DNA of 64,000 nucleotides from Verrucomicrobiota bacterium (GTDB lineage Bacteria > Verrucomicrobiota > Kiritimatiellia > UBA8416 > JABMPJ01): the NCBI GenBank assembly GCA_018648805.1, contig JABGQM010000010.1, positions 25,486-89,485 of the forward strand, given 5' to 3'. Of this stretch, positions 1 to 64,000 are shown piece after piece. Each line of letters opens with the position of its first letter. Positions within the stretch are counted from its first letter, which is position 1. Below the pieces are notes generated by a model. That model saw only the letters and a program-made list of their open reading frames with translations, ran no database searches and had not been told where the DNA came from. The position numbers were made by a program, and so were the translations under genes.

Positions 1-2
1 CT

Positions 3-1436
3 GGTGCGCTTGACTCTAAACTGGAAGTGGCCCGCCAGAAAGTGAAGGACGAGAAGAAGCAGGCGGCCAGCGTGGGGCGCAAACTCAAAAATCGCGACAA
101 GAAGGTGGCCCAGTTCAAGGTGGACCTCAAGCAACGTGACAAGACGATCAAGGCGTTGCGTGACGAAGCCCCGAAGGCCGCAACACGTGTCGTTGAGCTG
201 GAAGCGGCGTTGGCCGCAAGTGCCGCCGAGGTGGAGGTCATGCGCGCCGAGTCCGCGTCACTCGCCGCGGCTCATTCGGAGCATACGGCCACCGTGACGG
301 AACATGTCGAGCTGGCGTCGCAGGCCGAAGCCGAGAAGCAGGAGATTGAGGATCGCGTGGCCGAGTTGACCGCCGCGCTGGCACAAGCCCAGGCGGAATC
401 GGAGCAGGCGCAGGTGAGGCAATCAGCTCTCGCGAGCGAAGTGGAGCAGGCGCGCAAAACCCAAAGCTCGCTGCAGGCCGACCTCGATCGGGTCGAAACC
501 GAGATGGCCGCCGCCGCGACCGCGCACGCGGCTCAGCTGGCCGAAAAAGAGTCGCGTTTCGCCGAGAAGGAAGCCCACGTCACGGAGCACGTGAACCAGG
601 GCGCCCGGATCGAAGCCGAAAAGCATGCGCTCGAGAGCCGTGTGGCTGAACTTAAGAAGGCGCTGGCGGGCAGAGATAGCGTCGGGGCAGAGCAGAAGAA
701 GTCCTTGGCCGACAAGAGCTCCGCGCTGGAGGATGCCGAGAAGGCGTTGGCCGCTAAGGACAAAGCGCTGGAAGATGCAGCGCAAGCTCTGTCCGGTAAG
801 GACGCAGCGCTGGAGGATGCCGAGAAGGCGCTGTCCGGTAAGGACGAGGCGCTGGAGGATGCCGAGAAGGCGCTGTCCGGTAAGGACGAGGCGCTGGCGG
901 ATGCCAAGGCGGCCTTGAAGGCGGCTGTCGCGGCGACCGATGATTTGCTGGTGGAACACGGGAAGCTGGAGGTCGCGCAGGAGGCCAACCGGGTGGTCGC
1001 TGACACATTGCAGGACGATCTGAAGCAGGCCGAGTCCAAGACCGCGACACTCAGGGCGGAGTTGGATGATGCCCGCGCTGAAGCGGCCAAGCCGGGGGCC
1101 GAACCCGAGCCGCCCAAGGAGTGGTACCTGCGCTACGATGGCACGAACATGCTGGGGCCGGTAGGCTTTGAGGAGCTGGTGCAGTGGGCCAGGGATTGTC
1201 GCGTGGCGCATGATCACGATGTGTCATCCGACAAGATCTTCTGGGCCAAGGCGGCGGATGTGTCGGCGCTGGCGATGGAGTGGATGGTGACGCTGGTGGA
1301 CGGGACCGAATACGGGCCGATCAATAAGCAAGCCATCCATGACCTGATTGCCGATGAATCGGTCACGAAGGATGCCGAGCTGACCCACTGTCAGACGGGA
1401 GAGAAGCTCAAGGCGCAGGACGTTAAGCCTGAGTAG
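3..1436 (+). CDS. Coiled-coil protein with two C-terminal GYF_2/DUF4339-like domains; the 5' end may lie upstream of the window
   Basis: The ORF track gives 27..1436 (GTG at 27), but the frame stays open to the window edge. A/E/K/L-rich coiled-coil-like sequence with a 14-aa repeat (ALEDAEKALSGKDE). C-terminal segments WYLRYDGTNMLGPVGFEELVQW and WMVTLVDGTEYGPINKQAIHDL resemble GYF_2 domains. Confidence 0.6.
   Translation, partial: GALDSKLEVARQKVKDEKKQAASVGRKLKNRDKKVAQFKVDLKQRDKTIKALRDEAPKAATRVVELEAALAASAAEVEVMRAESASLAAAHSEHTATVTEHVELASQAEAEKQEIEDRVAELTAALAQAQAESEQAQVRQSALASEVEQARKTQSSLQADLDRVETEMAAAATAHAAQLAEKESRFAEKEAHVTEHVNQGARIEAEKHALESRVAELKKALAGRDSVGAEQKKSLADKSSALEDAEKALAAKDKALEDAAQALSGKDAALEDAEKALSGKDEALEDAEKALSGKDEALADAKAALKAAVAATDDLLVEHGKLEVAQEANRVVADTLQDDLKQAESKTATLRAELDDARAEAAKPGAEPEPPKEWYLRYDGTNMLGPVGFEELVQWARDCRVAHDHDVSSDKIFWAKAADVSALAMEWMVTLVDGTEYGPINKQAIHDLIADESVTKDAELTHCQTGEKLKAQDVKPE
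723..905 (+). repeat. In-frame 42-bp tandem repeat (about 4.3 copies) inside the coiled-coil gene
   Basis: Units start at 723, 765, 807, 849 and 891 (GCGCTGGAGGATGCCGAGAAGGCGCTGTCCGGTAAGGACGAG). Copies 3 and 4 are identical. Confidence 0.9.
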
Positions 1437-2229
1437 CTTTTTCCTCGCGCTTGATGTCGTTCCAGTGCGCGTCCATCTCGGCCAGGTCACACTCCTGCAA
1501 GGTCCGCCCCGCGGCGGCGATACGTGTCTCAACGCCGCTGAAACGGCGTATAAACTTGTCGCAGGTCTTGCGCAGGGCCTCTTCGGCGTTGACCTTCTGA
1601 TAGCGCGCCAGGTTGACGACGGCAAAGAGCAGGTCGCCCAGTTCTTCTTCAAGGTGATCGGGGTCGTTGCCCTGCATCGCCTCACGCGTTTCGGCCAGCT
1701 CTTCATCCACCTTGGCCAGGACGTCGCGCACGTCGTCCCAATCGAACCCCACGCGCGCGGCCCGGCTCTGCAGGCGTTGCGCTTTCTGTAGGGCGGGCAG
1801 GTGGCGCGGAATGCCGGCCAGCATGGAGCTGCGCTCCTTCTCGACGGCTTTCAGCTGCTCCCAGTTGGCCAGTACCTCGTCACTGTCCGCTACTTCGACG
1901 TCACCGAAGACATGCGGGTGCCGGTGAATCAGCTTGTCGGAAATGCGATGGGCCACGTCATCAAACGTAAAAGCGGATTCCTCGCTGCGTATACGCGCGT
2001 GCATGGCGATCTGCAGGAGCACATCGCCCAGCTCCTCGGCATGGTCATCCGGGGTGCCGCTGTCGAGGGCATCCAGCACCTCGTAGCACTCCTCGATCAG
2101 GTAGGGCTTGAGGGTTTCAAGGGTCTGTTCACGATCCCAGGGGCAGCCTCCCTCGCCGCGCAGGCGGTCGACGACGTGCAGGAGACGGTCGATGCCGCGC
2201 TCCGGAAGGGGGGCGGCCGGGCGGCTCAT
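1423..2229 (-). CDS. mazG: Nucleoside triphosphate pyrophosphohydrolase MazG
   Basis: Tandem MazG repeats (CPWDREQT; EECYEVLDAL; ELGDVLLQI; second repeat ELAETREA / ELGDLLFAV). Start chosen at MSRPAAP: its ATG (2227-2229) overlaps the thiC stop as ATGA. Confidence 0.85.
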   Translation of the reverse strand: MSRPAAPLPERGIDRLLHVVDRLRGEGGCPWDREQTLETLKPYLIEECYEVLDALDSGTPDDHAEELGDVLLQIAMHARIRSEESAFTFDDVAHRISDKLIHRHPHVFGDVEVADSDEVLANWEQLKAVEKERSSMLAGIPRHLPALQKAQRLQSRAARVGFDWDDVRDVLAKVDEELAETREAMQGNDPDHLEEELGDLLFAVVNLARYQKVNAEEALRKTCDKFIRRFSGVETRIAAAGRTLQECDLAEMDAHWNDIKREEKATQA

Positions 2230-3515
2230 TGCTCGTCCAGGATCTGCTGTGTGTTGCGCACAGCACAGAAGTCTTTGCCGCACATGGAGCAGAAATCTGA
2301 TGCGTCGTCGGCGGACCCCACGCGTGCGGCCTCGTAGCGTGCGCGGGCGCCTTCACCGTCCAGGGCCAGCTCGAACTGCTTTTCCCAGTCGAAGGCGCGC
2401 CGGGCACGCGACATGGCATCGTCACGGTCACGGGCACCGGGCAGGCCGCGCGCCACATCGGCGGCGTGGGCGGCAATACGATAGGCGATCACGCCTTCCT
2501 TGACGTCCTGGGCGTTGGGCAGGCCGAGGTGTTCGGCGGGGGTCACGTAGCAGAGCAGTGAGGCCCCGTGAAAGGCGGCGGCGGTCGCGCCAATGGCCGA
2601 GGTAATGTGGTCATAGCCGGGAGCGATATCGGTCACGACCGGGCCGAGCACGTAGAAGGGCGCTTCGTCGCAGACGCGCTGCTCACGCTCCATGTTCATC
2701 TGGATCTGATCGAACGGTACGTGGCCGGGGCCTTCGACCATGACCTGTACACCCGCATCGCGGGTGCGCTTGACCAGCTCGCCCAGTACATCCAGTTCGG
2801 CGAACTGTGCGTCGTCGCTGGCATCGGCCAGGCAGCCGGGGCGCAGTCCATCACCCAGCGAGAGCGTGACGTCGTGTGTGCGGCAGATGTCCAGGATTTC
2901 GTCCCAGTGCACATAGAGTGGATTCTCCTCGTCGCGCTTGGCCATCCAGCGCGCCAGGATGGCCCCGCCGCGGCTGGCGATGCCCATGATGCGTTTGAGG
3001 GCCAGGTCGACATGGCTGTGCAGGAGGCCGGCATGGATCGTCATGAAGTCGACGCCTTGCTCGGCTTGGTCGCGGATGACCGTGAGCAGCAGCTCGGCCG
3101 TCAGCGCATTCGTGTCGCCTTCGATGCGCGAGAGGGCTTCGTAGATGGGCACGGTGCCGAAGGGCGCCGGACAGATCTCAAGCAAGGCGCGGCGCAGCGT
3201 GCCAAGGTCGGCCCCCACGCTCAAATCCATGACGAAGTCGGCGCCAGCCGCGAGGGCGGTCGTGACTTTGGCCTGTTCCTCTTCCAGGCAGGACTTGTCG
3301 GCGGAACGGCCCAGGTTGGCGTTGACCTTGGTGCGGAAGCGTCGTCCCACAATCTCGGGATCGAGGCGTCCATGCGCCGGGTTGGCGGGCAGCACGGCAC
3401 GGCCGGAGGCCAGCAGCGCCCCCACTTCATCGACGGGAACGTTTTCCTTGTCCGCGACGGCCTGCATGTGGGCCGTAACATCGCCGGCCCGGGCGCGAAG
3501 GAGCTGGGTGCTCAT
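2226..3515 (-). CDS. thiC: Phosphomethylpyrimidine synthase ThiC (short form)
   Basis: 429-aa ORF that reads as ThiC throughout, ending in the CSMCGKDFCAVR cysteine cluster. Confidence 0.95.
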   Translation of the reverse strand: MSTQLLRARAGDVTAHMQAVADKENVPVDEVGALLASGRAVLPANPAHGRLDPEIVGRRFRTKVNANLGRSADKSCLEEEQAKVTTALAAGADFVMDLSVGADLGTLRRALLEICPAPFGTVPIYEALSRIEGDTNALTAELLLTVIRDQAEQGVDFMTIHAGLLHSHVDLALKRIMGIASRGGAILARWMAKRDEENPLYVHWDEILDICRTHDVTLSLGDGLRPGCLADASDDAQFAELDVLGELVKRTRDAGVQVMVEGPGHVPFDQIQMNMEREQRVCDEAPFYVLGPVVTDIAPGYDHITSAIGATAAAFHGASLLCYVTPAEHLGLPNAQDVKEGVIAYRIAAHAADVARGLPGARDRDDAMSRARRAFDWEKQFELALDGEGARARYEAARVGSADDASDFCSMCGKDFCAVRNTQQILDEQ

Positions 3516-4255
3516 GGATGCACAGCCAGGATGTCCATGATCTCGCCGACGGCGTTGTCATCCAAGCTATCGAGAATGCGGTCGGTACCGCCGAAATCCT
3601 GGAAGGAGGTGTAGTCATCCGGAATGACCACACAGCGCATGCCGGCCGCGACGGCGGCATGGGCGGCGCGGCTGCTGCTGGTCAGGACGACGCAGGCTGG
3701 GATGAGAGCGTCAAGCGCGCGCGCGGCGCCCTTCCAGGCCTGGGCGTCCCCGGTGCCGGTATCGCTCTCGGAGGCCACGATGGCACCTTCTTCGGCTTCG
3801 CCGACATCGAGTTTGGCATGCAGCATGTCCGCCGCTTCGGTGTCCAGGTTGCTGACGGCGCCGATGGCGTATCCCTCGGCCTGGGCTTTCTGGATCAGGC
3901 TGACCAGGGCGGCCGAAACCTTGGGGGTGTTATCCACCATGGAAGCGCGGATGCCCTGCAGGATCTCGGGGATCAACTTTTCGGATGACACGCGCGGGTG
4001 ACCGAGGAGCTCCAGTAGGGCGGGCAGGGAGGTCTCAACGGGCGTATCCACGCAGCAGCGTGAAAAATGTACCGGTTCGAGCTTCATGTCCTTGTCGGCC
4101 AGAACGCTCTTCAAGACGTCAAAGACCACTTTGCGGCCCTGGAATCCAATGTTCTCCAGTTCGAACAGCAGTGCAATCGTGGGCTCTGCCGCGATCTCTT
4201 CGGTTACTTCTTCGGTTTCGGTTACTTCTTCGGGGGTCGAAATGTCTTCAGCCAT
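3512..4255 (-). CDS. HAD-superfamily-like protein with degenerate catalytic motifs
   Basis: Start taken at MAEDIST (ATG 4253-4255, GAGG upstream). HAD-like layout, but motif I reads FELENIG where DxDGT is expected, and motif IV reads TSS where GDS/DD is expected. The stop overlaps the thiC ATG (ATGA). Confidence 0.5.
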   Translation of the reverse strand: MAEDISTPEEVTETEEVTEEIAAEPTIALLFELENIGFQGRKVVFDVLKSVLADKDMKLEPVHFSRCCVDTPVETSLPALLELLGHPRVSSEKLIPEILQGIRASMVDNTPKVSAALVSLIQKAQAEGYAIGAVSNLDTEAADMLHAKLDVGEAEEGAIVASESDTGTGDAQAWKGAARALDALIPACVVLTSSSRAAHAAVAAGMRCVVIPDDYTSFQDFGGTDRILDSLDDNAVGEIMDILAVHP

Positions 4256-4316
4256 AATATCCTCAGATCCTTGTATGTGCGTGAACCAGATAAAGTACGG
4301 TAGTTGAGCACAGGAG

Positions 4317-5492
4317 TCAACGGTGCGTTTTGGCGTCTCCGGTGCCCAGCGTAGCGTACAGGTCGTGCACGATCTTGCGGTAAGCCGCCAGGCTGAAGTT
4401 TTGGCGGGCCGAGGCGGCTCCGGCCTCGCCCAAGGCGCGCGCGCGGCCCGGATCGGCGGCGAGGGCCTGCATAGCGGCGGCAAAGGCGGCGGGGTCGGGA
4501 TCGGCCAGGCAGGCGATGGCGGGGGTCATGACCTGGGTGTGCGATTCGATCGTGGTGGCCAGCACCGGCTTGCCGGCCATGAGATAGGAGTAGACCTTCA
4601 TCGGGGTGTTGCCGCCTTTAATGCGCGGCGAAACGAGAATGTCGGCGTGGCGCAAGAGATGGGGCAGCTGGGTCACGGGCCGCGGACCGGTCAGAATAGT
4701 CCGTTGGGCCACGCCCAATTGGGAGGCCTTGGTACGGTAGGTTTCCACATCGCGTGCCGCACCGCCGACAATGAGCAGGGATCCGGCGCCACCCGCTTCG
4801 CAGTGCCGTGCGAAGGCCTCGAGCATGAGATCGATGCCCTGGTAGCGCTCCAGGTTGCCAACATAGAGGAAGATCGGCGCGTCGAGGGCGGGTAGATCCA
4901 GGTCGGGGGTCTCGCTGTGCGGGTCGCTTTCGTCAAAGAGCGGAACGTCGCGCAGGATGGCCATGTGCTTGGCGCCGCCTTCGCGTGCGATGTCGGCCAG
5001 GTAATCGCACACCGGCACGACCGCCGCGGCACGCCGCAGGGCGCGGCGCTCAAAGGCACACATGATGCTGCCCAGCGGCCGCATGAAGGGAAGCTTCTCC
5101 ATAATCTGGCGCGGCATGGAGGAATCCATGTCGAAAACAAAAGGGGTTCCGGTGCGTTGCTGGATGCGCATGGCCATGAAGACCGACTCTTCGACCGCGT
5201 GCACGATGTCGTAGCCGCCTGTGCGTGCCATGCGCATCGCGGCGGGGGCCATCCATGCGTCACAGATCAGCTTCTTGATTGAGAAGCCCGGCTTGATCCC
5301 ATGCACGCCCGGTGGGGCGGGCGCGCGGTGGTGGGTTACGCCGGCATGGAGCGCGACGTTATCGCCTTCGTGATAGCTGAGCAGATCGACGTGGTGTCCG
5401 TCGTCGGCCAGCGTTTCCGCCAGAAGGCGCACGGCAATTGGAGTGCCGCGTTCCTGGTAGAACGGATGGGGTGCCAGGAGCAGTATTTTCAA
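4317..5492 (-). CDS. Glycosyltransferase, GT-B fold (family 4-like)
   Basis: N-terminus MKILLLAPHPFYQERGTP. The C-terminal region ILVSPRIKGGNTPMKVYSYLMAGKPVLAT is typical of GT1/GT4 enzymes. Confidence 0.8.
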   Translation of the reverse strand: MKILLLAPHPFYQERGTPIAVRLLAETLADDGHHVDLLSYHEGDNVALHAGVTHHRAPAPPGVHGIKPGFSIKKLICDAWMAPAAMRMARTGGYDIVHAVEESVFMAMRIQQRTGTPFVFDMDSSMPRQIMEKLPFMRPLGSIMCAFERRALRRAAAVVPVCDYLADIAREGGAKHMAILRDVPLFDESDPHSETPDLDLPALDAPIFLYVGNLERYQGIDLMLEAFARHCEAGGAGSLLIVGGAARDVETYRTKASQLGVAQRTILTGPRPVTQLPHLLRHADILVSPRIKGGNTPMKVYSYLMAGKPVLATTIESHTQVMTPAIACLADPDPAAFAAAMQALAADPGRARALGEAGAASARQNFSLAAYRKIVHDLYATLGTGDAKTHR

Positions 5493-5513
5493 CCGCGCTC
5501 TCCCTTTAGAGGA

Positions 5514-5630
5514 CTAGGCCAGGGCCTTTACGGCACGCAGCCAGGACGGGGCGATCAGGGCATGCCCGGCATCGGTAATGCTGTCGCCCTGGAAAAGCAC
5601 GGTCGTTCCCGCTTCAATCATCGGTTCCAT
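5514..5630 (-). pseudogene. 38-codon remnant of an SGNH/GDSL hydrolase N-terminus
   Basis: The minus strand reads MEPMIEAGTTVLFQGDSITDAGHALIAPSWLRAVKALA* with GGAAACAGG upstream of the ATG. FQGDSITDAG is block I of SGNH hydrolases; the rest of the enzyme is missing. Confidence 0.35.
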
Positions 5631-5746
5631 CCTGTTTCCTTTCGAGTTGCGCTAACGGTGCCGCATGCCGCGTCGTGCGTCAAGCACTCCTGCGCACCGT
5701 ATCTCGTTTACAGCGGCGCCGCTTTGGCGCCATACTGCGGGGCATT

Positions 5747-6529
5747 ATGCCTATGGTTGTTGATACGCACGTACATATCTATCCGGTTTACGAGCTGGGC
5801 GCCTTCGTGGTGGATACAGCCGCGCGGCTGCGCGCCCTGGTGCCCGGCGCGGTCCCGGTGCTCTGTCTGACCGAACGGGCCGGAGAGCATCTGTTCACTG
5901 CGCTCACGGGACAGCCGGTTTTGCCTGGGACGGATCTGCCTTTGCAGACGATCGAGGGGCCGGGCGGCGTGGGGCTCTGTGTGCGGGATCCCGCCGGCCC
6001 GCTCTACCTCCTTCCCGGGCGCCAGGTGGCTACCTCTGAGCGATTGGAAGTGTTGGCTATAGGGCGCGATCTTGAGCTGGCCGACGGAGTTCCGGCAGGT
6101 GACGTAATCGAAGCGATCCTGGCGGCGGGCGGCCTGCCGGTCCTGACCTGGGCCTTCGGCAAGTGGTGGTTCCGGCGTGCCCCGATTGTGCAGGCTTTGA
6201 TCGAGCAGTTTGCCCCGGAGCAGCTCTGGATTGGTGACACCACAATGCGGCCGCGCGAATGGCCGCGCGGTGGCATTATGCGACGCGCCATTGCGGACGG
6301 TGCCCGTATCCTGGCCGGTGGGGATCCGCTGCCCAGCGCGGGCGAGGCCACGCGCGCCGGGCGCTATGCGACGTTGTTGAGCGAGAGCCTGGATGAGCGG
6401 GATCCGGCCGGGTCAATTATACAAGCGTTGCGGGCGTTGCCGCCGGGGGGGAGGACGGTGGGGGCGCGCTCGATTCTGCCGTCGGTTCTGATCCGCCAAG
6501 TGCGGCATCGGGGCCCAGTCGGGCGTTAA
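5747..6529 (+). CDS. Putative metal-dependent hydrolase (amidohydrolase/PHP-like)
   Basis: Start at MPMVVDTHVHIY (D-x-H-x-H metal motif). No other motif recognised. Confidence 0.45.
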   Translation: MPMVVDTHVHIYPVYELGAFVVDTAARLRALVPGAVPVLCLTERAGEHLFTALTGQPVLPGTDLPLQTIEGPGGVGLCVRDPAGPLYLLPGRQVATSERLEVLAIGRDLELADGVPAGDVIEAILAAGGLPVLTWAFGKWWFRRAPIVQALIEQFAPEQLWIGDTTMRPREWPRGGIMRRAIADGARILAGGDPLPSAGEATRAGRYATLLSESLDERDPAGSIIQALRALPPGGRTVGARSILPSVLIRQVRHRGPVGR

Positions 6530-7277
6530 GGTGTTGCTCCCATAACTTGGCGTACTTGGCAAAGACCCCATAGGCGCTGCTCATGGCTACGATCAACCCC
6601 GGGATGCCGTCCATAAATCCGAGCTTGATAAAATAGCCGCGCAGGAAGCGCAGAAACGGGCGTAGGAGAAAGTCCATCATGCGCAGGGGGCGCCCGTCTT
6701 CGAACTGGCCGCCGGCGGTGATGCTCGAGAACTTGTTCATTGAGGCGATCTGGTCGTCGATGCAGCTATAGGTGTAGTGGTACATCGGGTTTTTGAGCCG
6801 GCGTACGGAACCATCGACCTCGATGCGGTCGTGCGGTTCGCGGCCGCCGCAGCGACCTTCACTCTTGTTGAAGAGGCGCAGCTTGGTGTCGGGGTACCAG
6901 TCGCCGTGACGGATCCAGCGATGGAGGTAGCGCACCATGCGCGGAAACTCGTAGCCGTCATAGCGCTCATTGCGCCCCGAGCGGAACTCCTCGAGGATCT
7001 CATCGCGCAGCCCGGGTGAGATTTCTTCATCGGCATCGATGAAGAGAATCCAACTGCCCGAGGCGAGGTCCTTGATCAGGTTCTTCTGGCCGATATAGCC
7101 CAGCCAGCGATGCTGGTAGACGAGGTCGGTGTACTCTTTGCATATCTCAACCGTGCGGTCCGTGCTGAAGCTGTCGACCACGATGATCTCGCTGGCCCAC
7201 GTGACACTCTCCAGGCAGCGACGGATGTTGTGCTCCTCGTTACCGGCCGTAATACAAACTGAAATGCGATCGGGCAT
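6417..7277 (-). CDS. Family 2 glycosyltransferase
   Basis: Start at MPDRISVCITAGNEEHNIRRCLESV (ATG 7275-7277). ILFIDADEE is a DxD-type motif. The low-complexity P/S/A tail overlaps the convergent gene. Confidence 0.8.
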   Translation of the reverse strand: MPDRISVCITAGNEEHNIRRCLESVTWASEIIVVDSFSTDRTVEICKEYTDLVYQHRWLGYIGQKNLIKDLASGSWILFIDADEEISPGLRDEILEEFRSGRNERYDGYEFPRMVRYLHRWIRHGDWYPDTKLRLFNKSEGRCGGREPHDRIEVDGSVRRLKNPMYHYTYSCIDDQIASMNKFSSITAGGQFEDGRPLRMMDFLLRPFLRFLRGYFIKLGFMDGIPGLIVAMSSAYGVFAKYAKLWEQHLNARLGPDAALGGSEPTAESSAPPPSSPPAATPATLV

Positions 7278-7461
7278 AGCTAATCGTTCCTCGTCCTCTC
7301 GTGAAAGCGAGAGGAGGGTAGCCGAAACAGAGGCGGACTGCAAGGATCGGGGGCCGCTGTGCGTGGTGCCGGGGTGGTCGGCAGAGAGGCGACACATAAA
7401 CTTTGTGTTGCAAAGGGCTTTGCGTGGTGTTAGGGTGTGGGTGTCGTTGAGAGGGAAAAGG

Positions 7462-8076
7462 ATGATTGCACACCACATACATGATGCCTTGGCGCAGGTG
7501 CGACAGCTGCGTGAGGTGGTCCTTGAGAAGCGCGGGTTTCACGGGTATTCCGGCATAGCGCGCGTTGTGGCCGGGATGATCGCACTGGTGGGCACGGCGG
7601 TGCTGGCCTCGCCGGCTTATCCGGCCACCAACCTGGCGCATCTGCTGGGGTGGGGTGGGGTGCTGGCCCTGGCGCTGGGGCTGAACTACGGCTCCCTGGC
7701 GCGCTGGTTCCTGTGCGACTCCGAGGCGCGGCGTGAACTGCTGCGTGTCTTGCCGGCCATCGATGCGGTGCCACCTTTGGCGGTGGGCGCCCTCTTCAGC
7801 ATCCTTTTTGTGAAACTGCAGCTCTATCCCTACCTGCCCGGGATGTGGATGTGTCTCTACAGTCTGGCGCACTTTCCTTACCGGCTTTCACTACCCAAGG
7901 CGAACTACGCCGTCGGCGTGGGCTACCTGCTCTGCGGGGCGGCTTCTCTGCTTCTGGCCGGCGAAGACTCTTTCATGAACCCCTGGCCCATGGGACTGGT
8001 CTTCTTTGCCGGCGAGCTGGCGGGCGGGATTGTGCTTTATCGAAACCACGGCGGAAGGAACGGACAGCATGCCTAA
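7462..8076 (+). CDS. Integral membrane protein, unknown function
   Basis: ATG at 7462 preceded by GAGGGAAAAG. Several hydrophobic helices (VVAGMIALVGTAVLA, GWGGVLALALGL, LLCGAASLLLAG, and others). Confidence 0.55.
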   Translation: MIAHHIHDALAQVRQLREVVLEKRGFHGYSGIARVVAGMIALVGTAVLASPAYPATNLAHLLGWGGVLALALGLNYGSLARWFLCDSEARRELLRVLPAIDAVPPLAVGALFSILFVKLQLYPYLPGMWMCLYSLAHFPYRLSLPKANYAVGVGYLLCGAASLLLAGEDSFMNPWPMGLVFFAGELAGGIVLYRNHGGRNGQHA

Positions 8077-8443
8077 AGACGAAACATCACCCTACGAAGC
8101 CTTGGAGCGGATTTTTCATGAGCCCAATCGACTGGCTATTATGTCAGCCCTGTGCGCGGCTGATGAGGGTTTGCCCTTCACCGGGCTGCGCGATGCGTGT
8201 GGTCTGACGGACGGCAACCTGAGCCGGCACCTCAAGGCGCTCGATGCCGCCGGCGTGCTGCGCATCAAGAAGGTGTTCGTGGATGCCAAGCCGCGTACGA
8301 CGGTGGCGCTGTCGAAGAAGGGGCTGCGCCGATTCTCCGAGTATCTCGACGCACTAAACGATGTGCTGGCCGCGGCGCAGGCCGCCATGCCGGTCGAAAC
8401 AACCCCCGCCGCCATGCCGCTGGGGCGTAGGGCCCGAGCTTAG
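8069..8443 (+). CDS. Winged-helix transcriptional regulator (ArsR/HTH_34-like)
   Basis: MPKDETSPYEALERIFHEPNRLAIMSAL...LTDGNLSRHLKALDAAGVLRIKK is a typical wHTH. The start overlaps the upstream gene by 8 nt. Confidence 0.7.
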   Translation: MPKDETSPYEALERIFHEPNRLAIMSALCAADEGLPFTGLRDACGLTDGNLSRHLKALDAAGVLRIKKVFVDAKPRTTVALSKKGLRRFSEYLDALNDVLAAAQAAMPVETTPAAMPLGRRARA

Positions 8444-8478
8444 ACTTTAGACAAAGAACAGAGAGAAGGGAGTTTGCG

Positions 8479-9603
8479 ATGAAAGCTTTGCGATACAAAG
8501 GCCTTTGCAGAAGAGCGCTTCTTCTGGTGGCCGTGATGGTGGCTATGGGGGGGCTGCCGCTGTTGGGGTTGTGGCTGGCCAGGCGCCCGGTCAGGCCTTG
8601 TCTTGCGTTTCCGCCGCTGACACAGTTTGTTGAGCACGCCCCCTTCGCCTGGCCGCTCTTCGGGATACTGGCGCTCTTGGCCCTCCTGACGGGCGGGGCT
8701 ATCGTGCTCAGTCTGCTCTGTGCGCGGCCGGTCGAACGCGAGCGCACGCCGTCGCGCTTCCCGCTCTGGGGGTGGGGCGGGCTGATTTTGACTGGTCTGG
8801 CGTGGGGGCTGGCGTGGAGTCGTATGGCATGGTTTGCGCCCTTCCAGGTCACTATCTTCACCCCGCTCTGGCTGGGGTACATCGTGGTGATCAACGGACT
8901 TATGGTGCGGCGCACGGGGCGTTGCCTGATGACCACGCGGCCGGGGCTGTTCCTGGGGCTGTTCCCCATGAGCGCGCTCTTCTGGTGGTTCTTCGAGTAC
9001 CTCAACCGCTTCGCCCAGAACTGGTACTACCCACCTATTCTCGAACTGGGGCCGCTGGCCTACTTTCTCATGGCCACGCTGCCGTTTGCCACGGTGCTGC
9101 CGGCGGTGCTGAGCACAGCCGACCTGCTGGGCTCACTGCCGCGTCTGGATGATGGGGCCTTGCATGGGCCGGCCCTGCGCTTGCGCCACCCGCGCCGGGC
9201 CGCGGTCGTGCTGCTGGTCTTCGCGGCGATGGGTCTGGTCGGGCTGGGGGTCTGGCCCAACCTGCTCTTTCCGCTGCTCTGGCTCTCGCCGCTGGTGCTC
9301 GTGCTTGGATTGGCGGTCCTGTGTGGCCAGACCACGGTCCTGAGCCCCGTCTCGTGGGGGGACTGGACGTTGCCGGTCCGTTTTGCGCTGGCCGCCCTGA
9401 TATGTGGTTTCTTCTGGGAGTTCTGGAACATCCGCAGTGCGGCCCAGTGGGTCTACTCGGTGCCCTATGTGCATCGCTTCCTCATCTTTGAGATGCCCCT
9501 GTTGGGGTATCTCGGCTATCTGCCCTTCGGGCTCGAATGTGTGGCGATTGTCGACTTCCTGCTGGGTGGGCGCTTCGGTCAAGGTGAGGCCCCCTTGGCT
9601 TGA
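8479..9603 (+). CDS. Polytopic membrane protein, unknown function
   Basis: 374 aa with about 9-10 hydrophobic helices and aromatic-rich motifs (FWWFFEYLNRFAQNWYY, FWEFWNIRSAAQWVY). The last ~9 codons and the stop lie inside repeat element F1. Confidence 0.6.
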   Translation: MKALRYKGLCRRALLLVAVMVAMGGLPLLGLWLARRPVRPCLAFPPLTQFVEHAPFAWPLFGILALLALLTGGAIVLSLLCARPVERERTPSRFPLWGWGGLILTGLAWGLAWSRMAWFAPFQVTIFTPLWLGYIVVINGLMVRRTGRCLMTTRPGLFLGLFPMSALFWWFFEYLNRFAQNWYYPPILELGPLAYFLMATLPFATVLPAVLSTADLLGSLPRLDDGALHGPALRLRHPRRAAVVLLVFAAMGLVGLGVWPNLLFPLLWLSPLVLVLGLAVLCGQTTVLSPVSWGDWTLPVRFALAALICGFFWEFWNIRSAAQWVYSVPYVHRFLIFEMPLLGYLGYLPFGLECVAIVDFLLGGRFGQGEAPLA

Positions 9604-9709
9604 GAGCTTGGGATACCAAGCTCAAAGGCCTGCGGGACCTCACCTTGACCTCCGCTTGGGTTAGGGTGACCTCCGCTTGGGTTAGGGTGACCTCTGCTTG
9701 GGTTAGGGT
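9571..9709 (+). repeat. F-family element, copy F1: long hairpin plus 3 x 21-bp tandem repeat
   Basis: Outer stem GGTCAAGGTGAGGCCC (9577-9592) pairs with GGGACCTCACCTTGACC (9634-9650). Apical stem AGCTTGG (9605-9611), loop GATA, CCAAGCT (9616-9622). Tandem GACCTCCGCTTGGGTTAGGGT at 9647, 9668 and 9689. Confidence 0.85.
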
Positions 9710-9776
9710 GGTGTCCGCTCTCGTCAACCGAAATGGACAGGAAAACGGGGGAGAAGGTCGAGATAAGGAGGGTGAC

Positions 9777-11264
9777 ATGCGCAGTGCAACGTTCAGAACG
9801 AGAGTGATGCTGGGTGTGAATGCCGTGGTGACGGTGGGGCTGGCGTTCTACCTGTTCCTCGGGCCGGGCTGTTTGGTTGTGTCCGACCTGGCCGATCCGG
9901 CCATTCGTTCGACCGGCATACCGCGTGCGGCCTGGCGGTCGCACCGCTACCTGGCACCGCGCTATGCCCGCTGGGCCCGGGCGCGTGTGGTTTCAGGAGC
10001 GGCCGGCGAGCTGGATCTGTTTGACGTGCCGTCGACGGAGTGGCCGATCTTCGGGTCGGTCTACTATCTCTGGGCCACGGAGAATCTGCAGGCGGCTTGG
10101 GAGCGCGACGAGGGTCGCTCGGACAGCGCGCCGGCGGTGTACGCGGCCGAGGCGATTGAGGCCTGCGTCGAGTTGATCATGGATCCGGTGCATCACACCT
10201 GGGTGCGCACGCACTGGGGTGATGGCTACATGCATCGTGAGAATGCGTTCTTCCGCTCGCTCATCATTGCGGGGCTGACCAGCTATGAGAACCTGACCGG
10301 CAACGCACGCTACCGTGAAGTCCTGCTCGATCAGACCACGACCTTGGCGCAGGATCTCGACCGTTCGCGCCTTGGCGTGCTGGACGACTATCCCGGCGAA
10401 TGCTACCCGATCGATATCCTGGCCGTGTGGGCCTGCATCAAGCGGGCCGATCAGCTATTGGGGACCGATCACAGCGCAGAGATAGAGCGGGCCCGTCGCG
10501 CGTTCGAGGGGGAGATGCTTGATCCGCTGGGCCTGCCGCCTTTCTGCATGGACTCACACACCGGCGAACACCTCGGTCCGTCACGCGGCGTGGGAAATTC
10601 CTATGTCCTGATCTTCCTTCCCGAGCTCTGGCCGGACCTCGCGCCGGAGTGGTATGCGCGCTACGAGGCCCATTTCTGGCAGAAGCACTGCTGGGCCGAA
10701 GGATTCCGTGAGTTTCCGCCCTCTGAGCCGGACCGCGAATGGAGCTATGACGTGGATGCGGGGCCGATTATGGCGGGCTTCAGTCCGGCAGCCAACGCCT
10801 TCGGCGTGGCGGCGGCCAAGGTGAATGGCCGCCTCGACCACGCCTATACGCTCAGCACACAGGTGTTGGCCGCTTGCTGGCCGCTGCCCGGGGGCGGGAT
10901 GCTGGGGACGCGTCTTCTGTCGGATCCCGAGCATGCCCCTTACCTGGGGGAGACCTGTATGCTCTTCTTCCTGTCGCACGTGACCCCGGCGGGCACCACG
11001 CTGACGACGGGCGGTGGGGCGCCCCCCTTCGTGGCGTGCCTCCTGGGGGGCCAATTCGGCGTGGGCGTGCTGATCCTGCTGTCCACCTGGCGGACATGGC
11101 GGCGCAAGCGGGCCAAACCCCTGCCTGCTGAAGGGGTGCAATACACGGTTTGGTTGCTCCTCCTCGCTACGGGGGGGTGTCTGCTGCTGATCGGGCACGC
11201 TTCGATAGGGTTCATCACTGTTCTACTCGGGCAGCTGTTGCCACGTGTGGCAAGGGCTCAGTAG
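9777..11264 (+). CDS. Membrane-anchored protein, unknown function
   Basis: ATG 9777 preceded by AAGGAGGG. One N-terminal TM helix, a large soluble central region, and C-terminal TM helices. The longer ORF from 9600 only translates the repeat. Confidence 0.55.
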   Translation: MRSATFRTRVMLGVNAVVTVGLAFYLFLGPGCLVVSDLADPAIRSTGIPRAAWRSHRYLAPRYARWARARVVSGAAGELDLFDVPSTEWPIFGSVYYLWATENLQAAWERDEGRSDSAPAVYAAEAIEACVELIMDPVHHTWVRTHWGDGYMHRENAFFRSLIIAGLTSYENLTGNARYREVLLDQTTTLAQDLDRSRLGVLDDYPGECYPIDILAVWACIKRADQLLGTDHSAEIERARRAFEGEMLDPLGLPPFCMDSHTGEHLGPSRGVGNSYVLIFLPELWPDLAPEWYARYEAHFWQKHCWAEGFREFPPSEPDREWSYDVDAGPIMAGFSPAANAFGVAAAKVNGRLDHAYTLSTQVLAACWPLPGGGMLGTRLLSDPEHAPYLGETCMLFFLSHVTPAGTTLTTGGGAPPFVACLLGGQFGVGVLILLSTWRTWRRKRAKPLPAEGVQYTVWLLLLATGGCLLLIGHASIGFITVLLGQLLPRVARAQ

Positions 11265-11373
11265 GAGGGGTTTTTCACTTTCTCCTATCGCTGCAAGGGG
11301 GGGTGTGCTATGACATGCGGCATGCTTTCTAGACGTTGTCCGAAAAGGGTCTAGACACAGAGAAGAAGAGAAG

Positions 11374-11515
11374 ATCCAACAACCAACAAGGAATATCCAA
11401 TATCCAAGGAAAGACCTCGCGCGATACACACGGGAATTGCGGAAGGTTGCGTGAAGTCCGACAAAGGATCCCCCCCTTGGAAATTGGATTTGAGTGTTGG
11501 CTGTTGGATATTGGG
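11374..11515. repeat. A-family hairpin, copy A1
   Basis: Left arm ATCCAACAACCAACAAGGAATATCCAATATCCAAGG. Right arm CCTTGGAAATTGGATTTGAGTGTTGGCTGTTGGATATTGGG. Loop about 66 nt. Confidence 0.75.
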
Positions 11516-11567
11516 ACTCTCGCAGGGAGAAATACCTTTTCGGATGGGGTCTTTTTAGGGGGTGGTT

Positions 11568-12545
11568 ATGGATCTATCAGTCGTTGTTCCGGTATATAAT
11601 GAAGAAGAGAGTGTTGCGCTGCTCTGTGAGAAGCTGCATGCGGCTGTCTCGGGGTTGGGCATCGCTTACGAAATCGTGCTGGTCGATGACGGCAGTGACG
11701 ATCGCACGTGGGAGCTGCTCAAGGAGTTGTCCCATAAGTATCCCTGTCTGCGCCTGATCCAGTTCCGGCGCAACTTCGGCCAGACGGCCGCCATGAGCGC
11801 GGGTTTCCGTGAGTCCAAGGGCGAGGTCGTGGTGACGTTGGATGCGGATCTGCAGAACGACCCGGCCGACATTCCCAAGCTGCTCGAGCTGATGAAACAG
11901 GGCAACGACGTGGTCAGCGGCTGGCGCAAGGACCGCAAGGACCCCTTTATCAACCGGCGCCTGCCCTCGATCCTGGCCAACGCCCTGATCAGCAAGATTA
12001 CGGGGGTCTACCTGCACGACTACGGTTGCACACTCAAGGCCTATCGGCGTGCGGTCATGCAGAATGTCCATCTCTACGGTGAAATGCACCGGTTCATTCC
12101 GGCCCTGGCCAACTGGGTGGGCGGCAAAGTGACCGAAGTGCCGGTCAACCACCAGGCGCGCCAGTTCGGCACCTCGAAATATGGCATCGCGCGGACCTTC
12201 AAGGTGGTCCTCGATCTCTTTACGGTCAAGTTTCTGCTGCAATACAGCAAGGGGCCGATGCAGATTTTCGGAAAGATAGGCATGTGGTTCGGCGTGCCGG
12301 GCATCCTGGCCGTGGGCTGGATGGTGGTGGCCCATCTCTCCTACCTGCTCTTTGGCACCGAGGTGGGATCCATGCTGGTCAAGCGGCCCTTCTGGGTCAT
12401 CGGCTCGTTCATGCTGATCTTCTGCGGTATCCAGTTTGTCTGCATAGGGCTGTTGGCCGAGCTGCAGATCCGTACGTGGCATGAGTCGCAGGACAAGCCG
12501 ATTTACGTGATCAAGGAAATCGTTGAACCCACGAGCGAGGCCTGA
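11568..12545 (+). CDS. Polyprenyl-phosphate glycosyltransferase (GT2, ArnC/GtrB/DPM1-like)
   Basis: VVVPVYNEEESV, LVDDGSDD and TLDADLQND motifs plus two C-terminal TM helices. ATG 11568 preferred over GTG 11562. Confidence 0.85.
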   Translation: MDLSVVVPVYNEEESVALLCEKLHAAVSGLGIAYEIVLVDDGSDDRTWELLKELSHKYPCLRLIQFRRNFGQTAAMSAGFRESKGEVVVTLDADLQNDPADIPKLLELMKQGNDVVSGWRKDRKDPFINRRLPSILANALISKITGVYLHDYGCTLKAYRRAVMQNVHLYGEMHRFIPALANWVGGKVTEVPVNHQARQFGTSKYGIARTFKVVLDLFTVKFLLQYSKGPMQIFGKIGMWFGVPGILAVGWMVVAHLSYLLFGTEVGSMLVKRPFWVIGSFMLIFCGIQFVCIGLLAELQIRTWHESQDKPIYVIKEIVEPTSEA

Positions 12546-12546
12546 G

Positions 12547-14790
12547 GTGACCGATAGCGGGGGTCAGACCGAAGCGCCGGCCGGCCAGATCGACGCCTGC
12601 CTGGCGCAAGCGGGGAGCCGCGTGCACCTGCTCGGCATTGGCGGGGTCGGCATGGCCGGTCTCGCCATCTTGCTCAAGCAGAGCGGCTACGCGGTCTCGG
12701 GCTGCGATACGGATCCGGGCCCCCTGGCCACGGCGTTGGCGCATGAGGGCACACGGGTCTGCCGCGAACACGATCCGGAGCACGTGCGTGAAGCGGACTG
12801 GGTTATCGCCAGCACGGCGGTGCCGACCGATCACCCCGAACTCGAAGCGGCGCGCGCGGCCGGTCTGCCCGTCTTTCGGCGGGGGCACGTCTTGGCCCGC
12901 CTGGTAGCGGCCACGCCGACTATCCTGGTATGCGGCACACACGGCAAGACCACGACGGCTACCTTCATCACTCAGATGCTGCGCGCTGCCGGGCGCGACG
13001 TGGCCTGGTGCATCGGCGGCGAGTCCGACTCACTGGGCGCGGTGGCTTCCGTCGGCGCGGGCGAAGCCACACTCATGGTGGTGGAGGCCGACGAGAGCGA
13101 TGGGTCGCTGGCGGCCTATCATCCTGCCGTGACGGTTGTGACCGGAATCGAGTTTGATCATGCCGAGTATTTCGCCGACGAGACCATGCTCCTCGACTGT
13201 TTCCGCCAGGTGATCGACCAGACGACCGCGCGCGTGATCTACTGCGCCGAAGACCGTCATACCGTCGACCTGCTGGCCGGGCGTGATCAAGCGGTCGGCT
13301 ACAGCTGTGCCGATGGGGCACGCCTGGGCATTGCCCCGCTGGCGTCGGTGCCGGGCACGCACAACGATCTGAATGCCATCGCGGCGGCTATGGCGGGCGA
13401 ATGGGCCGGCCTGGCGCCGGAGGCCATCGCCGCGGCGCTCGAGAGCCGTCGCCTGCCGGCCCGCCGTATGGAGTGTGTCAGCGATGAGGGAGGCGTGCGG
13501 GTCATCTCCGACTATGCGCATCATCCGAGCGAGGTCCGGGCGCTGGTCCGCACCGCACGCGCCACGACCACAGGCCGGCTGCTGGCCGTGTTTCAACCGC
13601 ATCGCTACAGTCGTACCTACCGTCTTGGGGCAGACTTCCCGGCGGCGTTCAACGGCGTGGACGATCTTGTGTTGGTGCCCGTTTATGCGGCCTCGGAACC
13701 GGTTCTGCCGGGGGGCCGTATGTGGGCGCTCTACCGTCATTTTCGCGAGTCGGCCGAAGGCGTGTTGCCGGTCATGGCGGATTCGCTCGAGCGGGCCTGG
13801 TACTACCTGCAGCGCCGGGCCGCGCCAGGCGACACGCTCCTGGTTATCGGCGCGGGGGATGTTGAGCGCGTGGCGCGCTGGGCTGTCGCGTCGGGAGGAT
13901 GCTGGGGTGCCGACGCGATTGAGTCGCCACCTGACCGCCCCGCCGTTCTGCAGCCGGGCGTCCCGTTGGGCTCGCGTACCACCTTTGGCGTGGGGGGGGC
14001 GGGGGAATACTGGGGGCGGCTTACGACGCCGGACGAGCTGCGCGAGGTGCTGGAGTGGTGTCACCGCTACAGCATCGGATTCCGCATGTTGGGCGGTGGC
14101 AGCAACGTCCTGGTTGGCGATTGCGGCGTGCCGGGCGTGGTGGTGCGGCTGGATGGGGTGGCCTTCAACATGATCCAGGCGGTCGAAGGCGGTGTCGAAG
14201 TGGGGCCCGCCGTACCCCTGGCGCGTCTGGTGGCCAAGGCCGAGCGGTGCGGCTACGGCGACTTCTCTTTTTTGGAGGGCATTCCCGGTACGGTCGGTGG
14301 CGCTCTGGGCATGAATGCCGGGGCACACGGTGAAAGCATCTCGGAACGCATCCGGGTGATCCACTGTTTGAACCCGGATGGGTCGCCCGGCACGGTGCAC
14401 GGTCATGAGCTGAAGGTCGGGTATCGAACCGGCGGCATGCAGGGCCGCGTGGCGATCAAGGCGGTTTTGCGGCCGGGCGAGCGGTCGCCCGAAGAGAGTG
14501 CCCGCATGCGAAGCGAGTTTGCCGGGCGGCGCGTCTGGATGAAGGGGTTGCAGTCGGCCGGATCGATTTTCAAGAACCCGCCCGACGACCATGCGGGCCG
14601 CTTGATTGAGGAGGCCGGAATGAAGGGGGTCACGATTGGTGGGGCCACCGTATCGATGCGGCACGGCAACCTGATCACGGCCAGCAGCCAGGCCAGCGCC
14701 TCGGATGTGCGGGCCCTTCTGGAGACCGTGCGTGAGCGGGTGGCGGTGCAGAGTGGTGTGCGGCTGGAGACGGAAGTGGAGCTCTGGTAA
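12547..14790 (+). CDS. murC: Fused UDP-N-acetylmuramate--L-alanine ligase / UDP-N-acetylenolpyruvoylglucosamine reductase (MurC-MurB)
   Basis: N-terminal part is MurC (HLLGIGGVGMAGLA, GTHGKTTT). C-terminal part is MurB (RTTFGVGGAGEYW, GGGSNVLV, GSIFKNP). One uninterrupted frame. The start is uncertain: GTG 12547 or TTG 12523. Confidence 0.9.
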   Translation: MTDSGGQTEAPAGQIDACLAQAGSRVHLLGIGGVGMAGLAILLKQSGYAVSGCDTDPGPLATALAHEGTRVCREHDPEHVREADWVIASTAVPTDHPELEAARAAGLPVFRRGHVLARLVAATPTILVCGTHGKTTTATFITQMLRAAGRDVAWCIGGESDSLGAVASVGAGEATLMVVEADESDGSLAAYHPAVTVVTGIEFDHAEYFADETMLLDCFRQVIDQTTARVIYCAEDRHTVDLLAGRDQAVGYSCADGARLGIAPLASVPGTHNDLNAIAAAMAGEWAGLAPEAIAAALESRRLPARRMECVSDEGGVRVISDYAHHPSEVRALVRTARATTTGRLLAVFQPHRYSRTYRLGADFPAAFNGVDDLVLVPVYAASEPVLPGGRMWALYRHFRESAEGVLPVMADSLERAWYYLQRRAAPGDTLLVIGAGDVERVARWAVASGGCWGADAIESPPDRPAVLQPGVPLGSRTTFGVGGAGEYWGRLTTPDELREVLEWCHRYSIGFRMLGGGSNVLVGDCGVPGVVVRLDGVAFNMIQAVEGGVEVGPAVPLARLVAKAERCGYGDFSFLEGIPGTVGGALGMNAGAHGESISERIRVIHCLNPDGSPGTVHGHELKVGYRTGGMQGRVAIKAVLRPGERSPEESARMRSEFAGRRVWMKGLQSAGSIFKNPPDDHAGRLIEEAGMKGVTIGGATVSMRHGNLITASSQASASDVRALLETVRERVAVQSGVRLETEVELW

Positions 14791-14795
14791 CGGGT

Positions 14796-14986
14796 CGCTC
14801 CGGCCCGAGGGAAGGCCACTTGGCTCGACCGGTTCGGAATACCGAACCGCTAAGGCCTGCGTGACCTTCCCCCGGGCCTCCGCTTGGGTTATGGTGACCT
14901 CCGCTTGGGCTGGGTTGACCTTGGCTTGAAGGCGGTTTCTTCCGTTGGGCGTTGGATGTTGGATGTTGGTTGTTGGACGTTGATGT
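14796..14986 (+). repeat. F-family element, copy F3, plus a 7-bp GTTGGNN array
   Basis: Outer stem GGGAAGGCCAC (14809-14819) pairs with GTGACCTTCCC (14861-14871). Apical stem CGGTTCGG (14830-37), loop AATA, CCGAACCG (14842-49). Degenerate 21-mers at 14875, 14896 and 14917. GTTGGNN x ~6 at 14944-14986. Confidence 0.8.
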
Positions 14987-14994
14987 TTTGGTAG

Positions 14995-15900
14995 ATGATA
15001 TGGGTGGGTGTATTGAAGCGGGTTGCGGTACTTAAAGGCGGTGTTTCGGGGGAGCGCGAGGTGTCGTTGCGCTCGGGTGCGGCTGTGGCGGCGGGGCTGC
15101 GTGCGGCCGGGCATGATGTTACGGAAGTCGATGTAACCGAGCACGCGGTCAGGCTGCCGGACGGAACGGAGGCGGTGTTCATTGCCCTGCATGGTGCCTT
15201 CGGCGAGGACGGCGCGGTGCAGGCCCTGCTGGATGGGATGGGCGTGCCCTACACGGGCTCCGACGCCGCCTCCAGCCGCGCGGCTTTCGATAAGATCATG
15301 ACCAAGGAGCGGCTCGTGGCGGCGGGCATTCCAACGCCCGCCTACGCCGTGCTGCAGGATGGGGCCAGCCCCCAGTTTCCCCTGCCGGCCGTTGTCAAGC
15401 CGGCCTGCCAGGGATCATCCATCGCGATCCACTGTGTACGGCGCGAAGAGGAGTGGGCGGCGGCCTGTGCTGATGCCGGGCGTTTCGGGCGTTCCCTGGT
15501 GGAAGCCTACGTGCCGGGACGAGAGCTGACCGTGGGCGTGGTGGGCGACGAAGCGTTTCCAGTTGGGGAGATCATTGCACCCGACGCGTGGTATGACTAT
15601 GATGCCAAGTATATCAGTGAGGCGACGCAGTACATTTTTCCGGCCGATCTGGCGGCGGATGTAGCGCAGCGCTGCCGTGAGGTGGCCCTTGAGACGTTTC
15701 GCGTGATGGGGTGTCGCGGGATGGCACGAGTCGATTTTCGACTCCCGCCGGGGGGCGAACCGACGGTGCTCGAGATCAATACGATCCCGGGTTTCACCGC
15801 GACCAGTCTGCTGCCCAAGGGAGCGGCCGCGGCCGGGATAGGCTTTGACGAGTTGTGCGCGCGCATTCTTGCGTTGGCACTGCAGGGAGATGGGGTATGA
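14995..15900 (+). CDS. ddl: D-alanine--D-alanine ligase
   Basis: VAVLKGGVSGEREVSLRSG N-terminus, ATP-grasp body, LEINTIPGFT. Sits between murC/B and ftsQ. Confidence 0.9.
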   Translation: MIWVGVLKRVAVLKGGVSGEREVSLRSGAAVAAGLRAAGHDVTEVDVTEHAVRLPDGTEAVFIALHGAFGEDGAVQALLDGMGVPYTGSDAASSRAAFDKIMTKERLVAAGIPTPAYAVLQDGASPQFPLPAVVKPACQGSSIAIHCVRREEEWAAACADAGRFGRSLVEAYVPGRELTVGVVGDEAFPVGEIIAPDAWYDYDAKYISEATQYIFPADLAADVAQRCREVALETFRVMGCRGMARVDFRLPPGGEPTVLEINTIPGFTATSLLPKGAAAAGIGFDELCARILALALQGDGV

Positions 15901-16748
15901 ACGGGACCAGGAAGAAACGACGCAGGAAGAAGCAGGCGCCGGTCCTGCGCGTGAGTGCGCGGCGGCGCAAGAAGAGCAACGCACGGACCCTGCGTCTGCT
16001 GGGTCTGGCGGCGGTGCCGGTCACGGTCATCGTGGGCGTCTTCCTGCTCTGGCTGGGCACCTGCGAGCTGGGTGCGTTTCTGTATACACGCAGCGAGGCC
16101 TTCACGATTCGTCACCTCGAGGTACGTGCGGCCAGTGCGCGTACGCGGGCCCTGGCGCGTGACTACACCCAGATTGCGGAAGGCCAGAACATCTTCGAAT
16201 TCGATATCCGTGCCGTGCGCGACTTTGTTATGGCCAACTCGCCCAATTTCCAGTCGATGACCATCACGCGCTACCTGCCCGATACGGTCATCATCGAGGT
16301 GGTTGATCGTACTCCGTTGGCGCGCATCGGGCGCCGTGGCGACATGGTGGCCGACAGCGAGGGGTACGTCTTCATCTCGCGCAGCGGCGGTCGCGGCCTG
16401 CCGACCATCAGTGGCTACGACAGCGCGGGGCTCGAGCCCGGCATGCAGCTCGAAGGGCCTATCGTGGCCGCGCTGCAGGTGGTGGAAGCGTGCGAGGGGC
16501 CGCTGCTCGAGATGCGTCCCGTGGATGTCGATATCAGCGATCCCGAGCAGATCGAACTCAAGATGGAGTATGGCGAGCGGACACGCGAGGTGAAGCTCAC
16601 CTGGCGCGGCATGGGACAGCGTTCCCCCGCGGCCCACAAGCAGCTGATGGCCACGCTTACCTTTGTGAAACAGGCGTTTGACAGTTCCAAAGGGCGCCGC
16701 CTTTCGAAACTGGATGCCACGATTGAAGGACGCCTCTACGGGCGCTAA
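15897..16748 (+). CDS. ftsQ: Cell division protein FtsQ
   Basis: Basic N-terminus, one TM helix (LLGLAAVPVTVIVGVFLLWLG), POTRA-like segment. Its ATG overlaps the ddl stop (ATGA). Position is ddl-ftsQ-ftsA. Confidence 0.8.
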   Translation: MNGTRKKRRRKKQAPVLRVSARRRKKSNARTLRLLGLAAVPVTVIVGVFLLWLGTCELGAFLYTRSEAFTIRHLEVRAASARTRALARDYTQIAEGQNIFEFDIRAVRDFVMANSPNFQSMTITRYLPDTVIIEVVDRTPLARIGRRGDMVADSEGYVFISRSGGRGLPTISGYDSAGLEPGMQLEGPIVAALQVVEACEGPLLEMRPVDVDISDPEQIELKMEYGERTREVKLTWRGMGQRSPAAHKQLMATLTFVKQAFDSSKGRRLSKLDATIEGRLYGR

Positions 16749-16754
16749 GCGACT

Positions 16755-17954
16755 ATGCCAGCATCACCTGTTATCGTTGCGTTGGAGTTGGGCACCGCCA
16801 AGGTGATTGCCCTGGTGGGTGAGATGCGTGAAGACCAGCACGTCATGATCACCGGTATGGGGGAGCACCCCTCGCAGGGCATCAGCAAGGGGCAGGTGGT
16901 CGATATCGAAGCCGCCGGTGACGCGGTGCGGGCCGCCCTGGCCGCGGCCGAGGAGACGGCCCAGGTGACGATCCGCCAGGTGGTGTTGGCCATCTCGGGT
17001 GGACACGTGCGCAGCGACATCAATCGCGGGGTGGTGCCGGTGCGCGATAAGGGCGAGATCACGCGGGCCGACATGAACGCGGTCATGGACGTTGCCAAGG
17101 CGGTCAACCTGCCGACTGATCGCGAGATTCTGCACACCATCTGTCAGCACTACTGTATTGATGGCCAGCAGCGTGTGGTGCTGCCCGAGGGCATGGAGGG
17201 CGCACGCCTCGAACTGGACATGCTGGTCATACACGGCTTGCGCTCCCCGATGCGCAACGCGATCAAGGCGGTCGAGGATATCGATATCGCGGTGCAGGAT
17301 GTGGTGTATGCCGGTCTGGGTTCGGCGCTCTCCGTCCTCACGCCCGAGCAGAAGAAGGGCGGGGCCCTGGTGATCGACCTGGGGGCAGGCACCAGTGAGT
17401 ATGTGGCGTATGCGGGCGGGGTGATCGCCTCGGCGGGCGCCTTGGGGGTGGGCGGCGACCACGTCACGAACGACATCGCCCTGGCGTTCAGTATTCCCGA
17501 GCGCCAGGCCGAACGCTGCAAGTGTGAACACGGAGGCGCGCTCCTCTCCCTGGATGGCAGCGACGGCAAGGTGGCCGTGGCGCCGGGGGTCGGCTTTGGC
17601 GGACGCACGCTCTCGCGCCAGGTGCTTTTGACCGTGATGCATGCCCGCATGCATGAAACATTCAGTATGATCAAGCAGCGTCTCGAGGCCGACAAGGTGC
17701 CGGTTCACCTGGCCGCGGGTGTGGTGCTCGTGGGGGGCGGGGCGCACATGGAGGAGATCGCCGAGCTGGCCGCGGACGTATTCGACCTGCCCTGCGTGGT
17801 GGGCAAGCCGCGCGAAGTGAGTGGTTTGGCTACGGCGACCGAGGGGCCGGAGTATGCCGCCTGTACCGGCCTGATTCAGTATGCCTGCCGGCGCTGGCAG
17901 AGCAAGCGTCCCAAGCCGCTGGGCAGCCTGTTCCGCAACCTGTTGAAACGGTGA
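16755..17954 (+). CDS. ftsA: Cell division protein FtsA
   Basis: Actin-like ATPase motifs (VALELGTAKV, VIDLGAGTSE, VLVGGGA). Sits directly upstream of ftsZ. Confidence 0.9.
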   Translation: MPASPVIVALELGTAKVIALVGEMREDQHVMITGMGEHPSQGISKGQVVDIEAAGDAVRAALAAAEETAQVTIRQVVLAISGGHVRSDINRGVVPVRDKGEITRADMNAVMDVAKAVNLPTDREILHTICQHYCIDGQQRVVLPEGMEGARLELDMLVIHGLRSPMRNAIKAVEDIDIAVQDVVYAGLGSALSVLTPEQKKGGALVIDLGAGTSEYVAYAGGVIASAGALGVGGDHVTNDIALAFSIPERQAERCKCEHGGALLSLDGSDGKVAVAPGVGFGGRTLSRQVLLTVMHARMHETFSMIKQRLEADKVPVHLAAGVVLVGGGAHMEEIAELAADVFDLPCVVGKPREVSGLATATEGPEYAACTGLIQYACRRWQSKRPKPLGSLFRNLLKR

Positions 17955-19114
17955 TGGGAAGCACGATGGAGCACAACGATATTCTGGTGATTGGAATCGG
18001 CGGGGCAGGCGGGCGTCTTGTGGATGCCCTCGCTGCGCGCGCGCCCGAGGCGGTACGCACGGCCATGATCGATACGGATGCCGCAGCACTGGCCGCCTCG
18101 CAGGCGGTCTCCAAGCTCCAGATCGGTTCGCACGTGACGAATGGTCAGGGCACCGGCGGGGACGCCGGACTGGCCCGCCGCGCCGCTACAGATGATGCCG
18201 AGATTATCCGTGGACTCTTCTCAGATGCCCGCCTGGTGGTGGTGCTGGCCGGTCTGGGTGGCGGTACCGGGTCCGCTGTCACCCCGGAGGTGATCAAGGC
18301 CGCCGGCCTGTCCGGCACACCGACCCTCTGCGTGGCGACGCAACCATTCTCTTTTGAGGGGGCTCCGCGCGCCGCGCTGGCGCGCGCCGCCGTGCCCGAG
18401 ATTAGGGAAGCGGCCGACGGGTTGATCCTGATCCCCAACGACAAGCTCTTCAAGAGCGTGGGCAGTGACAAGGTCAACGAGGCCTTCCCGGCCGCCGATG
18501 CCGCCCTGGGAATGAGCGTATGGTCTCTCTGGCAGATCCTGACGCGTCCGGGCTATCTCAATGCGGGTCCGGCCGACCTGGCCCAGGTGACCAAGCCGGA
18601 GCGCGGTATTGCCTCCTTGGCCTGGGCCGAGGCCCACGGTCGCAAACGCGGCGCCAGCGCTGTTAAGCAGCTTTTGACGCATCCCATGCTTGATGGTGGG
18701 GCGGCGCTGGGCGAGTGCCGCTCGATCATGGTGAGCATCGTGGGGGGCGAGGACCTGACCCTCAAAGATCTGGGGGATATCATGGCCCCTATCAAGGCCG
18801 CCTGTCACGAGCGCGTGGTGATCACGCTGGGGACCTCGATCGATCCCGAATGGAAAGCGCGCCTCTTACTGACGCTGATTGCGGCCCGCCCGGGCGGCTG
18901 GAGTGGGGGCGTAGAGATGCGCCCGGCGAAGGCACAGGAACCGACGGATCTGCCGATTACTGAGAATCCCGCGGTCGTGGGCCGCGGGGGTGTGCAAACG
19001 ACCCTCCAACTTGAACCCGCCGGACGCGGTCGGTTTGCCAATACCGATCCGACCCTCTTAGACGGTGAAGACCTGGATATTCCCACCTACCAGCGTCGCG
19101 GGATCAAGTTGTAG
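17954..19114 (+). CDS. ftsZ: Cell division GTPase FtsZ (divergent)
   Basis: GIGGAGG, GLGGGTGSAVTP (a variant of the tubulin signature), NDKL T7 loop, C-terminal DLDIPTYQRRG peptide. Confidence 0.9.
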   Translation: MGSTMEHNDILVIGIGGAGGRLVDALAARAPEAVRTAMIDTDAAALAASQAVSKLQIGSHVTNGQGTGGDAGLARRAATDDAEIIRGLFSDARLVVVLAGLGGGTGSAVTPEVIKAAGLSGTPTLCVATQPFSFEGAPRAALARAAVPEIREAADGLILIPNDKLFKSVGSDKVNEAFPAADAALGMSVWSLWQILTRPGYLNAGPADLAQVTKPERGIASLAWAEAHGRKRGASAVKQLLTHPMLDGGAALGECRSIMVSIVGGEDLTLKDLGDIMAPIKAACHERVVITLGTSIDPEWKARLLLTLIAARPGGWSGGVEMRPAKAQEPTDLPITENPAVVGRGGVQTTLQLEPAGRGRFANTDPTLLDGEDLDIPTYQRRGIKL

Positions 19115-19124
19115 GTCGCGCAGG

Positions 19125-19346
19125 CTACCACTCGATCAGGAGTGCGCCTTCCTTGTCCTTGAAGCTCCCGACGATGATCATGATGAAATCGATCAGCGTC
19201 CAGATGCCCATGCCACCGGCGGTCAGGATCATGAGGACGCCTGTACCAACCTTACCTACGTAGAAACGGTGAATTCCAATTGTGCCCAGGAAGAAGCAAA
19301 GCAGCAATGCCACCAAGCGTTTCTTTTCTGATCCTTCAGCCATCAT
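19125..19346 (-). CDS. TM2 domain-containing small membrane protein
   Basis: LLCFFLGTIGIHRFYVGK...GIWTLIDFIMI matches the TM2 domain pattern. Confidence 0.75.
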   Translation of the reverse strand: MMAEGSEKKRLVALLLCFFLGTIGIHRFYVGKVGTGVLMILTAGGMGIWTLIDFIMIIVGSFKDKEGALLIEW

Positions 19347-19513
19347 GACCCCCTATTTGGTTGTGCGCCGTGCGGCGCGAGTTAATGTGAAGCACCATTG
19401 CGCAGTCGCTCACTGGAATCAAGTCTTTTTGCACCGTTTCGGCCTGCTTGATTCATCTATGTTCTCAGCAGTGAGCGGAAAGAGGGCACGCCAACCACGA
19501 AGAGACACACGGA

Positions 19514-19552
19514 TAAAAAAAGGACCCGGAGGGCCGCAGCCCTTCGGGTCCT
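19514..19552 (-). terminator. Rho-independent terminator downstream of the OMP gene
   Basis: 14-bp stem AGGACCCGGAGGGC / GCCCTTCGGGTCCT (one G:U) with a 4-nt loop. On the minus strand it is followed by a T run (A8 on plus, 19514-19521). Confidence 0.7.
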
Positions 19553-19570
19553 TCTGATGTCTATGAGACG

Positions 19571-20209
19571 TTAGAAGCTGTAACGCAGACGCGCGCTGTA
19601 AGCAGGCTCTTCGACGTATTCGAGGGTGACCCCGACATCGAGTCCGGGCAGGATCGTGTAGTCAGCACCAGCGGAGAGCGTAAGCTCGACACCGCTGTCG
19701 TCGAACTTACCGAACCGAGTGTCAACTTCCCAGTTGTAGTAGCCGGCGCCCACGCCGACAAAGCCGCGAAGGCCTTCAAGCTTCTCGCAGTCGCGATAAG
19801 CAACCACGTCGCCTGTGACAAGAAACATGTCGCTGTCATCGGCCATCGGATACGCCGCCGCACCACGCACGGCAACGTTGGCCACATCAAAGCTGAGGGC
19901 CTCAAAGACTACCCCGGCCTGAACCACCACATCGTTGTCGGCTCCGCCGTCAGGCGAGTAGTAGCCCACATCCAGGAAAGCAGCCAGGACATCGGTCACC
20001 TTGTACAGGGCCCGAGCGCTCAGCACATCGGCCTCTCCCATTTGAGCTGCACCTTCGACGGCGAGACTGGAGTCGCCCGCAAGGACAGTTGGTGCCGGCA
20101 ACGAAGGACGCAGATGAAAGATCCCTTGTGCCACCTCGTTCGCCTCAACCTGAGATGTCAGCGCCACAAGTGCTACTGACAGAACAAGAGCCCCACTTAC
20201 TTTGTGCAT
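19571..20209 (-). CDS. Outer-membrane beta-barrel protein
   Basis: Signal peptide MHKVSGALVLSVALVALTSQVEA, alternating beta-strand-like pattern, C-terminal ...ARLRYSF. Confidence 0.65.
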   Translation of the reverse strand: MHKVSGALVLSVALVALTSQVEANEVAQGIFHLRPSLPAPTVLAGDSSLAVEGAAQMGEADVLSARALYKVTDVLAAFLDVGYYSPDGGADNDVVVQAGVVFEALSFDVANVAVRGAAAYPMADDSDMFLVTGDVVAYRDCEKLEGLRGFVGVGAGYYNWEVDTRFGKFDDSGVELTLSAGADYTILPGLDVGVTLEYVEEPAYSARLRYSF

Positions 20210-20395
20210 GATATTTCTCCCTATACTGTTCGCGCTCCAATGGGTTAGAAAACGACATGCACCGAGAGCGCGTATACAGCGCACGCCGAACTATGACGCA
20301 GCCTACAGTCACCACAGTCCCCAGTCACGCCCCTTTTTCTTCCGGGCGATAGGGGGTGGACAGGCGACGGTGGTTCGGCATAGACTGCTCGAACG

Positions 20396-22174
20396 ATGTC
20401 AAATGCCAGTACAGAGTATCTTGCCGGTCTGCTTGAGCGCATGGAGCTGTTCTCTCCCGCGCAGGTGGTTGAGTTGATCGAGGCGGCACGTGAATCGGAG
20501 ATGAGTGTCACCGAAATCGTGGCGGCCGAGGGCTATGCCCCCGAAGAGGCCTTCCTCGAAAAGCTGGCTGAGGTGATGCGGCTGCCCTATGTGCGCCTCA
20601 ACACACGCGAGATCGAGCAGGACGTGCTTGACCGGCTGCCGACCAAGGCGGTATTCCAGTACCGTGTGATCCCGGTTGAGTTCGAGAATGGTGCCCTGCT
20701 GGTCGCCGCCAATGATCCCCTCGATGCGGGGCTGGTGGATAGTCTGCGCCTGGCCGCCGGGGGGCGGGTCAAGTTGGCTTTGAGTCCCTCGACCGATATC
20801 GCCAAGGCCGCCAAGCGCTTCTACGGGGTCGGCGCCGAGACGGTCGACCGCATGATGCAGGATGATCGCTTTGAGGTGGCCGTGGATGACTCCCTGGCCA
20901 AGGTCGATGTGACCGAACTCGACCAGGAGGCCTCGATCGTCAAGTTCGTCAACCAGATCATCTGGGAAGCGGTGCAGCAGGGCTCGACGGATATTCATAT
21001 GGAGCCGATGGAGGAACAACTCCGTATTCGCTACCGGGTTGACGGCGTCTTGCATCAGGCCCCCGTCCCGGCCCGCCTGATCCGGTTCCAAGCGGCCATT
21101 ATCTCCCGTATCAAGGTGATGGCCAACCTCGATATCGCCGAGAAACGTCTGCCCATGGATGGGCGCATCGGGTTGCGCGTGCAGGGCGAAGACATTGATA
21201 TCCGCGTCTCGACCATGCCGACCGTCTACGGCGAGAGCGTCAGCCTGCGCTTGTTGCAGCGCAAAGGGGAGTTCATCAGCCTGGAAGATCTCGGGATGAT
21301 GCCGCGCGACCAGGAGCTTGTTGAGCGTTGCATTCACCGGCCCAACGGGATCGTATTGGTCACGGGGCCCACAGGGTCCGGTAAATCGACCACGCTCTAC
21401 GCCTTCCTCCACGAGATCAACAAGATCGACCGGCGTATCCTGACTGCCGAGGAACCGATTGAGTACGAGATGGGCGGCATCAACCAGGTGCTGGTCCGTC
21501 CAGACATCGGCTTGACCTTCGCCCGCACGCTGCGCTCCTTCCTGCGCCAGGACCCCGATATCATTATGGTGGGGGAAATCCGGGATGCGGAAACCGCGGA
21601 AATCGCGATTCAGGCGTCGCTGACCGGTCACTTGGTCTTCAGTACGCTGCATACAAACGATGCGGCCGGCTCGTTCACGCGCCTGCTTGATATGGGGGTT
21701 GAACCGTTTCTCGTGGCCTCGGCCGTGGCCGGGGTGGTGGCGCAGCGTCTCGTGCGCCGGCTCTGTCCCGACTGTCGGCGGGCCCAGACACCCGACATGG
21801 CGCGCCTCGAGCGCATAGCGTTCCCCTTGGATCAGTTGGCCAGCCATACGGTCTATGAACCGAGTACGTGCGAGGCGTGTCGCATGACAGGGTTCCGTGG
21901 GCGCGGCGGTATTTTCGAAGTGCTGCAGGTCTCCGAGGCCATTGAATCGCTCGTGGTCGCCCGGAGCTCGTCCCACGATATCCGGCAGCAGGCCACGAGC
22001 GAGGGCATGATGACCTTGCGTGACGATGGTTGGCAGAAAGTTCTGAAGGGGTTCACGACCATTGAGGAAGTGCTCCGTGTGACGGAGGAGAACCTGGTGG
22101 AAGAACCGACTGACGAACAATCGAAGGACGAACATTCGAACAATCGAACTACGAATGGGGAAGTGGTTACGTGA
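20396..22174 (+). CDS. gspE: Type II secretion / type IV pilus assembly ATPase (GspE/PilB family)
   Basis: N-terminal T2SSE_N-like domain, Walker A GPTGSGKST, IMVGEIRD, His box, CPDC...CEAC tetracysteine. The last ~20 codons are encoded by the repeat B1 arm. Confidence 0.9.
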   Translation: MSNASTEYLAGLLERMELFSPAQVVELIEAARESEMSVTEIVAAEGYAPEEAFLEKLAEVMRLPYVRLNTREIEQDVLDRLPTKAVFQYRVIPVEFENGALLVAANDPLDAGLVDSLRLAAGGRVKLALSPSTDIAKAAKRFYGVGAETVDRMMQDDRFEVAVDDSLAKVDVTELDQEASIVKFVNQIIWEAVQQGSTDIHMEPMEEQLRIRYRVDGVLHQAPVPARLIRFQAAIISRIKVMANLDIAEKRLPMDGRIGLRVQGEDIDIRVSTMPTVYGESVSLRLLQRKGEFISLEDLGMMPRDQELVERCIHRPNGIVLVTGPTGSGKSTTLYAFLHEINKIDRRILTAEEPIEYEMGGINQVLVRPDIGLTFARTLRSFLRQDPDIIMVGEIRDAETAEIAIQASLTGHLVFSTLHTNDAAGSFTRLLDMGVEPFLVASAVAGVVAQRLVRRLCPDCRRAQTPDMARLERIAFPLDQLASHTVYEPSTCEACRMTGFRGRGGIFEVLQVSEAIESLVVARSSSHDIRQQATSEGMMTLRDDGWQKVLKGFTTIEEVLRVTEENLVEEPTDEQSKDEHSNNRTTNGEVVT

Positions 22175-22274
22175 TCCATAAAACAGAGTGGAGTCTGAGC
22201 CGGCCGGAAGAGGGAAGCAGTGGTCCCCTCGTTCGTCGTTCGGCTGTTCGGCTGTTCGGCTGTTCGATTGTTCC
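22103..22274. repeat. B-family hairpin, copy B1
   Basis: Left arm of CGAAC words (GACGAACAATCGAAGGACGAACATTCGAACAATCGAACTACGAATGGGG). Right arm CCCCTCGTTCGTCGTTCGGCTGTTCGGCTGTTCGGCTGTTCGATTGTTCC. Confidence 0.8.
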
Positions 22275-22281
22275 ATAAGCT

Positions 22282-23520
22282 ATGCCCACGTTTTCATACA
22301 GAGCCCGCACGCGGGGCGGTGAGGCAGCGGACGGGACCGTAGAGGCCCATGACCGCCGCGCCGCGATGCAGGAGATTGAGCGCCAGGGGCTGGTGCCGGT
22401 CTCGGTGCGTGAGGGGAGTGCCCCGGCCGCGCGCGGAAAGAAGAGCAACAAGAAGGCGAAGGCGGCGCCGGTTCCCCGTGGGGCGACGCGTATGCGTCGG
22501 CGCGACGTGCTGGCCTTCACCACCGAGCTGAGCGACCTGCTGGCCTCTGGCATGACCCTGGGCAACGCGCTTAATTGCCTTGCCAGCCGCGATACGGCGC
22601 GCAGCGAGAGCGCCATCATCACGGCTCTGCGCGACGACATCATCCGTGGCACGAGCCTGTCGGAGGCGCTGGGCAAACATCCCAAGACGTTCGGGACGCT
22701 TTATGCGAGCATGATCCAGGCCGGTGAGGCCAGCGGGGCGCTGCATGAAGTCTTGGGCCGGCTGGTGGTACACTATGAGCGCATGCAGGATCTCAAGGAC
22801 AAGGTCGTCATGGCGTTGGTCTACCCGGTCATCGTGTTGGTTATGGGCGTCGGTGTTCTGATTTTTGCGATGGTAGCGGTGGTGCCCAAGTTCAAGAAGA
22901 TTTTCGATACCCTTGACCAGCAACTGCCGCTCCCGACCAAGATTCTGATGGGGCTTAGTGAGGGCACGGTCAAGTATGGTTGGGCGATCGCGGTTATCAC
23001 CACGATTGTGGTGGTCCTGCTCTTTCGTGTCACGCGCTCGGGGCAGGGACAGTTCATCTGGCATCGTATTCTGCTCAAGGCGCCCTTGATTCGCGGCATC
23101 GTGGCCTCGTCGGTCTTCGCCAACATGGCCCGTACGCTGGGGACCCTGTTGGGCAACGGTGTGCCGGCCCTGCAGGCGCTTGGCATTGTCGAACGCACCG
23201 TGACCAACGTAGTCTTACGCGGTGAACTGAAGAACGCGCGCGAGCGCGTGACGGATGGTACAACCATTTCGGGGCCGCTGGCCGCGGGCAAGGTGTTTCC
23301 GCGCATGATGACCGACATGCTCTCGATCGGGGAGCAGACCGGCGACATGCCGAGTGCGTTGGGCCACATCGCACGGCGCTACGAGAACGAGCTGGACCGC
23401 AATGTGAAGATCTTCACGACCGCGCTTGAGCCGATCCTGATTGTGCTCGTAGCGGGGTTGGTTGGGTTTATTGCGATTGCGATTGTGATGGCGGTGTTTA
23501 GTATGACGAATGGACTTTAG
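22282..23520 (+). CDS. gspF: Type II secretion inner-membrane platform protein GspF/PilC
   Basis: 412 aa with duplicated GspF domains and three TM segments. N-terminus MPTFSYRARTRGGE is typical of the family. Confidence 0.9.
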   Translation: MPTFSYRARTRGGEAADGTVEAHDRRAAMQEIERQGLVPVSVREGSAPAARGKKSNKKAKAAPVPRGATRMRRRDVLAFTTELSDLLASGMTLGNALNCLASRDTARSESAIITALRDDIIRGTSLSEALGKHPKTFGTLYASMIQAGEASGALHEVLGRLVVHYERMQDLKDKVVMALVYPVIVLVMGVGVLIFAMVAVVPKFKKIFDTLDQQLPLPTKILMGLSEGTVKYGWAIAVITTIVVVLLFRVTRSGQGQFIWHRILLKAPLIRGIVASSVFANMARTLGTLLGNGVPALQALGIVERTVTNVVLRGELKNARERVTDGTTISGPLAAGKVFPRMMTDMLSIGEQTGDMPSALGHIARRYENELDRNVKIFTTALEPILIVLVAGLVGFIAIAIVMAVFSMTNGL

Positions 23521-23760
23521 CTCCGGTCAGGGGCGCTCCGGTCAGGGCGAGGGGTTCTCGGCTGGAGAGCTTGGAATACCAAGCTCAAAGGCCTGCGAGG
23601 CGCTCCGGCCAAGGTAAGGCCCCCTTGGCTGGAGAGCTTGGAATACCAAGCTCAAAGGCCTGCGGGGACCTCACCTTGGCCTACGCTTGGGTTAGGTGGA
23701 CCTCCGCTTGGGTTAGGGTGGACCTCCGCTTGGGGTGGGTAGATCGGCTTGGGTTGGGTG
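23521..23760 (+). repeat. F-family elements F2a and F2b plus about 4 x 21-bp tandem repeat
   Basis: Two cores CT(C/T)GGCTGGAGAGCTTGGAATACCAAGCTCAAAGGCCTGCG at 23557-23597 and 23625-23664. F2b outer stem GGCCAAGGTAAGGCCCC (23608-24) pairs with GGGACCTCACCTTGGCC (23665-81). 21-mers from 23678 to 23760. Confidence 0.85.
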
Positions 23761-23800
23761 GTGTTTGGTGTTTGGTGATGTGCTAATAAGGGAGGGTGTT

Positions 23801-24190
23801 ATGAAGCGACGTGAGCGGGAGTTACATTCGGCGGCGGGTTTTACGCTGATTGAGGTGCTGTTGGTGGTGGCCATCCTGGGCATTTTGGCGACGGTTGCTG
23901 CGGTCGGAATCGGTGGCCATATGGACAAGGTGAACCGGGAATCCACGCGCATGAATATTTCTGCGATCAGCAAGGCGGTGGAGATCTATCGCATCACGGC
24001 CAATCGCATGCCCACATCGTTGCAGGATCTAACCAAAGACATCGGCGATATCGAAGCCCCGCTGAGCGACGTTCCACTGGATGCATGGTCTAACCCCTTC
24101 CAGTTCAAGAAGGTGGGTAAGTTTAAGTACGAGATTCGTTCCGGTGGCCCGGATGGCAGTATCGGCGGCGACGACGACCTGACCAACTGA
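23801..24190 (+). CDS. gspG: Major pseudopilin GspG
   Basis: AAGGGAGGG SD. Prepilin leader ...HSAAG|FTLIEVLLVVAILGILA. C-terminal SGGPDGSIGGDDDL. Confidence 0.9.
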   Translation: MKRRERELHSAAGFTLIEVLLVVAILGILATVAAVGIGGHMDKVNRESTRMNISAISKAVEIYRITANRMPTSLQDLTKDIGDIEAPLSDVPLDAWSNPFQFKKVGKFKYEIRSGGPDGSIGGDDDLTN

Positions 24191-24204
24191 TCTACAGGAA
24201 GACT

Positions 24205-24335
24205 CAATATCCAATATCCAACAAGGAATGTCCAATGTCCAAGTGGGTGAGGATGGTGAATGGTGGGCCAATCGGCATGTCATTCGCAAAGCTCCCGCCC
24301 TTGGGAGTTGGGAGTTCCTTGTTGGATATTGGATG
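24205..24335. repeat. A-family hairpin, copy A2
   Basis: Left arm CAATATCCAATATCCAACAAGGAATGTCCAATGTCCAAG. Right arm CTTGGGAGTTGGGAGTTCCTTGTTGGATATTGGATG. The loop contains GTGAATGG...GTCATTCGC. Confidence 0.8.
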
Positions 24336-25002
24336 TTCAGATGCCGCGCAGTCGAGGCCCATCCATCGATCTGGCGCTACGGGTCGCTATCGACAGCGTC
24401 AATCAGGGTTCACCCTGATCGAGGTGTTGCTGGTGGTGGCGATTATAGGGGTCATGCTGACGATCATGATGCCCCAGATGATGAGCTCGATGCGTGAGCA
24501 CCAGCTGCGTGGCGCCACGCGCGTGGTGATCTCGGCCGGCCGGCACGCCATGAGTTTGGCCGTACTTTCGCAGCGCCGCATGAACGTGGTCTTCGATCTT
24601 GACGAGACGGTGCTGACGATCCGCGCGGCGGACGCGCCATCCACTATCGATGCCGACGGTCTCGGCGAGGCCGACTCCCCCTTGGACGCGGTTGTGGCCG
24701 ACGCATGGGGTGGGGGCGCTGCGGCTGAGATGGAGGCCCTCCCGGCGGATGATGATGGCGCCTACGAGGGGGCGGTGGCCATTGTCGACGAAGAGGTGGT
24801 GCACCGCTTGGAGGGGGTCGCTTTCAGCTTTATCGAGGTTGAGGGTGAAGACGGCTACCGTGCCGAGAGCGGTAAGCATACGATCATCTACTATACGAAT
24901 GGCCGCTGCACCCCGTACACGATTGGCTTCGAGGATGACGACGGCGCCAGCGCCACGATCGAGGTGGATGCCCTCGCCTCGGCGCGGGTACTGGAGAGGT
25001 AG
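24277..25002 (+). CDS. Minor pseudopilin (GspH-like); start uncertain
   Basis: Prepilin N-terminus QSG|FTLIEVLLVVAIIGVML. The frame is open through repeat A2. Candidate starts are ATG 24277 or TTG 24301/24319/24322, all inside the repeat. Confidence 0.65.
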   Translation: MSFAKLPPLGVGSSLLDIGCSDAAQSRPIHRSGATGRYRQRQSGFTLIEVLLVVAIIGVMLTIMMPQMMSSMREHQLRGATRVVISAGRHAMSLAVLSQRRMNVVFDLDETVLTIRAADAPSTIDADGLGEADSPLDAVVADAWGGGAAAEMEALPADDDGAYEGAVAIVDEEVVHRLEGVAFSFIEVEGEDGYRAESGKHTIIYYTNGRCTPYTIGFEDDDGASATIEVDALASARVLER

Positions 25003-25009
25003 TGCGAAG

Positions 25010-25393
25010 ATGAGGCCCCAATCCGGATTTTCCTTAATTGAGGTGGTGATAGCAGCGGCGATCCTGGGGGTGTCGTTGACGGTGCTCCTGACGGCCGCCA
25101 GTCGCTGTCTATTGGTGCTCTCGATCGCGACGCACTACCAGGAGGCCCAGCTCACACGCAGCGCTGCAGAGGTGGAGTACCCCTTGAATGTGACCAACGA
25201 GCTGGACGAACTCAATGTCGCTCAGATTACGACGGATAACGGCCTCACCTTCGAGCGCTTCGTGGAGGAGGAAGATGAAGACGAGGATGACCTTTACGTG
25301 GTGACGACCCGCGTGGGCTGGTCGGCCCGCGGCAACGAGCGTTTCGATGACGTGGTGCAGTATGTCTACTACGTCGACGAGGACGAGGAATAG
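25010..25393 (+). CDS. Minor pseudopilin (GspI-like)
   Basis: MRPQSG|FSLIEVVIAAAILGVSL, about 127 aa, acidic C-terminus. Confidence 0.65.
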   Translation: MRPQSGFSLIEVVIAAAILGVSLTVLLTAASRCLLVLSIATHYQEAQLTRSAAEVEYPLNVTNELDELNVAQITTDNGLTFERFVEEEDEDEDDLYVVTTRVGWSARGNERFDDVVQYVYYVDEDEE

Positions 25394-25395
25394 AG

Positions 25396-26346
25396 ATGAC
25401 GTTCAATTCCCAATCTCCGATTTTCGATGGCTCTGCTTCCGCAGGGGAGCGTCGGAGTGCGTGTGGGCGGGATCGGCGAGGGTTCACACTGCTTGAGGTG
25501 CTGGTGGCGGTGACGATTCTTTCGGTGATCACGGGGATCTCGCTGATGGCGTTCCAGGTGGTCTCCGTGGCCTGGCGTAAGGGCATGTTGCTCAGTGACG
25601 ATCTGCATCACGGCGATTTTGTGGTGGACCAGCTCGTGCTGGGTCTGCGTTCGGCCTACGTGCCCGACTCGGCCGCGGGACAGGAGAAGTACGGCTTCTG
25701 GATCGAGGACAACGGTGACGACGCCCATGCCAGTGACGTGGTGAGCTGGGTCAAGCTGGGGGCGGCCCTGGTGGGGCGTGACAGTCGCGATCTCGAGAAC
25801 CCGGAGGCCCCGCACCGGGTCGAGTTTTTTGTCGGCGATGATGAAACCGGCGAGGCGGCCGCGGCCGTGCGGGCCTGGAGCCTGTTGGGGCAGGCCGAGG
25901 AATTCGAGTCTGATGACGTGGAACCACGTTTCATTGCCCGGCGTATCGTCGGCTTCAACTGTCGCATGCAGGATCCCGAGGCCGACACCGAGGAGGCGAT
26001 TGAGTGGATTGATGAGTGGGACGATACGAACCGGCTGCCTTACGCGGTGGAGGTGACGCTGTGGATGGAGCCGATCGAAGAGGACGAGGAGCCGATCGAG
26101 CTGAAACGCATTGTGCAGATCCCGCTGGCGCCGCTCTCGTGGGGCCGCAACCCGAGCCCGGTCGCGCGCCGGCCGGCCGGGGCGTCCTCCTCGGCGGCGC
26201 GCGGTGCGCGGCGGCGGGGCGATGCTTCGGCTTCCCGTGCGCGGCGCTCCTCAGGCGGCGCGCGGCGCTCCTCAAGCGGCGCGGGAAGACCGTCCGGGCG
26301 TGACGGTACGCGTGACGGCACACCCGCTGTGGGAGGACGTCGATGA
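25396..26346 (+). CDS. Minor pseudopilin (GspJ-like) with an Arg/Ser/Gly-rich C-terminal tail
   Basis: RRG|FTLLEVLVAVTILSVITG N-terminus with a GspJ-like body. The tail from about 26152 includes a 2 x 21-bp repeat (26239-26280). Confidence 0.7.
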   Translation: MTFNSQSPIFDGSASAGERRSACGRDRRGFTLLEVLVAVTILSVITGISLMAFQVVSVAWRKGMLLSDDLHHGDFVVDQLVLGLRSAYVPDSAAGQEKYGFWIEDNGDDAHASDVVSWVKLGAALVGRDSRDLENPEAPHRVEFFVGDDETGEAAAAVRAWSLLGQAEEFESDDVEPRFIARRIVGFNCRMQDPEADTEEAIEWIDEWDDTNRLPYAVEVTLWMEPIEEDEEPIELKRIVQIPLAPLSWGRNPSPVARRPAGASSSAARGARRRGDASASRARRSSGGARRSSSGAGRPSGRDGTRDGTPAVGGRR

Positions 26347-27392
26347 TGGCGCGCGTCCCTACTGTTCGGCCTGGTGCGCCCCGCCGTGGGTCGGCGCTCA
26401 TGATTGTACTGTGGAGTGTGGCATTGATGTCGGTACTGATTGCCGGCTTCGCCTTCGACTCACACGTTGAGGGGCGGATTACCTATTATTACCGCAACCG
26501 GACCAAGGCCGACTACCTGGCCCGCTCGGGCATCGAGGTGGCCCGCATGCTGATGACCAAGCAGGTCGAGGCCGGTGAGATGGGTGAGGATGAAGAGCCG
26601 GATGCGGACGACCGCTGGTTCGAATCGGCCAAGCGGTTGCACCAGGGCCTCGCGATCCGGGGATTAAAGGAGGCGCTGGGCGATGGGGAGATCATTCTCA
26701 GTATTGTGCCCGAGCCGGCCCGCCTGAACGTGAACCAGCTCAAGGAGGATGACTGGGAGCGCATTCTCGAAGTCTCGAACGTCCCTGAGGATTTCTGGCC
26801 CGAGATCATAGAATCGCTGCAGGACTGGATCGATACCGATGATGAGGCGCGCGTCGACGGGGCTGAGACGGAGGACTACTATGCCACCCTCGAGTCGCCG
26901 TACATGGCCAAGAATGGTCCGCTTGACACGGTCGGTGAACTTCTTCTTGTAAAGGGTTTCAGTCGGGCGATACTATTCGGAGGACCGCTCGGGGAGATTG
27001 AAGACGAAAATGGCGCGCCCTGGATGGTTACGGGGATCAATGATCTGCTGACGACGTATGGCGACGGCAAGGTCAATATCAATGCGGCATCACAGCGGGT
27101 CCTGATGACCCTTCCGGATGTCGATGAGTTGGTTGCCGGGGCGATCATTGAGGAGCGCGAAGGGGTGCTCCTCGAGGAGGGCGCCCAGGAAGATACCTCC
27201 TTCGAGAGTGTAGGTGACCTGGTGGCGCGGATTCCGGATCTGAGTCCGGATGTCAAATCGCGGGTCACGGTGGATTCGAGTATCTACCGCATCACGAGTA
27301 TTGGCCGTGTGGGTGGCGTGATGCGGCGGGTGTGGTGTATAGCGGAGCATGAGCAGGGGCGGTTGCGTTTCCTGCGTTGGCGAGAGGAATAG
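26343..27392 (+). CDS. Minor pseudopilin GspK-like
   Basis: RRGSALMIVLWSVALMSVLIAGFA N-terminus, about 350 aa, typical GspK size and position. ATGA overlap with the upstream gene. Confidence 0.75.
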   Translation: MMARVPTVRPGAPRRGSALMIVLWSVALMSVLIAGFAFDSHVEGRITYYYRNRTKADYLARSGIEVARMLMTKQVEAGEMGEDEEPDADDRWFESAKRLHQGLAIRGLKEALGDGEIILSIVPEPARLNVNQLKEDDWERILEVSNVPEDFWPEIIESLQDWIDTDDEARVDGAETEDYYATLESPYMAKNGPLDTVGELLLVKGFSRAILFGGPLGEIEDENGAPWMVTGINDLLTTYGDGKVNINAASQRVLMTLPDVDELVAGAIIEEREGVLLEEGAQEDTSFESVGDLVARIPDLSPDVKSRVTVDSSIYRITSIGRVGGVMRRVWCIAEHEQGRLRFLRWREE

Positions 27393-27393
27393 T

Positions 27394-28785
27394 GTGGCCA
27401 GAGGACGCGTAACAGGCATGGTGATGGACGGGGACCGGCTCGAATGGGCGACCCTCGTGCAGTCCGGGGAGCGATTCCGTCGCGTCGACCAGGGCGTGGA
27501 GATCCTCTCTTCCGAGCCGGACCCCGCTGCGGGCGAAGCGGGTGATGCACGCACCGCCGTGATCGAGTGCATTCGTGCGGCTTGCGGTGATGCCAAGGGC
27601 GACATAGCATTGGGCTTGCCGTCAACCAGCGTGTTGCTGCGTGTCGTTGAGCTGCCGCTCGTCGACGACGCCGAGTTGGTCGAGATGGTCGAGCTGCAGG
27701 CCGATAAATTTTCCCCCTTTCCCGTCGAGACGATGGCCGTCTCGCACGAAATCCTCGCGCGTGACGACAGCAGCTGCCGGGCCTTGGTGGCGGCCGCCCG
27801 CGATGATGCGGTGGATGCGCAGGGCGGCTTGTTGGTGGAGGCGGGACTGCGGCCAGCCGGTATCGACAGCTGTGCGTTGGGCTGGTGGCGCCTGTTGCAG
27901 GATGCTGGTGGCGTGCCGGCGGAGGGGCGCGTGGCGCTGGTCCTTGTGCCGGGCAGCGTGGTCGAGCTGATGGTGGTGCAGGACGGGGTGCCGCTGGTCT
28001 TTCGTTCACTGGAGCTCGATTCCGGGATGGCACCTGACGCCGCGGCCGCCGAGATTGAGCAGGAGTTGAGTCACACGCTGATGTCGATCGAGCTGGAGCA
28101 CGGCAGTCAGCCCGCCGCTCTGGGCCTGTGGGCCTACGAGGATCAGCTGTCGGTTCTGGCGCAGGCGCTCAACAGGGGCGGCGGATGGGATGTGGACGCG
28201 CACCCCCTGGATCCGTTGCCGCCGCTGTGTGAGGGCATTGCGCGTCGCTTGCTGGCCGGGGGCGGGATCGACCTGACCCCGCATAGCTGGCTTGATGCGG
28301 ATGCCGCGCGCCACCGGCGTCGCTCCCTGCTGGGCGGCTTGGCCGCCGTGCTGGGCCTCTGGTTGCTGTGTGTCATGGCGCTGGTGGGATTGTTCGGCTG
28401 GCGCCGGACCACGATCAGCCGACTACAGGCGCGCCGTCAAACGTGGGATCAGCCGGCCATGGCGGTACGCGAACTGCGCAGCCGTGTTCTGATGATCGAT
28501 CGCTATACCGATATGTCGCACTCGTCGCTTGAATGCCTGCGTGAAGTCAGCAGTATACAGCCGGAGGGGATTGATCTGGTTTCGTTCACCTATACCAAGG
28601 GCGACGCCATTCGCATTGTGGGCCGTGCCAGCATGCAGGCGCGCATCTATGCCTTTAAGGAGGGGCTGGATGCCTCGGGCCTGTTCCCGCACGTGGAGTT
28701 GGGCTCCCTGATCCAGGATCGCCGCCAGAAGCATTGGAATTTCGACCTTGTGCTCAAGCTGCCCGGCGGCGAGGAGGCGTCATGA
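27394..28785 (+). CDS. PilM-like actin-fold domain fused to a TM helix and PilN-like domain (GspL-equivalent)
   Basis: N-terminal PilM-like region (LGLPSTSVLLRVVELPLVDDAELVEMVELQADKFSPFP), TM helix LLGGLAAVLGLWLLCVMALVGLFGW, PilN-like C-terminus. Start is GTG 27394 (GAGAGGA upstream) or ATG 27418. Confidence 0.7.
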   Translation: MARGRVTGMVMDGDRLEWATLVQSGERFRRVDQGVEILSSEPDPAAGEAGDARTAVIECIRAACGDAKGDIALGLPSTSVLLRVVELPLVDDAELVEMVELQADKFSPFPVETMAVSHEILARDDSSCRALVAAARDDAVDAQGGLLVEAGLRPAGIDSCALGWWRLLQDAGGVPAEGRVALVLVPGSVVELMVVQDGVPLVFRSLELDSGMAPDAAAAEIEQELSHTLMSIELEHGSQPAALGLWAYEDQLSVLAQALNRGGGWDVDAHPLDPLPPLCEGIARRLLAGGGIDLTPHSWLDADAARHRRRSLLGGLAAVLGLWLLCVMALVGLFGWRRTTISRLQARRQTWDQPAMAVRELRSRVLMIDRYTDMSHSSLECLREVSSIQPEGIDLVSFTYTKGDAIRIVGRASMQARIYAFKEGLDASGLFPHVELGSLIQDRRQKHWNFDLVLKLPGGEEAS

Positions 28786-29342
28786 AGATCACCTCGCGTG
28801 AGTTGTTGCTGGGTCTGGCCACCCTGACGGTGGGGTTGTTCGGCGGAACCTTTCTCCTGGCCCGTCCCCGTTTGGCTGAGTGGCAAAACCTTGAGAAGAC
28901 CGAGGCGCGGTTAGAGCGCGAGATGCAGGCCGATCGTGACCTGGTCGAAAAACAGGCCGAATGGCAGGACCGTTCGGATGCTTTGAGCGAGGCGATGCCG
29001 CAGTACGGTCTGACCCAGAAGACGGATGTGCTCTGGCTTTCTACAATTGACGGGGTCGCGCGTAAACATGGGCTCGAGATCCGTCGCATCGAAGCCGGCG
29101 AGGAGCGCCAGCACGGCGACGTCTATGAACTGCCGATCGAGTGCACCGAATGGGAGGGTGACCTGGATGCCCTGGTCCATTTCCTGTTTGATTTGCAGTC
29201 GCGCGGTGCTATGCTCGACGTTCGATTTTTGCTGATTAAGCCGAAGGCCGGAAAAGTGCTGCGGGGGCGTTTTTCGCTCTCGTGTGCTTATACGCGCGGG
29301 GAACCCGTGGCCAAAGTGACGGCCACTCCGGAGACACCATGA
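28782..29342 (+). CDS. GspM/PilO-like assembly protein
   Basis: Single N-terminal TM helix, a coiled segment, about 186 aa. Position and ATGA coupling on both sides. Confidence 0.55.
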   Translation: MKITSRELLLGLATLTVGLFGGTFLLARPRLAEWQNLEKTEARLEREMQADRDLVEKQAEWQDRSDALSEAMPQYGLTQKTDVLWLSTIDGVARKHGLEIRRIEAGEERQHGDVYELPIECTEWEGDLDALVHFLFDLQSRGAMLDVRFLLIKPKAGKVLRGRFSLSCAYTRGEPVAKVTATPETP

Positions 29343-31825
29343 TAAAGCTATCCAGAGCGAAGCGACAGAGCGTGCACCTGCATATAGCCCTGCTGGCGGC
29401 GCTGCTATTGTTGCCGCGGGCTGCGGTGTTCGGTCAGCGCGGGGGAACCGCCGACGTACTGTACAGCCTGAAGTTCAACCAGGCACCGCTCGAGATGGTG
29501 TTGAGCGACTACAGTCAGAAGACGAGCCGCACGCTGCTGCAGGGCCCCAAGGTGCCCAAGACCATGATCACCCTGCGCAGCCAGGGCGCTCTCTCGCTCG
29601 ACGAGTACCTGCAGGCCGTGGAGGCCGTGCTGGCGATGCATGGCATCGGGCTGGTCAAGAGTGGCGACAAGTTTGTGAAGGTGGTGCCTATTGCCGAGGC
29701 CCGTAAGGAGTCCATGGCGATCGGTGAGCAGGCTTTTGAGCCGGTTTTGGGGGCCGACGGGAAACCGGTAACCAATGCGATGGGCAAGGTTGTGGAGCGC
29801 TTTGTGGGCCTCTCCGAGACCGACGAGCTGGTCAGCCAGCTCATCACGCTCAAGCATATTGACCTGACCGAGGCCAAGGCGGCCGTGGAACCCCTCAAGC
29901 ACGCCTATGGTCTGGTGCATACCTTTGAGAGCATGAACAGTCTGCTCGTGACCGATACGGCGTCGAATATCAACCGGATCATGAAGATCCTGGACTATAT
30001 CGACCAGCCGGCCGAAGCACGCGAGGAGCCTCACATCATCGCGATCAAGTACAGCAAGGCCAGTGAGATCAAGGGCAAGCTGGAGGAGTTGATCGCTGAT
30101 TCACAGAACCAGAAGAAGAAGGCGACCGTGGTGCGCAAGCCGAGCGGCAGTCCGGGATCGGTCAAGCGCCTCCCGCCGGGCGTTATCCGTGCGCGCGCCG
30201 CTTCTACTCCCGTGCCGGCCCCCGCCGTCACCGCCGAGGTCGTGGCCCAGGCCGAGCGTGGCATTATTCGGGGCACGGTCAAGATCGTGGCGGACGATCG
30301 CACCAATATCCTGATCATCATCACGCGCCCCGAGAACATGAAGTACTTCGAGAAGATTGTTGAGGTGCTGGATGTCGAGACCTCGCCGGACGTGATCGTG
30401 CGCGTCACGCGACTCGAATTCGCCGACGCCAAGGAAATCGCCACGATGCTCAATGACCTGATTGGTGCGGCCAAGGAAGAGGTCCCTGCCGGCGCCAAGA
30501 CGCCCGTCAAGGGCGAGGGCAGCACCGCCTTGCGCGAGGTGAAGAAGAAGAGCGCCCCGACGCTTTCAGCCGCGGGCGAATCCAAGGTCGGAGAGCTCTC
30601 CAAGGAGAACATCAAGATCCTGGCCGATGAGCGGACCAATTCACTGATCATTATGGCGAGCAAGTCCGACCTTCTGGCGATCGAAGCGATCATTTCCGAT
30701 ATGGATATGATGCTCTCGCAGGTTTTGGTCGAGGCCGTGGTGTTGGAGGTCAACCTGGATGACACCTTTGAGTCCGGGTTCGACTGGCTGCAGCGCTCAC
30801 TCATCTCGTACAAAGAGGACAACATGGGCAGTCGCTCGCCCATCGCCTCGTTCGCCGGCACCGGCGGCGGCGGCGACTTGGCTCCCAGCGACAGCCTCGC
30901 CTTCACGGACGTGGGCAAGTTCCCGAGTGATCCGATGGCGGGTCTGACCTACTACCTGACCTTCTTCGATCTGAATCTGGACACGGTCCTGCGGCTGGTC
31001 TCGACCGATTCACGCACCAAGATCCTCTCCTCGCCCGTGATTCTGACGACCGACAACAAGGATGCCTCGATAGACGTCTCGACCGAGCGCTATTTCTACA
31101 AGGGCAAAAAATATGTTGGGGGCGGCGACAATCCGTTCTACGAGGATGATGTGGAGACCAAGAAGGTGGGTATCTCCCTGACCGTGACGCCGCGTATCAA
31201 CGCCAAGAAGTTCGTCGTCATGGAGATCCTGCAGCAGATCGACAACGTGTCCGGCGTACAGACGATCAATGGTACCGACTGGCCGATTGTCACGACGCGC
31301 AAGCTTGAAGCCGATATTGCGGTGGCCAGCGGCGATACCATCGTGCTGGGCGGCCTGGTGCTCAACCAGACCGTCAATACCGAGAGCAAGATCCCTTTGT
31401 TGGGCGATATCCCGATCCTGGGGATGCTTTTCAAGTCGCAGCGTGACGAGAACACGCGCAACGAGGTGATCGTCTTCATCACGCCCTACGTTTTGAACAC
31501 GCCCGAGGAGATGGAAGCCGATGCCCGTCGACGCGCCGATGCCACCAGCACCGAGGGCATGTGGAAGCGGGGCTGGTCGAACAGCCGCCTGGCCGAGCCG
31601 AATGACGCCGATCTGAAGCGTGCGGAGGAGGAGGCCAAGCTCGAGAAACGGCGCCAGAAAGAGCTGGAAAAAGAGGCCCGTCGCCGCAAGAAAGAACCGT
31701 CCAAAGATGAGGTGGATGGGCTACAGCCGGACGTCGCTGAATTTGTATCGCGAGAAAGTAAACGCTGGGACAAAGTCCTGGATAGAGTGGACAAGGAGAT
31801 CGAGGAGGAAGTGGTTTCTCCTTAG
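29339..31825 (+). CDS. gspD: Secretin GspD/PilQ family with a charged C-terminal extension
   Basis: Signal peptide, N-domains, secretin core with IPLLGDIPILGMLF. About 110 aa K/E/R-rich tail after VIVFITPYVL. Confidence 0.9.
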   Translation: MIKLSRAKRQSVHLHIALLAALLLLPRAAVFGQRGGTADVLYSLKFNQAPLEMVLSDYSQKTSRTLLQGPKVPKTMITLRSQGALSLDEYLQAVEAVLAMHGIGLVKSGDKFVKVVPIAEARKESMAIGEQAFEPVLGADGKPVTNAMGKVVERFVGLSETDELVSQLITLKHIDLTEAKAAVEPLKHAYGLVHTFESMNSLLVTDTASNINRIMKILDYIDQPAEAREEPHIIAIKYSKASEIKGKLEELIADSQNQKKKATVVRKPSGSPGSVKRLPPGVIRARAASTPVPAPAVTAEVVAQAERGIIRGTVKIVADDRTNILIIITRPENMKYFEKIVEVLDVETSPDVIVRVTRLEFADAKEIATMLNDLIGAAKEEVPAGAKTPVKGEGSTALREVKKKSAPTLSAAGESKVGELSKENIKILADERTNSLIIMASKSDLLAIEAIISDMDMMLSQVLVEAVVLEVNLDDTFESGFDWLQRSLISYKEDNMGSRSPIASFAGTGGGGDLAPSDSLAFTDVGKFPSDPMAGLTYYLTFFDLNLDTVLRLVSTDSRTKILSSPVILTTDNKDASIDVSTERYFYKGKKYVGGGDNPFYEDDVETKKVGISLTVTPRINAKKFVVMEILQQIDNVSGVQTINGTDWPIVTTRKLEADIAVASGDTIVLGGLVLNQTVNTESKIPLLGDIPILGMLFKSQRDENTRNEVIVFITPYVLNTPEEMEADARRRADATSTEGMWKRGWSNSRLAEPNDADLKRAEEEAKLEKRRQKELEKEARRRKKEPSKDEVDGLQPDVAEFVSRESKRWDKVLDRVDKEIEEEVVSP

Positions 31826-31852
31826 CCTTTGAAAAAAGGCGTTCCTTGGGTG

Positions 31853-31882
31853 TTGACACTGGCCGGGGGCTTCCTGTATCTT
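31853..31882 (+). promoter_or_regulatory. Candidate sigma70-type promoter for rplM-rpsI
   Basis: TTGACA (31853-58), an 18-bp spacer, then TATCTT (31877-82), about 32 nt upstream of the rplM ATG. Confidence 0.35.
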
Positions 31883-31913
31883 CCCCGGTCTTTTGTGGGG
31901 AGGAATTTCGAAT

Positions 31914-32375
31914 ATGAAGAGTTTTGTAGCAAAGGACCCTGGAGCCGACCGCGCGTGGCTGCTGGTTGATGTGGCCGATAAGCCCTTGGGCCGGGTCGCT
32001 GTTAAGATTGCCGACGCCTTGCGTGGCAAGAATAAGCCAACCTATACACCGCACGTGGATACGGGTGATTTCGTGGTCGTCATCAATGCTGAGAAGGTGA
32101 AACTTACCGGCAACAAGGATGAGAAAAAGATCTATCACCGCTATTCCGGTTGGCGTAGCGGGTTGAAGGAAACCAAGGCATCTGTGATGCGTGAACGCCA
32201 TCCTGATCGTATGATCCGTTTGGCTGTCCGCGGCATGTTGCCCAGGAACACGCTGAGCCGTAACACGGCCCGGCGCCTCAAAGTCTACGCGGGTGCAGAG
32301 CATCCGCATGAAGCGCAGAACCCCCAGCTGGTGGAGTGGGATCTAAGCACAACAAGCACTAAGTTGCAGGAGTAG
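31914..32375 (+). CDS. rplM: 50S ribosomal protein L13
   Basis: WLLVDVADKPLGRVAVKIADALRGKNKPTYTPHVDTGDFVVVINAEK is canonical L13. Confidence 0.95.
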   Translation: MKSFVAKDPGADRAWLLVDVADKPLGRVAVKIADALRGKNKPTYTPHVDTGDFVVVINAEKVKLTGNKDEKKIYHRYSGWRSGLKETKASVMRERHPDRMIRLAVRGMLPRNTLSRNTARRLKVYAGAEHPHEAQNPQLVEWDLSTTSTKLQE

Positions 32376-32378
32376 CAC

Positions 32379-32777
32379 GTGGCCGAGCAAGTAAAACAGA
32401 GTGCCGCAACAGGCCGTAGAAAAACCGCGGTTGCGCGGGCCGAGTTGGTCCCGGGCAGTGGATCGTGGAAGGTCAACAAGCGTGAGCTGAAGGAATATTT
32501 CCCCAGCCAGGCCATGCGGACGTTCATCGAACAGCCGCTCCAGATCACGAATACAGTCGAGAAGTATGATGTCATTGCCCGTCTCAAGGGCGGCGGCATC
32601 AGCGGTCAGGCCGGCGCACTGCGTCACGCCGTGGCCCGGGCCCTGGCCACGGACGATCCGTCCCTGCGTGAAGTGCTCAAGAACAGCGGCTGTCTGACGC
32701 GCGATGCGCGTATGAAAGAGCGCAAGAAGGCTGGACAGCCGGGTGCGCGCAAGCGCTTCCAGTTCTCCAAGCGCTAA
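32379..32777 (+). CDS. rpsI: 30S ribosomal protein S9
   Basis: GTG start after AGGAG. GGGISGQAGALRHAVARAL and a C-terminal ...KRFQFSKR. Confidence 0.95.
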   Translation: MAEQVKQSAATGRRKTAVARAELVPGSGSWKVNKRELKEYFPSQAMRTFIEQPLQITNTVEKYDVIARLKGGGISGQAGALRHAVARALATDDPSLREVLKNSGCLTRDARMKERKKAGQPGARKRFQFSKR

Positions 32778-34474
32778 TGGGATTCCTTCAACAACTTGGG
32801 CGGAAGTTGCGGAAAAAGTCCGCGGCTTCCGAAAGCCCCACTGCGTCTTCTTCGACACCTCAGGCGTCGGGTTCTCGCTCGTCATCACGTGGCCCCAAAG
32901 GGGCGCATCGGCCGCAGGGCCATGGCGATGCCTGGACGCCCGGTGAACCGCGTGCAGAGCGATCTGAACGCAGTGAGCGGGGTGACCGTTCCGGTCGCCG
33001 CTCCCGTCCTGACCGTGGCAATGGCCGTGATGGTCGCCGCCGCCCCAATAACCGGACGGATAGGCCGGATAGGCCGGGTGCTCAGCAGGATCGTCCCGAA
33101 CGCGGGGAGCGCCGTGATCGTCCTGAGCGTGGTGATCGCTCTGACCGCCGCGACGGTCCGCGCCGTGGTCCGCGCCCGGACGGTTCTGGTCCGCGCCGTC
33201 ACAACCGCAACCGTGGTCCGCGTCCTGATAGGCCGCCTGTGGCCGCACCGGTCGAGATCGACAGGACGCCGTGGGACCCCTCCACATTCGTCGTAGAGCC
33301 CGAAGAGGGCAAGACCCGCTTTCACGATGTCAACCTGCCCGAAGAACTGATGCACGCCATCAGTGATCTCGGCTTCGAGTACTGCACGCCCATTCAGGCG
33401 GAGGTGTTCACGAAGGCACGCAAGGGGGAGAATATCAGCGGGCGGGCCCAGACGGGCACCGGCAAGACCGCGGCATTCTTGCTGACCATCATGGCGGACT
33501 TCCTGAGCAATCCGATCGAGGGCGAGCGTGAAGGCGGGACGCCGCGTGCCTTGGTGATCGCACCCACCCGTGAGCTGGTGATCCAGATCGCCAAGGATGC
33601 CACGGCCCTGGGCAAGTACAGCGGGATACGTTGCGTGGCCGTCTATGGCGGGATGGACTATGACAAGCAGCGTCGTGAGCTCGACGGTGGGGTGGATATC
33701 ATCGCGGCGACGCCGGGCCGTCTGCTGGACTATGTGTCGAAGCGGGTGATCAACCTAAGATCGATCGAAATGCTGGTGATCGACGAAGCCGACCGCATGC
33801 TCGATATGGGCTTTATTCCGGATGTACGTCGCATTATCGGGCAGACACCGCGCAAAGAGCAGCGGCGCACCATGCTGTTCAGTGCCACGTTAACCGATGA
33901 TGTCAAGCGGCTGGCCACGCAGTGGATGAGCGATCCGGTCGAGGTCGAGATTGAGCCCGAACAGGTCACCACGGACACGGTTGAGCAGATCGTCTACAGC
34001 GTGACGACACGCGATAAGTTCCCGCTTTTGATGAACCTCCTCAAGGATCCGGCCTTCAAGCGCGTGCTGATCTTCGGCAACCGGCGTGACCGTACCAAGC
34101 GGCTGTGTGACCGGCTGCGGCGAGAACGGATCTCGGCCGACCTGCTCTCGGGTGCCGTAGAGCAGCGCCGCCGCCTCAATATTCTCGAGGACTTTCGCGA
34201 AGGGCGCACGCGCGTGCTCGTGGCGACCGATGTAGCCGGGCGCGGTATTCATATCGATGACATCTCGCATGTGATCAACTATGAGTTCCCTTACGAGCCG
34301 GAGGATTATGTCCACCGTATCGGCCGCACCGGCCGGATAGGTACGGAAGGCGTCGCCATCTCCTTCGCCTGCGAGGACGAGTCCTTCATCATCCCCGACA
34401 TTGAGGCCTACATCGGACGCACGCTCCCCTGCCGCGTGCCGGATGAATCCCTGCTGCCTCCCCGTCGTAACTGA
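32777..34474 (+). CDS. DEAD-box ATP-dependent RNA helicase with an Arg-rich N-terminal low-complexity region
   Basis: AQTGTGKTAAF, PTRELV, VIDEADRM, SAT, HRIGRTGR motifs. The first ~165 aa are R/D/G/P/S-rich repeats (DRPERGERRDRPERGDRSDRR). Confidence 0.9.
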   Translation: MGFLQQLGRKLRKKSAASESPTASSSTPQASGSRSSSRGPKGAHRPQGHGDAWTPGEPRAERSERSERGDRSGRRSRPDRGNGRDGRRRPNNRTDRPDRPGAQQDRPERGERRDRPERGDRSDRRDGPRRGPRPDGSGPRRHNRNRGPRPDRPPVAAPVEIDRTPWDPSTFVVEPEEGKTRFHDVNLPEELMHAISDLGFEYCTPIQAEVFTKARKGENISGRAQTGTGKTAAFLLTIMADFLSNPIEGEREGGTPRALVIAPTRELVIQIAKDATALGKYSGIRCVAVYGGMDYDKQRRELDGGVDIIAATPGRLLDYVSKRVINLRSIEMLVIDEADRMLDMGFIPDVRRIIGQTPRKEQRRTMLFSATLTDDVKRLATQWMSDPVEVEIEPEQVTTDTVEQIVYSVTTRDKFPLLMNLLKDPAFKRVLIFGNRRDRTKRLCDRLRRERISADLLSGAVEQRRRLNILEDFREGRTRVLVATDVAGRGIHIDDISHVINYEFPYEPEDYVHRIGRTGRIGTEGVAISFACEDESFIIPDIEAYIGRTLPCRVPDESLLPPRRN

Positions 34475-34542
34475 GGGATACGTGCAGAAGGTTCGGCCGT
34501 CTCCTTTTGGCGCAGCCCCAAGGGGCCGTACGGGCTCATTTT

Positions 34543-34677
34543 CAATGTCCAACAGCCAACAAGGAATATCCAATGGGCAAGTGAGCGTGAACAGTGAATG
34601 GATCGCGACAGGACGGGTCATTCGCTAGTCGCACGCACTTCGGCGTTGGGAGTTCCTTGTTGGATATTGGATATTGG
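34543..34677. repeat. A-family hairpin, copy A3
   Basis: Left arm CAATGTCCAACAGCCAACAAGGAATATCCAATGGGC. Right arm GCGTTGGGAGTTCCTTGTTGGATATTGGATATTGG. The loop shares GTGAG, GTGAATGG and GTCATTCGC with A2. Confidence 0.8.
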
Positions 34678-34763
34678 AGAGCTCCTTTTTGCTAGCCTTT
34701 CCCCCTTTGATAGGGGATAGTTTCCGTTTTGTCGATTCGAGGATCTGGATAGAGGGTGTGGGT

Positions 34764-35978
34764 ATGGAAGGCCCGTGGACAGAGATTGATGGCGGCGTTA
34801 CGGCACCGGCTGGTTTTCAGGCGGGTGCCGTGAACTGTGGCATCCGCAGCGTGAAGCCGGATGTGGCACTGCTGGTCTCAGACTCGGACGCCGTATTGGC
34901 CGGGACGTTTACGTCGAACCGGCTGGCGGCGGCCCCGGTGGCGCTGTGCCGCGAGCGGGTCGCGCTTGGCCTCGCGCGGGCGGTGATCGTCAACAGCGGC
35001 AACGCGAATGCGGCGACAGGTGCGCAGGGGCGCAAGGACGCCGACCGGATGGCCGCCTTGACGGCTGAAGCGCTCGGAACGGCCCCGGAAGCCATCTGTG
35101 TCTGCTCCACCGGGACGATCGGTGTTCGCATGCCGATGGAGAAGCTGGAAGCCGGCATCAGGGCGGTCGCCGGTGCGCTCTCACCCGACGGCGGTGCTGC
35201 CGCGGCGCGGGCGATCATGACGACCGATCTGGTTCCCAAGGAGATGGCGTTGGCGCTCACGATCGAGGGCACGCCGGTGCGCATTGGCGGCATGGCGAAG
35301 GGCTCCGGCATGATCGACCCCAACATGGCCACCATGCTGGCGTATGTGACCACGGATGCCGCCGTGGAAGCCGCCGCATTGCAGGGCGTGCTGCGCGCAG
35401 CGGTTGAGGATAGTTTTAACCGGATTACGGTGGATGGCGACGAGAGCACGAACGACACGGTGTTGTGCCTGGCCAACGGTGCGGCAGGGAATACACCGCT
35501 GCAGCCGGACCACCCGGACTGGGCCCCATTTGTAGCGGCCGTTCGGGAGGTGTGTGGACAGCTCGCCCGGATGATCGTGAAGGATGGCGAAGGTGCGACC
35601 AAGTTTGTGACGGTTGGCGTGCAAGGCGCGGCGTCCGACGCTGAGGCCCGCCAGGCCGCACGGGCGATTGCCAACTCGCTGCTGGTCAAGACCTCCTGGT
35701 TCGGGTGCGATCCCAACTGGGGCCGGATCTATGACGTTGTGGGCTATGCCGGTGTGCAGGTTGACCCGGACACGATTGAGATCAGGCTCGACGATGTTGT
35801 AGCCGTCAGAGATGGTCTTGTGGCTGGCGATACAGACCTGACATCGCTGGAGGCCGTTTTGAAGCAGGATGAGTTCACGGTGTTGGTTGACCTGCACGTG
35901 GGGCGTGGAAACGACACGGTCTATACCTGCGACTGCAGTTACGACTACGTAAGGATTAACGCGGAGTACACCACTTAG
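34764..35978 (+). CDS. argJ: Bifunctional ornithine acetyltransferase / N-acetylglutamate synthase ArgJ
   Basis: GVTAPAGFQAGAVNCGIR N-terminus. PNMATMLAYVTTDA autocleavage motif. Confidence 0.92.
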   Translation: MEGPWTEIDGGVTAPAGFQAGAVNCGIRSVKPDVALLVSDSDAVLAGTFTSNRLAAAPVALCRERVALGLARAVIVNSGNANAATGAQGRKDADRMAALTAEALGTAPEAICVCSTGTIGVRMPMEKLEAGIRAVAGALSPDGGAAAARAIMTTDLVPKEMALALTIEGTPVRIGGMAKGSGMIDPNMATMLAYVTTDAAVEAAALQGVLRAAVEDSFNRITVDGDESTNDTVLCLANGAAGNTPLQPDHPDWAPFVAAVREVCGQLARMIVKDGEGATKFVTVGVQGAASDAEARQAARAIANSLLVKTSWFGCDPNWGRIYDVVGYAGVQVDPDTIEIRLDDVVAVRDGLVAGDTDLTSLEAVLKQDEFTVLVDLHVGRGNDTVYTCDCSYDYVRINAEYTT

Positions 35979-35989
35979 AGAGGAATGGA

Positions 35990-36145
35990 GGACGAACAGC
36001 CGAACATTCGAACAGCCGAACTACGAACATGGGAACAGGTGCTTGTGCGTTTCACCCCGCGTGCTTTCCACGGCGAACCTGACATCAGTCGGGGATTTCC
36101 CACTTCGTAGTTCGAATGTTCGGCTGTTCGACTGTTCGATTGTTC
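35990..36145. repeat. B-family hairpin, copy B2
   Basis: Left arm GGACGAACAGCCGAACATTCGAACAGCCGAACTACGAACATGGGAA. Right arm TTCCCACTTCGTAGTTCGAATGTTCGGCTGTTCGACTGTTCGATTGTTC. Confidence 0.8.
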
Positions 36146-36156
36146 AATTGTTTGCC

Positions 36157-37035
36157 ATGCAAGACGCCACACAAAAAGCCCGGGTGCTGATCGAAGCCCT
36201 ACCCTATATTCAGGCCTTTCGGGGTAGCTGGGTGGTGGTGAAGTTTGGTGGCAGCGCCATGGAGGATGCGGCCACGATCGATAGTGTGCTGCAGGATATC
36301 ATCTTCATGGAGTGCGTCGGCATGCGGCCGATTATCGTGCACGGGGGCGGCAAGGCTATCTCGCGCGGTATGGAGGAGCATGGTATGCCCGCCCGCTTTG
36401 TGAAGGGGCTGCGCGTGACCTGCGAGAAGACGATCGCGATTGTGGAGAAGGTCATCAAAGGCGAGGTCAATCCCCGTATCGTGGACGCGATCAACGCCTT
36501 GGGCGGTCGCGCCGTGACGGTGCATGGTGAAGATGTACTGCATGTTGAGAAGAAGCAGGAAGTGGACGCGCTGACCGGCGAGATGCTCGATTGGGGATTC
36601 GTGGGCGAACCGGGCGAGGTCGATGTGACCGCCATTCGTGCTTTGGTCGAACAGGGCACCATCCCGGTGATCACGCCGCTGGGCATGGGGGGCGACGGTA
36701 AGGTGCACAACGTCAATGCCGACGTCGCTGCCGCCGCTGTCGCCCAGGCCCTCGCGGTCCGCAAGCTGGTCTTTCTCTCCGATGTGCCCGGGCTGCTGCG
36801 TGATCCGGAGGATCCCGCTTCACTGCTCGAAACGCTACAGACCTCGGAATTGGAACAGTTGATTGAGGATGGGGTGATTGGCGGCGGTATGCTGCCCAAG
36901 TGTAGCAGCGGGGTGGCGGCCCTGCATGCGGGCGTGCGCAAGGTGCACATGGTCGATGGGCGGGTTAAGCACTCGCTGCTTCTTGAAATATTTACGCAAC
37001 AAGGTATTGGAACCGAGATAGTCTCTACAGAGTAG
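36157..37035 (+). CDS. argB: Acetylglutamate kinase
   Basis: LIEALPYIQAFRGSWVVVKFGGSAM, IVHGGG. No SD; the ATG lies 12 nt after the B2 arm. Confidence 0.92.
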   Translation: MQDATQKARVLIEALPYIQAFRGSWVVVKFGGSAMEDAATIDSVLQDIIFMECVGMRPIIVHGGGKAISRGMEEHGMPARFVKGLRVTCEKTIAIVEKVIKGEVNPRIVDAINALGGRAVTVHGEDVLHVEKKQEVDALTGEMLDWGFVGEPGEVDVTAIRALVEQGTIPVITPLGMGGDGKVHNVNADVAAAAVAQALAVRKLVFLSDVPGLLRDPEDPASLLETLQTSELEQLIEDGVIGGGMLPKCSSGVAALHAGVRKVHMVDGRVKHSLLLEIFTQQGIGTEIVSTE

Positions 37036-37061
37036 GACGAGGGAAGGATAGAGGGAGAGTC

Positions 37062-38411
37062 ATGAGCAAGACCGAAGAGATCAAAACACTGTTTAACGAG
37101 TACGTGATGCCGACGTACAGTCCCAAGCTGGTGCTGGCCAAGGGCCGTGGCACCAAGGTATGGGATACCGACGGCAAGGTGTACCTCGACTTCATCGCGG
37201 GCATCTCCGTCAACAACGTGGGGCATTGTCATCCACGCGTGGTGGATGCCATTCAGCGGCAGGCCGCCGACCTGATGCATGTCTCCAACCTCTACTACAC
37301 CGAGAACCAGGCCCGCCTGGCCTGGCGGCTCTCACGCCTGTCGCTCGACGGCAAGGTGTTCTTCTGCAACTCCGGGGCCGAGGCCAACGAAGGCTTGATC
37401 AAGTTGGCTCGCCTGTGGGGACATGCGTCCGAGAAGTACGAGATCATTTCGATGACCGGCTCGTTTCACGGTCGGACCCTTGCGACCGCGGCGGCGACGG
37501 GACAGGAGAAAATTCAGGAGGGCTTCGAGCCGATGCCCGAAGGATTCTTCCCGGCGGACTTCAATGATATCGACTGCGTACGCGCCATGATCACGGACAA
37601 CACCGCCGCCGTTCTGGTGGAAGCCATACAGGGCGAGGGTGGCGTGGTGCCGGCCGATGAGGCCTTCTTCAAGGGCATCCGCGAGCTGTGCGATGAACAC
37701 GGTCTCCTGATGCTGTGCGACGAAGTGCAGTGCGGCATGGGCCGTACCGGCAGTTGGTTTGGCTACCAGCACTACGGCGTGACCCCGGATGCGTTCTCGA
37801 TGGCCAAGGCCCTCGGTAACGGCTACCCGATCGGCGCGGTTGTGGCCGGTCCCAAGCTGGCGGATGTCTTCTCCCCCGGCAAGCATGCCACCACCTTTGG
37901 TGGTTCGCCCCTGGCCTGCGCCGCCGCGCTGGCAACCCTTGACGTGATTGAGGACGGCGACCTCGTGGCCCGCGCGACGACCGCTGGTGCCAAGTTCCAG
38001 GCCGCACTCGAAGAGCTGGCCGGTCGCTACGAGCATGTCAGTGAGGTACGCGGCCGCGGCCTGATGTTGGGCTTGGCCCTCGACCAGGAAGCCGCGCCCG
38101 TGACTGAAATTCTGCAGGATATGGGTCTACTGGCCCTGCCGACCGCGGGTAACGTGGTTCGCTTCCTTCCGCCTCTGAACGTCAAGGATGGCGAGCTGGA
38201 TGAGGCGATCGAGATGATCGATGAAGCCCTTGAAATCTGGCACGACGATCTGAACGCCACCGCTGAAGCCATCGCTGAAGCCGCAGGTGCCATCGCAGAG
38301 CCGGCCGAGGAAGACGCCGAAGCCGAAGCCGACGTCGCAGAAGAGGACGAAGGCGCAGACGCACCGGCCGAGGCGAGTGACGAGGATGCGGAAGAAGCGA
38401 AGAGCGAATAG
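37062..38411 (+). CDS. argD: Acetylornithine aminotransferase with an acidic C-terminal extension
   Basis: Class III aminotransferase (SGAEANE, DEVQCGMGRTG, FSMAKALGNG). About 55 aa E/D/A-rich tail. Confidence 0.9.
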   Translation: MSKTEEIKTLFNEYVMPTYSPKLVLAKGRGTKVWDTDGKVYLDFIAGISVNNVGHCHPRVVDAIQRQAADLMHVSNLYYTENQARLAWRLSRLSLDGKVFFCNSGAEANEGLIKLARLWGHASEKYEIISMTGSFHGRTLATAAATGQEKIQEGFEPMPEGFFPADFNDIDCVRAMITDNTAAVLVEAIQGEGGVVPADEAFFKGIRELCDEHGLLMLCDEVQCGMGRTGSWFGYQHYGVTPDAFSMAKALGNGYPIGAVVAGPKLADVFSPGKHATTFGGSPLACAAALATLDVIEDGDLVARATTAGAKFQAALEELAGRYEHVSEVRGRGLMLGLALDQEAAPVTEILQDMGLLALPTAGNVVRFLPPLNVKDGELDEAIEMIDEALEIWHDDLNATAEAIAEAAGAIAEPAEEDAEAEADVAEEDEGADAPAEASDEDAEEAKSE

Positions 38412-38425
38412 CGAGTGGTGGTGGC

Positions 38426-39658
38426 ATGAAACTGGAAGATCTGCAGGGCAAGAAGGTTGGGTTGTGTGTGTCGGGCGGCTTGGATAGCCGCACGGTCGCG
38501 CGCAAGCTCAAGGATTCCGGGGTGGACGTGATGTGTTTCACGGCCGACCTGGCCCAGCCGGACGAGTCGGATATCGGTGATGTAGCCGTCAAGATGGCGC
38601 CCTGTGGGGTTGACACCGTGATTGTCGATCTGAAGGAGCCGATGGCCGAAGCCTGCTTTGAGATGATCAAAGCCCAGGCCATGTATGACGGGGGCTACTG
38701 GAATTCGACCGGTATCGCACGTGCCGTTACGGTCAAGGGCCTGGTTGCCGAGATGCAACAGGCCGGTTGCGGGGTGCTGGCGCACGGCGCCACCGGCCGT
38801 GGCAACGACCAGATGCGGTTTGAACGCTACACCAATGTGCTGGCACCCGAGATGCAGGTTTATGCCCCCTGGCGTGATCCCGGGCTGCTCAAGGAGTTCC
38901 CTGGACGGATCGAGATGGTCGAGTATCTGCGTGGACACGGCATCGAGGCCTTCCCGGGTGGCGAGAAGCGCTACTCGACGGATGGCAATCTGGCCGGTCT
39001 CTCGCACGAGGCTGAAGATCTGGAGAGCCTCGAAACGCCGGCCACGATCGTGGATCCGACCATGGGGGTGTGGCCCGACCAGGCGCCGGACGAGTCCGAG
39101 ACGGTCGACGTGCGTTTTGAGAAGGGGCGGGCGGTGGCGCTCAACGGCATCAGCATGGCGCCGTTTGAGTTGATGCAGGAAGCCAACCGTATTGCCGGGC
39201 GCAACGGGGTAGGCTTTAAGAATGCGCTTGAGAACCGGATCATCGGCACCAAGAGTCGGGGGGTCTACGAAGCCCCGGGGATGGAACTGCTGGGTGCGAC
39301 GCTGGCGATGGTCTACCAGGCCACGATGGACCGGCGTGCGCTGGGCCTCTTCCAGGCGCTATCCAAGCTCGTCGCCGACCAGGTTTATGACGGGCGCTAC
39401 TTTGATCCCGCTACCAGCGCGGCGTTGGCTGCGATTGATGTATTGGCCGCCGCGGCAACCGGTACGGTGGGTGTGGCGCTCTACAAGGGCAATATCCTTT
39501 TCAACAGCCTGACTGCCTGTCCCGCTTCACTGTACAACGAGGCCGATGCCTCGATGGAGGCCAGCGAAGGCCTCAACCCGGTCAGTTCGCAGGGATTTGC
39601 CGAGATCCAGGGCGTTGAGGCCCGTGCGCTGGCGCATGCCAAGCAGGTTCGCAAGTAA
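38426..39658 (+). CDS. argG: Argininosuccinate synthase
   Basis: CVSGGLDS PP-loop, GATGRGNDQMRFE, ENRIIGTKSRGVYE. Confidence 0.93.
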   Translation: MKLEDLQGKKVGLCVSGGLDSRTVARKLKDSGVDVMCFTADLAQPDESDIGDVAVKMAPCGVDTVIVDLKEPMAEACFEMIKAQAMYDGGYWNSTGIARAVTVKGLVAEMQQAGCGVLAHGATGRGNDQMRFERYTNVLAPEMQVYAPWRDPGLLKEFPGRIEMVEYLRGHGIEAFPGGEKRYSTDGNLAGLSHEAEDLESLETPATIVDPTMGVWPDQAPDESETVDVRFEKGRAVALNGISMAPFELMQEANRIAGRNGVGFKNALENRIIGTKSRGVYEAPGMELLGATLAMVYQATMDRRALGLFQALSKLVADQVYDGRYFDPATSAALAAIDVLAAAATGTVGVALYKGNILFNSLTACPASLYNEADASMEASEGLNPVSSQGFAEIQGVEARALAHAKQVRK

Positions 39659-39727
39659 ACGCAATTGCGCGTCACCTTTTGCTTGCTCCGCTTCGCGTTC
39701 CGCGGTACATTTCTGCCTTCTTTATGA

Positions 39728-39815
39728 GCTCGGGTGGCGGAATGGCAGACGCGCTAGGTTGAGGGCCTAGTGACCTTTTTTGGTCGTGAAGGTTCAAGTC
39801 CTTTCCCGAGCACCA
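39728..39815 (+). tRNA. tRNA-Leu (anticodon GAG) with encoded CCA
   Basis: Acceptor GCTCGGG/CCCGAGC. Anticodon stem CTAGG/CCTAG with loop TTGAGGG. Long variable arm GACC-T6-GGTC. T arm GAAGG-TTCAAGT-CCTTT. Ends in ACCA. Confidence 0.9.
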
Positions 39816-39888
39816 CTCCGGAGAGGGTGCTCCCTCTTGGCTGGAGTATCGCTGCGCGATAATAGGCCGGCGAGGGAGCACCCTCTCC
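39816..39888 (+). repeat. F-family-type hairpin, copy F5, directly 3' of tRNA-Leu
   Basis: Perfect 17-bp outer stem GGAGAGGGTGCTCCCTC (39820-36) / GAGGGAGCACCCTCTCC (39872-88). Inner CTTGGCTGGAG, apical TATCGC-TGC-GCGATA, then ATAGGCCGGCG. Confidence 0.8.
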
Positions 39889-40014
39889 TCCGTTCCTGGT
39901 CGTCAGCCGCTCGATCTGCCAGGCCTCAGAGGGCACCCCTGTTCCTCCGCTCCTGGATAGGTCGATTCATTGGCTGTTGTTCACAGATCGGCTGCGTTGA
40001 TAGTGTGAGACACG

Positions 40015-40632
40015 ATGGGTATACGGAACAAACTTGGTATTCTGGGCGGGTCGTTTAACCCGATCCATACCGGCCATCTGATCCTGGCACAGCAGGCGCT
40101 TGAGAGCTATGAGCTGGACCAGGTGCTGTTTGTGCCCTGCGCCTTGCCGCCACACAAAGACCCTGGCATGCTCTTGCCGGGCGGCGTGCGGCTCGCGATG
40201 GTGCAGATGGCGCTGGCGGGGGACCCTCGCTTTGAGGCCTCGGCCATCGAGTTGGAGCGGGGCGGCACTTCCTATGCCGTGGATACGCTGCGCCAGTTGA
40301 CGGAGATGTATCCGGAGAGCGATCTCTATTTTATTATCGGGGATGATACGCTGGTCGAGCTCTACCAGTGGCATCGGATCTACGACCTGCTGCCGCTCTG
40401 CACGTTTGTGACGTTCGGACGTAACCGTGAAGCCATTCGACCGGATGCGCTTCACCTGGATCCGCCCTGGCCGGCGCGGCTTCTGGCCACTGCCACGATG
40501 GCACGGCGGTTCGAGGTCGCCTCGTCCGATATCCGTCACCGCGTCGCCGAGGGAATGAGTATTCGCTATCTCGTTCCGGATGTAATAGATATGTATATAG
40601 CCGAACACCACCTTTACCTGGGAGAATGCTGA
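40015..40632 (+). CDS. nadD: Nicotinate-nucleotide adenylyltransferase
   Basis: LGILGGSFNPIHTGHL and a C-terminal ...SSDIRHRV motif. Confidence 0.9.
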   Translation: MGIRNKLGILGGSFNPIHTGHLILAQQALESYELDQVLFVPCALPPHKDPGMLLPGGVRLAMVQMALAGDPRFEASAIELERGGTSYAVDTLRQLTEMYPESDLYFIIGDDTLVELYQWHRIYDLLPLCTFVTFGRNREAIRPDALHLDPPWPARLLATATMARRFEVASSDIRHRVAEGMSIRYLVPDVIDMYIAEHHLYLGEC

Positions 40633-40997
40633 TGGAAGCGTCGACGCATAGTGAGGTCCCGACGGGACGGGCTTTAGCCCGGCGCGCCGTTGAGATCCTG
40701 GAAGATAGGAAGGGCGAGAATCTGTTGCTGATCGATGTGACCGATGTCTCCAACCTCTCGGACTACGTCTTGCTCGTGAACGGCTCCAGTCCGCCCCATC
40801 TCAAGGCGATGTGGAATGAGCTACAGCATACCCTCAAGCAGGAGGGCGTGCATGCCTACCGCAAGAGCGGGATGCCCGATTCGGGCTGGATGGTCCTGGA
40901 TTACGTGGACGTGGTCATACATATTCTCTCGCCGGAAGCGCGGGAGTACTATGCGTTAGAGGAGCTGTGGCCGGAAGCGCCTCACCTGGAATGCTGA
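40626..40997 (+). CDS. rsfS: Ribosomal silencing factor RsfS
   Basis: About 120 aa with ENLLLIDV...SDYVLLVNGSSPPHLKAM...DYVDVVIHI, directly after nadD. The start could instead be ATG 40632. Confidence 0.85.
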   Translation: MLMEASTHSEVPTGRALARRAVEILEDRKGENLLLIDVTDVSNLSDYVLLVNGSSPPHLKAMWNELQHTLKQEGVHAYRKSGMPDSGWMVLDYVDVVIHILSPEAREYYALEELWPEAPHLEC

Positions 40998-41517
40998 GCT
41001 CGGCTTCGCTGTAGTCCTCGTCCCACCCCTGCAATACCAGTAGATCATGCCCGAGCCGCTCCAGTGAGGCGGGGGTATCCTGCGGTGATGGTGTGGCCAC
41101 CTGTCCGACGCGGTTGGTGCCCTCTGTCAGCATGACCAGGATCATGCTCAGCTCTGCCTCGCCGCCACCGCCCGCTGGGGCCGGCCGCAGCCAGTGTGCC
41201 CCCACCAGCACCACGCACAACGCCGCCACAGCCGCCAGGCCGTAGGCCGGCCGTAGCCAAGGTGTACCCCGTGCTCCCGCTGCCGGCAGATCGGCGTGCC
41301 GTCGGGCCTCACGCCTGATGTTGGCCACTACGGTGGCTGAGGGCTCGCCGCTGGCCACGCCTTCGTGGGCGTTGACTTCAATGGCAAGCAGTGCCGCGTG
41401 CCACTCGCGGCAGGCAGTGCACTGCGCCATGTGCGTGTGCATGCGCTCCATCTTGCGAGACGAGAGCTCGCCCGCCTGATTCAGTAGCATCCATCTTTCG
41501 GTCGTGTTGCACTTCAT
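40915..41517 (-). CDS. Anti-sigma factor (zf-HC2 type), single-pass membrane protein
   Basis: H-x3-C-x2-C motif (HTHMAQCTACREW), TM helix GLAAVAALCVVLVGAHWL. ATGA overlap with the ECF sigma gene. Confidence 0.75.
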   Translation of the reverse strand: MKCNTTERWMLLNQAGELSSRKMERMHTHMAQCTACREWHAALLAIEVNAHEGVASGEPSATVVANIRREARRHADLPAAGARGTPWLRPAYGLAAVAALCVVLVGAHWLRPAPAGGGGEAELSMILVMLTEGTNRVGQVATPSPQDTPASLERLGHDLLVLQGWDEDYSEAELSIPGEALPATAPLTHSTPALPAREYV

Positions 41518-42092
41518 ATCACATCTCGCATCGCATTGTACTCGTCCTGCAGCAGCGGCCGCAGCTTGGCCAGGGCATACTGCATGCGGGCCAGGGCCGT
41601 ATTAATCGATACGCCCTGCGCCTTCGCTATGGCCTTGAAGCCCAGGCCGGCCTGTAGGCGCATCAGGAAGACCTCTTTCTGCTCCAGGGGCAGTGTGGCC
41701 ACTGCGCGTGCCACGGTGCCTACTGCATCGCCACTGATGGCCTGTGCGCCCGGTCCTGCGGCCGTGTCTGCCAGCTCCATGAGCGGCAGTCCCGTCTCTG
41801 CCTGTGTCGCATCCAGGCTCACGGAGGGACGCTTGCGGCGGTGCCGGTCGATGATCAGGTTGCGCGCAATCCGCATCAGCCAGCCCATAAAATTCTTCTG
41901 GCGGTAGCTATCCAGTTTGCGGATCGCCCTGAACCAGGTCTCCTGGAACACCTCATCGGCGTCGCCGTGCCCTTCAGTCATGTTGAGAATGAACCCGAAC
42001 AAGGGGCGGCGATATTTCTCAACCAGCTCCGACAGCGCATCCACATCGCCGCCGCGGTACTGATCGATCAGTTGATGATCGTCGCGCTCCAT
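41514..42092 (-). CDS. ECF-type RNA polymerase sigma factor
   Basis: 192 aa. Region 2 (DADEVFQETWFRAIRKL...RIARNLIIDRHR) and region 4 (KEVFLMRLQAGLGFKAIAKAQGVSINTALARMQYA). Confidence 0.9.
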   Translation of the reverse strand: MERDDHQLIDQYRGGDVDALSELVEKYRRPLFGFILNMTEGHGDADEVFQETWFRAIRKLDSYRQKNFMGWLMRIARNLIIDRHRRKRPSVSLDATQAETGLPLMELADTAAGPGAQAISGDAVGTVARAVATLPLEQKEVFLMRLQAGLGFKAIAKAQGVSINTALARMQYALAKLRPLLQDEYNAMRDVI

Positions 42093-42189
42093 TGTCCTTC
42101 ACCCTTTCAACGCAGCATGGGTCCCAAATATTGCAGGCAAACGTCTGTGGCCTCTGACGCGGGCCGAAACGGGCCGCGCGACCCCGCTT

Positions 42190-42873
42190 CTACTGTAGCC
42201 AGTCGAGCAGGCCCCCGACAAGGTCTGTGCAGACCGTCGCGCTACTGATCAGGCTGCGTTTGAACAGACCTACGTAGCGCTCCAGCGTGGCCGGCGTGAC
42301 GGCGACACACCAGAGGCCGATGCCGATGACATTCAGGCTGTAGATAAACGTATAGGAAAAGAGGTGGCCGCAGGCGCGGATATCGCTCTGGTGCTGCAGC
42401 AGCGTGCTGATCGTGAAGGTGAAGTGAAAGCCCCATGTGAACCCGATCATGCCCATCCACCAGAGATGGTACTGCTCCACGGGATAAAAGAGACCTAGAG
42501 CGCCGAAGAGGCCGATGGTCAGCATGGTGTAGAGCGGGAAGAAGTAGGGTGCCAGCGTGATGAGAAAGTTGGTTTTCGAGAGTGTGACACTGCCCTTGTC
42601 CTCCGCCACACGAAGGTTGGAGACGCGCGCGCCCATCATCCAGCCCCACAGGGCGTGGGTCAGCTCGTGGGCCAGAACGTAGGTGCGCACCGGGCGCGGC
42701 AGCACAAAGTAGAGGATCAGCCAGAAGCTGAATCCACCCACCAGCCACCACGTATCCGGCGGCACGCTCCCCGGCTGTAGGGCACGCAGGAGTCCGTAAA
42801 GCGCCATGCTCGACGCGGCACAGACCGGGATCAGCAAGAGTCCCGTCAGGAACCTGACAATGCGAATCAACAT
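42190..42873 (-). CDS. Polytopic membrane protein with an HExxH motif (putative zinc metallopeptidase, DUF3267/M50B-like)
   Basis: Start MLIRIVRF (ATG 42871-73). HELTHALWGWMMG sits next to TM helices. No SD; the ATG lies about 4 nt from the B3 arm. Confidence 0.55.
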   Translation of the reverse strand: MLIRIVRFLTGLLLIPVCAASSMALYGLLRALQPGSVPPDTWWLVGGFSFWLILYFVLPRPVRTYVLAHELTHALWGWMMGARVSNLRVAEDKGSVTLSKTNFLITLAPYFFPLYTMLTIGLFGALGLFYPVEQYHLWWMGMIGFTWGFHFTFTISTLLQHQSDIRACGHLFSYTFIYSLNVIGIGLWCVAVTPATLERYVGLFKRSLISSATVCTDLVGGLLDWLQ

Positions 42874-42876
42874 GGG

Positions 42877-43023
42877 CAACCATCGAACATATGAACAGCC
42901 GAACATTCGAACCATCGAACATTCGAACTACGAAGTAAGCACGTTACACGTGCAAGCATGCTTGCCGCAGGTTTCCCTGTTCGTAGTTCGGCTGTTCGAT
43001 TGTTCGGCTTGTTCGACCGTTCC
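42877..43023. repeat. B-family hairpin, copy B3
   Basis: Left arm CAACCATCGAACATATGAACAGCCGAACATTCGAACCATCGAACATTCGAACTACGAA. Right arm TTCGTAGTTCGGCTGTTCGATTGTTCGGCTTGTTCGACCGTTCC. The loop holds the palindromes GCACGT..ACGTGC and GCAAGCATGCTTGC. Confidence 0.8.
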
Positions 43024-43024
43024 C

Positions 43025-45928
43025 TCAGGAGCATCCCATCGAGTTACCGCAGTTGTAGCAGCGGTAGCAGGCGCCGTTGCGCACGGTGATCGAGCCGCAG
43101 TTGTCGCAGGCCGGGGCATCTTCCATGATGCCCTTGAACTGCTCATCCACGCGTGTGCCGCCGGTGTCCTTCTTTGCATCCGACTCCGCCGCCACAGGCG
43201 CGGCCGGGGCCGCCACCTCGGGCGCGGGAACCGTCCGCGACATCATGGCGGCGTGACCGTTGGGGAAGGTTACCGAGAGCCAGCGGAAGATGTAGTCCAC
43301 GATCGACTTGGCGATCGGGATATCCGGATTTTTTGTGAATCCGCTCGGTTCGAAGCGGCTGTGCGCGAACTTCTGGCAGAGTTCCTGGACGGGTACCCCG
43401 TACTGCAGGCAGAGTGAGATAGCGGTGCCGAAGGCATCCATCGTACCCCCTACGGTGCTGCCTTCCTTGGCCATCGTAATGAACATCTCACCCGGTCCAC
43501 CGTCCTCGTACATGCCCACCGTGAGGTAACCCTCGTGGCCGGCCACCTCAAACTTGTGGGTGATGGACTGGCGCGTGGGCGGCATGCGACGCCGAAACGG
43601 CTTGCGCATGGCGGCCTTGAGGCGGTCGTCCGTGATGTCGGGCTCTTTGTATCCATCCTTGCTCGTACTGAGCGGCTGGATGCGCTTGGAGCCGTCGCGA
43701 TAGATCGCCACGGCCTTGAGCCCCATTTCCCACCCCTCCATGTAGGTCTGCATGATTTCGCTGACCGACGTTTCGGTCGGTACATTGACCGTTTTGCTGA
43801 TCGCCCCCGAGAGGAACGGCTGCACGGCGGCCATCATGCGCAGATGGGCCTTGTAGGAGATGAAGCGGGTGCCATTCTTGGGGCGGAAGGCGCAGTCAAA
43901 CACCTCGAGATGCTCAGGCAGGAGGCCCGGGGCACCCTCAATCGTCTCGTGCTCATCAACATGCTGGGCGATCGTAGCGATCTGGTCGCCCGTATAGCCA
44001 AGACGATCCAGGGCCAGGCCGAGCGAGTTGTTCACGATTTTCATCATGCCGCCGCCGGCGAGTTGCTTGTACTTGATCAGGGCGATGTCGGGTTCGACAC
44101 CCGTGGTGTCGCAGTCCATCATGAAACCGATCGTTCCGGTTGGTGCCAGCACAGTGACCTGGGCATTGCGGAAGCCGCTACGCCCGGCACGGTCGACCAC
44201 CGTGTCCCATGTCTTGGCTGCCGCCGTGACCATGTGGTCCGGTGCCAGATCGGAATCGATATGCTGGACGGCATCGCGATGCATTTTCATAACATCGAGC
44301 ATGCAGTCCTTGTTCTCCGCGTAGCCGTCGAAGGAGCCCTTCACCTTGGCCAGCTCCTGTGAGACCTTGTAGGCGGTGCCGGTCATGAGCGATGTGATGG
44401 CGCCGGCATAGGCGCGGCCTTCGTCGCTGTCATAGGCGAAGCCCATGCGCATGATCAAGGCGCCCAAGTTGGCGTAACCCAGGCCGAGTGGACGGTAGGC
44501 GTGCGAGTTGGAGGCGATCTCTTCCGTTGGGTAACTGGCGCGATCGACCATGATCTCCTGCGCCGTGATGTAGAGGCGCACGACGTGCTCGAAGGTCTTG
44601 CTGTCGAAGGTGCCCTTCTTGTCGACGAATTTCATCAGGTTGATCGAGGCCAGGTTGCAGGCGCTGTTGTCGAGGAACATGTACTCTGAACAGGGGTTGC
44701 TGGCGTTGATCGGGGCCGTATTCTTACACGTGTGCCAGCGGTTGATCGTGGTGTCGTATTGTACCCCGGGGTCACCGCACATATGCGTGCCTTCCGCCAT
44801 ATCGCGCAGCAGGTCGCGCGCCGGGAATGTATCCACCGGCTCGCCCGAGATGACCGCATGGGTCGTCCAGTCGGACTCATTGGCGGCGGCCTGCATAAAC
44901 TCGTCGGTGACGCGCACCGAGAGGTTGGCGTTCTGGTACATGACCGATTCGTAGGCTTCGCCGCCGAAGGAGCCGTCGTAGCCCTGCTCAATCAAGGCCC
45001 AGGCTTTGCGCTCTTCGTTGGTCTTGCAGCTGACGAATTCGCGGATATCGGGATGCTGTACCTTGAGGCTCTGCATCTTGGCGGCGCGACGGGTCTTGCC
45101 GCCTGACTTGATCACCGCGGCCACCTGGTCGAACACCCGCATGAAGCTGAGCGGACCCGACGGTGTGCCGCCGCCGGAGAGGCGCTCGCGACTGCTGCGC
45201 AGTGTGCTCAGGTCCGTGCCGGTGCCCGAGCCGTACTTGAAGAGCATCGCTTCGGCGCCGGCCAGGCGCATGATGTCTTCCATCGTATCTTCCACGGCCT
45301 GAATGAAGCAGGCACTGGCCTGCGGCGAGGCGTAGGTGTCGCCGGCCGGCACGATGGCCTCGGCCTTGTCATCCCACGTGTAGCTGCTGCGGTTATCTGA
45401 CGTGTAGCCGTATACATGGTGCAGGCCCACGTTGAACCAGACCGGACTGTTGAAGGCGCCGTACTGGTTGACACAGAGGAAGGTCATCTCGTCGTAGAAG
45501 GCCTCGGCATCCTCTTCGCTGGCAAAGTAGCCATCTTCGAGGCCCCAGTCGGCCACCGTGCGCGAGACGCGGTGGATCAGCTGGCGGACCGAGTATTCCC
45601 GCTCGTCTGACTCCTGCGCACCGTAGAAATACTTGGAGGCCACCACGTTGGTGGCCAGCATGGACCACCCGCTCGGGACCTCGACGTCATTCTGGCTGAA
45701 GATCGTGTTGCCCTTATCGTCTCCAATCGATGCCAGCCGGCGTTCCCAGTCCAGGGCGTCAAACGGGCTCGTGCCCTCCGTGCTCAGGCGACGGGTGATC
45801 TTGAGTCCCTGCGTCCGGGCAGGACGGTTGGTTTCGGTGGCCTTACGGCTGCGTGGGCGAGGGCGAGAGGTGCGCGCTTTGGCGGTCGGCGGGGCCTCTA
45901 CCTTTTCGTTATCGGTTACATCCAACAT
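43025..45928 (-). CDS. nrdJ: Adenosylcobalamin-dependent (class II) ribonucleotide reductase
   Basis: 967 aa. NPCSEYMFLDNSACNLASINL active-site region. C-terminal CDNCG...CYRCYNCG zinc-ribbon tail. Confidence 0.9.
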   Translation of the reverse strand: MLDVTDNEKVEAPPTAKARTSRPRPRSRKATETNRPARTQGLKITRRLSTEGTSPFDALDWERRLASIGDDKGNTIFSQNDVEVPSGWSMLATNVVASKYFYGAQESDEREYSVRQLIHRVSRTVADWGLEDGYFASEEDAEAFYDEMTFLCVNQYGAFNSPVWFNVGLHHVYGYTSDNRSSYTWDDKAEAIVPAGDTYASPQASACFIQAVEDTMEDIMRLAGAEAMLFKYGSGTGTDLSTLRSSRERLSGGGTPSGPLSFMRVFDQVAAVIKSGGKTRRAAKMQSLKVQHPDIREFVSCKTNEERKAWALIEQGYDGSFGGEAYESVMYQNANLSVRVTDEFMQAAANESDWTTHAVISGEPVDTFPARDLLRDMAEGTHMCGDPGVQYDTTINRWHTCKNTAPINASNPCSEYMFLDNSACNLASINLMKFVDKKGTFDSKTFEHVVRLYITAQEIMVDRASYPTEEIASNSHAYRPLGLGYANLGALIMRMGFAYDSDEGRAYAGAITSLMTGTAYKVSQELAKVKGSFDGYAENKDCMLDVMKMHRDAVQHIDSDLAPDHMVTAAAKTWDTVVDRAGRSGFRNAQVTVLAPTGTIGFMMDCDTTGVEPDIALIKYKQLAGGGMMKIVNNSLGLALDRLGYTGDQIATIAQHVDEHETIEGAPGLLPEHLEVFDCAFRPKNGTRFISYKAHLRMMAAVQPFLSGAISKTVNVPTETSVSEIMQTYMEGWEMGLKAVAIYRDGSKRIQPLSTSKDGYKEPDITDDRLKAAMRKPFRRRMPPTRQSITHKFEVAGHEGYLTVGMYEDGGPGEMFITMAKEGSTVGGTMDAFGTAISLCLQYGVPVQELCQKFAHSRFEPSGFTKNPDIPIAKSIVDYIFRWLSVTFPNGHAAMMSRTVPAPEVAAPAAPVAAESDAKKDTGGTRVDEQFKGIMEDAPACDNCGSITVRNGACYRCYNCGNSMGCS

Positions 45929-45983
45929 TGTCCAAATCCCCTTGTCATCAACGATTTATGAGCGTTATTCAGAAAAACAGCAA

Positions 45984-46041
45984 CCACTATATGTTGTGTT
46001 CTTCGTTCAGCATTGAAAACAATAAACGCCATATATGGGGG
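45984..46041 (-). promoter_or_regulatory. Two candidate NrdR boxes upstream of nrdJ
   Basis: CCACTATATGTTGTGT (45984-99) matches the published acaCwAtATaTwGtgt consensus at 14/16. ACGCCATATATGGGGG (46026-41) matches at 11/16. They lie 56-113 nt upstream of the nrdJ ATG in an AT-rich stretch. Confidence 0.45.
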
Positions 46042-46156
46042 GGTCAAGAAAAAGGATAGAGTGAGAAAACGTTTTCCCGTAACCCTCCGTAAAGCAAGGA
46101 GTTAGAGAAGTGTTTTTTCGGGCCCGAGGGTGCTCTTGTGTAGCAGAACGCGGGCG

Positions 46157-47512
46157 CTATTTCCGCGCCGTGTGATCGGGGCGTTCACGGCCCCTGAACT
46201 GCAGCATGACCGGGGCGCCTTCGAGCCCAAAATGGCTGCGCAGAATGCGGATCAGGTAGGCCCGGTAGGCCGGAACGATGCGCTTGGGGTCGTTGCAGAA
46301 GATACGGAGGATGATCGGTGCATGGCTGACCTGTGTGGCGTAGTAGATCTTGAGGCGTTTGCCCTTTACCGAAGGCGGGGAGACTTTGGCACAGGCCCCC
46401 TCGAGTACACGGTTCAAAACGCCCGTGGGGAGCGTGCTGCTTACTTGGGCGGCCACGTGATCGATGGCCTCCACGGTGCGGCGGATATTGAAGCCGGTCT
46501 TGGCCGAGGCGAAGACAAGTGGGCAGTATCCCATAAAGGGCATGACGCGACTGACTTCCGGGGCGAACTGACGTTGCGTTGTCGTGGCCAGGTCCCACTT
46601 GTTGACGATCACAATGCAGCCTTTGCCCGCTTTCAGAACCGCCGCGGCAATCTTCTTGTCCATGGTCGTGGGCTCTGCGCTGGCGTCGGTCAGGAGCACC
46701 ACCACGTCGGCTTCCTTGATGCTCTTCTCGGCGCGGAAGCGGCTGAAGCGCTCCACCGAGGTGTCGATCTTGCCGACCCGTCGCATGCCGGCCGTGTCCA
46801 CCAGGGTGTAGTGCCGTGCCTGCGGACCTTTACCGACCGTGAAAGGCACATCGATGCTATCGCGCGTGGTACCCGGAATATTGGAGACGATGACGCGGTC
46901 GCTGCGCAGGAGTCGGTTGATGTAGGACGACTTGCCCACGTTGGGGCGCCCCACCACGGCCACGCGCAGGGCGTCCTTCTCCTCGATCTCGACCGCAGGC
47001 GGAAGCTGCGGAATCATGGCCTCCATCAGCTCGCCGAAGCCGCGGTCATGCAGGGCGGATACGGGAAAGGCCGGCAGGCCCAGCCGTTCAAAGTCGATCG
47101 CGGCGGCATCACGTGAAGGGTTGTCAGCCTTGTTGACGGCCAGGACGGTCGGGCAGCCGCTGCGCCGCAGCAGGTTGGCCATTTCCTCGTCGAGCGGCAC
47201 CACGCCGGTTTCGAGGTCTACCACCAGCATCGCCACGGCGGCATCTTCAAGGGCGGCATCGACCTGCAGGCGGATCCCGCCGTCGATGCTATCGGGTTCC
47301 TGGGCGGAGATCGTACCGATACCGCCCGTATCGATTAGCTCGAAATGCTCGTCGTTCCAGACGACCTCGTGCATCAGGCGGTCACGCGTCACGCCGCTCT
47401 GGGCATGCACGATGGCGATACGCCGCCCGGCTAGCCGGTTGAAGATGGCCGATTTGCCGACATTGGGTCGCCCCACGATGGCGATGATGCGTTGCTTAGG
47501 TGTATCGTTCAT
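46157..47512 (-). CDS. der: Ribosome-associated GTPase Der/EngA
   Basis: Two G domains (GRPNVGKS twice; DTGG/DTAG; NKAD/NKWD) and a KH-like C-terminus. ATG 47510-12 overlaps the glnS stop (ATGA). Confidence 0.92.
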
Positions 47513-49230
47513 GATGACCGCTTTCTCCATGAGTCGCGCAGCGGGACCACCTGGTTGAACCGGGGGGCGCCCTCACGCGAGTCCTTTGGATCCGAAAAGA
47601 AATAGCCCTTGCGCTCGAACTGGCAGTGTTCGCCAGCGCCCATCGCGAGGATGGCGGGTTCCACTTTCGCTCGCACGGTCGTGAGAGAGTCGGGATTCAG
47701 GTTGTCTTTGAAGTTACCGCTTGTCCCGGCGGAGTCCCGCGTAGTGGCCGAAGCCGGACCCTCATCCACAGTGTCCGGGCGCTCGACCGAGAACAGGCGG
47801 TCGTAGAGCCTCACATCCGCTTCTCCGCCCTTGGTGGCGCAGACCCAGTGGATCGTGCCCCTGACGCGTCGGCCGTCGGGGGCGTCGCCGCCACGCGTGG
47901 CCGGATCATAGGTACAGTGCACCTCGATGATCTCGCCCGTGGCGTCGTCTTTGACCACGCCCGTGCACGTAACAAAGTAGGCGTAGCGCAGGCGCACTTC
48001 GCGCCCGGGGGTCAGGCGATGGAACTTGCGATTGGCCTCTTCGCGGAAGTCGGCCCGTTCGATCCATAGCTCGCGTGAGAAGGGCACCGCCCGTGTGCCG
48101 GCCGATTCGTCCTCGGGGTTGTTGATCGCCTCCAGCTCCTCGACCTGGTCTTCGGGGTAGTTTTCAATCACCAGCTTGATCGGATCAAGCACCGCCATGA
48201 CGCGCCGCGCGGTGCGGTTGAGCTCGTCCTTAATATGGTGCTCGAGCAGTGAGATATCGGTCAGGCTCTCCACCTTCGTGATGCCCACCCCGCGGCAGAA
48301 GCGGCGGATCGAGTCGGCGGTGTAGCCGCGCCGACGCAGGCCGCACAGGGTTGGCATGCGTGGATCGTCCCAGCCCGAGACGTAGTGGCCTTCGACGAGT
48401 TCGAGCAGCTTGCGCTTGCTCATGACCGTATAGGTCAGGTTCAGGCGGGCAAACTCGGTCTGTGCGGGACGGTATACCTCGCAGGCCTCGAGCAGCCAGT
48501 CGTAGAGCGGGCGGTGCACCTCGAACTCGAGCGTACAGAGCGAATGCGTGACGCGTTCTATCGAGTCCTCCAGTCCATGCGCAAAGTCGTAGGTCGGGTA
48601 GAGGCACCAGGTGTCGCCGGTGCGGTGATGTGGGGCGTGTTTGATGCGGTAGAGCGCGGGATCACGCATATGCAGATTCGGGGAGTCCATATCGATCCTG
48701 GCGCGCAGCACGTAGCGGCCGTCCTCAAACTCTCCGGCACGCATGCGGCCGAACAGGTCCAGGTTCTCCTCGACCGAGCGGTCGCGTCCGGGGGTCAGCT
48801 TGCCCGGCCGCGTCGGTACGCCGCGGTATTCTTTGAACGCGTCGACGCTCAGCTCACAGACATAGGCCTTGCCGTCGCTGATCAGCTTGATCGCGCACTC
48901 ATACATCTTCTCGAAGTAATCCGAGGCGTAGTAGAGGTGCTCGCCCCAGTCGAAGCCGAGCCAGCGGACATCTTCCATGATCGAGTCGACATACTCGACA
49001 TCCTCTTTCTCCGGGTTCGTATCGTCGAAACGGAGGTGGCAGACCCCACCGGTCTCCTCGGCAATTCCGAAGTCGAGGCAGATTGCCTTGGCGTGTCCGA
49101 TATGGAGGTAGCCGTTCGGTTCGGGCGGAAAGCGCGTTACCACGCGTCCGTCATACTTTCCGGTCGCCACATCTTCGGCCACCTTGTCGCGAATAAAATC
49201 ACTCAGCGGTTCAGCATCAGCTTTTGACAT
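47509..49230 (-). CDS. glnS: Glutaminyl-tRNA synthetase
   Basis: [18 protein letters not shown] (HIGH), VMSKRKL (KMSKS), full-length class I GlnRS. Confidence 0.93.
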
Positions 49231-49265
49231 TGCTCGTTACTCCCTTGTTCCAGCCAAAGCAGTTT

Positions 49266-49351
49266 CACCATGAAGGACATGAAGAGCATGAAGATGAAAT
49301 CGATTCGCCGCAGGCGAGTCGACCTTCACTTCCTTCATGTTCTTCATGGTG
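49266..49351. repeat. D-family hairpin (CATGAAG words)
   Basis: CACCATGAAGGACATGAAGAGCATGAAGATGAAATCGATTCGCC, loop GCAG, then GGCGAGTCGACCTTCACTTCCTTCATGTTCTTCATGGTG. The gltX stop (49344-46) lies in the right arm. Confidence 0.85.
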
Positions 49352-50942
49352 AGCTTTGCTCTTCCCTGTCGCACAGGTTTGCGATCGCATAATCCAACCG
49401 CGTCAGGACGCGCTCGCGTCCCAGCAGCACCATCGTTTCGTACAGGCCGGCGCCAATGGGCGTGGCCGTGACCGCCACGCGGATCGGCTGGTTCAGTTTG
49501 CCTTCCTTGATCTCATTTTCGCGTTCGATCTCGTGAATCAGGGATTCAACGGCGTTTTCCTCAAAATCGACATCGGCAAGGCGTTGCCGCAGTGCCGTCA
49601 GCATCTGCACCACACCCTCTTTCTGAAGGAACTTCCGCACGCCCTTGGGGTCGTACTCCAGTTCGTCCGAGAAGAAATACTTCCATACCGCCACGTCCGG
49701 ATAGAGCTGCGTGCGCGACTGCAGCAGAGCGCAGACCTCTCTGAAGAGTTTCTCATCCACCTCACGGCCCCAGTCGTGTTTTGCCAGCTCCGTGCGTGCC
49801 GACGCCATGAAGGTCTCGAGCGGAAGCTCGGCCAGGTAGAGACCGTTCATGTGGGCCAGTTTCTTGAGATCCATCTGCGAGGGGGCGCTGCGCACCCGCT
49901 CGAGCGTGAAGATGGAGACCAAGTCCTCGCGTGAGAGCTTCTCGCGGTCGTCGCCGGGCGCCCAGCCGAGCAGCGTCAGGTAGTTGAAGAGCGCATCCGG
50001 ATCAAACCCGCGTGCCTTGAAATCGCCCACGTAGGCATCCCCGTCACGCTTGCTGTAGGGCTTGCCCTGCGCGTTCACAATCATCGGCAGATGGGCGTAG
50101 ACCGGCGGTGTGTGGCCCAGTGCGGCAAAAAGCAGGACATGGCGGAAGGTGTTCTCGACGTGGTCGTCGCCGCGCACGATGTGCGTGATTTCCTGGACCG
50201 CATCGTCGCAGACATTGGCCAGGTGGAAAACCGGCGCCCCGCTGCTGCGCACGATCACCAGGTCCTTGATCCCGTCCAGCGGCTTGGTCATGCGGCCCTT
50301 GATCAGGTCCTCAAACACCACCTGGCGCCGCTCGAACTCCATCCGCACGACGTGCTCTACTGTGAACTCTGCTTTGCCGGCCAGCACGGTATCCGGCTGT
50401 GCCCCGAGATCGTAGAGGCAATGATCGTCTGCATCGAAGAGGCGCAGCCCCTTGAAGCCTGCCAGGCAGCCGCTCTCCTCGACCGGCTTTCCTTTTTTGC
50501 TCACCATCGCGTATTGCACGCCGGCATGGCTGATTGTGACCGGTACGTCCGGATGCACCGTTAGGTGGGCCGGACCGACCGGCTCGTAGACGTCCGCCAT
50601 CCAGGGCATCCTGAAACAGACCGCCGCGCCCTTGCCCGCCTCACTCGGCAGCGCGTAGGCCGCGCCGGAGGCCTCCAGCTCACCCGCCGCGGCCAGATGC
50701 GCTGTCCGCCGCTGCGACTGGTGCATCACCTCGCCGTCGATATCCAGTTTGAGCCACGCCATCGCCTCGCGCAGCGTCTCCTTGGCCTCATCGGTTGACC
50801 GTTCCAGATCGGTATCCTCGACCCGCAGCAGGAATTCCCCGCCGCGATGCCGCGCAAAAAGCCAATTGAAAATAGCCGCCCGGATATTCCCGATATGGAC
50901 ATGTCCTGTCGGACTCGGTGCAAATCTAACTCGTACTGTCAT
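49344..50942 (-). CDS. gltX: Glutamyl-tRNA synthetase
   Basis: Start MTVRVRFAPSPTGHVHIGNIR (HIGH). KPYSKRDG is KMSKS-like. Confidence 0.92.
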   Translation of the reverse strand: MTVRVRFAPSPTGHVHIGNIRAAIFNWLFARHRGGEFLLRVEDTDLERSTDEAKETLREAMAWLKLDIDGEVMHQSQRRTAHLAAAGELEASGAAYALPSEAGKGAAVCFRMPWMADVYEPVGPAHLTVHPDVPVTISHAGVQYAMVSKKGKPVEESGCLAGFKGLRLFDADDHCLYDLGAQPDTVLAGKAEFTVEHVVRMEFERRQVVFEDLIKGRMTKPLDGIKDLVIVRSSGAPVFHLANVCDDAVQEITHIVRGDDHVENTFRHVLLFAALGHTPPVYAHLPMIVNAQGKPYSKRDGDAYVGDFKARGFDPDALFNYLTLLGWAPGDDREKLSREDLVSIFTLERVRSAPSQMDLKKLAHMNGLYLAELPLETFMASARTELAKHDWGREVDEKLFREVCALLQSRTQLYPDVAVWKYFFSDELEYDPKGVRKFLQKEGVVQMLTALRQRLADVDFEENAVESLIHEIERENEIKEGKLNQPIRVAVTATPIGAGLYETMVLLGRERVLTRLDYAIANLCDREEQSSP

Positions 50943-51105
50943 AACCCCAAACTCCGATCTCCCCAAAAACGTCGGAATCTACCATTCTATAGAGGAAAGG
51001 GACAGCACGAAGAGTGGGGCCTCCGTTCGGGCTCGACATTCATTCGGTAGCTGCGCAGGTTAGGGGGGTGGAATCTGTTGACTATGATCGGACGGGGGCT
51101 GGGTG

Positions 51106-52149
51106 ATGAAGAAGACATTTGATTCGGGGTCGGTTGAGAGCATCTGTTCGTGGATGGGGGAGCACGTGGCTCATCTCGTGCCGGAGATTGAGCACCGCGC
51201 CAAGGCGGAGCTGGCCGTGGAAATCAACCGGATGAAGGGCGAGCGCGATGCGATCATCCTGGGGCACAACTACATGGAGCCGGCGCTGTATCACCTCGTG
51301 GCGGATGTGACGGGTGATTCGCTGGAGCTCTGCCGCAAGGCGGCCGTGGCGAGTCAGCAGGTGATTGTCTTTTGCGGGGTTGAGTTTATGGCCGAGACGG
51401 CGAAGATCATCAATCCCTCGCGGACGGTTCTGATCCCTTCGGAGAAAGCGGGCTGTTCGCTGGCGCAGAGCATCACGGCCGATGATGTGCGTGCGCTGAA
51501 GGCGCGCTACCCCGGCGTGCCGGTCGTGACCTATATCAACACCTATGCCGATGTGAAGGCGGAGACGGATGTCTGCTGCACATCGGGCAATGCGGCCAAG
51601 GTGGTGGCGGCCCTCGATAGCGACAGGGTGATCTTTATTCCGGATGAGTATTTGGCGCGCAATGTGGCGCGGGAGACCGGCAAGACGATTATCTTTCCGG
51701 ATGACGGTAGCAACGGCTGTGGTCCCAATACCTTCATCGGCTGGCATGGCAAGTGCGAGGTACACGAGCTGTTCGGGGTGCAGGACATCACGGATGTAAG
51801 GCGCCAGTTCCCCGACGCGGTGGTGCTGGCTCACCCGGAATGTCCGCCCGAGGTGGTGGAGGCCTCCGATTTCTCGGGCAGCACCTCCGCCATGATTGCC
51901 TACGTGCAGGAGACCGATGCCCCGCACTACCTGCTCCTGACCGAGTGTGCCATGGCGGACAACATCGTGGCGGAGAATCCGGCCAAAGAGCTCCTGCGCA
52001 TGTGCTCGCACCGCTGTCCGCACATGGCCCAGATTACACTCGAGGATACACTGGCTGCGTTGCAGAACCTGCAGTATGAAGTGGATGTTCCGGAGGAGAT
52101 CCGGATCAAGGCCAAAGCCTCGATCGACCGTATGCTGGAAATCGGCTAG
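51106..52149 (+). CDS. nadA: Quinolinate synthase
   Basis: AIILGHNYMEP, VTYINTYADVKA, CTSGNA, LAHPEC, TECAMAD motifs. Confidence 0.9.
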   Translation: MKKTFDSGSVESICSWMGEHVAHLVPEIEHRAKAELAVEINRMKGERDAIILGHNYMEPALYHLVADVTGDSLELCRKAAVASQQVIVFCGVEFMAETAKIINPSRTVLIPSEKAGCSLAQSITADDVRALKARYPGVPVVTYINTYADVKAETDVCCTSGNAAKVVAALDSDRVIFIPDEYLARNVARETGKTIIFPDDGSNGCGPNTFIGWHGKCEVHELFGVQDITDVRRQFPDAVVLAHPECPPEVVEASDFSGSTSAMIAYVQETDAPHYLLLTECAMADNIVAENPAKELLRMCSHRCPHMAQITLEDTLAALQNLQYEVDVPEEIRIKAKASIDRMLEIG

Positions 52150-52161
52150 GGGGAACTACAA

Positions 52162-55100
52162 ATGAAGAAGCGGCTATGGAGTGTGGTGATATTGGCGCTG
52201 GGCACCGCGTGGTGTCGGGCCGATTACGAGGTGCAGAAGAGTGTGACGGCGCGTCACGCCAAGACGGGGGTGACGGTCATCGCGGGCACGGTTGAGCTGC
52301 CGACCGGGGACGACTGGTATCTCAAGGAGTCGCTCCAGAGGGTCGGGGGGCTATCCGACATCGTGCTGCTTCCACCCGACGCGGCGTTCACGTTGCGCAA
52401 GGGCCGACGCACGCGGATGATCGAGGAGGAGCGGCTACGCAAGCACAACCGTGGCCGATTGCAGAGTCTCTACTGGTCGCTGCGCCGCTATGCCACCGAG
52501 CACGAGGGCGTGGCGCCTGTATCGTTGGATGCACTCAATCGGTCACAGTGGTCCAACGAGGTCGCGCGTGCCACGTTTCACTATATCCCCGGGCTCAAGC
52601 TGCTCGATCGGAAGGCGACCAACCGCTGGGTGAATGCCTCGACCAACGCCTTGGTGGCATTCGAGCTGAAGCCGGCCGTGGATGACGGCAAGCACTGGGT
52701 GTTGCGCAGCGGCGGTGCGGTGCGGCATGAAGCGATTGATGCCGCCCTTCTTGAACAGTACAGCGTGGAGCTGACGCCAGGGGCCAAGCCGGTTCAGGAG
52801 CAGCTGAAGGCTATTCCGAAGGCGCTGACCTATCAGATTATGGCGCAGCGTCGGGATGCGGCCGACGGTCATGTCACGCTTGAGCTGATGAACAGCGGGT
52901 CGGACGCGGTGCATGCCCTGAAATGGGACTACACCGCTGCGGCTGAAGCGGAGCGCGACATCGCGAAGGAGTGGGCCCGCATCCGAATGTGGTCGCTGAA
53001 TGCGATGGACCAGGGCGATGGGGCATCGGTGTTGACCTACTGGATTGGTGCCCTGGCCAATCAGTACGGGCTCAAGGTGCCGGACCGACCGCAGCCGGGT
53101 GGGCGCCGGCGTCGCCGGCGTGAACGGCAAACCAGCCTGTTCAATGTGCTGGGCGGACGCGCCGCGATTCGCGAAACGCTGCAGCTGCAGTCGATCGGCG
53201 GCAGGGCGAGCATGCCGGCGTCGAATAGGATTGATGTGACGACGCTCAAAGGTGTGACCGTGAAGTCGCACCCCTTCAAGGAGATGCTGGGCGATGCTGA
53301 GGGCGGCCGACTGGCCCTGGCCGATCTGGCGCCGCCGGACCGTCTCTTCGCCTATTTTGCTAAACCGGAGGCGCTGTTGCAGATGATGGACGGCGGCACG
53401 GACTTCATTTTTCGCGGCGGGGCGTCCGCCACCGGACGCAGCCTCGAGTATGGCATGACGGCGCGCTACCTCGGCAAGCTGGGTGTCTCGGAACAGTGGG
53501 TACGCGGTCTACTCAAGAGCGGAGTGATCGAAGAGATGGCGGTTATGCTGCCGGATCTCTTTCTGGTGGATGGCACCGACCTGACCGTGGTCAGCCGTCT
53601 CAAGAATCCGCGCTTGGCGGCGGCTTCGCTCAAGATGCTGGGGCTGAGCTCGCTCAAGGGGATCGTGGCGCGCAAGGCCGATGACTGGAGCGATGTCTTC
53701 TGGACGCAGCGCGACGACCTGCTGTTGATCAGTACCCAGCGCGCCGAGCTCGACCGTGTGTTGGCGCTGCTTGCGGACCCGGCGGAGAGCCTGGGGCAGA
53801 GCGCGGAGTTTCGCTACATGCTGAGCCGTCAGCCGCTCAATGAGCGCACGCGGGCCACTGTCTATTTTTCGGATCCTTTCGTACGCCGGCTGGTGGGGCC
53901 GGCTGCCAAGATTGGCCAGCTACGCCGGCTGCAGGCCCGTGCCGAGATGGAAGCCATCACGGCGGGCAACCTGCTCTACCAGGCCGACGGCCATGGCGGG
54001 AAGGCCACGCTTGAGGTGCTGGTCGAGAAGGGCTATGTACGCCAGCCGGTCCGCGTCAGGGATGCGGTTTTGGATGCGGGGGGTAGGGTGGCGTCGGAGC
54101 AGTTTGGGACGCTCACGCAGATGGCCACACTTCTGGCATCGCCGGTCGCACTGGTGAGCGATCGCGAGGCCAAGGCCTATCGTACTTATGTGGATGGCTA
54201 CAACCGTTTCTGGCGCCGTTTCTTCGACCCGATCGGGATTCGCTTTGACCAGACCTCGGCCAAGGAGATGGCTCTCTCGATCTTTATTCTCCCGCTGATC
54301 GACAACTCGCTCTATGCCGGGCTGCGGCAAGCCTTGATCGCGGGAGAGAACGCGGCGCCCTTGCCGCTGCCGGAGCTGGATCCGGCGCCGGTAGCCACCC
54401 TGTCATTCAACCTCAATGAGAAGGCCTGGATGGAGGTGGTGGAGAACATGGACGACCTACTTGAGCAGATGCTCGGGATTGGACCTGACATTCTGGATAA
54501 CCTGGGGCCGGACGTTCACATTGCGATGGGGGATGCCGACCCGATCATCGGCCTGGGGAGCGGCGAGTTGACCGCGCTGGCGGGGCTCACCGGCGGCGGG
54601 ATGTCCGATGAGATGTTCATGATTCCGATGGTGGTTTCGATGCTGACCCGGCCCTGCGTGCTGATGGTGGGGTTGGATGATCCCGCGGCGGTGCGCGCCA
54701 AGTTGGGCCGCATGGCGACCGGCACGCTCTCCGGGCGACGCATGTTTCTTGATGCGGGCGGCTCACTCTACAAGCTCGCCGAGCGGGACGCATGGCACTA
54801 CGTGGTCTCGATCGGCGGGATGCTCAACCTGCGCTTCGGTCTTGAGATCAAGGACCGCTATCTCGTGATCAGCAATCTGCCGCTGACGCACGATCCGGCC
54901 GTTCGTTCCTGGCGCGAGGCCCCGCACAACGCGGCGGCCATGGTGCTGAATCCGGCGGCCTGCCTGCAGCAGCTTCCGGCCCTCTTCACCTCGGCCTCGA
55001 GTCGTCAGCGTGCCGCGGCGATGGGTGGCTTGGGTGGGCTTTACCCCATGCTGCGCAGCGGGTCGGGCGATGTGCCGCAGGCGATCGCGCGTCACCGTCG

Positions 55101-55326
55101 TCTCTTTGGCTTCACGCCCCTGCACCCCGGTCGCGGCGAGTGGCAGTGGGACGGCAACCGACTTTCGAGTACGGTCTTCGGTTATCCCGGCAGAGAGGAG
55201 CAGCCCGCGTACCGCGCCGATGATAAGGCCTACGGGGTGTTCCAGGGGGTCGGCACGGTCGGTCTGAGCATGCAGTTCGAAGACGACGGCCTACGCTCGC
55301 ATTGTCGCTGGGTACTGGAAGAGTAG
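52162..55326 (+). CDS. Large secreted protein, unknown function
   Basis: 1054-aa ORF with signal-peptide-like MKKRLWSVVILALGTAWCRA. I recognise no motif. Confidence 0.6.
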   Translation: MKKRLWSVVILALGTAWCRADYEVQKSVTARHAKTGVTVIAGTVELPTGDDWYLKESLQRVGGLSDIVLLPPDAAFTLRKGRRTRMIEEERLRKHNRGRLQSLYWSLRRYATEHEGVAPVSLDALNRSQWSNEVARATFHYIPGLKLLDRKATNRWVNASTNALVAFELKPAVDDGKHWVLRSGGAVRHEAIDAALLEQYSVELTPGAKPVQEQLKAIPKALTYQIMAQRRDAADGHVTLELMNSGSDAVHALKWDYTAAAEAERDIAKEWARIRMWSLNAMDQGDGASVLTYWIGALANQYGLKVPDRPQPGGRRRRRRERQTSLFNVLGGRAAIRETLQLQSIGGRASMPASNRIDVTTLKGVTVKSHPFKEMLGDAEGGRLALADLAPPDRLFAYFAKPEALLQMMDGGTDFIFRGGASATGRSLEYGMTARYLGKLGVSEQWVRGLLKSGVIEEMAVMLPDLFLVDGTDLTVVSRLKNPRLAAASLKMLGLSSLKGIVARKADDWSDVFWTQRDDLLLISTQRAELDRVLALLADPAESLGQSAEFRYMLSRQPLNERTRATVYFSDPFVRRLVGPAAKIGQLRRLQARAEMEAITAGNLLYQADGHGGKATLEVLVEKGYVRQPVRVRDAVLDAGGRVASEQFGTLTQMATLLASPVALVSDREAKAYRTYVDGYNRFWRRFFDPIGIRFDQTSAKEMALSIFILPLIDNSLYAGLRQALIAGENAAPLPLPELDPAPVATLSFNLNEKAWMEVVENMDDLLEQMLGIGPDILDNLGPDVHIAMGDADPIIGLGSGELTALAGLTGGGMSDEMFMIPMVVSMLTRPCVLMVGLDDPAAVRAKLGRMATGTLSGRRMFLDAGGSLYKLAERDAWHYVVSIGGMLNLRFGLEIKDRYLVISNLPLTHDPAVRSWREAPHNAAAMVLNPAACLQQLPALFTSASSRQRAAAMGGLGGLYPMLRSGSGDVPQAIARHRRLFGFTPLHPGRGEWQWDGNRLSSTVFGYPGREEQPAYRADDKAYGVFQGVGTVGLSMQFEDDGLRSHCRWVLEE

Positions 55327-55430
55327 AGAGCGGGGACGAGGGATGGGTGCCACGAACAGGGAGGACGCGGTTCATTGCAGGCAATTCTGCTTGCGCCGCG
55401 GGATTCATTTGTCACACTGACCTGAGCAAC

Positions 55431-56525
55431 ATGGGAGATGAAAAAATGAGCGGTCAACGCGATGGAATGAACTATGTGCCTGAGAGTGGCGCGACTGAAG
55501 CGGTGGTAGCGCCAGGCGACTTTGTCTTTGCGGCCTCCCATTTCGATCATGGTCATATCTATGGGCAGATCGGTGGATTGACGGGGGCGGGTGGCAGGCT
55601 GAAATATATCTACGAGCCGGATGCTTCGCGGCACAACAGTGTGTTGGAACAGAATCCGGGCTGCACGGTGGTCGAGCATTTCGAGCAGATCCTCGAGGAT
55701 GACGAGGTCAAGCTGGTCACCTCGGCGGCGGTGCCGTGTGATCGCTGTGCGGTCGGCTTGCAGGTGATGGATGCGGGCAAGGACTACCTGACCGACAAGT
55801 CGCCGTTTACCACGCTCGACCAGCTTGAGCAGGCCAAACAGAAAGTCGCGCAGAGCGGCCAGAAGTACATGGTCTGTTACAGTGAACGCCTGCTCAACGA
55901 ATCGGGCTACCATACCGGCGAACTGATCCGACAGGGCGCGATCGGCAAGGTGCTGAGTGTGATCAACCTGGCCCCGCACAACCTGGCGGCACACACACGC
56001 CCGGCGTGGTTCTTCGACAAGGCCAGGTATGGCGGCATCCTGACGGATATCGGTTCACACCAGTTTGAGCAATTTCTGACGTATACCGGGGCCACGGACG
56101 GCGTGGTGAACTTTGCGCGTGTGGCCAACCTGGGCAACCCGGAGTATCCGGGTCTCGAGGATTTCGGGGAAGCATCGCTGACGATGGATACGGGCGCCTC
56201 CTGTTACTGTCGACTCGACTGGTGGAATCCGGCCGGCCTGCGTAGCTGGGGAGACGGACGCACCTTCATCGTGGGCACCAAAGGCTCGATTGAGATCCGC
56301 AAGTATATCGACGTGGCCCGCGAGACGGGCGGGAATCGGATCTTCCTGGTGGACGGCGAGACCGAGCAGGAGATCGCGTGCAGCGGCAAGGTGGGCTTCC
56401 CCTATTTCGGGCAGCTGATCCTGGATGTGCTCAATCGCACCGAGAACGCCATGACGCAGGCGCACGCCTTCAAGGCCGCTGAGCTGTCGATGCGGGCGCA
56501 GGCGGCGGGGGAAGGGCAGGGATAG
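55431..56525 (+). CDS. Gfo/Idh/MocA-family oxidoreductase
   Basis: Overall GFO_IDH_MocA-like sequence (FVFAASHFDHGHIYGQIGGL..., VMDAGKDYLTDKSP, VCYSERL). Start at ATG 55431 or 55446. Confidence 0.7.
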   Translation: MGDEKMSGQRDGMNYVPESGATEAVVAPGDFVFAASHFDHGHIYGQIGGLTGAGGRLKYIYEPDASRHNSVLEQNPGCTVVEHFEQILEDDEVKLVTSAAVPCDRCAVGLQVMDAGKDYLTDKSPFTTLDQLEQAKQKVAQSGQKYMVCYSERLLNESGYHTGELIRQGAIGKVLSVINLAPHNLAAHTRPAWFFDKARYGGILTDIGSHQFEQFLTYTGATDGVVNFARVANLGNPEYPGLEDFGEASLTMDTGASCYCRLDWWNPAGLRSWGDGRTFIVGTKGSIEIRKYIDVARETGGNRIFLVDGETEQEIACSGKVGFPYFGQLILDVLNRTENAMTQAHAFKAAELSMRAQAAGEGQG

Positions 56526-56527
56526 AC

Positions 56528-56556
56528 CACGGATGGCACGGATGAACACGGATGGG
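56528..56556 (+). repeat. E-family word array E1 (CACGGATGN x 3)
   Basis: CACGGATGG CACGGATGAA CACGGATGGG, starting 3 nt after the stop codon. No complementary arm found nearby. Confidence 0.7.
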
Positions 56557-56689
56557 ATGCAACGGGTACTGTCAAAAGTTCTATAAAAAGTATGAAGGAT
56601 GGGAATCGGTGAACGATAGCGGCGACCCTCCGTCGCGCTTCGCGCTATGGAGGGCAGGCTGAGAGCGGATAACGAGGAACTCTTCGTCC

Positions 56690-56892
56690 CACACTTAAAC
56701 GTACACTTAACCCAAACCCTTACTCGGATACCCTTAACCGACCCGCTTACTCGTTGATGGCCAATTGCTTATCGACCTCACGTTGTGCCCACAACAGTCA
56801 CGGTTCAAGGGCCATGGTTCGCAGGCGGTTGAAGTGAGGCGGTTAAGGGTATCCGAGTAAGGGTGGCGAGTAAGAAAGCGATTAAGTGTAGG
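56690..56892. repeat. C-family hairpin, copy C1
   Basis: Perfect 24-nt pairing of CCCTTACTCGGATACCCTTAACCG (56717-40) with CGGTTAAGGGTATCCGAGTAAGGG (56840-63). Flanking CACTTAA/TTAAGTG words. Loop about 100 nt. Confidence 0.8.
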
Positions 56893-57002
56893 AAAACGGA
56901 GGGGAACGGTCAATATGCCGCAACCCCTTGACAAACAGAAGGTTAAGAATGTCAGGGGCCGACAACTCTTGACAGTACCAAACGGCGACAAAGGAGACTG
57001 CA

Positions 57003-58349
57003 GTGAATCCCAGTAAGAAACCGAATGTCATCTTCTTCTTCACAGACCAACAGCGCTTTGACACCACGGGTGTTCACGGTAACCCGATGGGTTTGACGCC
57101 CAATTTTGATCGTATCGCCATGGAGGGAACGCACTGCTACCATGCGTTTACACCTCAGCCGGTCTGCCTGCCCGCCCGTATGGTTCTGCAGACCGGGAAG
57201 TACGCTTCACAGCTCCAGACCTACACTAATGCCGGTGAGTTGCCAGCAGACGAAGAGACGCTGGGACACTGGTTCCGCGATGCGGGTTACGAGACCGCCT
57301 ATATCGGCAAGTGGCACATGATGCACGAGGACCCGGTTCCGCCGGAACGCCGCACGGGCTATGACTACTTTCTTGGCAGCAACGTCTTGGAATTCACCAC
57401 GGATGACTACCGCTTTGAGACCTATGATGGTGACGGCAACCTGGTCCGTCTTCCCGGGTTCCGGGTGGATGCCCAGACGGATGCAGCCATCCGCTACATC
57501 GATGACCACCAGGAAAAACCTTTCTTCATGTTTCTGTCTTTTCTTGATCCCCATTTCCAGAACTCGCGCGACGATTATCCGGCGCCCATCGGCTACGAAG
57601 AGAGATACCAGGAATGCTGGACTCCCCCGGATCTCAAGGCCCTGGGTGGTTCTTCGGCCCGCCACCTGCCGGGCTACTACGGCATGGTCAAGCGTTTGGA
57701 TGAAGCCCTGGGGCGTCTGCGCGATGCCCTCCTGAGCCTCGACATGCTCGACAACACGATCATCGTCTATACGACCGATCATGGCTGTCATTTCAAGACC
57801 CGCAACGGCGAGTACAAGCGGAGCTGTCACGATTCAAGCATTCGCATTCCCATGGCGTTCAGCGGCCCGGGCTTTCAGTCTGGCGGCCGACTGCAGGAGA
57901 TGATTTCGCTGATCGATATTCCCCCCACACTGCTGGATGCCTGTGACATTCCGATTCCGGACACCATGCAGGGCCGCTCCATTCTGCCTCTGACCCGGGG
58001 TGACAGGGAGGGGTGGCCGGAGGAGATGTACAGCGAGATCTGTGACGGCCGACTGGTCAGAGCGGTACGCACCAAACGCTGGACCTACAGCGTCCGATAT
58101 ACGGAGAATGCGAGTCGACCGACAGCAGCCTGGGCGTTCGAGGAGGATGAGTTGTATGACCTCAAAGCCGATCCCTGGCAGCTCAACAACCTGATAGATC
58201 GCGCTTCACATTCAGAGGTGCGCCGGGTCATGCGCGAACGGCTGGTACGGCGAATGCAAGACGCGGGGGAGCAGGCGCCGACCATTCACGAAGTTGACGT
58301 CAAGCCCGGCGGGCAGAAACAGCTACGTGAAGAGGAGATACACCAGTAG
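57003..58349 (+). CDS. Sulfatase (formylglycine-dependent, Cys type)
   Basis: KPNVIFFFTDQQRFD, CLPAR (C-x-P-x-R), GKWH, TTDHG. GTG start and no evident signal peptide. Confidence 0.85.
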   Translation: MNPSKKPNVIFFFTDQQRFDTTGVHGNPMGLTPNFDRIAMEGTHCYHAFTPQPVCLPARMVLQTGKYASQLQTYTNAGELPADEETLGHWFRDAGYETAYIGKWHMMHEDPVPPERRTGYDYFLGSNVLEFTTDDYRFETYDGDGNLVRLPGFRVDAQTDAAIRYIDDHQEKPFFMFLSFLDPHFQNSRDDYPAPIGYEERYQECWTPPDLKALGGSSARHLPGYYGMVKRLDEALGRLRDALLSLDMLDNTIIVYTTDHGCHFKTRNGEYKRSCHDSSIRIPMAFSGPGFQSGGRLQEMISLIDIPPTLLDACDIPIPDTMQGRSILPLTRGDREGWPEEMYSEICDGRLVRAVRTKRWTYSVRYTENASRPTAAWAFEEDELYDLKADPWQLNNLIDRASHSEVRRVMRERLVRRMQDAGEQAPTIHEVDVKPGGQKQLREEEIHQ

Positions 58350-58395
58350 ACGCATGTGCCGAGGATAGATAGGTCTTCATTGAGGCGGCAGGCAG

Positions 58396-58497
58396 GGAGA
58401 AGGAAGAGGACTTGCGAGTAGCAATCGAAAATGCCGCCGGTGTGCGTCGAAAGCTCCATTCTTCGTTGGGAGCTGTTGCTTGCCATTCTTCCTGTCC
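58396..58497. repeat. Hairpin G0 in the sulfatase-topB spacer
   Basis: GGAGAAGGAAGAGGACTTGCGAGTAGCAA pairs imperfectly with TTGCTTGCCATTCTTCCTGTCC (58476-97). Inner stem AGCTCC..GGAGCT. Confidence 0.55.
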
Positions 58498-58551
58498 GAA
58501 GGAAAGGCCCTGCAGGATATATGCAGCCTGTACCTGGGGCTGTCGAATCAG

Positions 58552-58719
58552 TTCACGACAAAGTTCTCGAATCAGTTGAGGTCGAGCCAGTTCTCGACAA
58601 AGTTCACGGTGTAGAGGACATGCGACTACACAAACTGAATCGTGCTCTTTGTCGCGAACTATACCGAAACTAACTATCGCGTGAACTTTGTCGTGTACTG
58701 AAACGATTTAGATCAGCTG
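58552..58719. repeat. G-family hairpin G1 (12-nt words ...CGACAAAGTT / CGAATCAGTT)
   Basis: Left arm GTCGAATCAGTTCACGACAAAGTTCTCGAATCAGTTGAGGTCGAGCCAGTTCTCGACAAAGTTCACGG. Apical stem GTGTAG..CTACAC. The right arm carries the complementary words (AACTTTGTCGTG, CTTTGTCGCG, ACTGAATCG). Confidence 0.75.
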
Positions 58720-58827
58720 TCAGCCTGCCCGGAACTTTCAACGCACGGTTTCGGAACTTTCGAACGCACCACGACAGGAGAAGGAAGAGGACTTGCGAGG
58801 CCGCCTGGTTGTGGTATTCTCGGCTTC

Positions 58828-61305
58828 ATGAAGGTGGTGTTTGCTGAAAAGCCGTCGGTGGGGCGTGATATTGCGCGCTGCATCGGCAACGGGAAGAAAT
58901 GCGACGGGTGGATCGAAGGCAAGGGCTGGGCGGTCACGTGGGCGTTTGGCCACTTGGTTCAGCTCCAGAATCCCGAGGCCTATGATCCGGCCCTGAAACG
59001 GTGGTCGCTCGAGACGCTCCCGATTGTGCCGGAGCCTTTTCAGCTCGAACCCCGTTATGGCGACGGGGTGGCCGCACAGCTTCAGCGGGTGGTCGATCTC
59101 TTCAAGCAAGCCGACGAGCTGATCTGCGCGACGGATGCGGGGCGCGAAGGCGAGCTGATCTTCCGTTATGTTGTGACCTGGGCCGGCTGCGAGGATACGC
59201 CGGTGCGGCGCCTCTGGCTCAGCTCGATGACCGATGATGCGATCAAGCGCGGCTTCAAGGAGATGCAGAACGGTCAGGCCTATGACAACCTCTACCGGGC
59301 GGCGCGCTGTCGGAGCGAGGCCGACTGGATCGTGGGCATGAACGGCACCCGCTTCTTCTCGGTGCGCTACGGTCGGCGCAAGGAGCTGTGGAGCGTAGGA
59401 CGGGTGCAGACGCCCGTGCTGGCGATGATCGTGGGACGCGACCGGACGATTGAGGACTTCCGCTCCAGCGATTACCACGAGCTGCACACGCTCTACCGCA
59501 AGGTAGACTTCAAGCACGAGCGAGGCAAGATCGAGGAAGCGCCTGAGGCCCAGCGTCTGCTGGACAAGGTGACGGGGCCGGAACTGGTCATCACTGACAT
59601 TCAGCAGCAGCGCAAGAGCTTTCGTCCGCCCCTGCTCTACGACCTGACCGAGCTGCAGCGCGACATGAACAAGCGCTGGGGGTTGACCGCCAAGCAGACG
59701 CTCGCCGCGACGCAGACACTCTATGAACGTAAACACCTGACTTACCCGCGTACGGATAGTCGTTACCTGGATTCAGACACGGTCAAGACGGTGCCGCAGG
59801 TGCTGGAGCGGTTGCGCGGCCTGCAACCGGCTGCCATCGCCGGCCTCGACCTGGCCAACCTGCCTGTGACGGCACGGATTGTCAACGACGCCAAGGTGAA
59901 CGATCATCACGCCATCATCCCGACCACCCAACCACCTGCGCATCCCTTTGGCGGCGCTGAGGGCAAGGTCTACGAGGCCGTCCTGATGCGCTTCATTGCG
60001 GCGTTCTATCCGCCCTGCGTCAAGAGCGTTACACGCGTGCGGGCCATGGTGGAGGATGAGCCCTTCCGCGCCTCGGGCAGTACGGTCATCACGCCGGGCT
60101 GGCAGGCGCTCTTCCCGAAGATGCTGGAGAAGGGCGAGCCGAAGAAGAAGCGCAAGAAGGCGGCGGCTGGCGAGGAGAGCGATGCGGACAGCGACGCCGA
60201 TCAGGAACAGGCGCTGCCGGCGTTTGTGAAGGGCGAGCGCGGTCCTCATGCTCCCTTTCTGAAACAGCTCAAGACCAAGCCACCGCACGCTTTCACGGAG
60301 GCCTCACTCCTGCAGATGATGGAGACGGCGGGCAAGCTGGTCGATGACGAGGAGCTGCAGGATGCGCTCAAGGAGAAGGGCATCGGGACGCCTGCTACGC
60401 GGGCCGCGATCATCGAGACGCTCATCCAGCGCGGCTATATCATTCGCCGTCGCAAGAGTCTGGTCAGCACCGACCACGGACGTGAGCTAATCGACATTGT
60501 GGCCGACGAGCAACTGAAGTCGCCCGAGTTGACGGGCGAGTGGGAGGCGCAACTCAAGCGCATTGAGCGCGGCGAATATGATGGCGAGGCCTTCATGGAG
60601 CAGGTCGTGGCACACACGCGCCAGATTATCAGCCAGACCAAAGAGGTGAAACGGGTGCGACGGTTCGGCCCCTGCCCCAAGTGCGAGGGCTCGATTATTG
60701 AGGGCAAGCGTGGCTACGGTTGCAGTCGCTGGAAAGGTGGATGCGATTTTGTGATTTGGAAGGAGCAGTTCGGAACGCGCTTGCGCGAGAGCGATCTGCA
60801 CGCACTGCTGGAACAACGCAAGACGGTTGACCCCATCCTACTGGAGGTGGACAAAGCGGTCCGGCGCTATGGGCGGCTGGTGTTGAAAGCGGACAACAGC
60901 GTGGGCTGGACGCCCATCGGGGCCCGCGAGAAGGTGCGTGAGCGCGCCATGGTGGGACAGTGCCCGCTTTGCGGCAGCGATGTAATTGCAAACGACAAGC
61001 AGTATGGCTGCGTACGCTGGCGCGAAGGCTGTCCTTTTGTGGTGTGGCGGACGATGAGTCAGAGGGCGCTGCCGGTGGCCATGGTGCGCACGCTGCTGAA
61101 AGAGGGCATAACGCCCTTCATCCAGAAGTTCAAGCGGCGCGACGGCAAGCGTTTTGACGCCCGTCTAAAGCTGGATGAGGCGGGCAAAGTGGGCTTCGAC
61201 TTCACCCCGAACGAGAAGAAGACAGCCACGGATAGTGACTCCGAAGAGGCGCCTGTGCAGGGGGCGGGGAAGAAGGGGCCCGAATCGACTAAGCAGGTCG
61301 GTTAA
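58828..61305 (+). CDS. topB: DNA topoisomerase III
   Basis: Toprim N-terminus MKVVFAEKPSVGRD, DAGREGE, catalytic Tyr region LTYPRTDSRYL, two C-terminal C4 zinc ribbons (CPKCEG...CSRWKGGC; CPLCGS...CVRWREGC). Confidence 0.9.
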   Translation: MKVVFAEKPSVGRDIARCIGNGKKCDGWIEGKGWAVTWAFGHLVQLQNPEAYDPALKRWSLETLPIVPEPFQLEPRYGDGVAAQLQRVVDLFKQADELICATDAGREGELIFRYVVTWAGCEDTPVRRLWLSSMTDDAIKRGFKEMQNGQAYDNLYRAARCRSEADWIVGMNGTRFFSVRYGRRKELWSVGRVQTPVLAMIVGRDRTIEDFRSSDYHELHTLYRKVDFKHERGKIEEAPEAQRLLDKVTGPELVITDIQQQRKSFRPPLLYDLTELQRDMNKRWGLTAKQTLAATQTLYERKHLTYPRTDSRYLDSDTVKTVPQVLERLRGLQPAAIAGLDLANLPVTARIVNDAKVNDHHAIIPTTQPPAHPFGGAEGKVYEAVLMRFIAAFYPPCVKSVTRVRAMVEDEPFRASGSTVITPGWQALFPKMLEKGEPKKKRKKAAAGEESDADSDADQEQALPAFVKGERGPHAPFLKQLKTKPPHAFTEASLLQMMETAGKLVDDEELQDALKEKGIGTPATRAAIIETLIQRGYIIRRRKSLVSTDHGRELIDIVADEQLKSPELTGEWEAQLKRIERGEYDGEAFMEQVVAHTRQIISQTKEVKRVRRFGPCPKCEGSIIEGKRGYGCSRWKGGCDFVIWKEQFGTRLRESDLHALLEQRKTVDPILLEVDKAVRRYGRLVLKADNSVGWTPIGAREKVRERAMVGQCPLCGSDVIANDKQYGCVRWREGCPFVVWRTMSQRALPVAMVRTLLKEGITPFIQKFKRRDGKRFDARLKLDEAGKVGFDFTPNEKKTATDSDSEEAPVQGAGKKGPESTKQVG

Positions 61306-61414
61306 GTGTATCCGGTTAAGAGTGGCGACAAAGTGTGCGAGTAAGTGTAGGCACCTCTATACACTTAACCGACACCCTTACTCGGATACCCTTAACCGAC
61401 ACCCTTAACCGACC
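61296..61414. repeat. C-family hairpin, copy C2 (between convergent genes)
   Basis: Left arm GGTCGGTTAAGTGTATCCGGTTAAGAGTGGCGACAAAGTGTGCGAGTAAGTGTAG. Right arm TATACACTTAACCGACACCCTTACTCGGATACCCTTAACCGACACCCTTAACCGACC. The topB stop TAA (61303-05) lies in the left arm. Confidence 0.8.
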
Positions 61415-61493
61415 TGTTTCGTCGGATCCCTGGTCAGGCCAGTCTCGAACTTACAGAACTACCTGCACACGACAGGCTGCTCCCCTGCCCTGC

Positions 61494-62381
61494 CTAGGTA
61501 GTGCAGGCGGCGAGGAGGGTTTCGAAGCGGCGACCGTACTCGATGTAGCCTTCTAGTCTGGCGTCAGCCGCCGTTCCGCCGTCTTCCTCGTGAAACACGA
61601 CCTGCATGTGCGGCTCCATGGAGAAGCCTCCGTCGTAACCGGTCGCGACGAGATCTTCAACGACTTTGACGACATCGCCATCCCCTTCCCCGGGATACGT
61701 GAAGGTGGCCTCCGGGAAGATCTTGTCGCCCTTATCCTGAACAAGCACGGCATCCTTAATATGCACATAGGCAATATGGTCGCGCACCTTGCTGTAAAAC
61801 TCCCAGGTGGACTGTTGGGAATAGGGTTCGCCCCTGGCGTAGTCCTTCGTAAACGGCGGATTGCCGGTATCGAAGACCAGTTGCATGCCCGGCACGGCAT
61901 CCAGAAGACGTAGCGAGTAGCCGCCCCCCATGCCGCCGTAGTTCATGCAGTTCTCGTGCACGGGCAGGATCCCGGCATCGGTAAACATGGGCACAATCTC
62001 ATTCAATCGCTTCACGCGCTCGTCGAACATCTGATCTTCGGGGCCGCGGTCGCGGAGCACGCCGAAACTCATGAGGCGCACCATCCCGGTACCGAGCCGC
62101 TGCATGCGTGGAATGGCACGCTTTACCTCGGCGAGCGAATCGTCGTAGGGCTTATCGATCGGCTTGCCCCAGTTGGCAATGGCGGACCCAAAGCAATTGA
62201 TCTGGACCCCGGCATCCTTCAGCTTGCCCACGACGGCATCAAAAGCCGCCTCATCCATATCGTGAATGTTTTTGCCATCGATATTGCGCGATTCGATGTT
62301 CTGCCAACCCAGCGCCAGCGTGGCCTTGATCTGTCCCTCTATACTGCCTGCGGCCTCGTCGGCGAATCCTGTCAGATACAT
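61494..62381 (-). CDS. Sugar phosphate isomerase/epimerase (xylose isomerase-like TIM barrel)
   Basis: Start MYLTGFADEA (GGAGGA SD upstream). Reads overall like the AP_endonuc_2/TIM-barrel family (HENCMNYGG, VHIKD, FSMEPH). Confidence 0.7.
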   Translation of the reverse strand: MYLTGFADEAAGSIEGQIKATLALGWQNIESRNIDGKNIHDMDEAAFDAVVGKLKDAGVQINCFGSAIANWGKPIDKPYDDSLAEVKRAIPRMQRLGTGMVRLMSFGVLRDRGPEDQMFDERVKRLNEIVPMFTDAGILPVHENCMNYGGMGGGYSLRLLDAVPGMQLVFDTGNPPFTKDYARGEPYSQQSTWEFYSKVRDHIAYVHIKDAVLVQDKGDKIFPEATFTYPGEGDGDVVKVVEDLVATGYDGGFSMEPHMQVVFHEEDGGTAADARLEGYIEYGRRFETLLAACTT

Positions 62382-62618
62382 GCTTGTTCTCCTCCATAGG
62401 GCAGCCCTGCTGCCGCCGGTTGTGGGGTGCGTGTCTCTGCAAGCCAACCCGTAAGCAACAATAGTAGCCTATAACCCGTGATGGCTTCGAACGCTTTCTT
62501 GGAATCTTCCTCAGAATCTGTGGGTAGATTGATGATCCCTTCGGCTCTCAAGGAGGGGTGCTTCCGGGTTTTCCGGGTGTTTCTTCATTGGCCTATGCCC
62601 TGCACATGCTCTGCTGGG

Positions 62619-62787
62619 CCGGTTAAGTCAGGCGATTAAGCGTATCCAAGTAAGTGTTGCGGTTAAGAGTGCGACGACGTGTACGCTTAAGTGTGTGCGC
62701 TGCGCTCTCCATACACTTTCTCGGACACTTAACCGCACTCTTAAACGCCACCCTTACTCGGATACACTTAACCGACCAACTTACTCG
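62619..62787. repeat. C-family hairpin, copy C3
   Basis: The left arm is built of GGTTAAG / AGTAAG / GTATCC words and the right arm of CTTAACC / CTTACTCGGATAC words (for example GCGGTTAAGAGTGCG against CGCACTCTTAAACGC). Confidence 0.8.
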
Positions 62788-62816
62788 ACTTCCTCCGGAC
62801 CCATAATTGGGTGTGG

Positions 62817-63722
62817 CTAGGATTCCCGGCGGCGGCGGGCGGATTCGAGGAAGGCGGTGTATTGGGCGCCGGCGTGGTAGGAGGAGCGGACGAGGGGGCC
62901 GGATTCGCAGTAGGCAAAGCCGCGGGCGAGGGCTTCCTGTTTCAGATCGTCAAAGGCCTCGGGGGTCCAGTAGGTGACAACGGGGGCGTGGGCGCGGGTG
63001 GGCTGGAGGTATTGGCCGAGGTTGACGACGTCGACATCGATGCGGCGCAGGTCATCCAGCGAGGTGAGAATTTCGTCACGCGTTTCGCCGAGGCCGAGCA
63101 TCAGGCTGGACTTTGTGACGGCGGCGGGATCGAGTTGTTTGACGATCTCGAGGTAGCTGAGGGATCGATCGTAGTCGGAGCGCGAGCGGATCTGCTGGGT
63201 CAGCCGGCGCACGGTCTCGATGTTGTGCGAGTTGATGGCGGGGGCGCTGGCGGTGACGATGGCGATGGAGTCGCGTTTCCCCATGAGGTCGGAGGAGAGC
63301 ACTTCGACGGAGCAGTCGGGGGCGGTGGCGTGGATGGCATCCACGGTGTCGGCCAGGATACGGGCACCGCCATCGGGCAGGTCGTCGCGGGTGACCATGG
63401 TGATGACGACATGCGCCAGCTTCATGGTGGCAACGGAGTCGGCCACGCGCTGGGGTTCGTCGGGATCGGGTGGCGCGGGACGTCCGGTCTGGACGGCGCA
63501 GAACCGGCAGCAGCGGGTGCAGACCTCACCCAGAATCATGAAAGTGGCGGTTTTGTGTTTGCCCCAGCACTCGTGGATGTTGGGGCACATGGCCTCTTCG
63601 CAGACGGTGTGCAGGTTCTGGCCTTCGATCAGCTTTTTGACCTCGCCGAAGGATTCGGTGTGTGAGAGGCGCACGCGTAGCCAGTCAGGCTTGCGAAGCG
63701 GGGTGTTATCGGCTGTTGTCAT
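62817..63722 (-). CDS. lipA: Lipoyl synthase
   Basis: CEEAMCPNIHECW auxiliary cluster and CTRCCRFCAV radical-SAM motif. Confidence 0.93.
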   Translation of the reverse strand: MTTADNTPLRKPDWLRVRLSHTESFGEVKKLIEGQNLHTVCEEAMCPNIHECWGKHKTATFMILGEVCTRCCRFCAVQTGRPAPPDPDEPQRVADSVATMKLAHVVITMVTRDDLPDGGARILADTVDAIHATAPDCSVEVLSSDLMGKRDSIAIVTASAPAINSHNIETVRRLTQQIRSRSDYDRSLSYLEIVKQLDPAAVTKSSLMLGLGETRDEILTSLDDLRRIDVDVVNLGQYLQPTRAHAPVVTYWTPEAFDDLKQEALARGFAYCESGPLVRSSYHAGAQYTAFLESARRRRES

Positions 63723-63745
63723 AGCAAGGCTCGGGGAGGGTTAAC

Positions 63746-63773
63746 CACGGAATACACGGAAGGCACGGAAAGG
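63746..63773 (+). repeat. E-family word array E2 (CACGGAANN x 3)
   Basis: CACGGAATA CACGGAAGG CACGGAAAGG. Related to E1. Confidence 0.65.
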
Positions 63774-63856
63774 GAGCGGGAGGGACTCGGGTTCGGGGAG
63801 GGAGGTCTCGCGCAAAGGCGCCAAGAACGCCAAGGGGAACTCGGCTTCTGCTGATT

Positions 63857-63948
63857 GACAGAATAATTGGTGACAGAATGATTTTCCCGTCGTCCGCGGC
63901 TCGGGTTCTGCGGGGGATGGGCAAAATCATTTGGGGCAAAATCATTTT
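63857..63948. repeat. I-family hairpin (AATGATTTT words)
   Basis: GACAGAATAATTGGTGACAGAATGATTTTCCC (63857-88) against GGGCAAAATCATTTGGGGCAAAATCATTTT (63919-48). Confidence 0.7.
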
Positions 63949-64000
63949 GATAGAGCGGCCGTCGGGATCCTTTGAGGGTGGTATTGGGAGGGGGGCGCTG

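Follow-up and report, generated by a model that had tools for sequence, protein, structure and literature searches.

The long hairpins that occupy most spacers between same-direction genes of the Verrucomicrobiota genome examined here are probably ORF-less, MITE-like derivatives, tolerated between cistrons, of selfish cassettes of the IVS type. This reading stems from the finding that the arms of three hairpin families (A, B and C) flank PF05635 genes elsewhere, and it connects an unusual repeat architecture with a known, poorly understood element present in many bacterial phyla. The initial annotation had recognized no known family in the hairpins. That stands for REP/BIME, ERIC, CRISPR and Rfam families, but not for IVS-type and MITE-like elements, to which the A, B and C arms point.

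Inverted repeats in the spacers of the window

The window is a 64-kb stretch (JABGQM010000010.1:25486-89485) of Verrucomicrobiota bacterium GCA_018648805.1, a genome that we place in Kiritimatiellia. Scanning by dynamic programming in the manner of einverted (match 3, mismatch -4, gap -12, score of at least 45, span below 400) detected 14 long inverted repeats (IRs), at 9577-9650, 11371-11512, 22115-22273, 23567-23653, 24203-24340, 34543-34676, 35993-36138, 39820-39888, 42893-43022, 49265-49352, 56687-56893, 58543-58706, 61286-61424, and 62624-62783. All 14 lie in the non-coding 13% of the window and none in the coding 87%, with about 0.4 expected by chance (five block shuffles gave 2, 0, 0, 0, and 0). 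A separate repeat search agreed with the scan. The complementary termini give long stable stems of 17-74 aligned pairs, with MFE z-scores from -3.5 to about -10 against dinucleotide shuffles. The long spacer hairpins that the initial annotation had described, and had proposed to check by an inverted-repeat scan and folding of the arms, are therefore real.

In a census of spacers of at least 80 nt on a curated gene map, with the maximum of 150 coding controls (IR score 36) as the cut-off, 15 of the 23 non-divergent spacers exceeded the coding maximum, as did none of the four divergent spacers, where the highest score was 32; with only four divergent spacers, this contrast is weakly powered (P(0 of 4) = 0.028). 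The recount is close to the 16 of 20 co-directional or convergent and 0 of 3 divergent spacers counted earlier, and the claimed avoidance of divergent spacers holds. One of the 15 spacer IRs (39820-39888, directly after tRNA-Leu) is not word-type but a simple, perfect hairpin. Two further observations were borne out: the elements are AT-richer than their surroundings (GC 0.47-0.60 in element-bearing spacers, most at 0.50-0.54, and 0.46-0.55 in word-type hairpins, versus about 0.62 for the window), and they interrupt operons, with Pfam confirming gspE/F/G/H, argJ/argB, and gltX/glnS.

Each arm had also been described as a tandem array of short words. At a periodicity cut of at least 0.66 (coding-background 95th percentile 0.59), this is true of family A (7 nt, 0.69), family B (8 nt, 0.72-0.88), family C (12-14 nt, 0.66), and a one-armed array at 14943 (0.84), but not of families D, G, F, and I, whose window elements showed no periodicity above coding background. 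The words CGAACAGC, AATATCC, and CTTAACCGACACC are not palindromic. GTAG is present only in B, where it pairs with CTAC in the inner stem.

Family A hairpins lie at 11371-11512 (arms CCAACAACCAACAAGGAATATCCAATATCC and its complement, 65-nt loop), between gspG and gspH (24203-24340; 60-nt arms, 18-nt loop, z -10.1), and between a DEAD-box helicase gene and argJ (34543-34676). Those of family B are found between gspE and gspF (22100-22275; CGAACANN words, inner stem CGAACTACGAA/TTCGTAGTTCG), where the left arm is read as a 26-aa GspE tail, between argJ and argB (35986-36161), filling the spacer as far as the start codon of argB, and between nrdJ and a downstream M50B-like gene, both on the minus strand (42869-43022). 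Family C comprises a hairpin at 56687-56893 (13-nt words CTTAACCGACACC/CTTACTCGGATAC, C-rich arm 5') enclosed in a 380-nt repeat unit (56566-56945), one in the convergent topA/TIM-barrel spacer (61286-61424), and one between lipA and a TIM-barrel gene on the minus strand (62624-62783; 74-nt arms, 12-nt loop).

The remaining families, D, E, G, I, and F, are placed in the class by architecture only, the gene link being confined to A, B, and C. They include the D hairpin between gltX and glnS on the minus strand (49265-49352; CATGAAGNN; z -10.1), the G hairpin in the sulfatase/topA spacer (58543-58706; CGACAAAGTT/CGAATCAGTT words), the I hairpin (63857-63947; AATGATTTT/GGGCAAAATCATTTG), which has the least support (IR score 34, z -3.5), and the one-armed E arrays at 56515-56555 (CACGGATNN x3) and 63746-63770 (CACGGAANN x2.8). 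The F-type element at 9577-9710 (z -9.6) is made up of a 74-nt hairpin (9577-9650) and a 21-nt x3.1 array behind it, and the element shares bases with the 3' end of the ORF before it. A second, at 14802-14987, joins a hairpin and 21-mers (14802-14928) to the one-armed heptamer array CGTTGGA x5.7 (14943-14987), and a third, between gspF and gspG (23530-23777), holds two GAGCTTGGAATACCAAGCTC hairpins, a 21-mer array, and a TGGTGTT array.

Gene-carrying cassettes with the same arms

In other genomes, the A, B, and C arms form the terminal inverted repeats of cassettes, 440-900 bp long, whose loops encode a four-helix-bundle protein (PF05635/TIGR02436, "23S rRNA intervening-sequence protein"), which we take to be related to the DGR factor Avd. 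The word vocabularies had been called unrelated, yet A, B, and C share this one cargo gene family. In an unbiased test covering one PF05635 subfamily and the best 80 of more than 565 matches, a bracketing IR with a score of at least 47 surrounded 62 of the 75 genes that had both flanks, in many phyla, and many of the bracketed genes in this subfamily sample used the A vocabulary of the window.

The window's A arms share 92-100% identity, over 31-39 nt, with PF05635-flanking arms in other genomes. Matching arms occur in MAGs labeled Bacteroidetes, Victivallales, Lentisphaerae, Deltaproteobacteria, Armatimonadota, and Cloacimonadota, and it is on such labels that the taxonomic breadth of the cassettes rests. 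Element by element, the arm of 11371-11512 matches PF05635-flanking arms at 94-100% identity over 26-36 nt, those of 24203-24340 match cassette arms at 31/31 and 37/39 positions, and that of 34543-34676 matches an Akkermansiaceae cassette arm (L284) at 34/35. Mean pairwise identity is 0.80 for the 38-nt A arm versus 0.69 for the flanked ORFs. The B arms flank PF05635 genes in L228/L263 (E 1.3e-14), L241, L259, and a Cytophagales locus, L222 (E 3e-40), an association first seen in loci retrieved by a B probe; the arm of 35986-36161 is identical to that of the L263 cassette (39/39). What the C arms flank is a PF05635 protein doubled in tandem (E 1.9e-25). A set of 80 C loci included seven with full genes, two with genes cut by contig ends, and about five with remnants. 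In one locus (L414), the C arms enclose only the C-terminal 53 codons of a PF05635 gene, an internally deleted intermediate. The C hairpin at 61286-61424 has its G-rich arm 5', which is the chirality of the gene-carrying C cassettes, and the arm order at 56687 is the opposite.

Full-length partners with the same arms encode only PF05635, for which we know of no transposase activity and which, to our knowledge, is not a known recombinase. No transposase was found with the elements or cassettes examined, and no PF05635 gene or remnant in the 64-kb window, where all copies are ORF-less. Whole elements have relatives at other sites. A copy of 11371-11512 with 87% identity sits at an unrelated locus (L346), the unit 56566-56945 recurs in other contigs at 98.9-99.9% identity with different flanking genes, and one MAG holds about 22 B copies with loop subfamilies.

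Arm mismatches in the cassettes comprised 92 G:U versus 89 A:C, plus 240 transversions, and those in the window hairpins 31 G:U versus 20 A:C. As G:U is not in excess over A:C, the arms behave as DNA-level repeats with no RNA wobble signature; they are kept as sequence-specific DNA repeats and not through RNA base-pair selection.

Gain and loss at orthologous junctions

Turnover was compared along the conserved mur-fts-gsp cluster in four genomes: the window and the related L001, L002, and L003, with three values at murCB/ddl and ftsA/ftsZ, since L003 stops short of these junctions. The murCB/ddl spacer measures 204 nt in the window, 15 in L001, and -13 in L002, the insert 14802-14987 being missing from the latter two, and ftsA/ftsZ measures 11, 1, and 94 nt. 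In the order window, L001, L002, and L003, the spacers are 188, 213, 6, and 153 nt at gspE/gspF, 233, 68, 67, and 78 nt at gspG/gspH, where the A hairpin 24203-24340 is present in the window and in none of the other three, and 7, 94, 130, and 204 nt at gspH/gspI. The inserts thus differ junction by junction, and empty junctions span -13 to +25 nt. Arms are unequal at gspE/gspF in L003, L001 has a one-armed array at murCB/ddl, and E words are one-armed also in L001 at gspH/gspI. Hairpins are gained and lost at intercistronic junctions and are not conserved gene-specific signals. No target-site duplication was visible at 48 cassette boundaries, accurate only to a few nt, or between filled and empty junctions, and these comparisons revealed no defined target; the distribution of the elements suggests that they are mobile.

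This turnover is evidence against a conserved 3'-end or processing signal, and it bears on the strongest competing explanation, that the hairpins are host RNA signals evolved in place (terminators without a U tract, REP-like 3' stabilizers, or RNase processing sites), which would set the relative expression of cistrons. Such signals would fit hairpins that are confined to co-directional or convergent spacers, have very stable stems, and lie directly next to stop and start codons. Retention of the B element downstream of nrdJ in three species would fit as well and could point to a function. The orthologs of this element in L231 and L254 have very different arm and loop lengths. We nevertheless consider this explanation unlikely. 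The junctions at which hairpins come and go belong to an essential, conserved operon, gene cassettes of unrelated phyla have the same arms, and G:U pairs are not enriched over A:C. The Rfam comparison proposed in the initial annotation gave no match to the elements: the window yielded only tRNA at the gathering threshold, and 20 cassette loci yielded nothing at E<=0.1. Intrinsic (Rho-independent) terminators are likewise stable stem-loops downstream of genes, but the stems here are 35-74 nt long, imperfect, and AT-richer (word-type GC 0.46-0.55), no T run follows them, they are located within the gsp, arg, and gltX-glnS operons, and they are not conserved at orthologous positions. The genome does have canonical terminators, for example at 19520-19553 in the window.

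Relation to intervening sequences and MITEs

Under the preferred reading, that the hairpins derive from IVS-type cassettes, the full-length form would be a 440-900 bp element in which two long terminal inverted repeats, each built of three to six degenerate 7-13-nt words, surround the four-helix-bundle gene. Loss of the gene by internal deletion would leave two arms and a short, fast-diverging loop, i.e., a hairpin. The placement bias is explained by copies persisting only where they interrupt no ORF and no divergent promoter region. Elements inside operons would be transcribed along with the neighboring genes and form long double-stranded stems. RNase III probably cleaves these stems, as it does in rRNA IVSs, and such cleavage would make insertion into a transcription unit tolerable. 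Word number changes quickly, presumably by slippage.

The 23S rRNA IVSs are inserted at 23S helices 9, 25, or 45. In contrast, the hairpins described here lie between protein-coding genes, no rRNA is present in the window (Rfam found only tRNA-Leu), and conserved 23S motifs occurred in none of 80 cassette loci. Also unlike IVSs, the elements are highly multi-copy, their arms consist of 7-13-nt words in tandem, and one particular 38-nt arm is conserved across phyla. IVSs, as in Leptospira and Coxiella, are selfish elements of sporadic distribution, with terminal inverted repeats forming a stem that is cleaved by RNase III and a loop that holds the S23p (PF05635) ORF (PMC4990558). The hairpins share the long terminal stem, the optional PF05635 gene (found within A, B, and C arms in other genomes) together with ORF-less versions, a sporadic distribution that suggests horizontal spread, and a location inside a transcription unit that is not destroyed; RNase III cleavage is predicted for them by analogy. 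Genes for 23S_rRNA_IVP have also been noted as inserts within cas operons (PMC3936711). Like the MITEs Correia/NEMIS, Chunjie, and Nezha, the elements are short, non-coding, and multi-copy, carry terminal inverted repeats, appear derived by internal deletion from longer gene-carrying partners, can sit inside operons, and show insertion polymorphism at orthologous junctions. They differ in that the longer partner encodes no recognizable transposase, no target-site duplication accompanies them, and the inverted repeats, internally periodic, make up most of the element.

A second competing explanation is that the hairpins are purely mutational by-products: replication slippage and intrastrand template switching would grow tandem-word hairpins de novo in unconstrained spacers, with no transposition. 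One-armed arrays (14943, 56515, 63746, and L001 at murCB/ddl), the unequal arms in L003, orthologous B elements that differ mostly in word number, and the many vocabularies are consistent with this. We judge it less probable still than host signals: across phyla a 38-nt A arm keeps 80% identity, more than its cargo gene does, whole elements recur, loops included, at unrelated loci, and 99%-identical units have different flanks. Slippage probably shapes the arms but cannot explain dispersal.

The elements share with REP, BIME, and REPIN sequences (PMC3116915, PMC3733652) an extragenic, hairpin-forming nature, exclusion from divergent promoter regions, head-head and tail-tail arrangements, and the lack of target-site duplications. 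A REP/REPIN-type system mobilized by a RAYT (Y1 HUH transposase) from another part of the genome is the least likely origin, for while hairpin doublets in both arm orders, the GTAG of the B inner stem, and GTAG-REPs reported in PVC bacteria (PMC3733652) speak for it, the words are not themselves palindromes and so form no 20-40-nt REP unit, GTAG is internal and base-paired in B, not an unpaired GTAG/CGTC tag, and is missing from A and C, the full-length partners carry PF05635 and not RAYT, and no RAYT was seen in the 64-kb window or the fetched loci.

A CRISPR array was rejected, as no spacers separate the words and the arrays pair with inverted partners. Cyanobacterial STRR sequences are tandem heptamer arrays. 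The TAACTGA repeats of Beggiatoaceae are intergenic direct arrays (PMC4679880). Both resemble the present elements as intergenic tandem words of about 7 nt of unknown function, often close to start codons and spread across phyla; unlike these direct arrays, the arrays here form hairpins with complementary partners and bracket a specific gene family.

Long hairpins at the gene junctions

The window has a GC content of 62%, and the relatives of its GspE assign it to Kiritimatiellia, within the PVC group. Its genes include a mur-fts cluster for cell division, a gsp operon for type II secretion, arg genes, nrdJ, gltX-glnS and topA. The initial annotation had described long inverted repeats in most of its non-divergent spacers, and these proved real. 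An einverted-style scan returned 14 long inverted repeats, all 14 inside the non-coding 13% of the window; block shuffles under the same scan yield just 0-2, and a second repeat search recovered the same pairs. RNA folding placed the hairpins 3.5-10 standard deviations under dinucleotide shuffles. The noted absence from divergent promoter spacers was seen here too: with spacers counted on a curated gene map, an inverted repeat scoring above all 150 coding controls was present in 15 of the 23 non-divergent spacers that measure 80 nt or more and in none of the divergent ones (0/4; P = 0.028, with only four divergent spacers). One of the 15, at 39820-39888, is an ordinary hairpin not built of words, perfect, GC-rich and of 17 bp or more, directly 3' of tRNA-Leu(GAG) (39728-39815). 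The elements are AT-richer than the window, as described, the spacers that bear them having a GC content of 0.47-0.60 (mostly 0.50-0.54) and the word-type hairpins one of 0.46-0.55.

The further claim that each arm is a tandem array of short words held for families A (heptads), B (octamers) and C (13-mers), but not for D, G, F and I, where periodicity does not exceed the level found in coding DNA. In B, the octamers CGAACAGC, CGAACATT and CGAACAAT follow one another at a spacing of 8 in 151 of 180 steps, with 3-6 words per arm. In the B consensus, GAAGTA-(CGAACANN)3-CGAACTACGAAGTG leads into a loop of 45-110 nt, which the complement follows. One-armed word arrays occur in addition to the two-armed hairpins. 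The genome does employ ordinary terminators, as a canonical intrinsic one (GC-rich perfect stem and T run) lies at 19520-19553 on the minus strand, downstream of the gene at 19571-20209.

Turnover at orthologous junctions

The hairpins are insertions, not conserved signals. This emerged when the mur-fts-gsp clusters of the window and of its closest species-level genomes (L001-L003; GspE identity 87-88%) were aligned junction by junction. Empty junctions measure -13 to +25 nt, inserts measure 90-280 nt, and each genome has its own set of filled junctions. At gspE|gspF, for example, the window and L001 have a B hairpin, L002 has no insert (6 nt), and L003 has an element of CATCAAC words. At gspG|gspH, the window is the sole genome with an insert, and L002, unlike the window, has inserts at gspH|gspI and ftsA|ftsZ. 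The B element 3' of nrdJ occupies the same site in three species, with arm and loop lengths that differ strongly. Around gspE in MAGs of Lentisphaerae, Verrucomicrobiota and Phycisphaerae, hairpins with other short-word arms are frequent. Near-identical contigs came from several metagenomes and from MAG GCA_018692835.1 (JABHLB010000095), at 99.95-100% identity over up to 19 kb; the contigs that encode exactly the same GspF (99.95-100% identical) differ by no indels, and the hairpins accordingly show no microevolution among them.

Such insertions have practical effects on annotation. In the GspE ORF (20396-22174), the ancestral stop codon, still TAG in L001, has become TGG in the window, and the frame consequently runs on for 26 codons within the left B-hairpin arm; homologues stop near residue 566. 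The public calls for the gspH-like gene (255 and 226 aa) begin within the A hairpin, at 24235 and 24322, and homology to relatives runs from about 24424, so that gene callers are misled by the hairpins. Both the GspE tail and these starts are artificial ORF extensions, and in PVC genomes the hairpins could pass wrongly for terminators or regulatory RNAs.

Arms shared with PF05635 cassettes

A connection to a protein family came from B arms in other genomes. In locus L228, the 430 nt between the two B arms contain an ORF of 128 aa with a match to PF05635, the family named 23S rRNA intervening sequence protein (E 1.3e-14; the TIGR02436 match is to a four helix bundle protein), and B arms also enclose PF05635 ORFs in L241, L259 and the Cytophagales locus L222 (E 3e-40). 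Since these four loci were found with the B probe, we ran a separate test by protein similarity alone, on one PF05635 subfamily (the best 80 of more than 565 matches, from many phyla), comparing the 220 nt upstream of each gene with the reverse complement of the 220 nt downstream. An inverted repeat scoring at least 47 brackets 62 of the 75 PF05635 genes with both flanks, with a median score of about 74. Mismatched-pair controls mostly score 20-35, the high-scoring ones being due to an arm vocabulary common to different loci.

Part of the vocabulary of these cassettes recurs in the window. Many of their arms read AATATCCAATATCCAACAAGGAATATCCAAT, which is family A, and the window A arms match PF05635-adjacent arms at 92-100% identity over 31-39 nt, in MAGs labelled Bacteroidetes, Victivallales, Lentisphaerae, Deltaproteobacteria, Armatimonadota and Cloacimonadota. 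The cassette arm in L263 is identical to one of the window's B arms (39/39). Across 18 cassettes, the 38-nt A arm (five heptads; anchor AACA[ACG]GGAAT) has a mean pairwise identity of 80%, compared with 69% for their ORFs. The C-arm probe found at least 120 metagenome stretches, in some of which C arms enclose a tandem double PF05635 protein of 249 aa (E 1.9e-25); our custom HMM, made for one PF05635 subfamily, missed this cargo, which was seen by reading the sequence and confirmed with Pfam. Of 80 C loci, 7 have the full gene, 2 have a gene truncated by the end of the contig, and about 5 retain short remnants, one of them being L414, where the last 53 codons alone are left between the arms. 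These deletion intermediates form the series expected if the ORF-less hairpins come from internal deletion.

Within the window itself there is no PF05635 gene or detectable remnant, and a tblastn search of the loops with 82 four-helix-bundle proteins gave nothing significant. Across all fetched loci, the words of D, E, G, I and F had too few matches for any cargo link. The cargo proteins have no match in the PADLOC defence-system library, and the cassette loci are all outside 23S rRNA. At 48 cassette boundaries and at filled versus empty junctions, with boundaries accurate to a few nucleotides, no target-site duplications were seen.

The cassettes also vary in arrangement. At 540-1200 of L222, a T-rich B-like arm is followed by a PF05635 ORF (minus strand), a second T-rich arm in direct orientation, a 50-nt loop and the complementary arm, so gene-carrying and ORF-less units are nested or abutting. 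Four A-type cassettes (L270, L278, L291 and L298, in MAGs labelled Cloacimonadota, Armatimonadota and Tenebribacter) have similar sequence just outside the arms (ggtaagttgaaaa on one side, cagatttt on the other); either the element is longer than the scored arms or it has a preferred target.

Dispersal of whole elements

Whole elements, and not only words, are dispersed. The complete A element at 11371-11512, loop included, has a copy at 87% identity in an unrelated metagenomic locus, and some B loops form subfamilies, which indicates that entire elements were copied. With the B right-arm probe, the MAG of L001 gave about 22 loci and two further PVC MAGs gave 5-6 each, while some of the remaining genomes gave single loci and the rest chance-level scatter. 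This longer probe was the informative one, as a shorter 14-mer scan with the B word pair CGAACAGCCGAACA had chance matches among the matches listed.

A unit of 380 nt (about 56564-56945), which contains the C hairpin (56687-56893), has other gene neighbours in other contigs at 98.9-99.9% identity, including PLDc_2/unit/sulfatase and GFO-oxidoreductase/unit/another gene (L353, L398, L416, L463 and L465). Its edge coincides exactly with the ends of other contigs, and one contig begins at 56946. Recombination among copies would produce such variable neighbours, as would joins made through the repeat during assembly; under both, several near-identical copies must exist, and the window itself could be chimeric here. 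Metagenome assemblies are broken by these hairpins, with contigs that stop or swap partners there. The arm order of this C hairpin is reversed relative to the gene-carrying C cassettes.

Mixed forms occur as well. Four loci (L224, L255, L211 and L245, the last at 6510) have a B left arm followed by an array of TGAACCC or AACTCACAACTCAGAACTC words rather than the B right arm, which suggests mixed-family or recombinant elements. In two different Kiritimatiellia MAGs (L248 and L262), a one-armed B array lies upstream of an orthologous gene and occupies the same position in both.

Origin and maintenance of the elements

We consider it fairly likely that families A, B and C, and by their architecture probably the others, are ORF-less derivatives of IVS-type PF05635 cassettes (IVS, the intervening sequence of 23S rRNA) that have colonised operon junctions. 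For more than 30 years, rRNA IVSs and their S23p (PF05635) ORF have been deemed selfish, although to our knowledge neither their mode of movement nor the function of the protein has been established. A study of Coxiella described rRNA IVSs as selfish elements with terminal inverted repeats that pair into a stem cut by RNase III, the S23p ORF in the loop, a sporadic distribution and an unknown mode of movement (PMC4990558), and PF05635 genes have been seen wedged among cas genes (PMC3936711).

Other explanations fare less well. A role as Rho-binding (rut-like) sites, proposed for the C-rich 5' arms, was dropped, as both arm orders exist and the arms of D and G are not C-rich. Selection on RNA pairing would be expected to leave a wobble bias, of which there is no sign: mismatches in 62 cassette arm pairs comprise 92 G:U (in the sense transcript) versus 89 A:C, with 240 transversions, and those of the window hairpins 31 G:U versus 20 A:C. 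At the gathering threshold Rfam matched only a tRNA in the window, and it gave no match at E ≤ 0.1 in 20 cassette loci. Together, the missing wobble bias and the high sequence conservation of the A arm point to sequence-specific DNA repeats, resembling the ends of transposons, and not to an RNA element defined by structure alone. A palindromic unit and a RAYT partner set the REP/REPIN and GTAG-REP families, reported from PVC bacteria, apart from these elements (PMC3116915, PMC3733652).

Known word arrays differ in geometry from those described here. The heptamer arrays of cyanobacteria are direct. Those of Beggiatoaceae are likewise direct (PMC4679880), whereas the arrays here have an inverted complementary arm. 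In a non-exhaustive literature search, we found no published description of PF05635 cassettes with word-built inverted ends or of ORF-less hairpin derivatives.

The elements would be co-transcribed with their operons, processing by RNase III may be why they are tolerated, and slippage could vary the number of words. If the link to PF05635 holds, IVS-like cassettes are abundant outside rRNA across many phyla, have sequence-conserved, word-built inverted ends, and leave many ORF-less descendants at operon junctions. Hundreds of natural insertion and deletion events would then be open to analysis, and both a candidate recognition site of 38 nt and a putative pairing of protein with nucleic acid would be available for testing.

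A bolder proposal, which we regard as improbable, is that the tandem words are binding registers for the cassette's own protein, arm and protein forming a self-contained unit that drives its own copying or retention. It draws on the word counts, five heptads in the A arm and 3-6 octamers in the B arm. PF05635/Avd-type four-helix-bundle proteins assemble as pentamers. Copying might then run through a hairpin intermediate of DNA or RNA and rely on a host polymerase or reverse transcriptase, and ORF-less hairpins would be served in trans. If true, this would explain the spread of rRNA IVSs and the role of S23p, and would define a class of mobile elements without a transposase of known type.

Other repeats

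A 24-nt direct repeat, AGGAGAAGGAAGAGGACTTGCGAG, at 58396-58419 and 58777-58800 flanks about 355 nt of the sulfatase|topA spacer, with the G hairpin inside, and may have arisen as a long target duplication or by segmental duplication. In Proteobacteria, the word pair CGAACAGCCGAACA forms tandem 16-mer arrays, with 7 copies in a Halieaceae locus (L120, 1698-1807) and 3 in a Burkholderiales locus (L118, 4352-4397). The first large ORF of the window contains an in-frame tandem repeat of 42 nt in 4.4 copies (723-905; 85% matches).

Follow-up and report, generated by a model that had tools for sequence, protein, structure and literature searches.

The window, a stretch of 64,000 nucleotides, contains a hairpin-forming sequence, designated F, which recurs in one orientation at the ends of genes, and the question that it raises is whether it encodes a functional RNA structure or represents a mobile repeat. 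In the first-pass annotation of this DNA, conserved unpaired segments, compensatory changes in the stems and a fixed orientation relative to transcription had been taken as the usual signature of a functional RNA, i.e., a terminator or attenuator, a processing or stability element, or a 3'-derived sRNA, with a mobile hairpin as the alternative. These features proved to be real, but they do not discriminate against a mobile hairpin, and it is this alternative that is favoured by a patchwork of filled and empty sites, by an insertion of 110 nt, and by genome-specific subfamilies. F is probably a lineage-specific, non-coding and non-autonomous mobile repeat, which is REP- or MITE-like in its behaviour.

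A pattern search of the window with the core GGCT-N(8-36)-AGGCCKGCG yielded five matches, all on the plus strand, at positions 9597, 14822, 23560, 23627 and 39839, compared to a mean of 0.42 matches in shuffled sequences, and five or more matches were reached in none of 100 shuffles. The five plus-strand copies of the annotation are therefore borne out. The tail unit CCGCTTGGGTTAGGGT was found seven times in the window with up to three mismatches, again exclusively on the plus strand, versus 0.50 expected matches. Tandem Repeats Finder detected arrays with a period of 21 nt at 9646-9710 (3.1 copies), 14877-14928 (2.5 copies) and 23680-23761 (4.0 copies), in agreement with the tandem tails that had been reported for three loci. 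The four complete copies are predicted to fold into long interrupted hairpins with energies of -52.7 to -55.5 kcal/mol and z-scores of -4.9 to -8.2; the truncated copy (23529-23600) does not form a long hairpin (z = -2.05).

The hairpin unit of the first copy, F1 (9570-9655, plus strand like all features described here; fold -55.1 kcal/mol, z -7.2, 104.6 bits with the covariance model introduced below), consists of the 5' flank GCGCTTCGG, the outer stem, CTTGGCTTGA, the stem-loop GAGCTTGG-GATA-CCAAGCTC, AAAGGCCTGCG, the right arm and the 3' flank TCCGC. It had been singled out as the one copy that contains the stop codon of the upstream gene, and indeed the TGA of this ORF (9601-9603) falls within the conserved GGCTTGA of F1. 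Its tail (9646-9710, repeat family D5) comprises 3.1 tandem 21-nt units GACCTCCGCTTGGGTTAGGGT, each of which spans the 3' flank together with the terminal part of the right arm before it and the G-rich tail after it. The second copy, F2 (14794-14883; -52.7 kcal/mol, z -6.1, 118.8 bits), with about 2.5 degenerate 21-nt units in its tail (14877-14937), lies inside the dcw (cell-division) cluster, where a murC/murB fusion gene ends with a TAA at 14788-14790, GCTCCGG starts at 14797, and ddl lies beyond. The third locus is situated inside a T2SS operon, at the junction of gspF and the major pseudopilin gene gspG. The copy annotated there at 23557-23597 exists, but these coordinates are limited to the core of a truncated copy, F3a (about 23534-23599), which has a 5' flank, a left arm and a core and is devoid of the right arm and the tail; it represents repeat family D6 and is 84% identical to F1. 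It is followed by the complete hairpin unit F3b (23600-23687; -52.7 kcal/mol, z -4.9, 107.5 bits) and a tail of 4.0 degenerate 21-nt units (23680-23761). Direct reading revealed that a solo 5' fragment of 14 nt, GCTCCGGTCAGGGG (23520-23533), precedes the locus, in addition to what had been annotated. It duplicates 23536-23548, and the first base of its GCTCCGG is the final G of the gspF stop codon TAG (23518-23520). The copy F4 (39815-39892; -55.5 kcal/mol, z -8.2, 65.9 bits) belongs to a divergent subfamily, with the apical stem TATCGC-TGC-GCGATA and an outer stem of 17 bp. The gene for tRNA-Leu(GAG), which encodes the CCA end, occupies 39728-39815, and the CTCCGG of F4 begins at 39816 without any gap. 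The coordinates of F2, F3 and F4 thus confirm that copies abut a stop codon or the 3' end of a tRNA. A further addition to the annotation is a degenerate second 3' half-copy (..GCCAGGCCTCAGAGGGCACCCCTGTTCCTCCGCTCCTGG..) after F4, at about 39893-39962, which in a sequence comparison resembled the 3' side of the F4 core, the right arm and the tail; the same module is present at the fetched loci L009, L016, L029 and L012.

The F unit has a length of about 110 nt. Its 5' side comprises the flank G(C)GCTCCGG, a G/A-rich left arm of 16 bp, the invariant CTTGGCTNGA and a variable apical hairpin, and its 3' side the invariant (A/T)AAGGCCTGCG, a C/T-rich right arm, the flank CCTCCGC and a G-rich tail of 15-25 nt (CTTGGGKTAGGG). 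The consensus, derived from an alignment of 27 complete copies, reads GCGCTCCGG, G/A-rich left arm (16 bp), CTTGGCTGGA and apical hairpin on the 5' side, and (C)TAAGGCCTGCG, C/T-rich right arm, CCTCCGC and TTGGGGTAGGG on the 3' side. From the base upward, the predicted structure starts with a closing GC/GC pair, a symmetric UCC/UCC internal loop and the outer stem, continues with a UU/UGC loop and an invariant GGCU/GGCC helix with a fixed U.G pair, and ends with a purine-rich loop, the apical stem and an (A/G)AUA cap. The same CTCCG pentamer is found on the same strand at both feet of the hairpin, and the length of the apical part ranges between 17 nt and about 75 nt (long versions: L029 4582-4725, L009 4937-5066). 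Readings of F as a kink-turn, a ribozyme or a SECIS element were dropped, because the defining motifs are absent from the sequence.

The 27-copy alignment was used to build a covariance model (R1), which retrieved 39 sense-strand copies from 251 kb of fetched loci. Echoes on the reverse strand had scores that were about threefold lower, and therefore the orientation of F is well defined. In the alignment of these 39 copies, which had been fitted to the model's own structure, 95% of the stem cells contain standard pairs, and both sides have changed in 22 of 29 pairs. None of 500 shuffles matched the observed covariation, and sliding of the pairing partners decreased the pairing to 55% or less. 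The covariation of the stems around conserved motifs, which had been proposed from the window alone, thus stands, and the pairing changes persisted when 34 further copies were added. The stems contain 25 A.C versus 17 G.U mismatches, and the excess of G.U over A.C that is expected under selection at the level of the sense RNA is absent. In 30 of 31 copies the antisense RNA is predicted to be the more stable strand, the mean difference being 5.3 kcal/mol, with the qualification that this advantage results mostly from one C.A mismatch common to the abundant GGCCAC/GTGACC subfamily and that the copies are not independent.

The positions relative to genes were analyzed with gene calls from a codon-usage model trained on long ORFs, with confirmation by Pfam at exceptional loci. 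With few exceptions, F copies are found at the very 3' end of a gene or a tRNA, in sense orientation. Between co-directional genes 18 matches are in sense and 3 in antisense orientation, so that the equal frequency of both orientations, which would have spoken against the functional-RNA proposal of the first-pass annotation, is not observed. The three antisense matches represent a single orthologous locus, the junction of genes for a HAD hydrolase and a TPR protein (L018, L023). At L029 two adjacent copies have opposite orientations, and each of them abuts and is co-oriented with its own gene of a convergent pair; the orientation therefore tracks transcription, and not one direction of replication. 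The distances between stop codon and GCTCCGG (n = 15) are -1, -1, 0, 1, 1, 1, 2, 2, 5, 5, 5, 5, 6, 7 and 11 nt, and four ORFs terminate within the left arm or the core of F (F1, L007, L025, L027). The gene for tRNA-Arg(TCT) is followed by F in three genomes, in two of them directly. The neighbours of F are housekeeping operon genes. The stop codons beside F are TAG in eight, TGA in five and TAA in five cases, which does not differ from all genes (76, 75 and 32, respectively), and a targeting of F to the TA of TAG and TAA stop codons is therefore not supported by stop-codon usage.

The sequence of the window was matched in the marine MAG GCA_018692835.1 and in several ocean metagenome assemblies, and the closest named relatives of its proteins are encoded in MAGs of Kiritimatiellae and Lentisphaerae. 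An exact-pattern scan of one genome per species, covering 185,579 species, resulted in 32 matches in 25 stretches, which belong to four marine Kiritimatiellia/'Victivallales' MAGs and one other contig; this outlier stems from the same Arabian Sea sample and has been binned as Pseudomonadales. The viral contigs, plasmids and phages that were searched contained no match to F. A comparison of the window with Rfam, as had been suggested in the annotation, gave a tRNA as the sole match at the gathering threshold and no F family, and a permissive search (E <= 10) added only chance matches to microRNA precursors far below the threshold. A search of the literature uncovered no paper on such repeats in Kiritimatiellia or the phylum. 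F is a real and previously undescribed family of hairpin repeats of about 110 bases, which is confined to a group of marine Kiritimatiellia.

Gain or loss of F at specific sites was observed between related genomes. The gspF-gspG junction contains F in the window, at L028 (86% GspF identity), at L120/L008 and at L033 (64% GspF identity, with a subfamily of its own), and it is free of F at L038/L122, which have a plain spacer of 50 nt, and at L039, L034, L032, L035 and L036. Likewise, F is present between murC/B and ddl in the window and in the related genome A (L119), and it is absent from L120 (TAA-CC-ATG), L121 and L122, with 2, 3 and 33 nt, respectively, between the genes. The clearest pair of a filled and an empty site is provided by L015 of genome A and L126, with 95% Gnd identity. 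The two sequences align over the last part of the upstream gene, the common TAG stop codon and the downstream ribosome-binding region, and L015 has an extra block of 110 nt directly after the common stop codon. Its left junction, ..GGGATATAG|CGCACCGG.., reads ..ATATAG|CGCACC.., its right junction, ..GATTAGTAG|TGGGTAAC.., reads ..ATTAGTAG|TGGG.., and the empty site in L126 is ..GGAATATAG|ATGGGAAAC... TA or TAG is thus found at both junctions of the block, a repeat of only 2-3 nt in a single clean pair, and older F copies have no consistent flanking direct repeat. The block is composed of the hairpin from its foot and about 23 nt of a G/T-rich tail without a counterpart on the 5' side. Because the tail is included in the block, it belongs to the mobile unit. 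L126 itself carries F at the neighbouring SDR-gnd junction, and a relative with 93% Gnd identity to genome A had no F in the approximately 27 kb that were examined. For the ORF invaded by F1, the homologues have at most 56% identity, which is too distant for the definition of an empty site, and the C-terminal tail of this protein family is variable.

The copies within a genome are more alike than orthologous copies from different genomes, which shows concerted evolution within genomes. The apical stem GAGCTTGG is shared by F1, F3a and F3b and occurs only in the genome of the window, and CCGTGCGG is found at two loci of another genome, genome B. The murCB-ddl copy of genome A matches the gspF-gspG copy of genome B in arm and apex. 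Moreover, truncated copies of F and partial tandem arrays are common (arrays at L017, L119, L120, L020, L021, L023), and the first three of these each contain three left parts, one core and three units of right arm plus tail. Two assemblies with flanks that are 99.9% identical differ by one left part of 45 nt. In the population of the window the three F loci are identical in 3-6 independent assemblies, and nothing thus points to present activity there; the tail arrays also do not vary within this population, all assemblies being identical. Some positions are common to fairly distant genomes, namely gspF-gspG (86% and 64% GspF identity), tRNA-Arg (three genomes) and HAD-TPR (two genomes), and these shared positions could reflect retention by selection.

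Several families of small repeats resemble F. REPs and BIMEs are GC-rich imperfect palindromes present in many copies, and most of them lie 3' of ORFs, where the neighbouring genes are unidirectional or convergent (PMC3733652); F is likewise positioned downstream of ORFs in both types of intergenic region. REPs are co-transcribed, contain conserved unpaired bases and form clade-specific families (PMC3733652). In Escherichia coli, ribosomes stall and translation is lowered when a REP lies less than 16 nt (within 15 nt) from the stop codon, and REPs also act as a block to 3' exonucleases (PMC12306157); the stems of F begin about 5-12 nt after the stop codon and are similar to these stop-proximal REPs in this respect. 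However, REPs have a length of 20-40 nt, in contrast to about 85 nt plus the tail for the F hairpin, and they have an unpaired GTAG/CGTC tag beside the stem, in place of which F has the 5' flank GCGCTCCGG. REPs are arranged in inverted pairs, whereas F occurs as single units or in tandem in the same orientation, and REPs are associated with a RAYT gene flanked by repeats, whereas the search of the fetched loci revealed none with F on its flanks. The Correia/NEMIS elements of Neisseria and the ERIC/IRU and RUP elements of other bacteria are bacterial MITEs, non-coding repeats of 100-170 bp, the transcript of which is one long stem-loop; neighbouring mRNAs are affected through RNase III, which cleaves Correia elements, or, in the case of ERIC, through a change in the stability of the upstream message (PMC2229807). 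These elements share with F the intergenic position, the occasional fusion to ORF ends and, as far as the one clean pair of F sites shows, TA at the junctions. F differs by its one-sided G-rich tail, its strong sense bias, its abutment to stop codons and the absence of a parent IS from the fetched loci.

Several hallmarks of MITEs, i.e., a size below 300 bp, the lack of coding capacity and many copies, are found in F (about 110 nt; 5 copies in 64 kb, 39 sense copies in 251 kb), and so is presence/absence polymorphism (murCB-ddl, gspF-gspG, L015/L126). In contrast, F has no terminal inverted repeats at its extreme ends. While MITEs combine conserved terminal inverted repeats with a variable interior, F has invariant interior loops and variable, covarying arms. 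A minisatellite-containing MITE of Porphyromonas gingivalis is also a small non-autonomous element with an internal tandem repeat, comparable to the 21-49-nt arrays of F, but it is from another phylum and unrelated in sequence, and F repeats its own 3' end (PMC4596501). A relation to integron attC sites was rejected: the R''/R' core sites (RYYYAAC ... GTTRRRY) are absent from the consensus, and the neighbours are genes of housekeeping operons rather than cassette arrays beside an integron integrase. Elements of the IS200/IS605 type are recognized via folded hairpins that contain unpaired bases; they are strand-specific, have asymmetric ends and lack long terminal inverted repeats. They have two subterminal hairpins and no target duplication, whereas F has one hairpin and a possible TA(G) repeat, and their orientation tracks the replication fork, whereas that of F tracks transcription. 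We place F among the small palindromic intergenic mobile repeats, without its falling under the strict definition of either a REP or a MITE. Its unusual traits are the invariant interior loops together with covarying arms, the nearly exclusive sense orientation and the abutment to stop codons and tRNA ends.

For a mobile repeat at such positions, the following scenario appears most likely. F would be co-transcribed with the upstream gene as a hairpin of -50 to -75 kcal/mol, the stem of which would start about 5-12 nt past the stop codon, and RNA polymerase would pass through it. In analogy to stop-proximal REPs and to Correia/ERIC elements, the hairpin would shield the upstream message from 3' exonucleases, and it could also be a substrate of RNase III or hinder the terminating ribosome. 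F probably has side effects like those of these repeats, and a secondary effect at the RNA level, by stabilization of the 3' end, by processing or by interference with translation termination, is plausible. The invariant internal loops and the fixed U.G pair would most likely be the recognition site of a mobilising or processing protein, which parallels REPs, whose conserved mismatches are required for cleavage by RAYT (PMC3733652). The sense bias would most likely result from selection: only an insertion in sense orientation would keep the stop codon, as the element begins with G (TA+G), and it would put a G-rich and not a C-rich tail into the mRNA, the latter of which might favour the loading of Rho. 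The fetched loci contain neither a transposase or an autonomous parent with F ends nor a cargo gene between separated F halves. The only Y1 gene encountered, at L120 (448-900) scored 62 bits as an IS200/IS605 transposase and 33 bits against the RAYT model (cutoff 80). It was rejected as the mobiliser of F, as it is flanked by GCCCCGAAGGGGC hairpins that are unrelated to F and absent from the window.

The most serious competing explanation is that F is a cis-acting RNA of gene 3' ends that is selected by the host, with its spread being secondary, or a domesticated repeat. It would be a protein-binding or RNase-processed hairpin that sets mRNA 3' ends, stabilises upstream cistrons or uncouples expression within operons. 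The nucleotides of the internal loops and the U.G pair are invariant in all subfamilies, including that of a relative with 54% GC (64% GspF identity), and together with the compensatory changes in 22 of 29 pairs, the 18:3 sense bias at stop codons and tRNA 3' ends, and the occupation of the same junctions in several genera this argues for such a role, as does the observation that the window has no enrichment of canonical terminator-like sites (18 versus 13.2 expected). However, many compensatory stem changes and a fixed orientation alone do not prove a dedicated functional RNA. The presence at orthologous positions is patchy, with very tight empty junctions in equally related genomes, the copy at L015 is a recent insertion, and truncated copies that do not fold have been retained. 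The prevalence of A.C over G.U mismatches (25 to 17), the higher stability of the antisense RNA (30 of 31) and the lack of F in the 27 kb of the relative with 93% Gnd identity also speak against host selection of the RNA, so that we regard this explanation as unlikely, albeit one that deserves serious consideration. Transcription termination or attenuation, for which the annotation had listed F as a candidate, is far harder to uphold. A GC-rich sense hairpin directly after genes and tRNAs would fit an intrinsic terminator, but in all copies the hairpin is followed by CCTCCGCTTGGG and not by a U-tract. At L019, from a relative within the clade, a cobalamin riboswitch is followed by a canonical hairpin-U6 terminator, then by F, and after 29 nt by the start codon of the regulated gene for a TonB-dependent receptor. 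F is thus located between the riboswitch terminator and its gene, and in murC/B-ddl and gspF-gspG it is inside operons and not at the ends of transcription units. Therefore, transcription must cross F, and F is not a strong terminator; that it acts as an intrinsic terminator or attenuator at all is extremely improbable.

Alternatively, F might be a DNA-level site for a structure-specific recombinase or an HUH nuclease, in the manner of attC, REP or IS200/IS605, with a strand bias of mechanistic origin. A single hairpin with conserved unpaired bases would be appropriate for such a site, and so would its asymmetric ends (the 5' end at the foot of the hairpin, the 3' end about 20 nt beyond), the CTCCG pentamers at both feet, the apical part with its variable length of 17 to about 75 nt, and a G(G/T)TAG motif in the tail 12-15 nt 3' of the stem; the conserved mismatches required for RAYT cleavage in REPs offer a precedent (PMC3733652). 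Yet no gene for a cognate enzyme was found beside any copy, integron R-box motifs are missing, the IS200-like gene of L120 has different flanking hairpins, and in the convergent pair of L029 the orientation follows each gene, which makes a purely DNA-level site quite improbable. A bolder version of mobility would be a gene-end-homing, strand-specific hairpin transposon, made up of the hairpin and a single-stranded 3' tail, the loops of which would be read by a predicted enzyme and which would insert at stop codons and tRNA 3' ends and preserve them; its transcript might have been co-opted as the standard operon 3'-end hairpin of the clade. We consider this version speculative and rather unlikely. 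A REP- or MITE-like mobile repeat remains the preferred reading.

With this finding, a well-defined repeat family, together with its covariance model, becomes available for a phylum of uncultured marine bacteria from which no such elements have been described, and F explains intergenic assembly breaks in these genomes. It is an example of a palindromic repeat that is confined, in one orientation, to the first nucleotides past stop codons and tRNA ends. If this precision stemmed from the insertion mechanism and not from selection, it would point to a new targeting principle, and the significance would be still greater if the F hairpin were the normal device of the clade for the definition of mRNA 3' ends.

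The tails deserve a final comment. The 21-nt unit GACC-TCCGC-TTGGGTTAGGGT begins in the last bases of the right arm and runs on through the 3' flank into the G-rich tail; it is a solo 3' end of the F element. In other genomes a longer 3' module of 36-49 nt is tandemly repeated. The tail arrays are one form of the tendency of F to duplicate its own parts, and the smallest one, of the 3'-end module. In nine folds of intergenic regions, the CCUCC of the tail showed no consistent pairing with downstream ribosome-binding sites, and a sequestration of Shine-Dalgarno sequences by the CCTCC motifs was rejected on this basis. Two adjacent tail units contain four G3 tracts that are separated by loops of 3, 12 and 3 nt, and such pairs of units could form a G-quadruplex.

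The window contains further repeat families besides F, the hairpin-forming repeat of about 110 nt located at the 3' ends of genes and tRNAs. The second intergenic family consists of palindromes, in which CGAACAnn arrays with a period of 8 nt pair with downstream complementary GTTCGnnT arrays at a separation of 45-100 nt (22100-22155 with 22224-22284, 35993-36027 with 36104-36138, and 42908-42934 with 42980-43006). These palindromes are found at operon junctions and immediately 5' of start codons. GTTCAGGG/CCCTGAAC arrays, which resemble this family, are present in relatives at the exact junctions that F occupies in the window, namely, the gspF-gspG junction in L039, the murCB-ddl junction in L122, and the ftsQ-ftsA junction in L119 (L-numbers denote loci of other assemblies). 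At window positions 12547-14790, a MurC-type ligase and MurB are joined in the product of a single ORF, and this fusion is conserved in the relatives L119-L122.

The third family has inverted arms of 58-60 nt, which are formed by CCAATATCC/GGATATTGG repeats and flank a center of 18 nt. Its members are located between pseudopilin genes and at other sites (11371-11512, 24203-24340, and 34543-34676), and the family also adjoins an IS200-like gene in L120. This gene, in the region L120 1-1100, encodes a Y1 transposase of the IS200/IS605 family with a length of 150 aa. On either side, it is bordered by inverted GCCCCGAAGGGGC/GCCCTGAAAGGGC hairpins of its own, which carry a GGATATAC tag. The hairpins have no relation to F, and none of them is present in the window. 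A fourth family is represented by ACCCTTACTCGGA/CTTAACCG units in three intergenic regions of the window (56679-56753, 61337-61411, and 62713-62787), partly in tandem with a period of 13 nt or 27 nt. In addition, a tandem repeat of 42 nt (706-915, 4.4 copies, 85% matches) lies in-frame within the first ORF of the window.

The F array at the gspF-gspG junction differs between L120 (14395-14709) and L008 (6460-6704) by exactly one left-part unit of 45 nt, while the flanks of the array are 99.9% identical in the two assemblies. The difference could represent either real copy-number variation or an assembly collapse. Several metagenome contigs start within F or its tail (L113, L114, and L126), which suggests that F repeats fragment the assemblies of these genomes.

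One copy of F is part of a riboswitch-controlled leader. In L019 (2288-2760), a cobalamin riboswitch is followed first by a canonical hairpin-U6 terminator, then by the F copy, and finally by a gene for a TonB-dependent receptor. This leader offers a natural test case for the question whether F blocks transcription or translation. In another locus, L016 (2873-4205), a tRNA-Arg(TCT) is adjoined by a phage-type integrase gene, and copies of F follow the 3' end of the tRNA.
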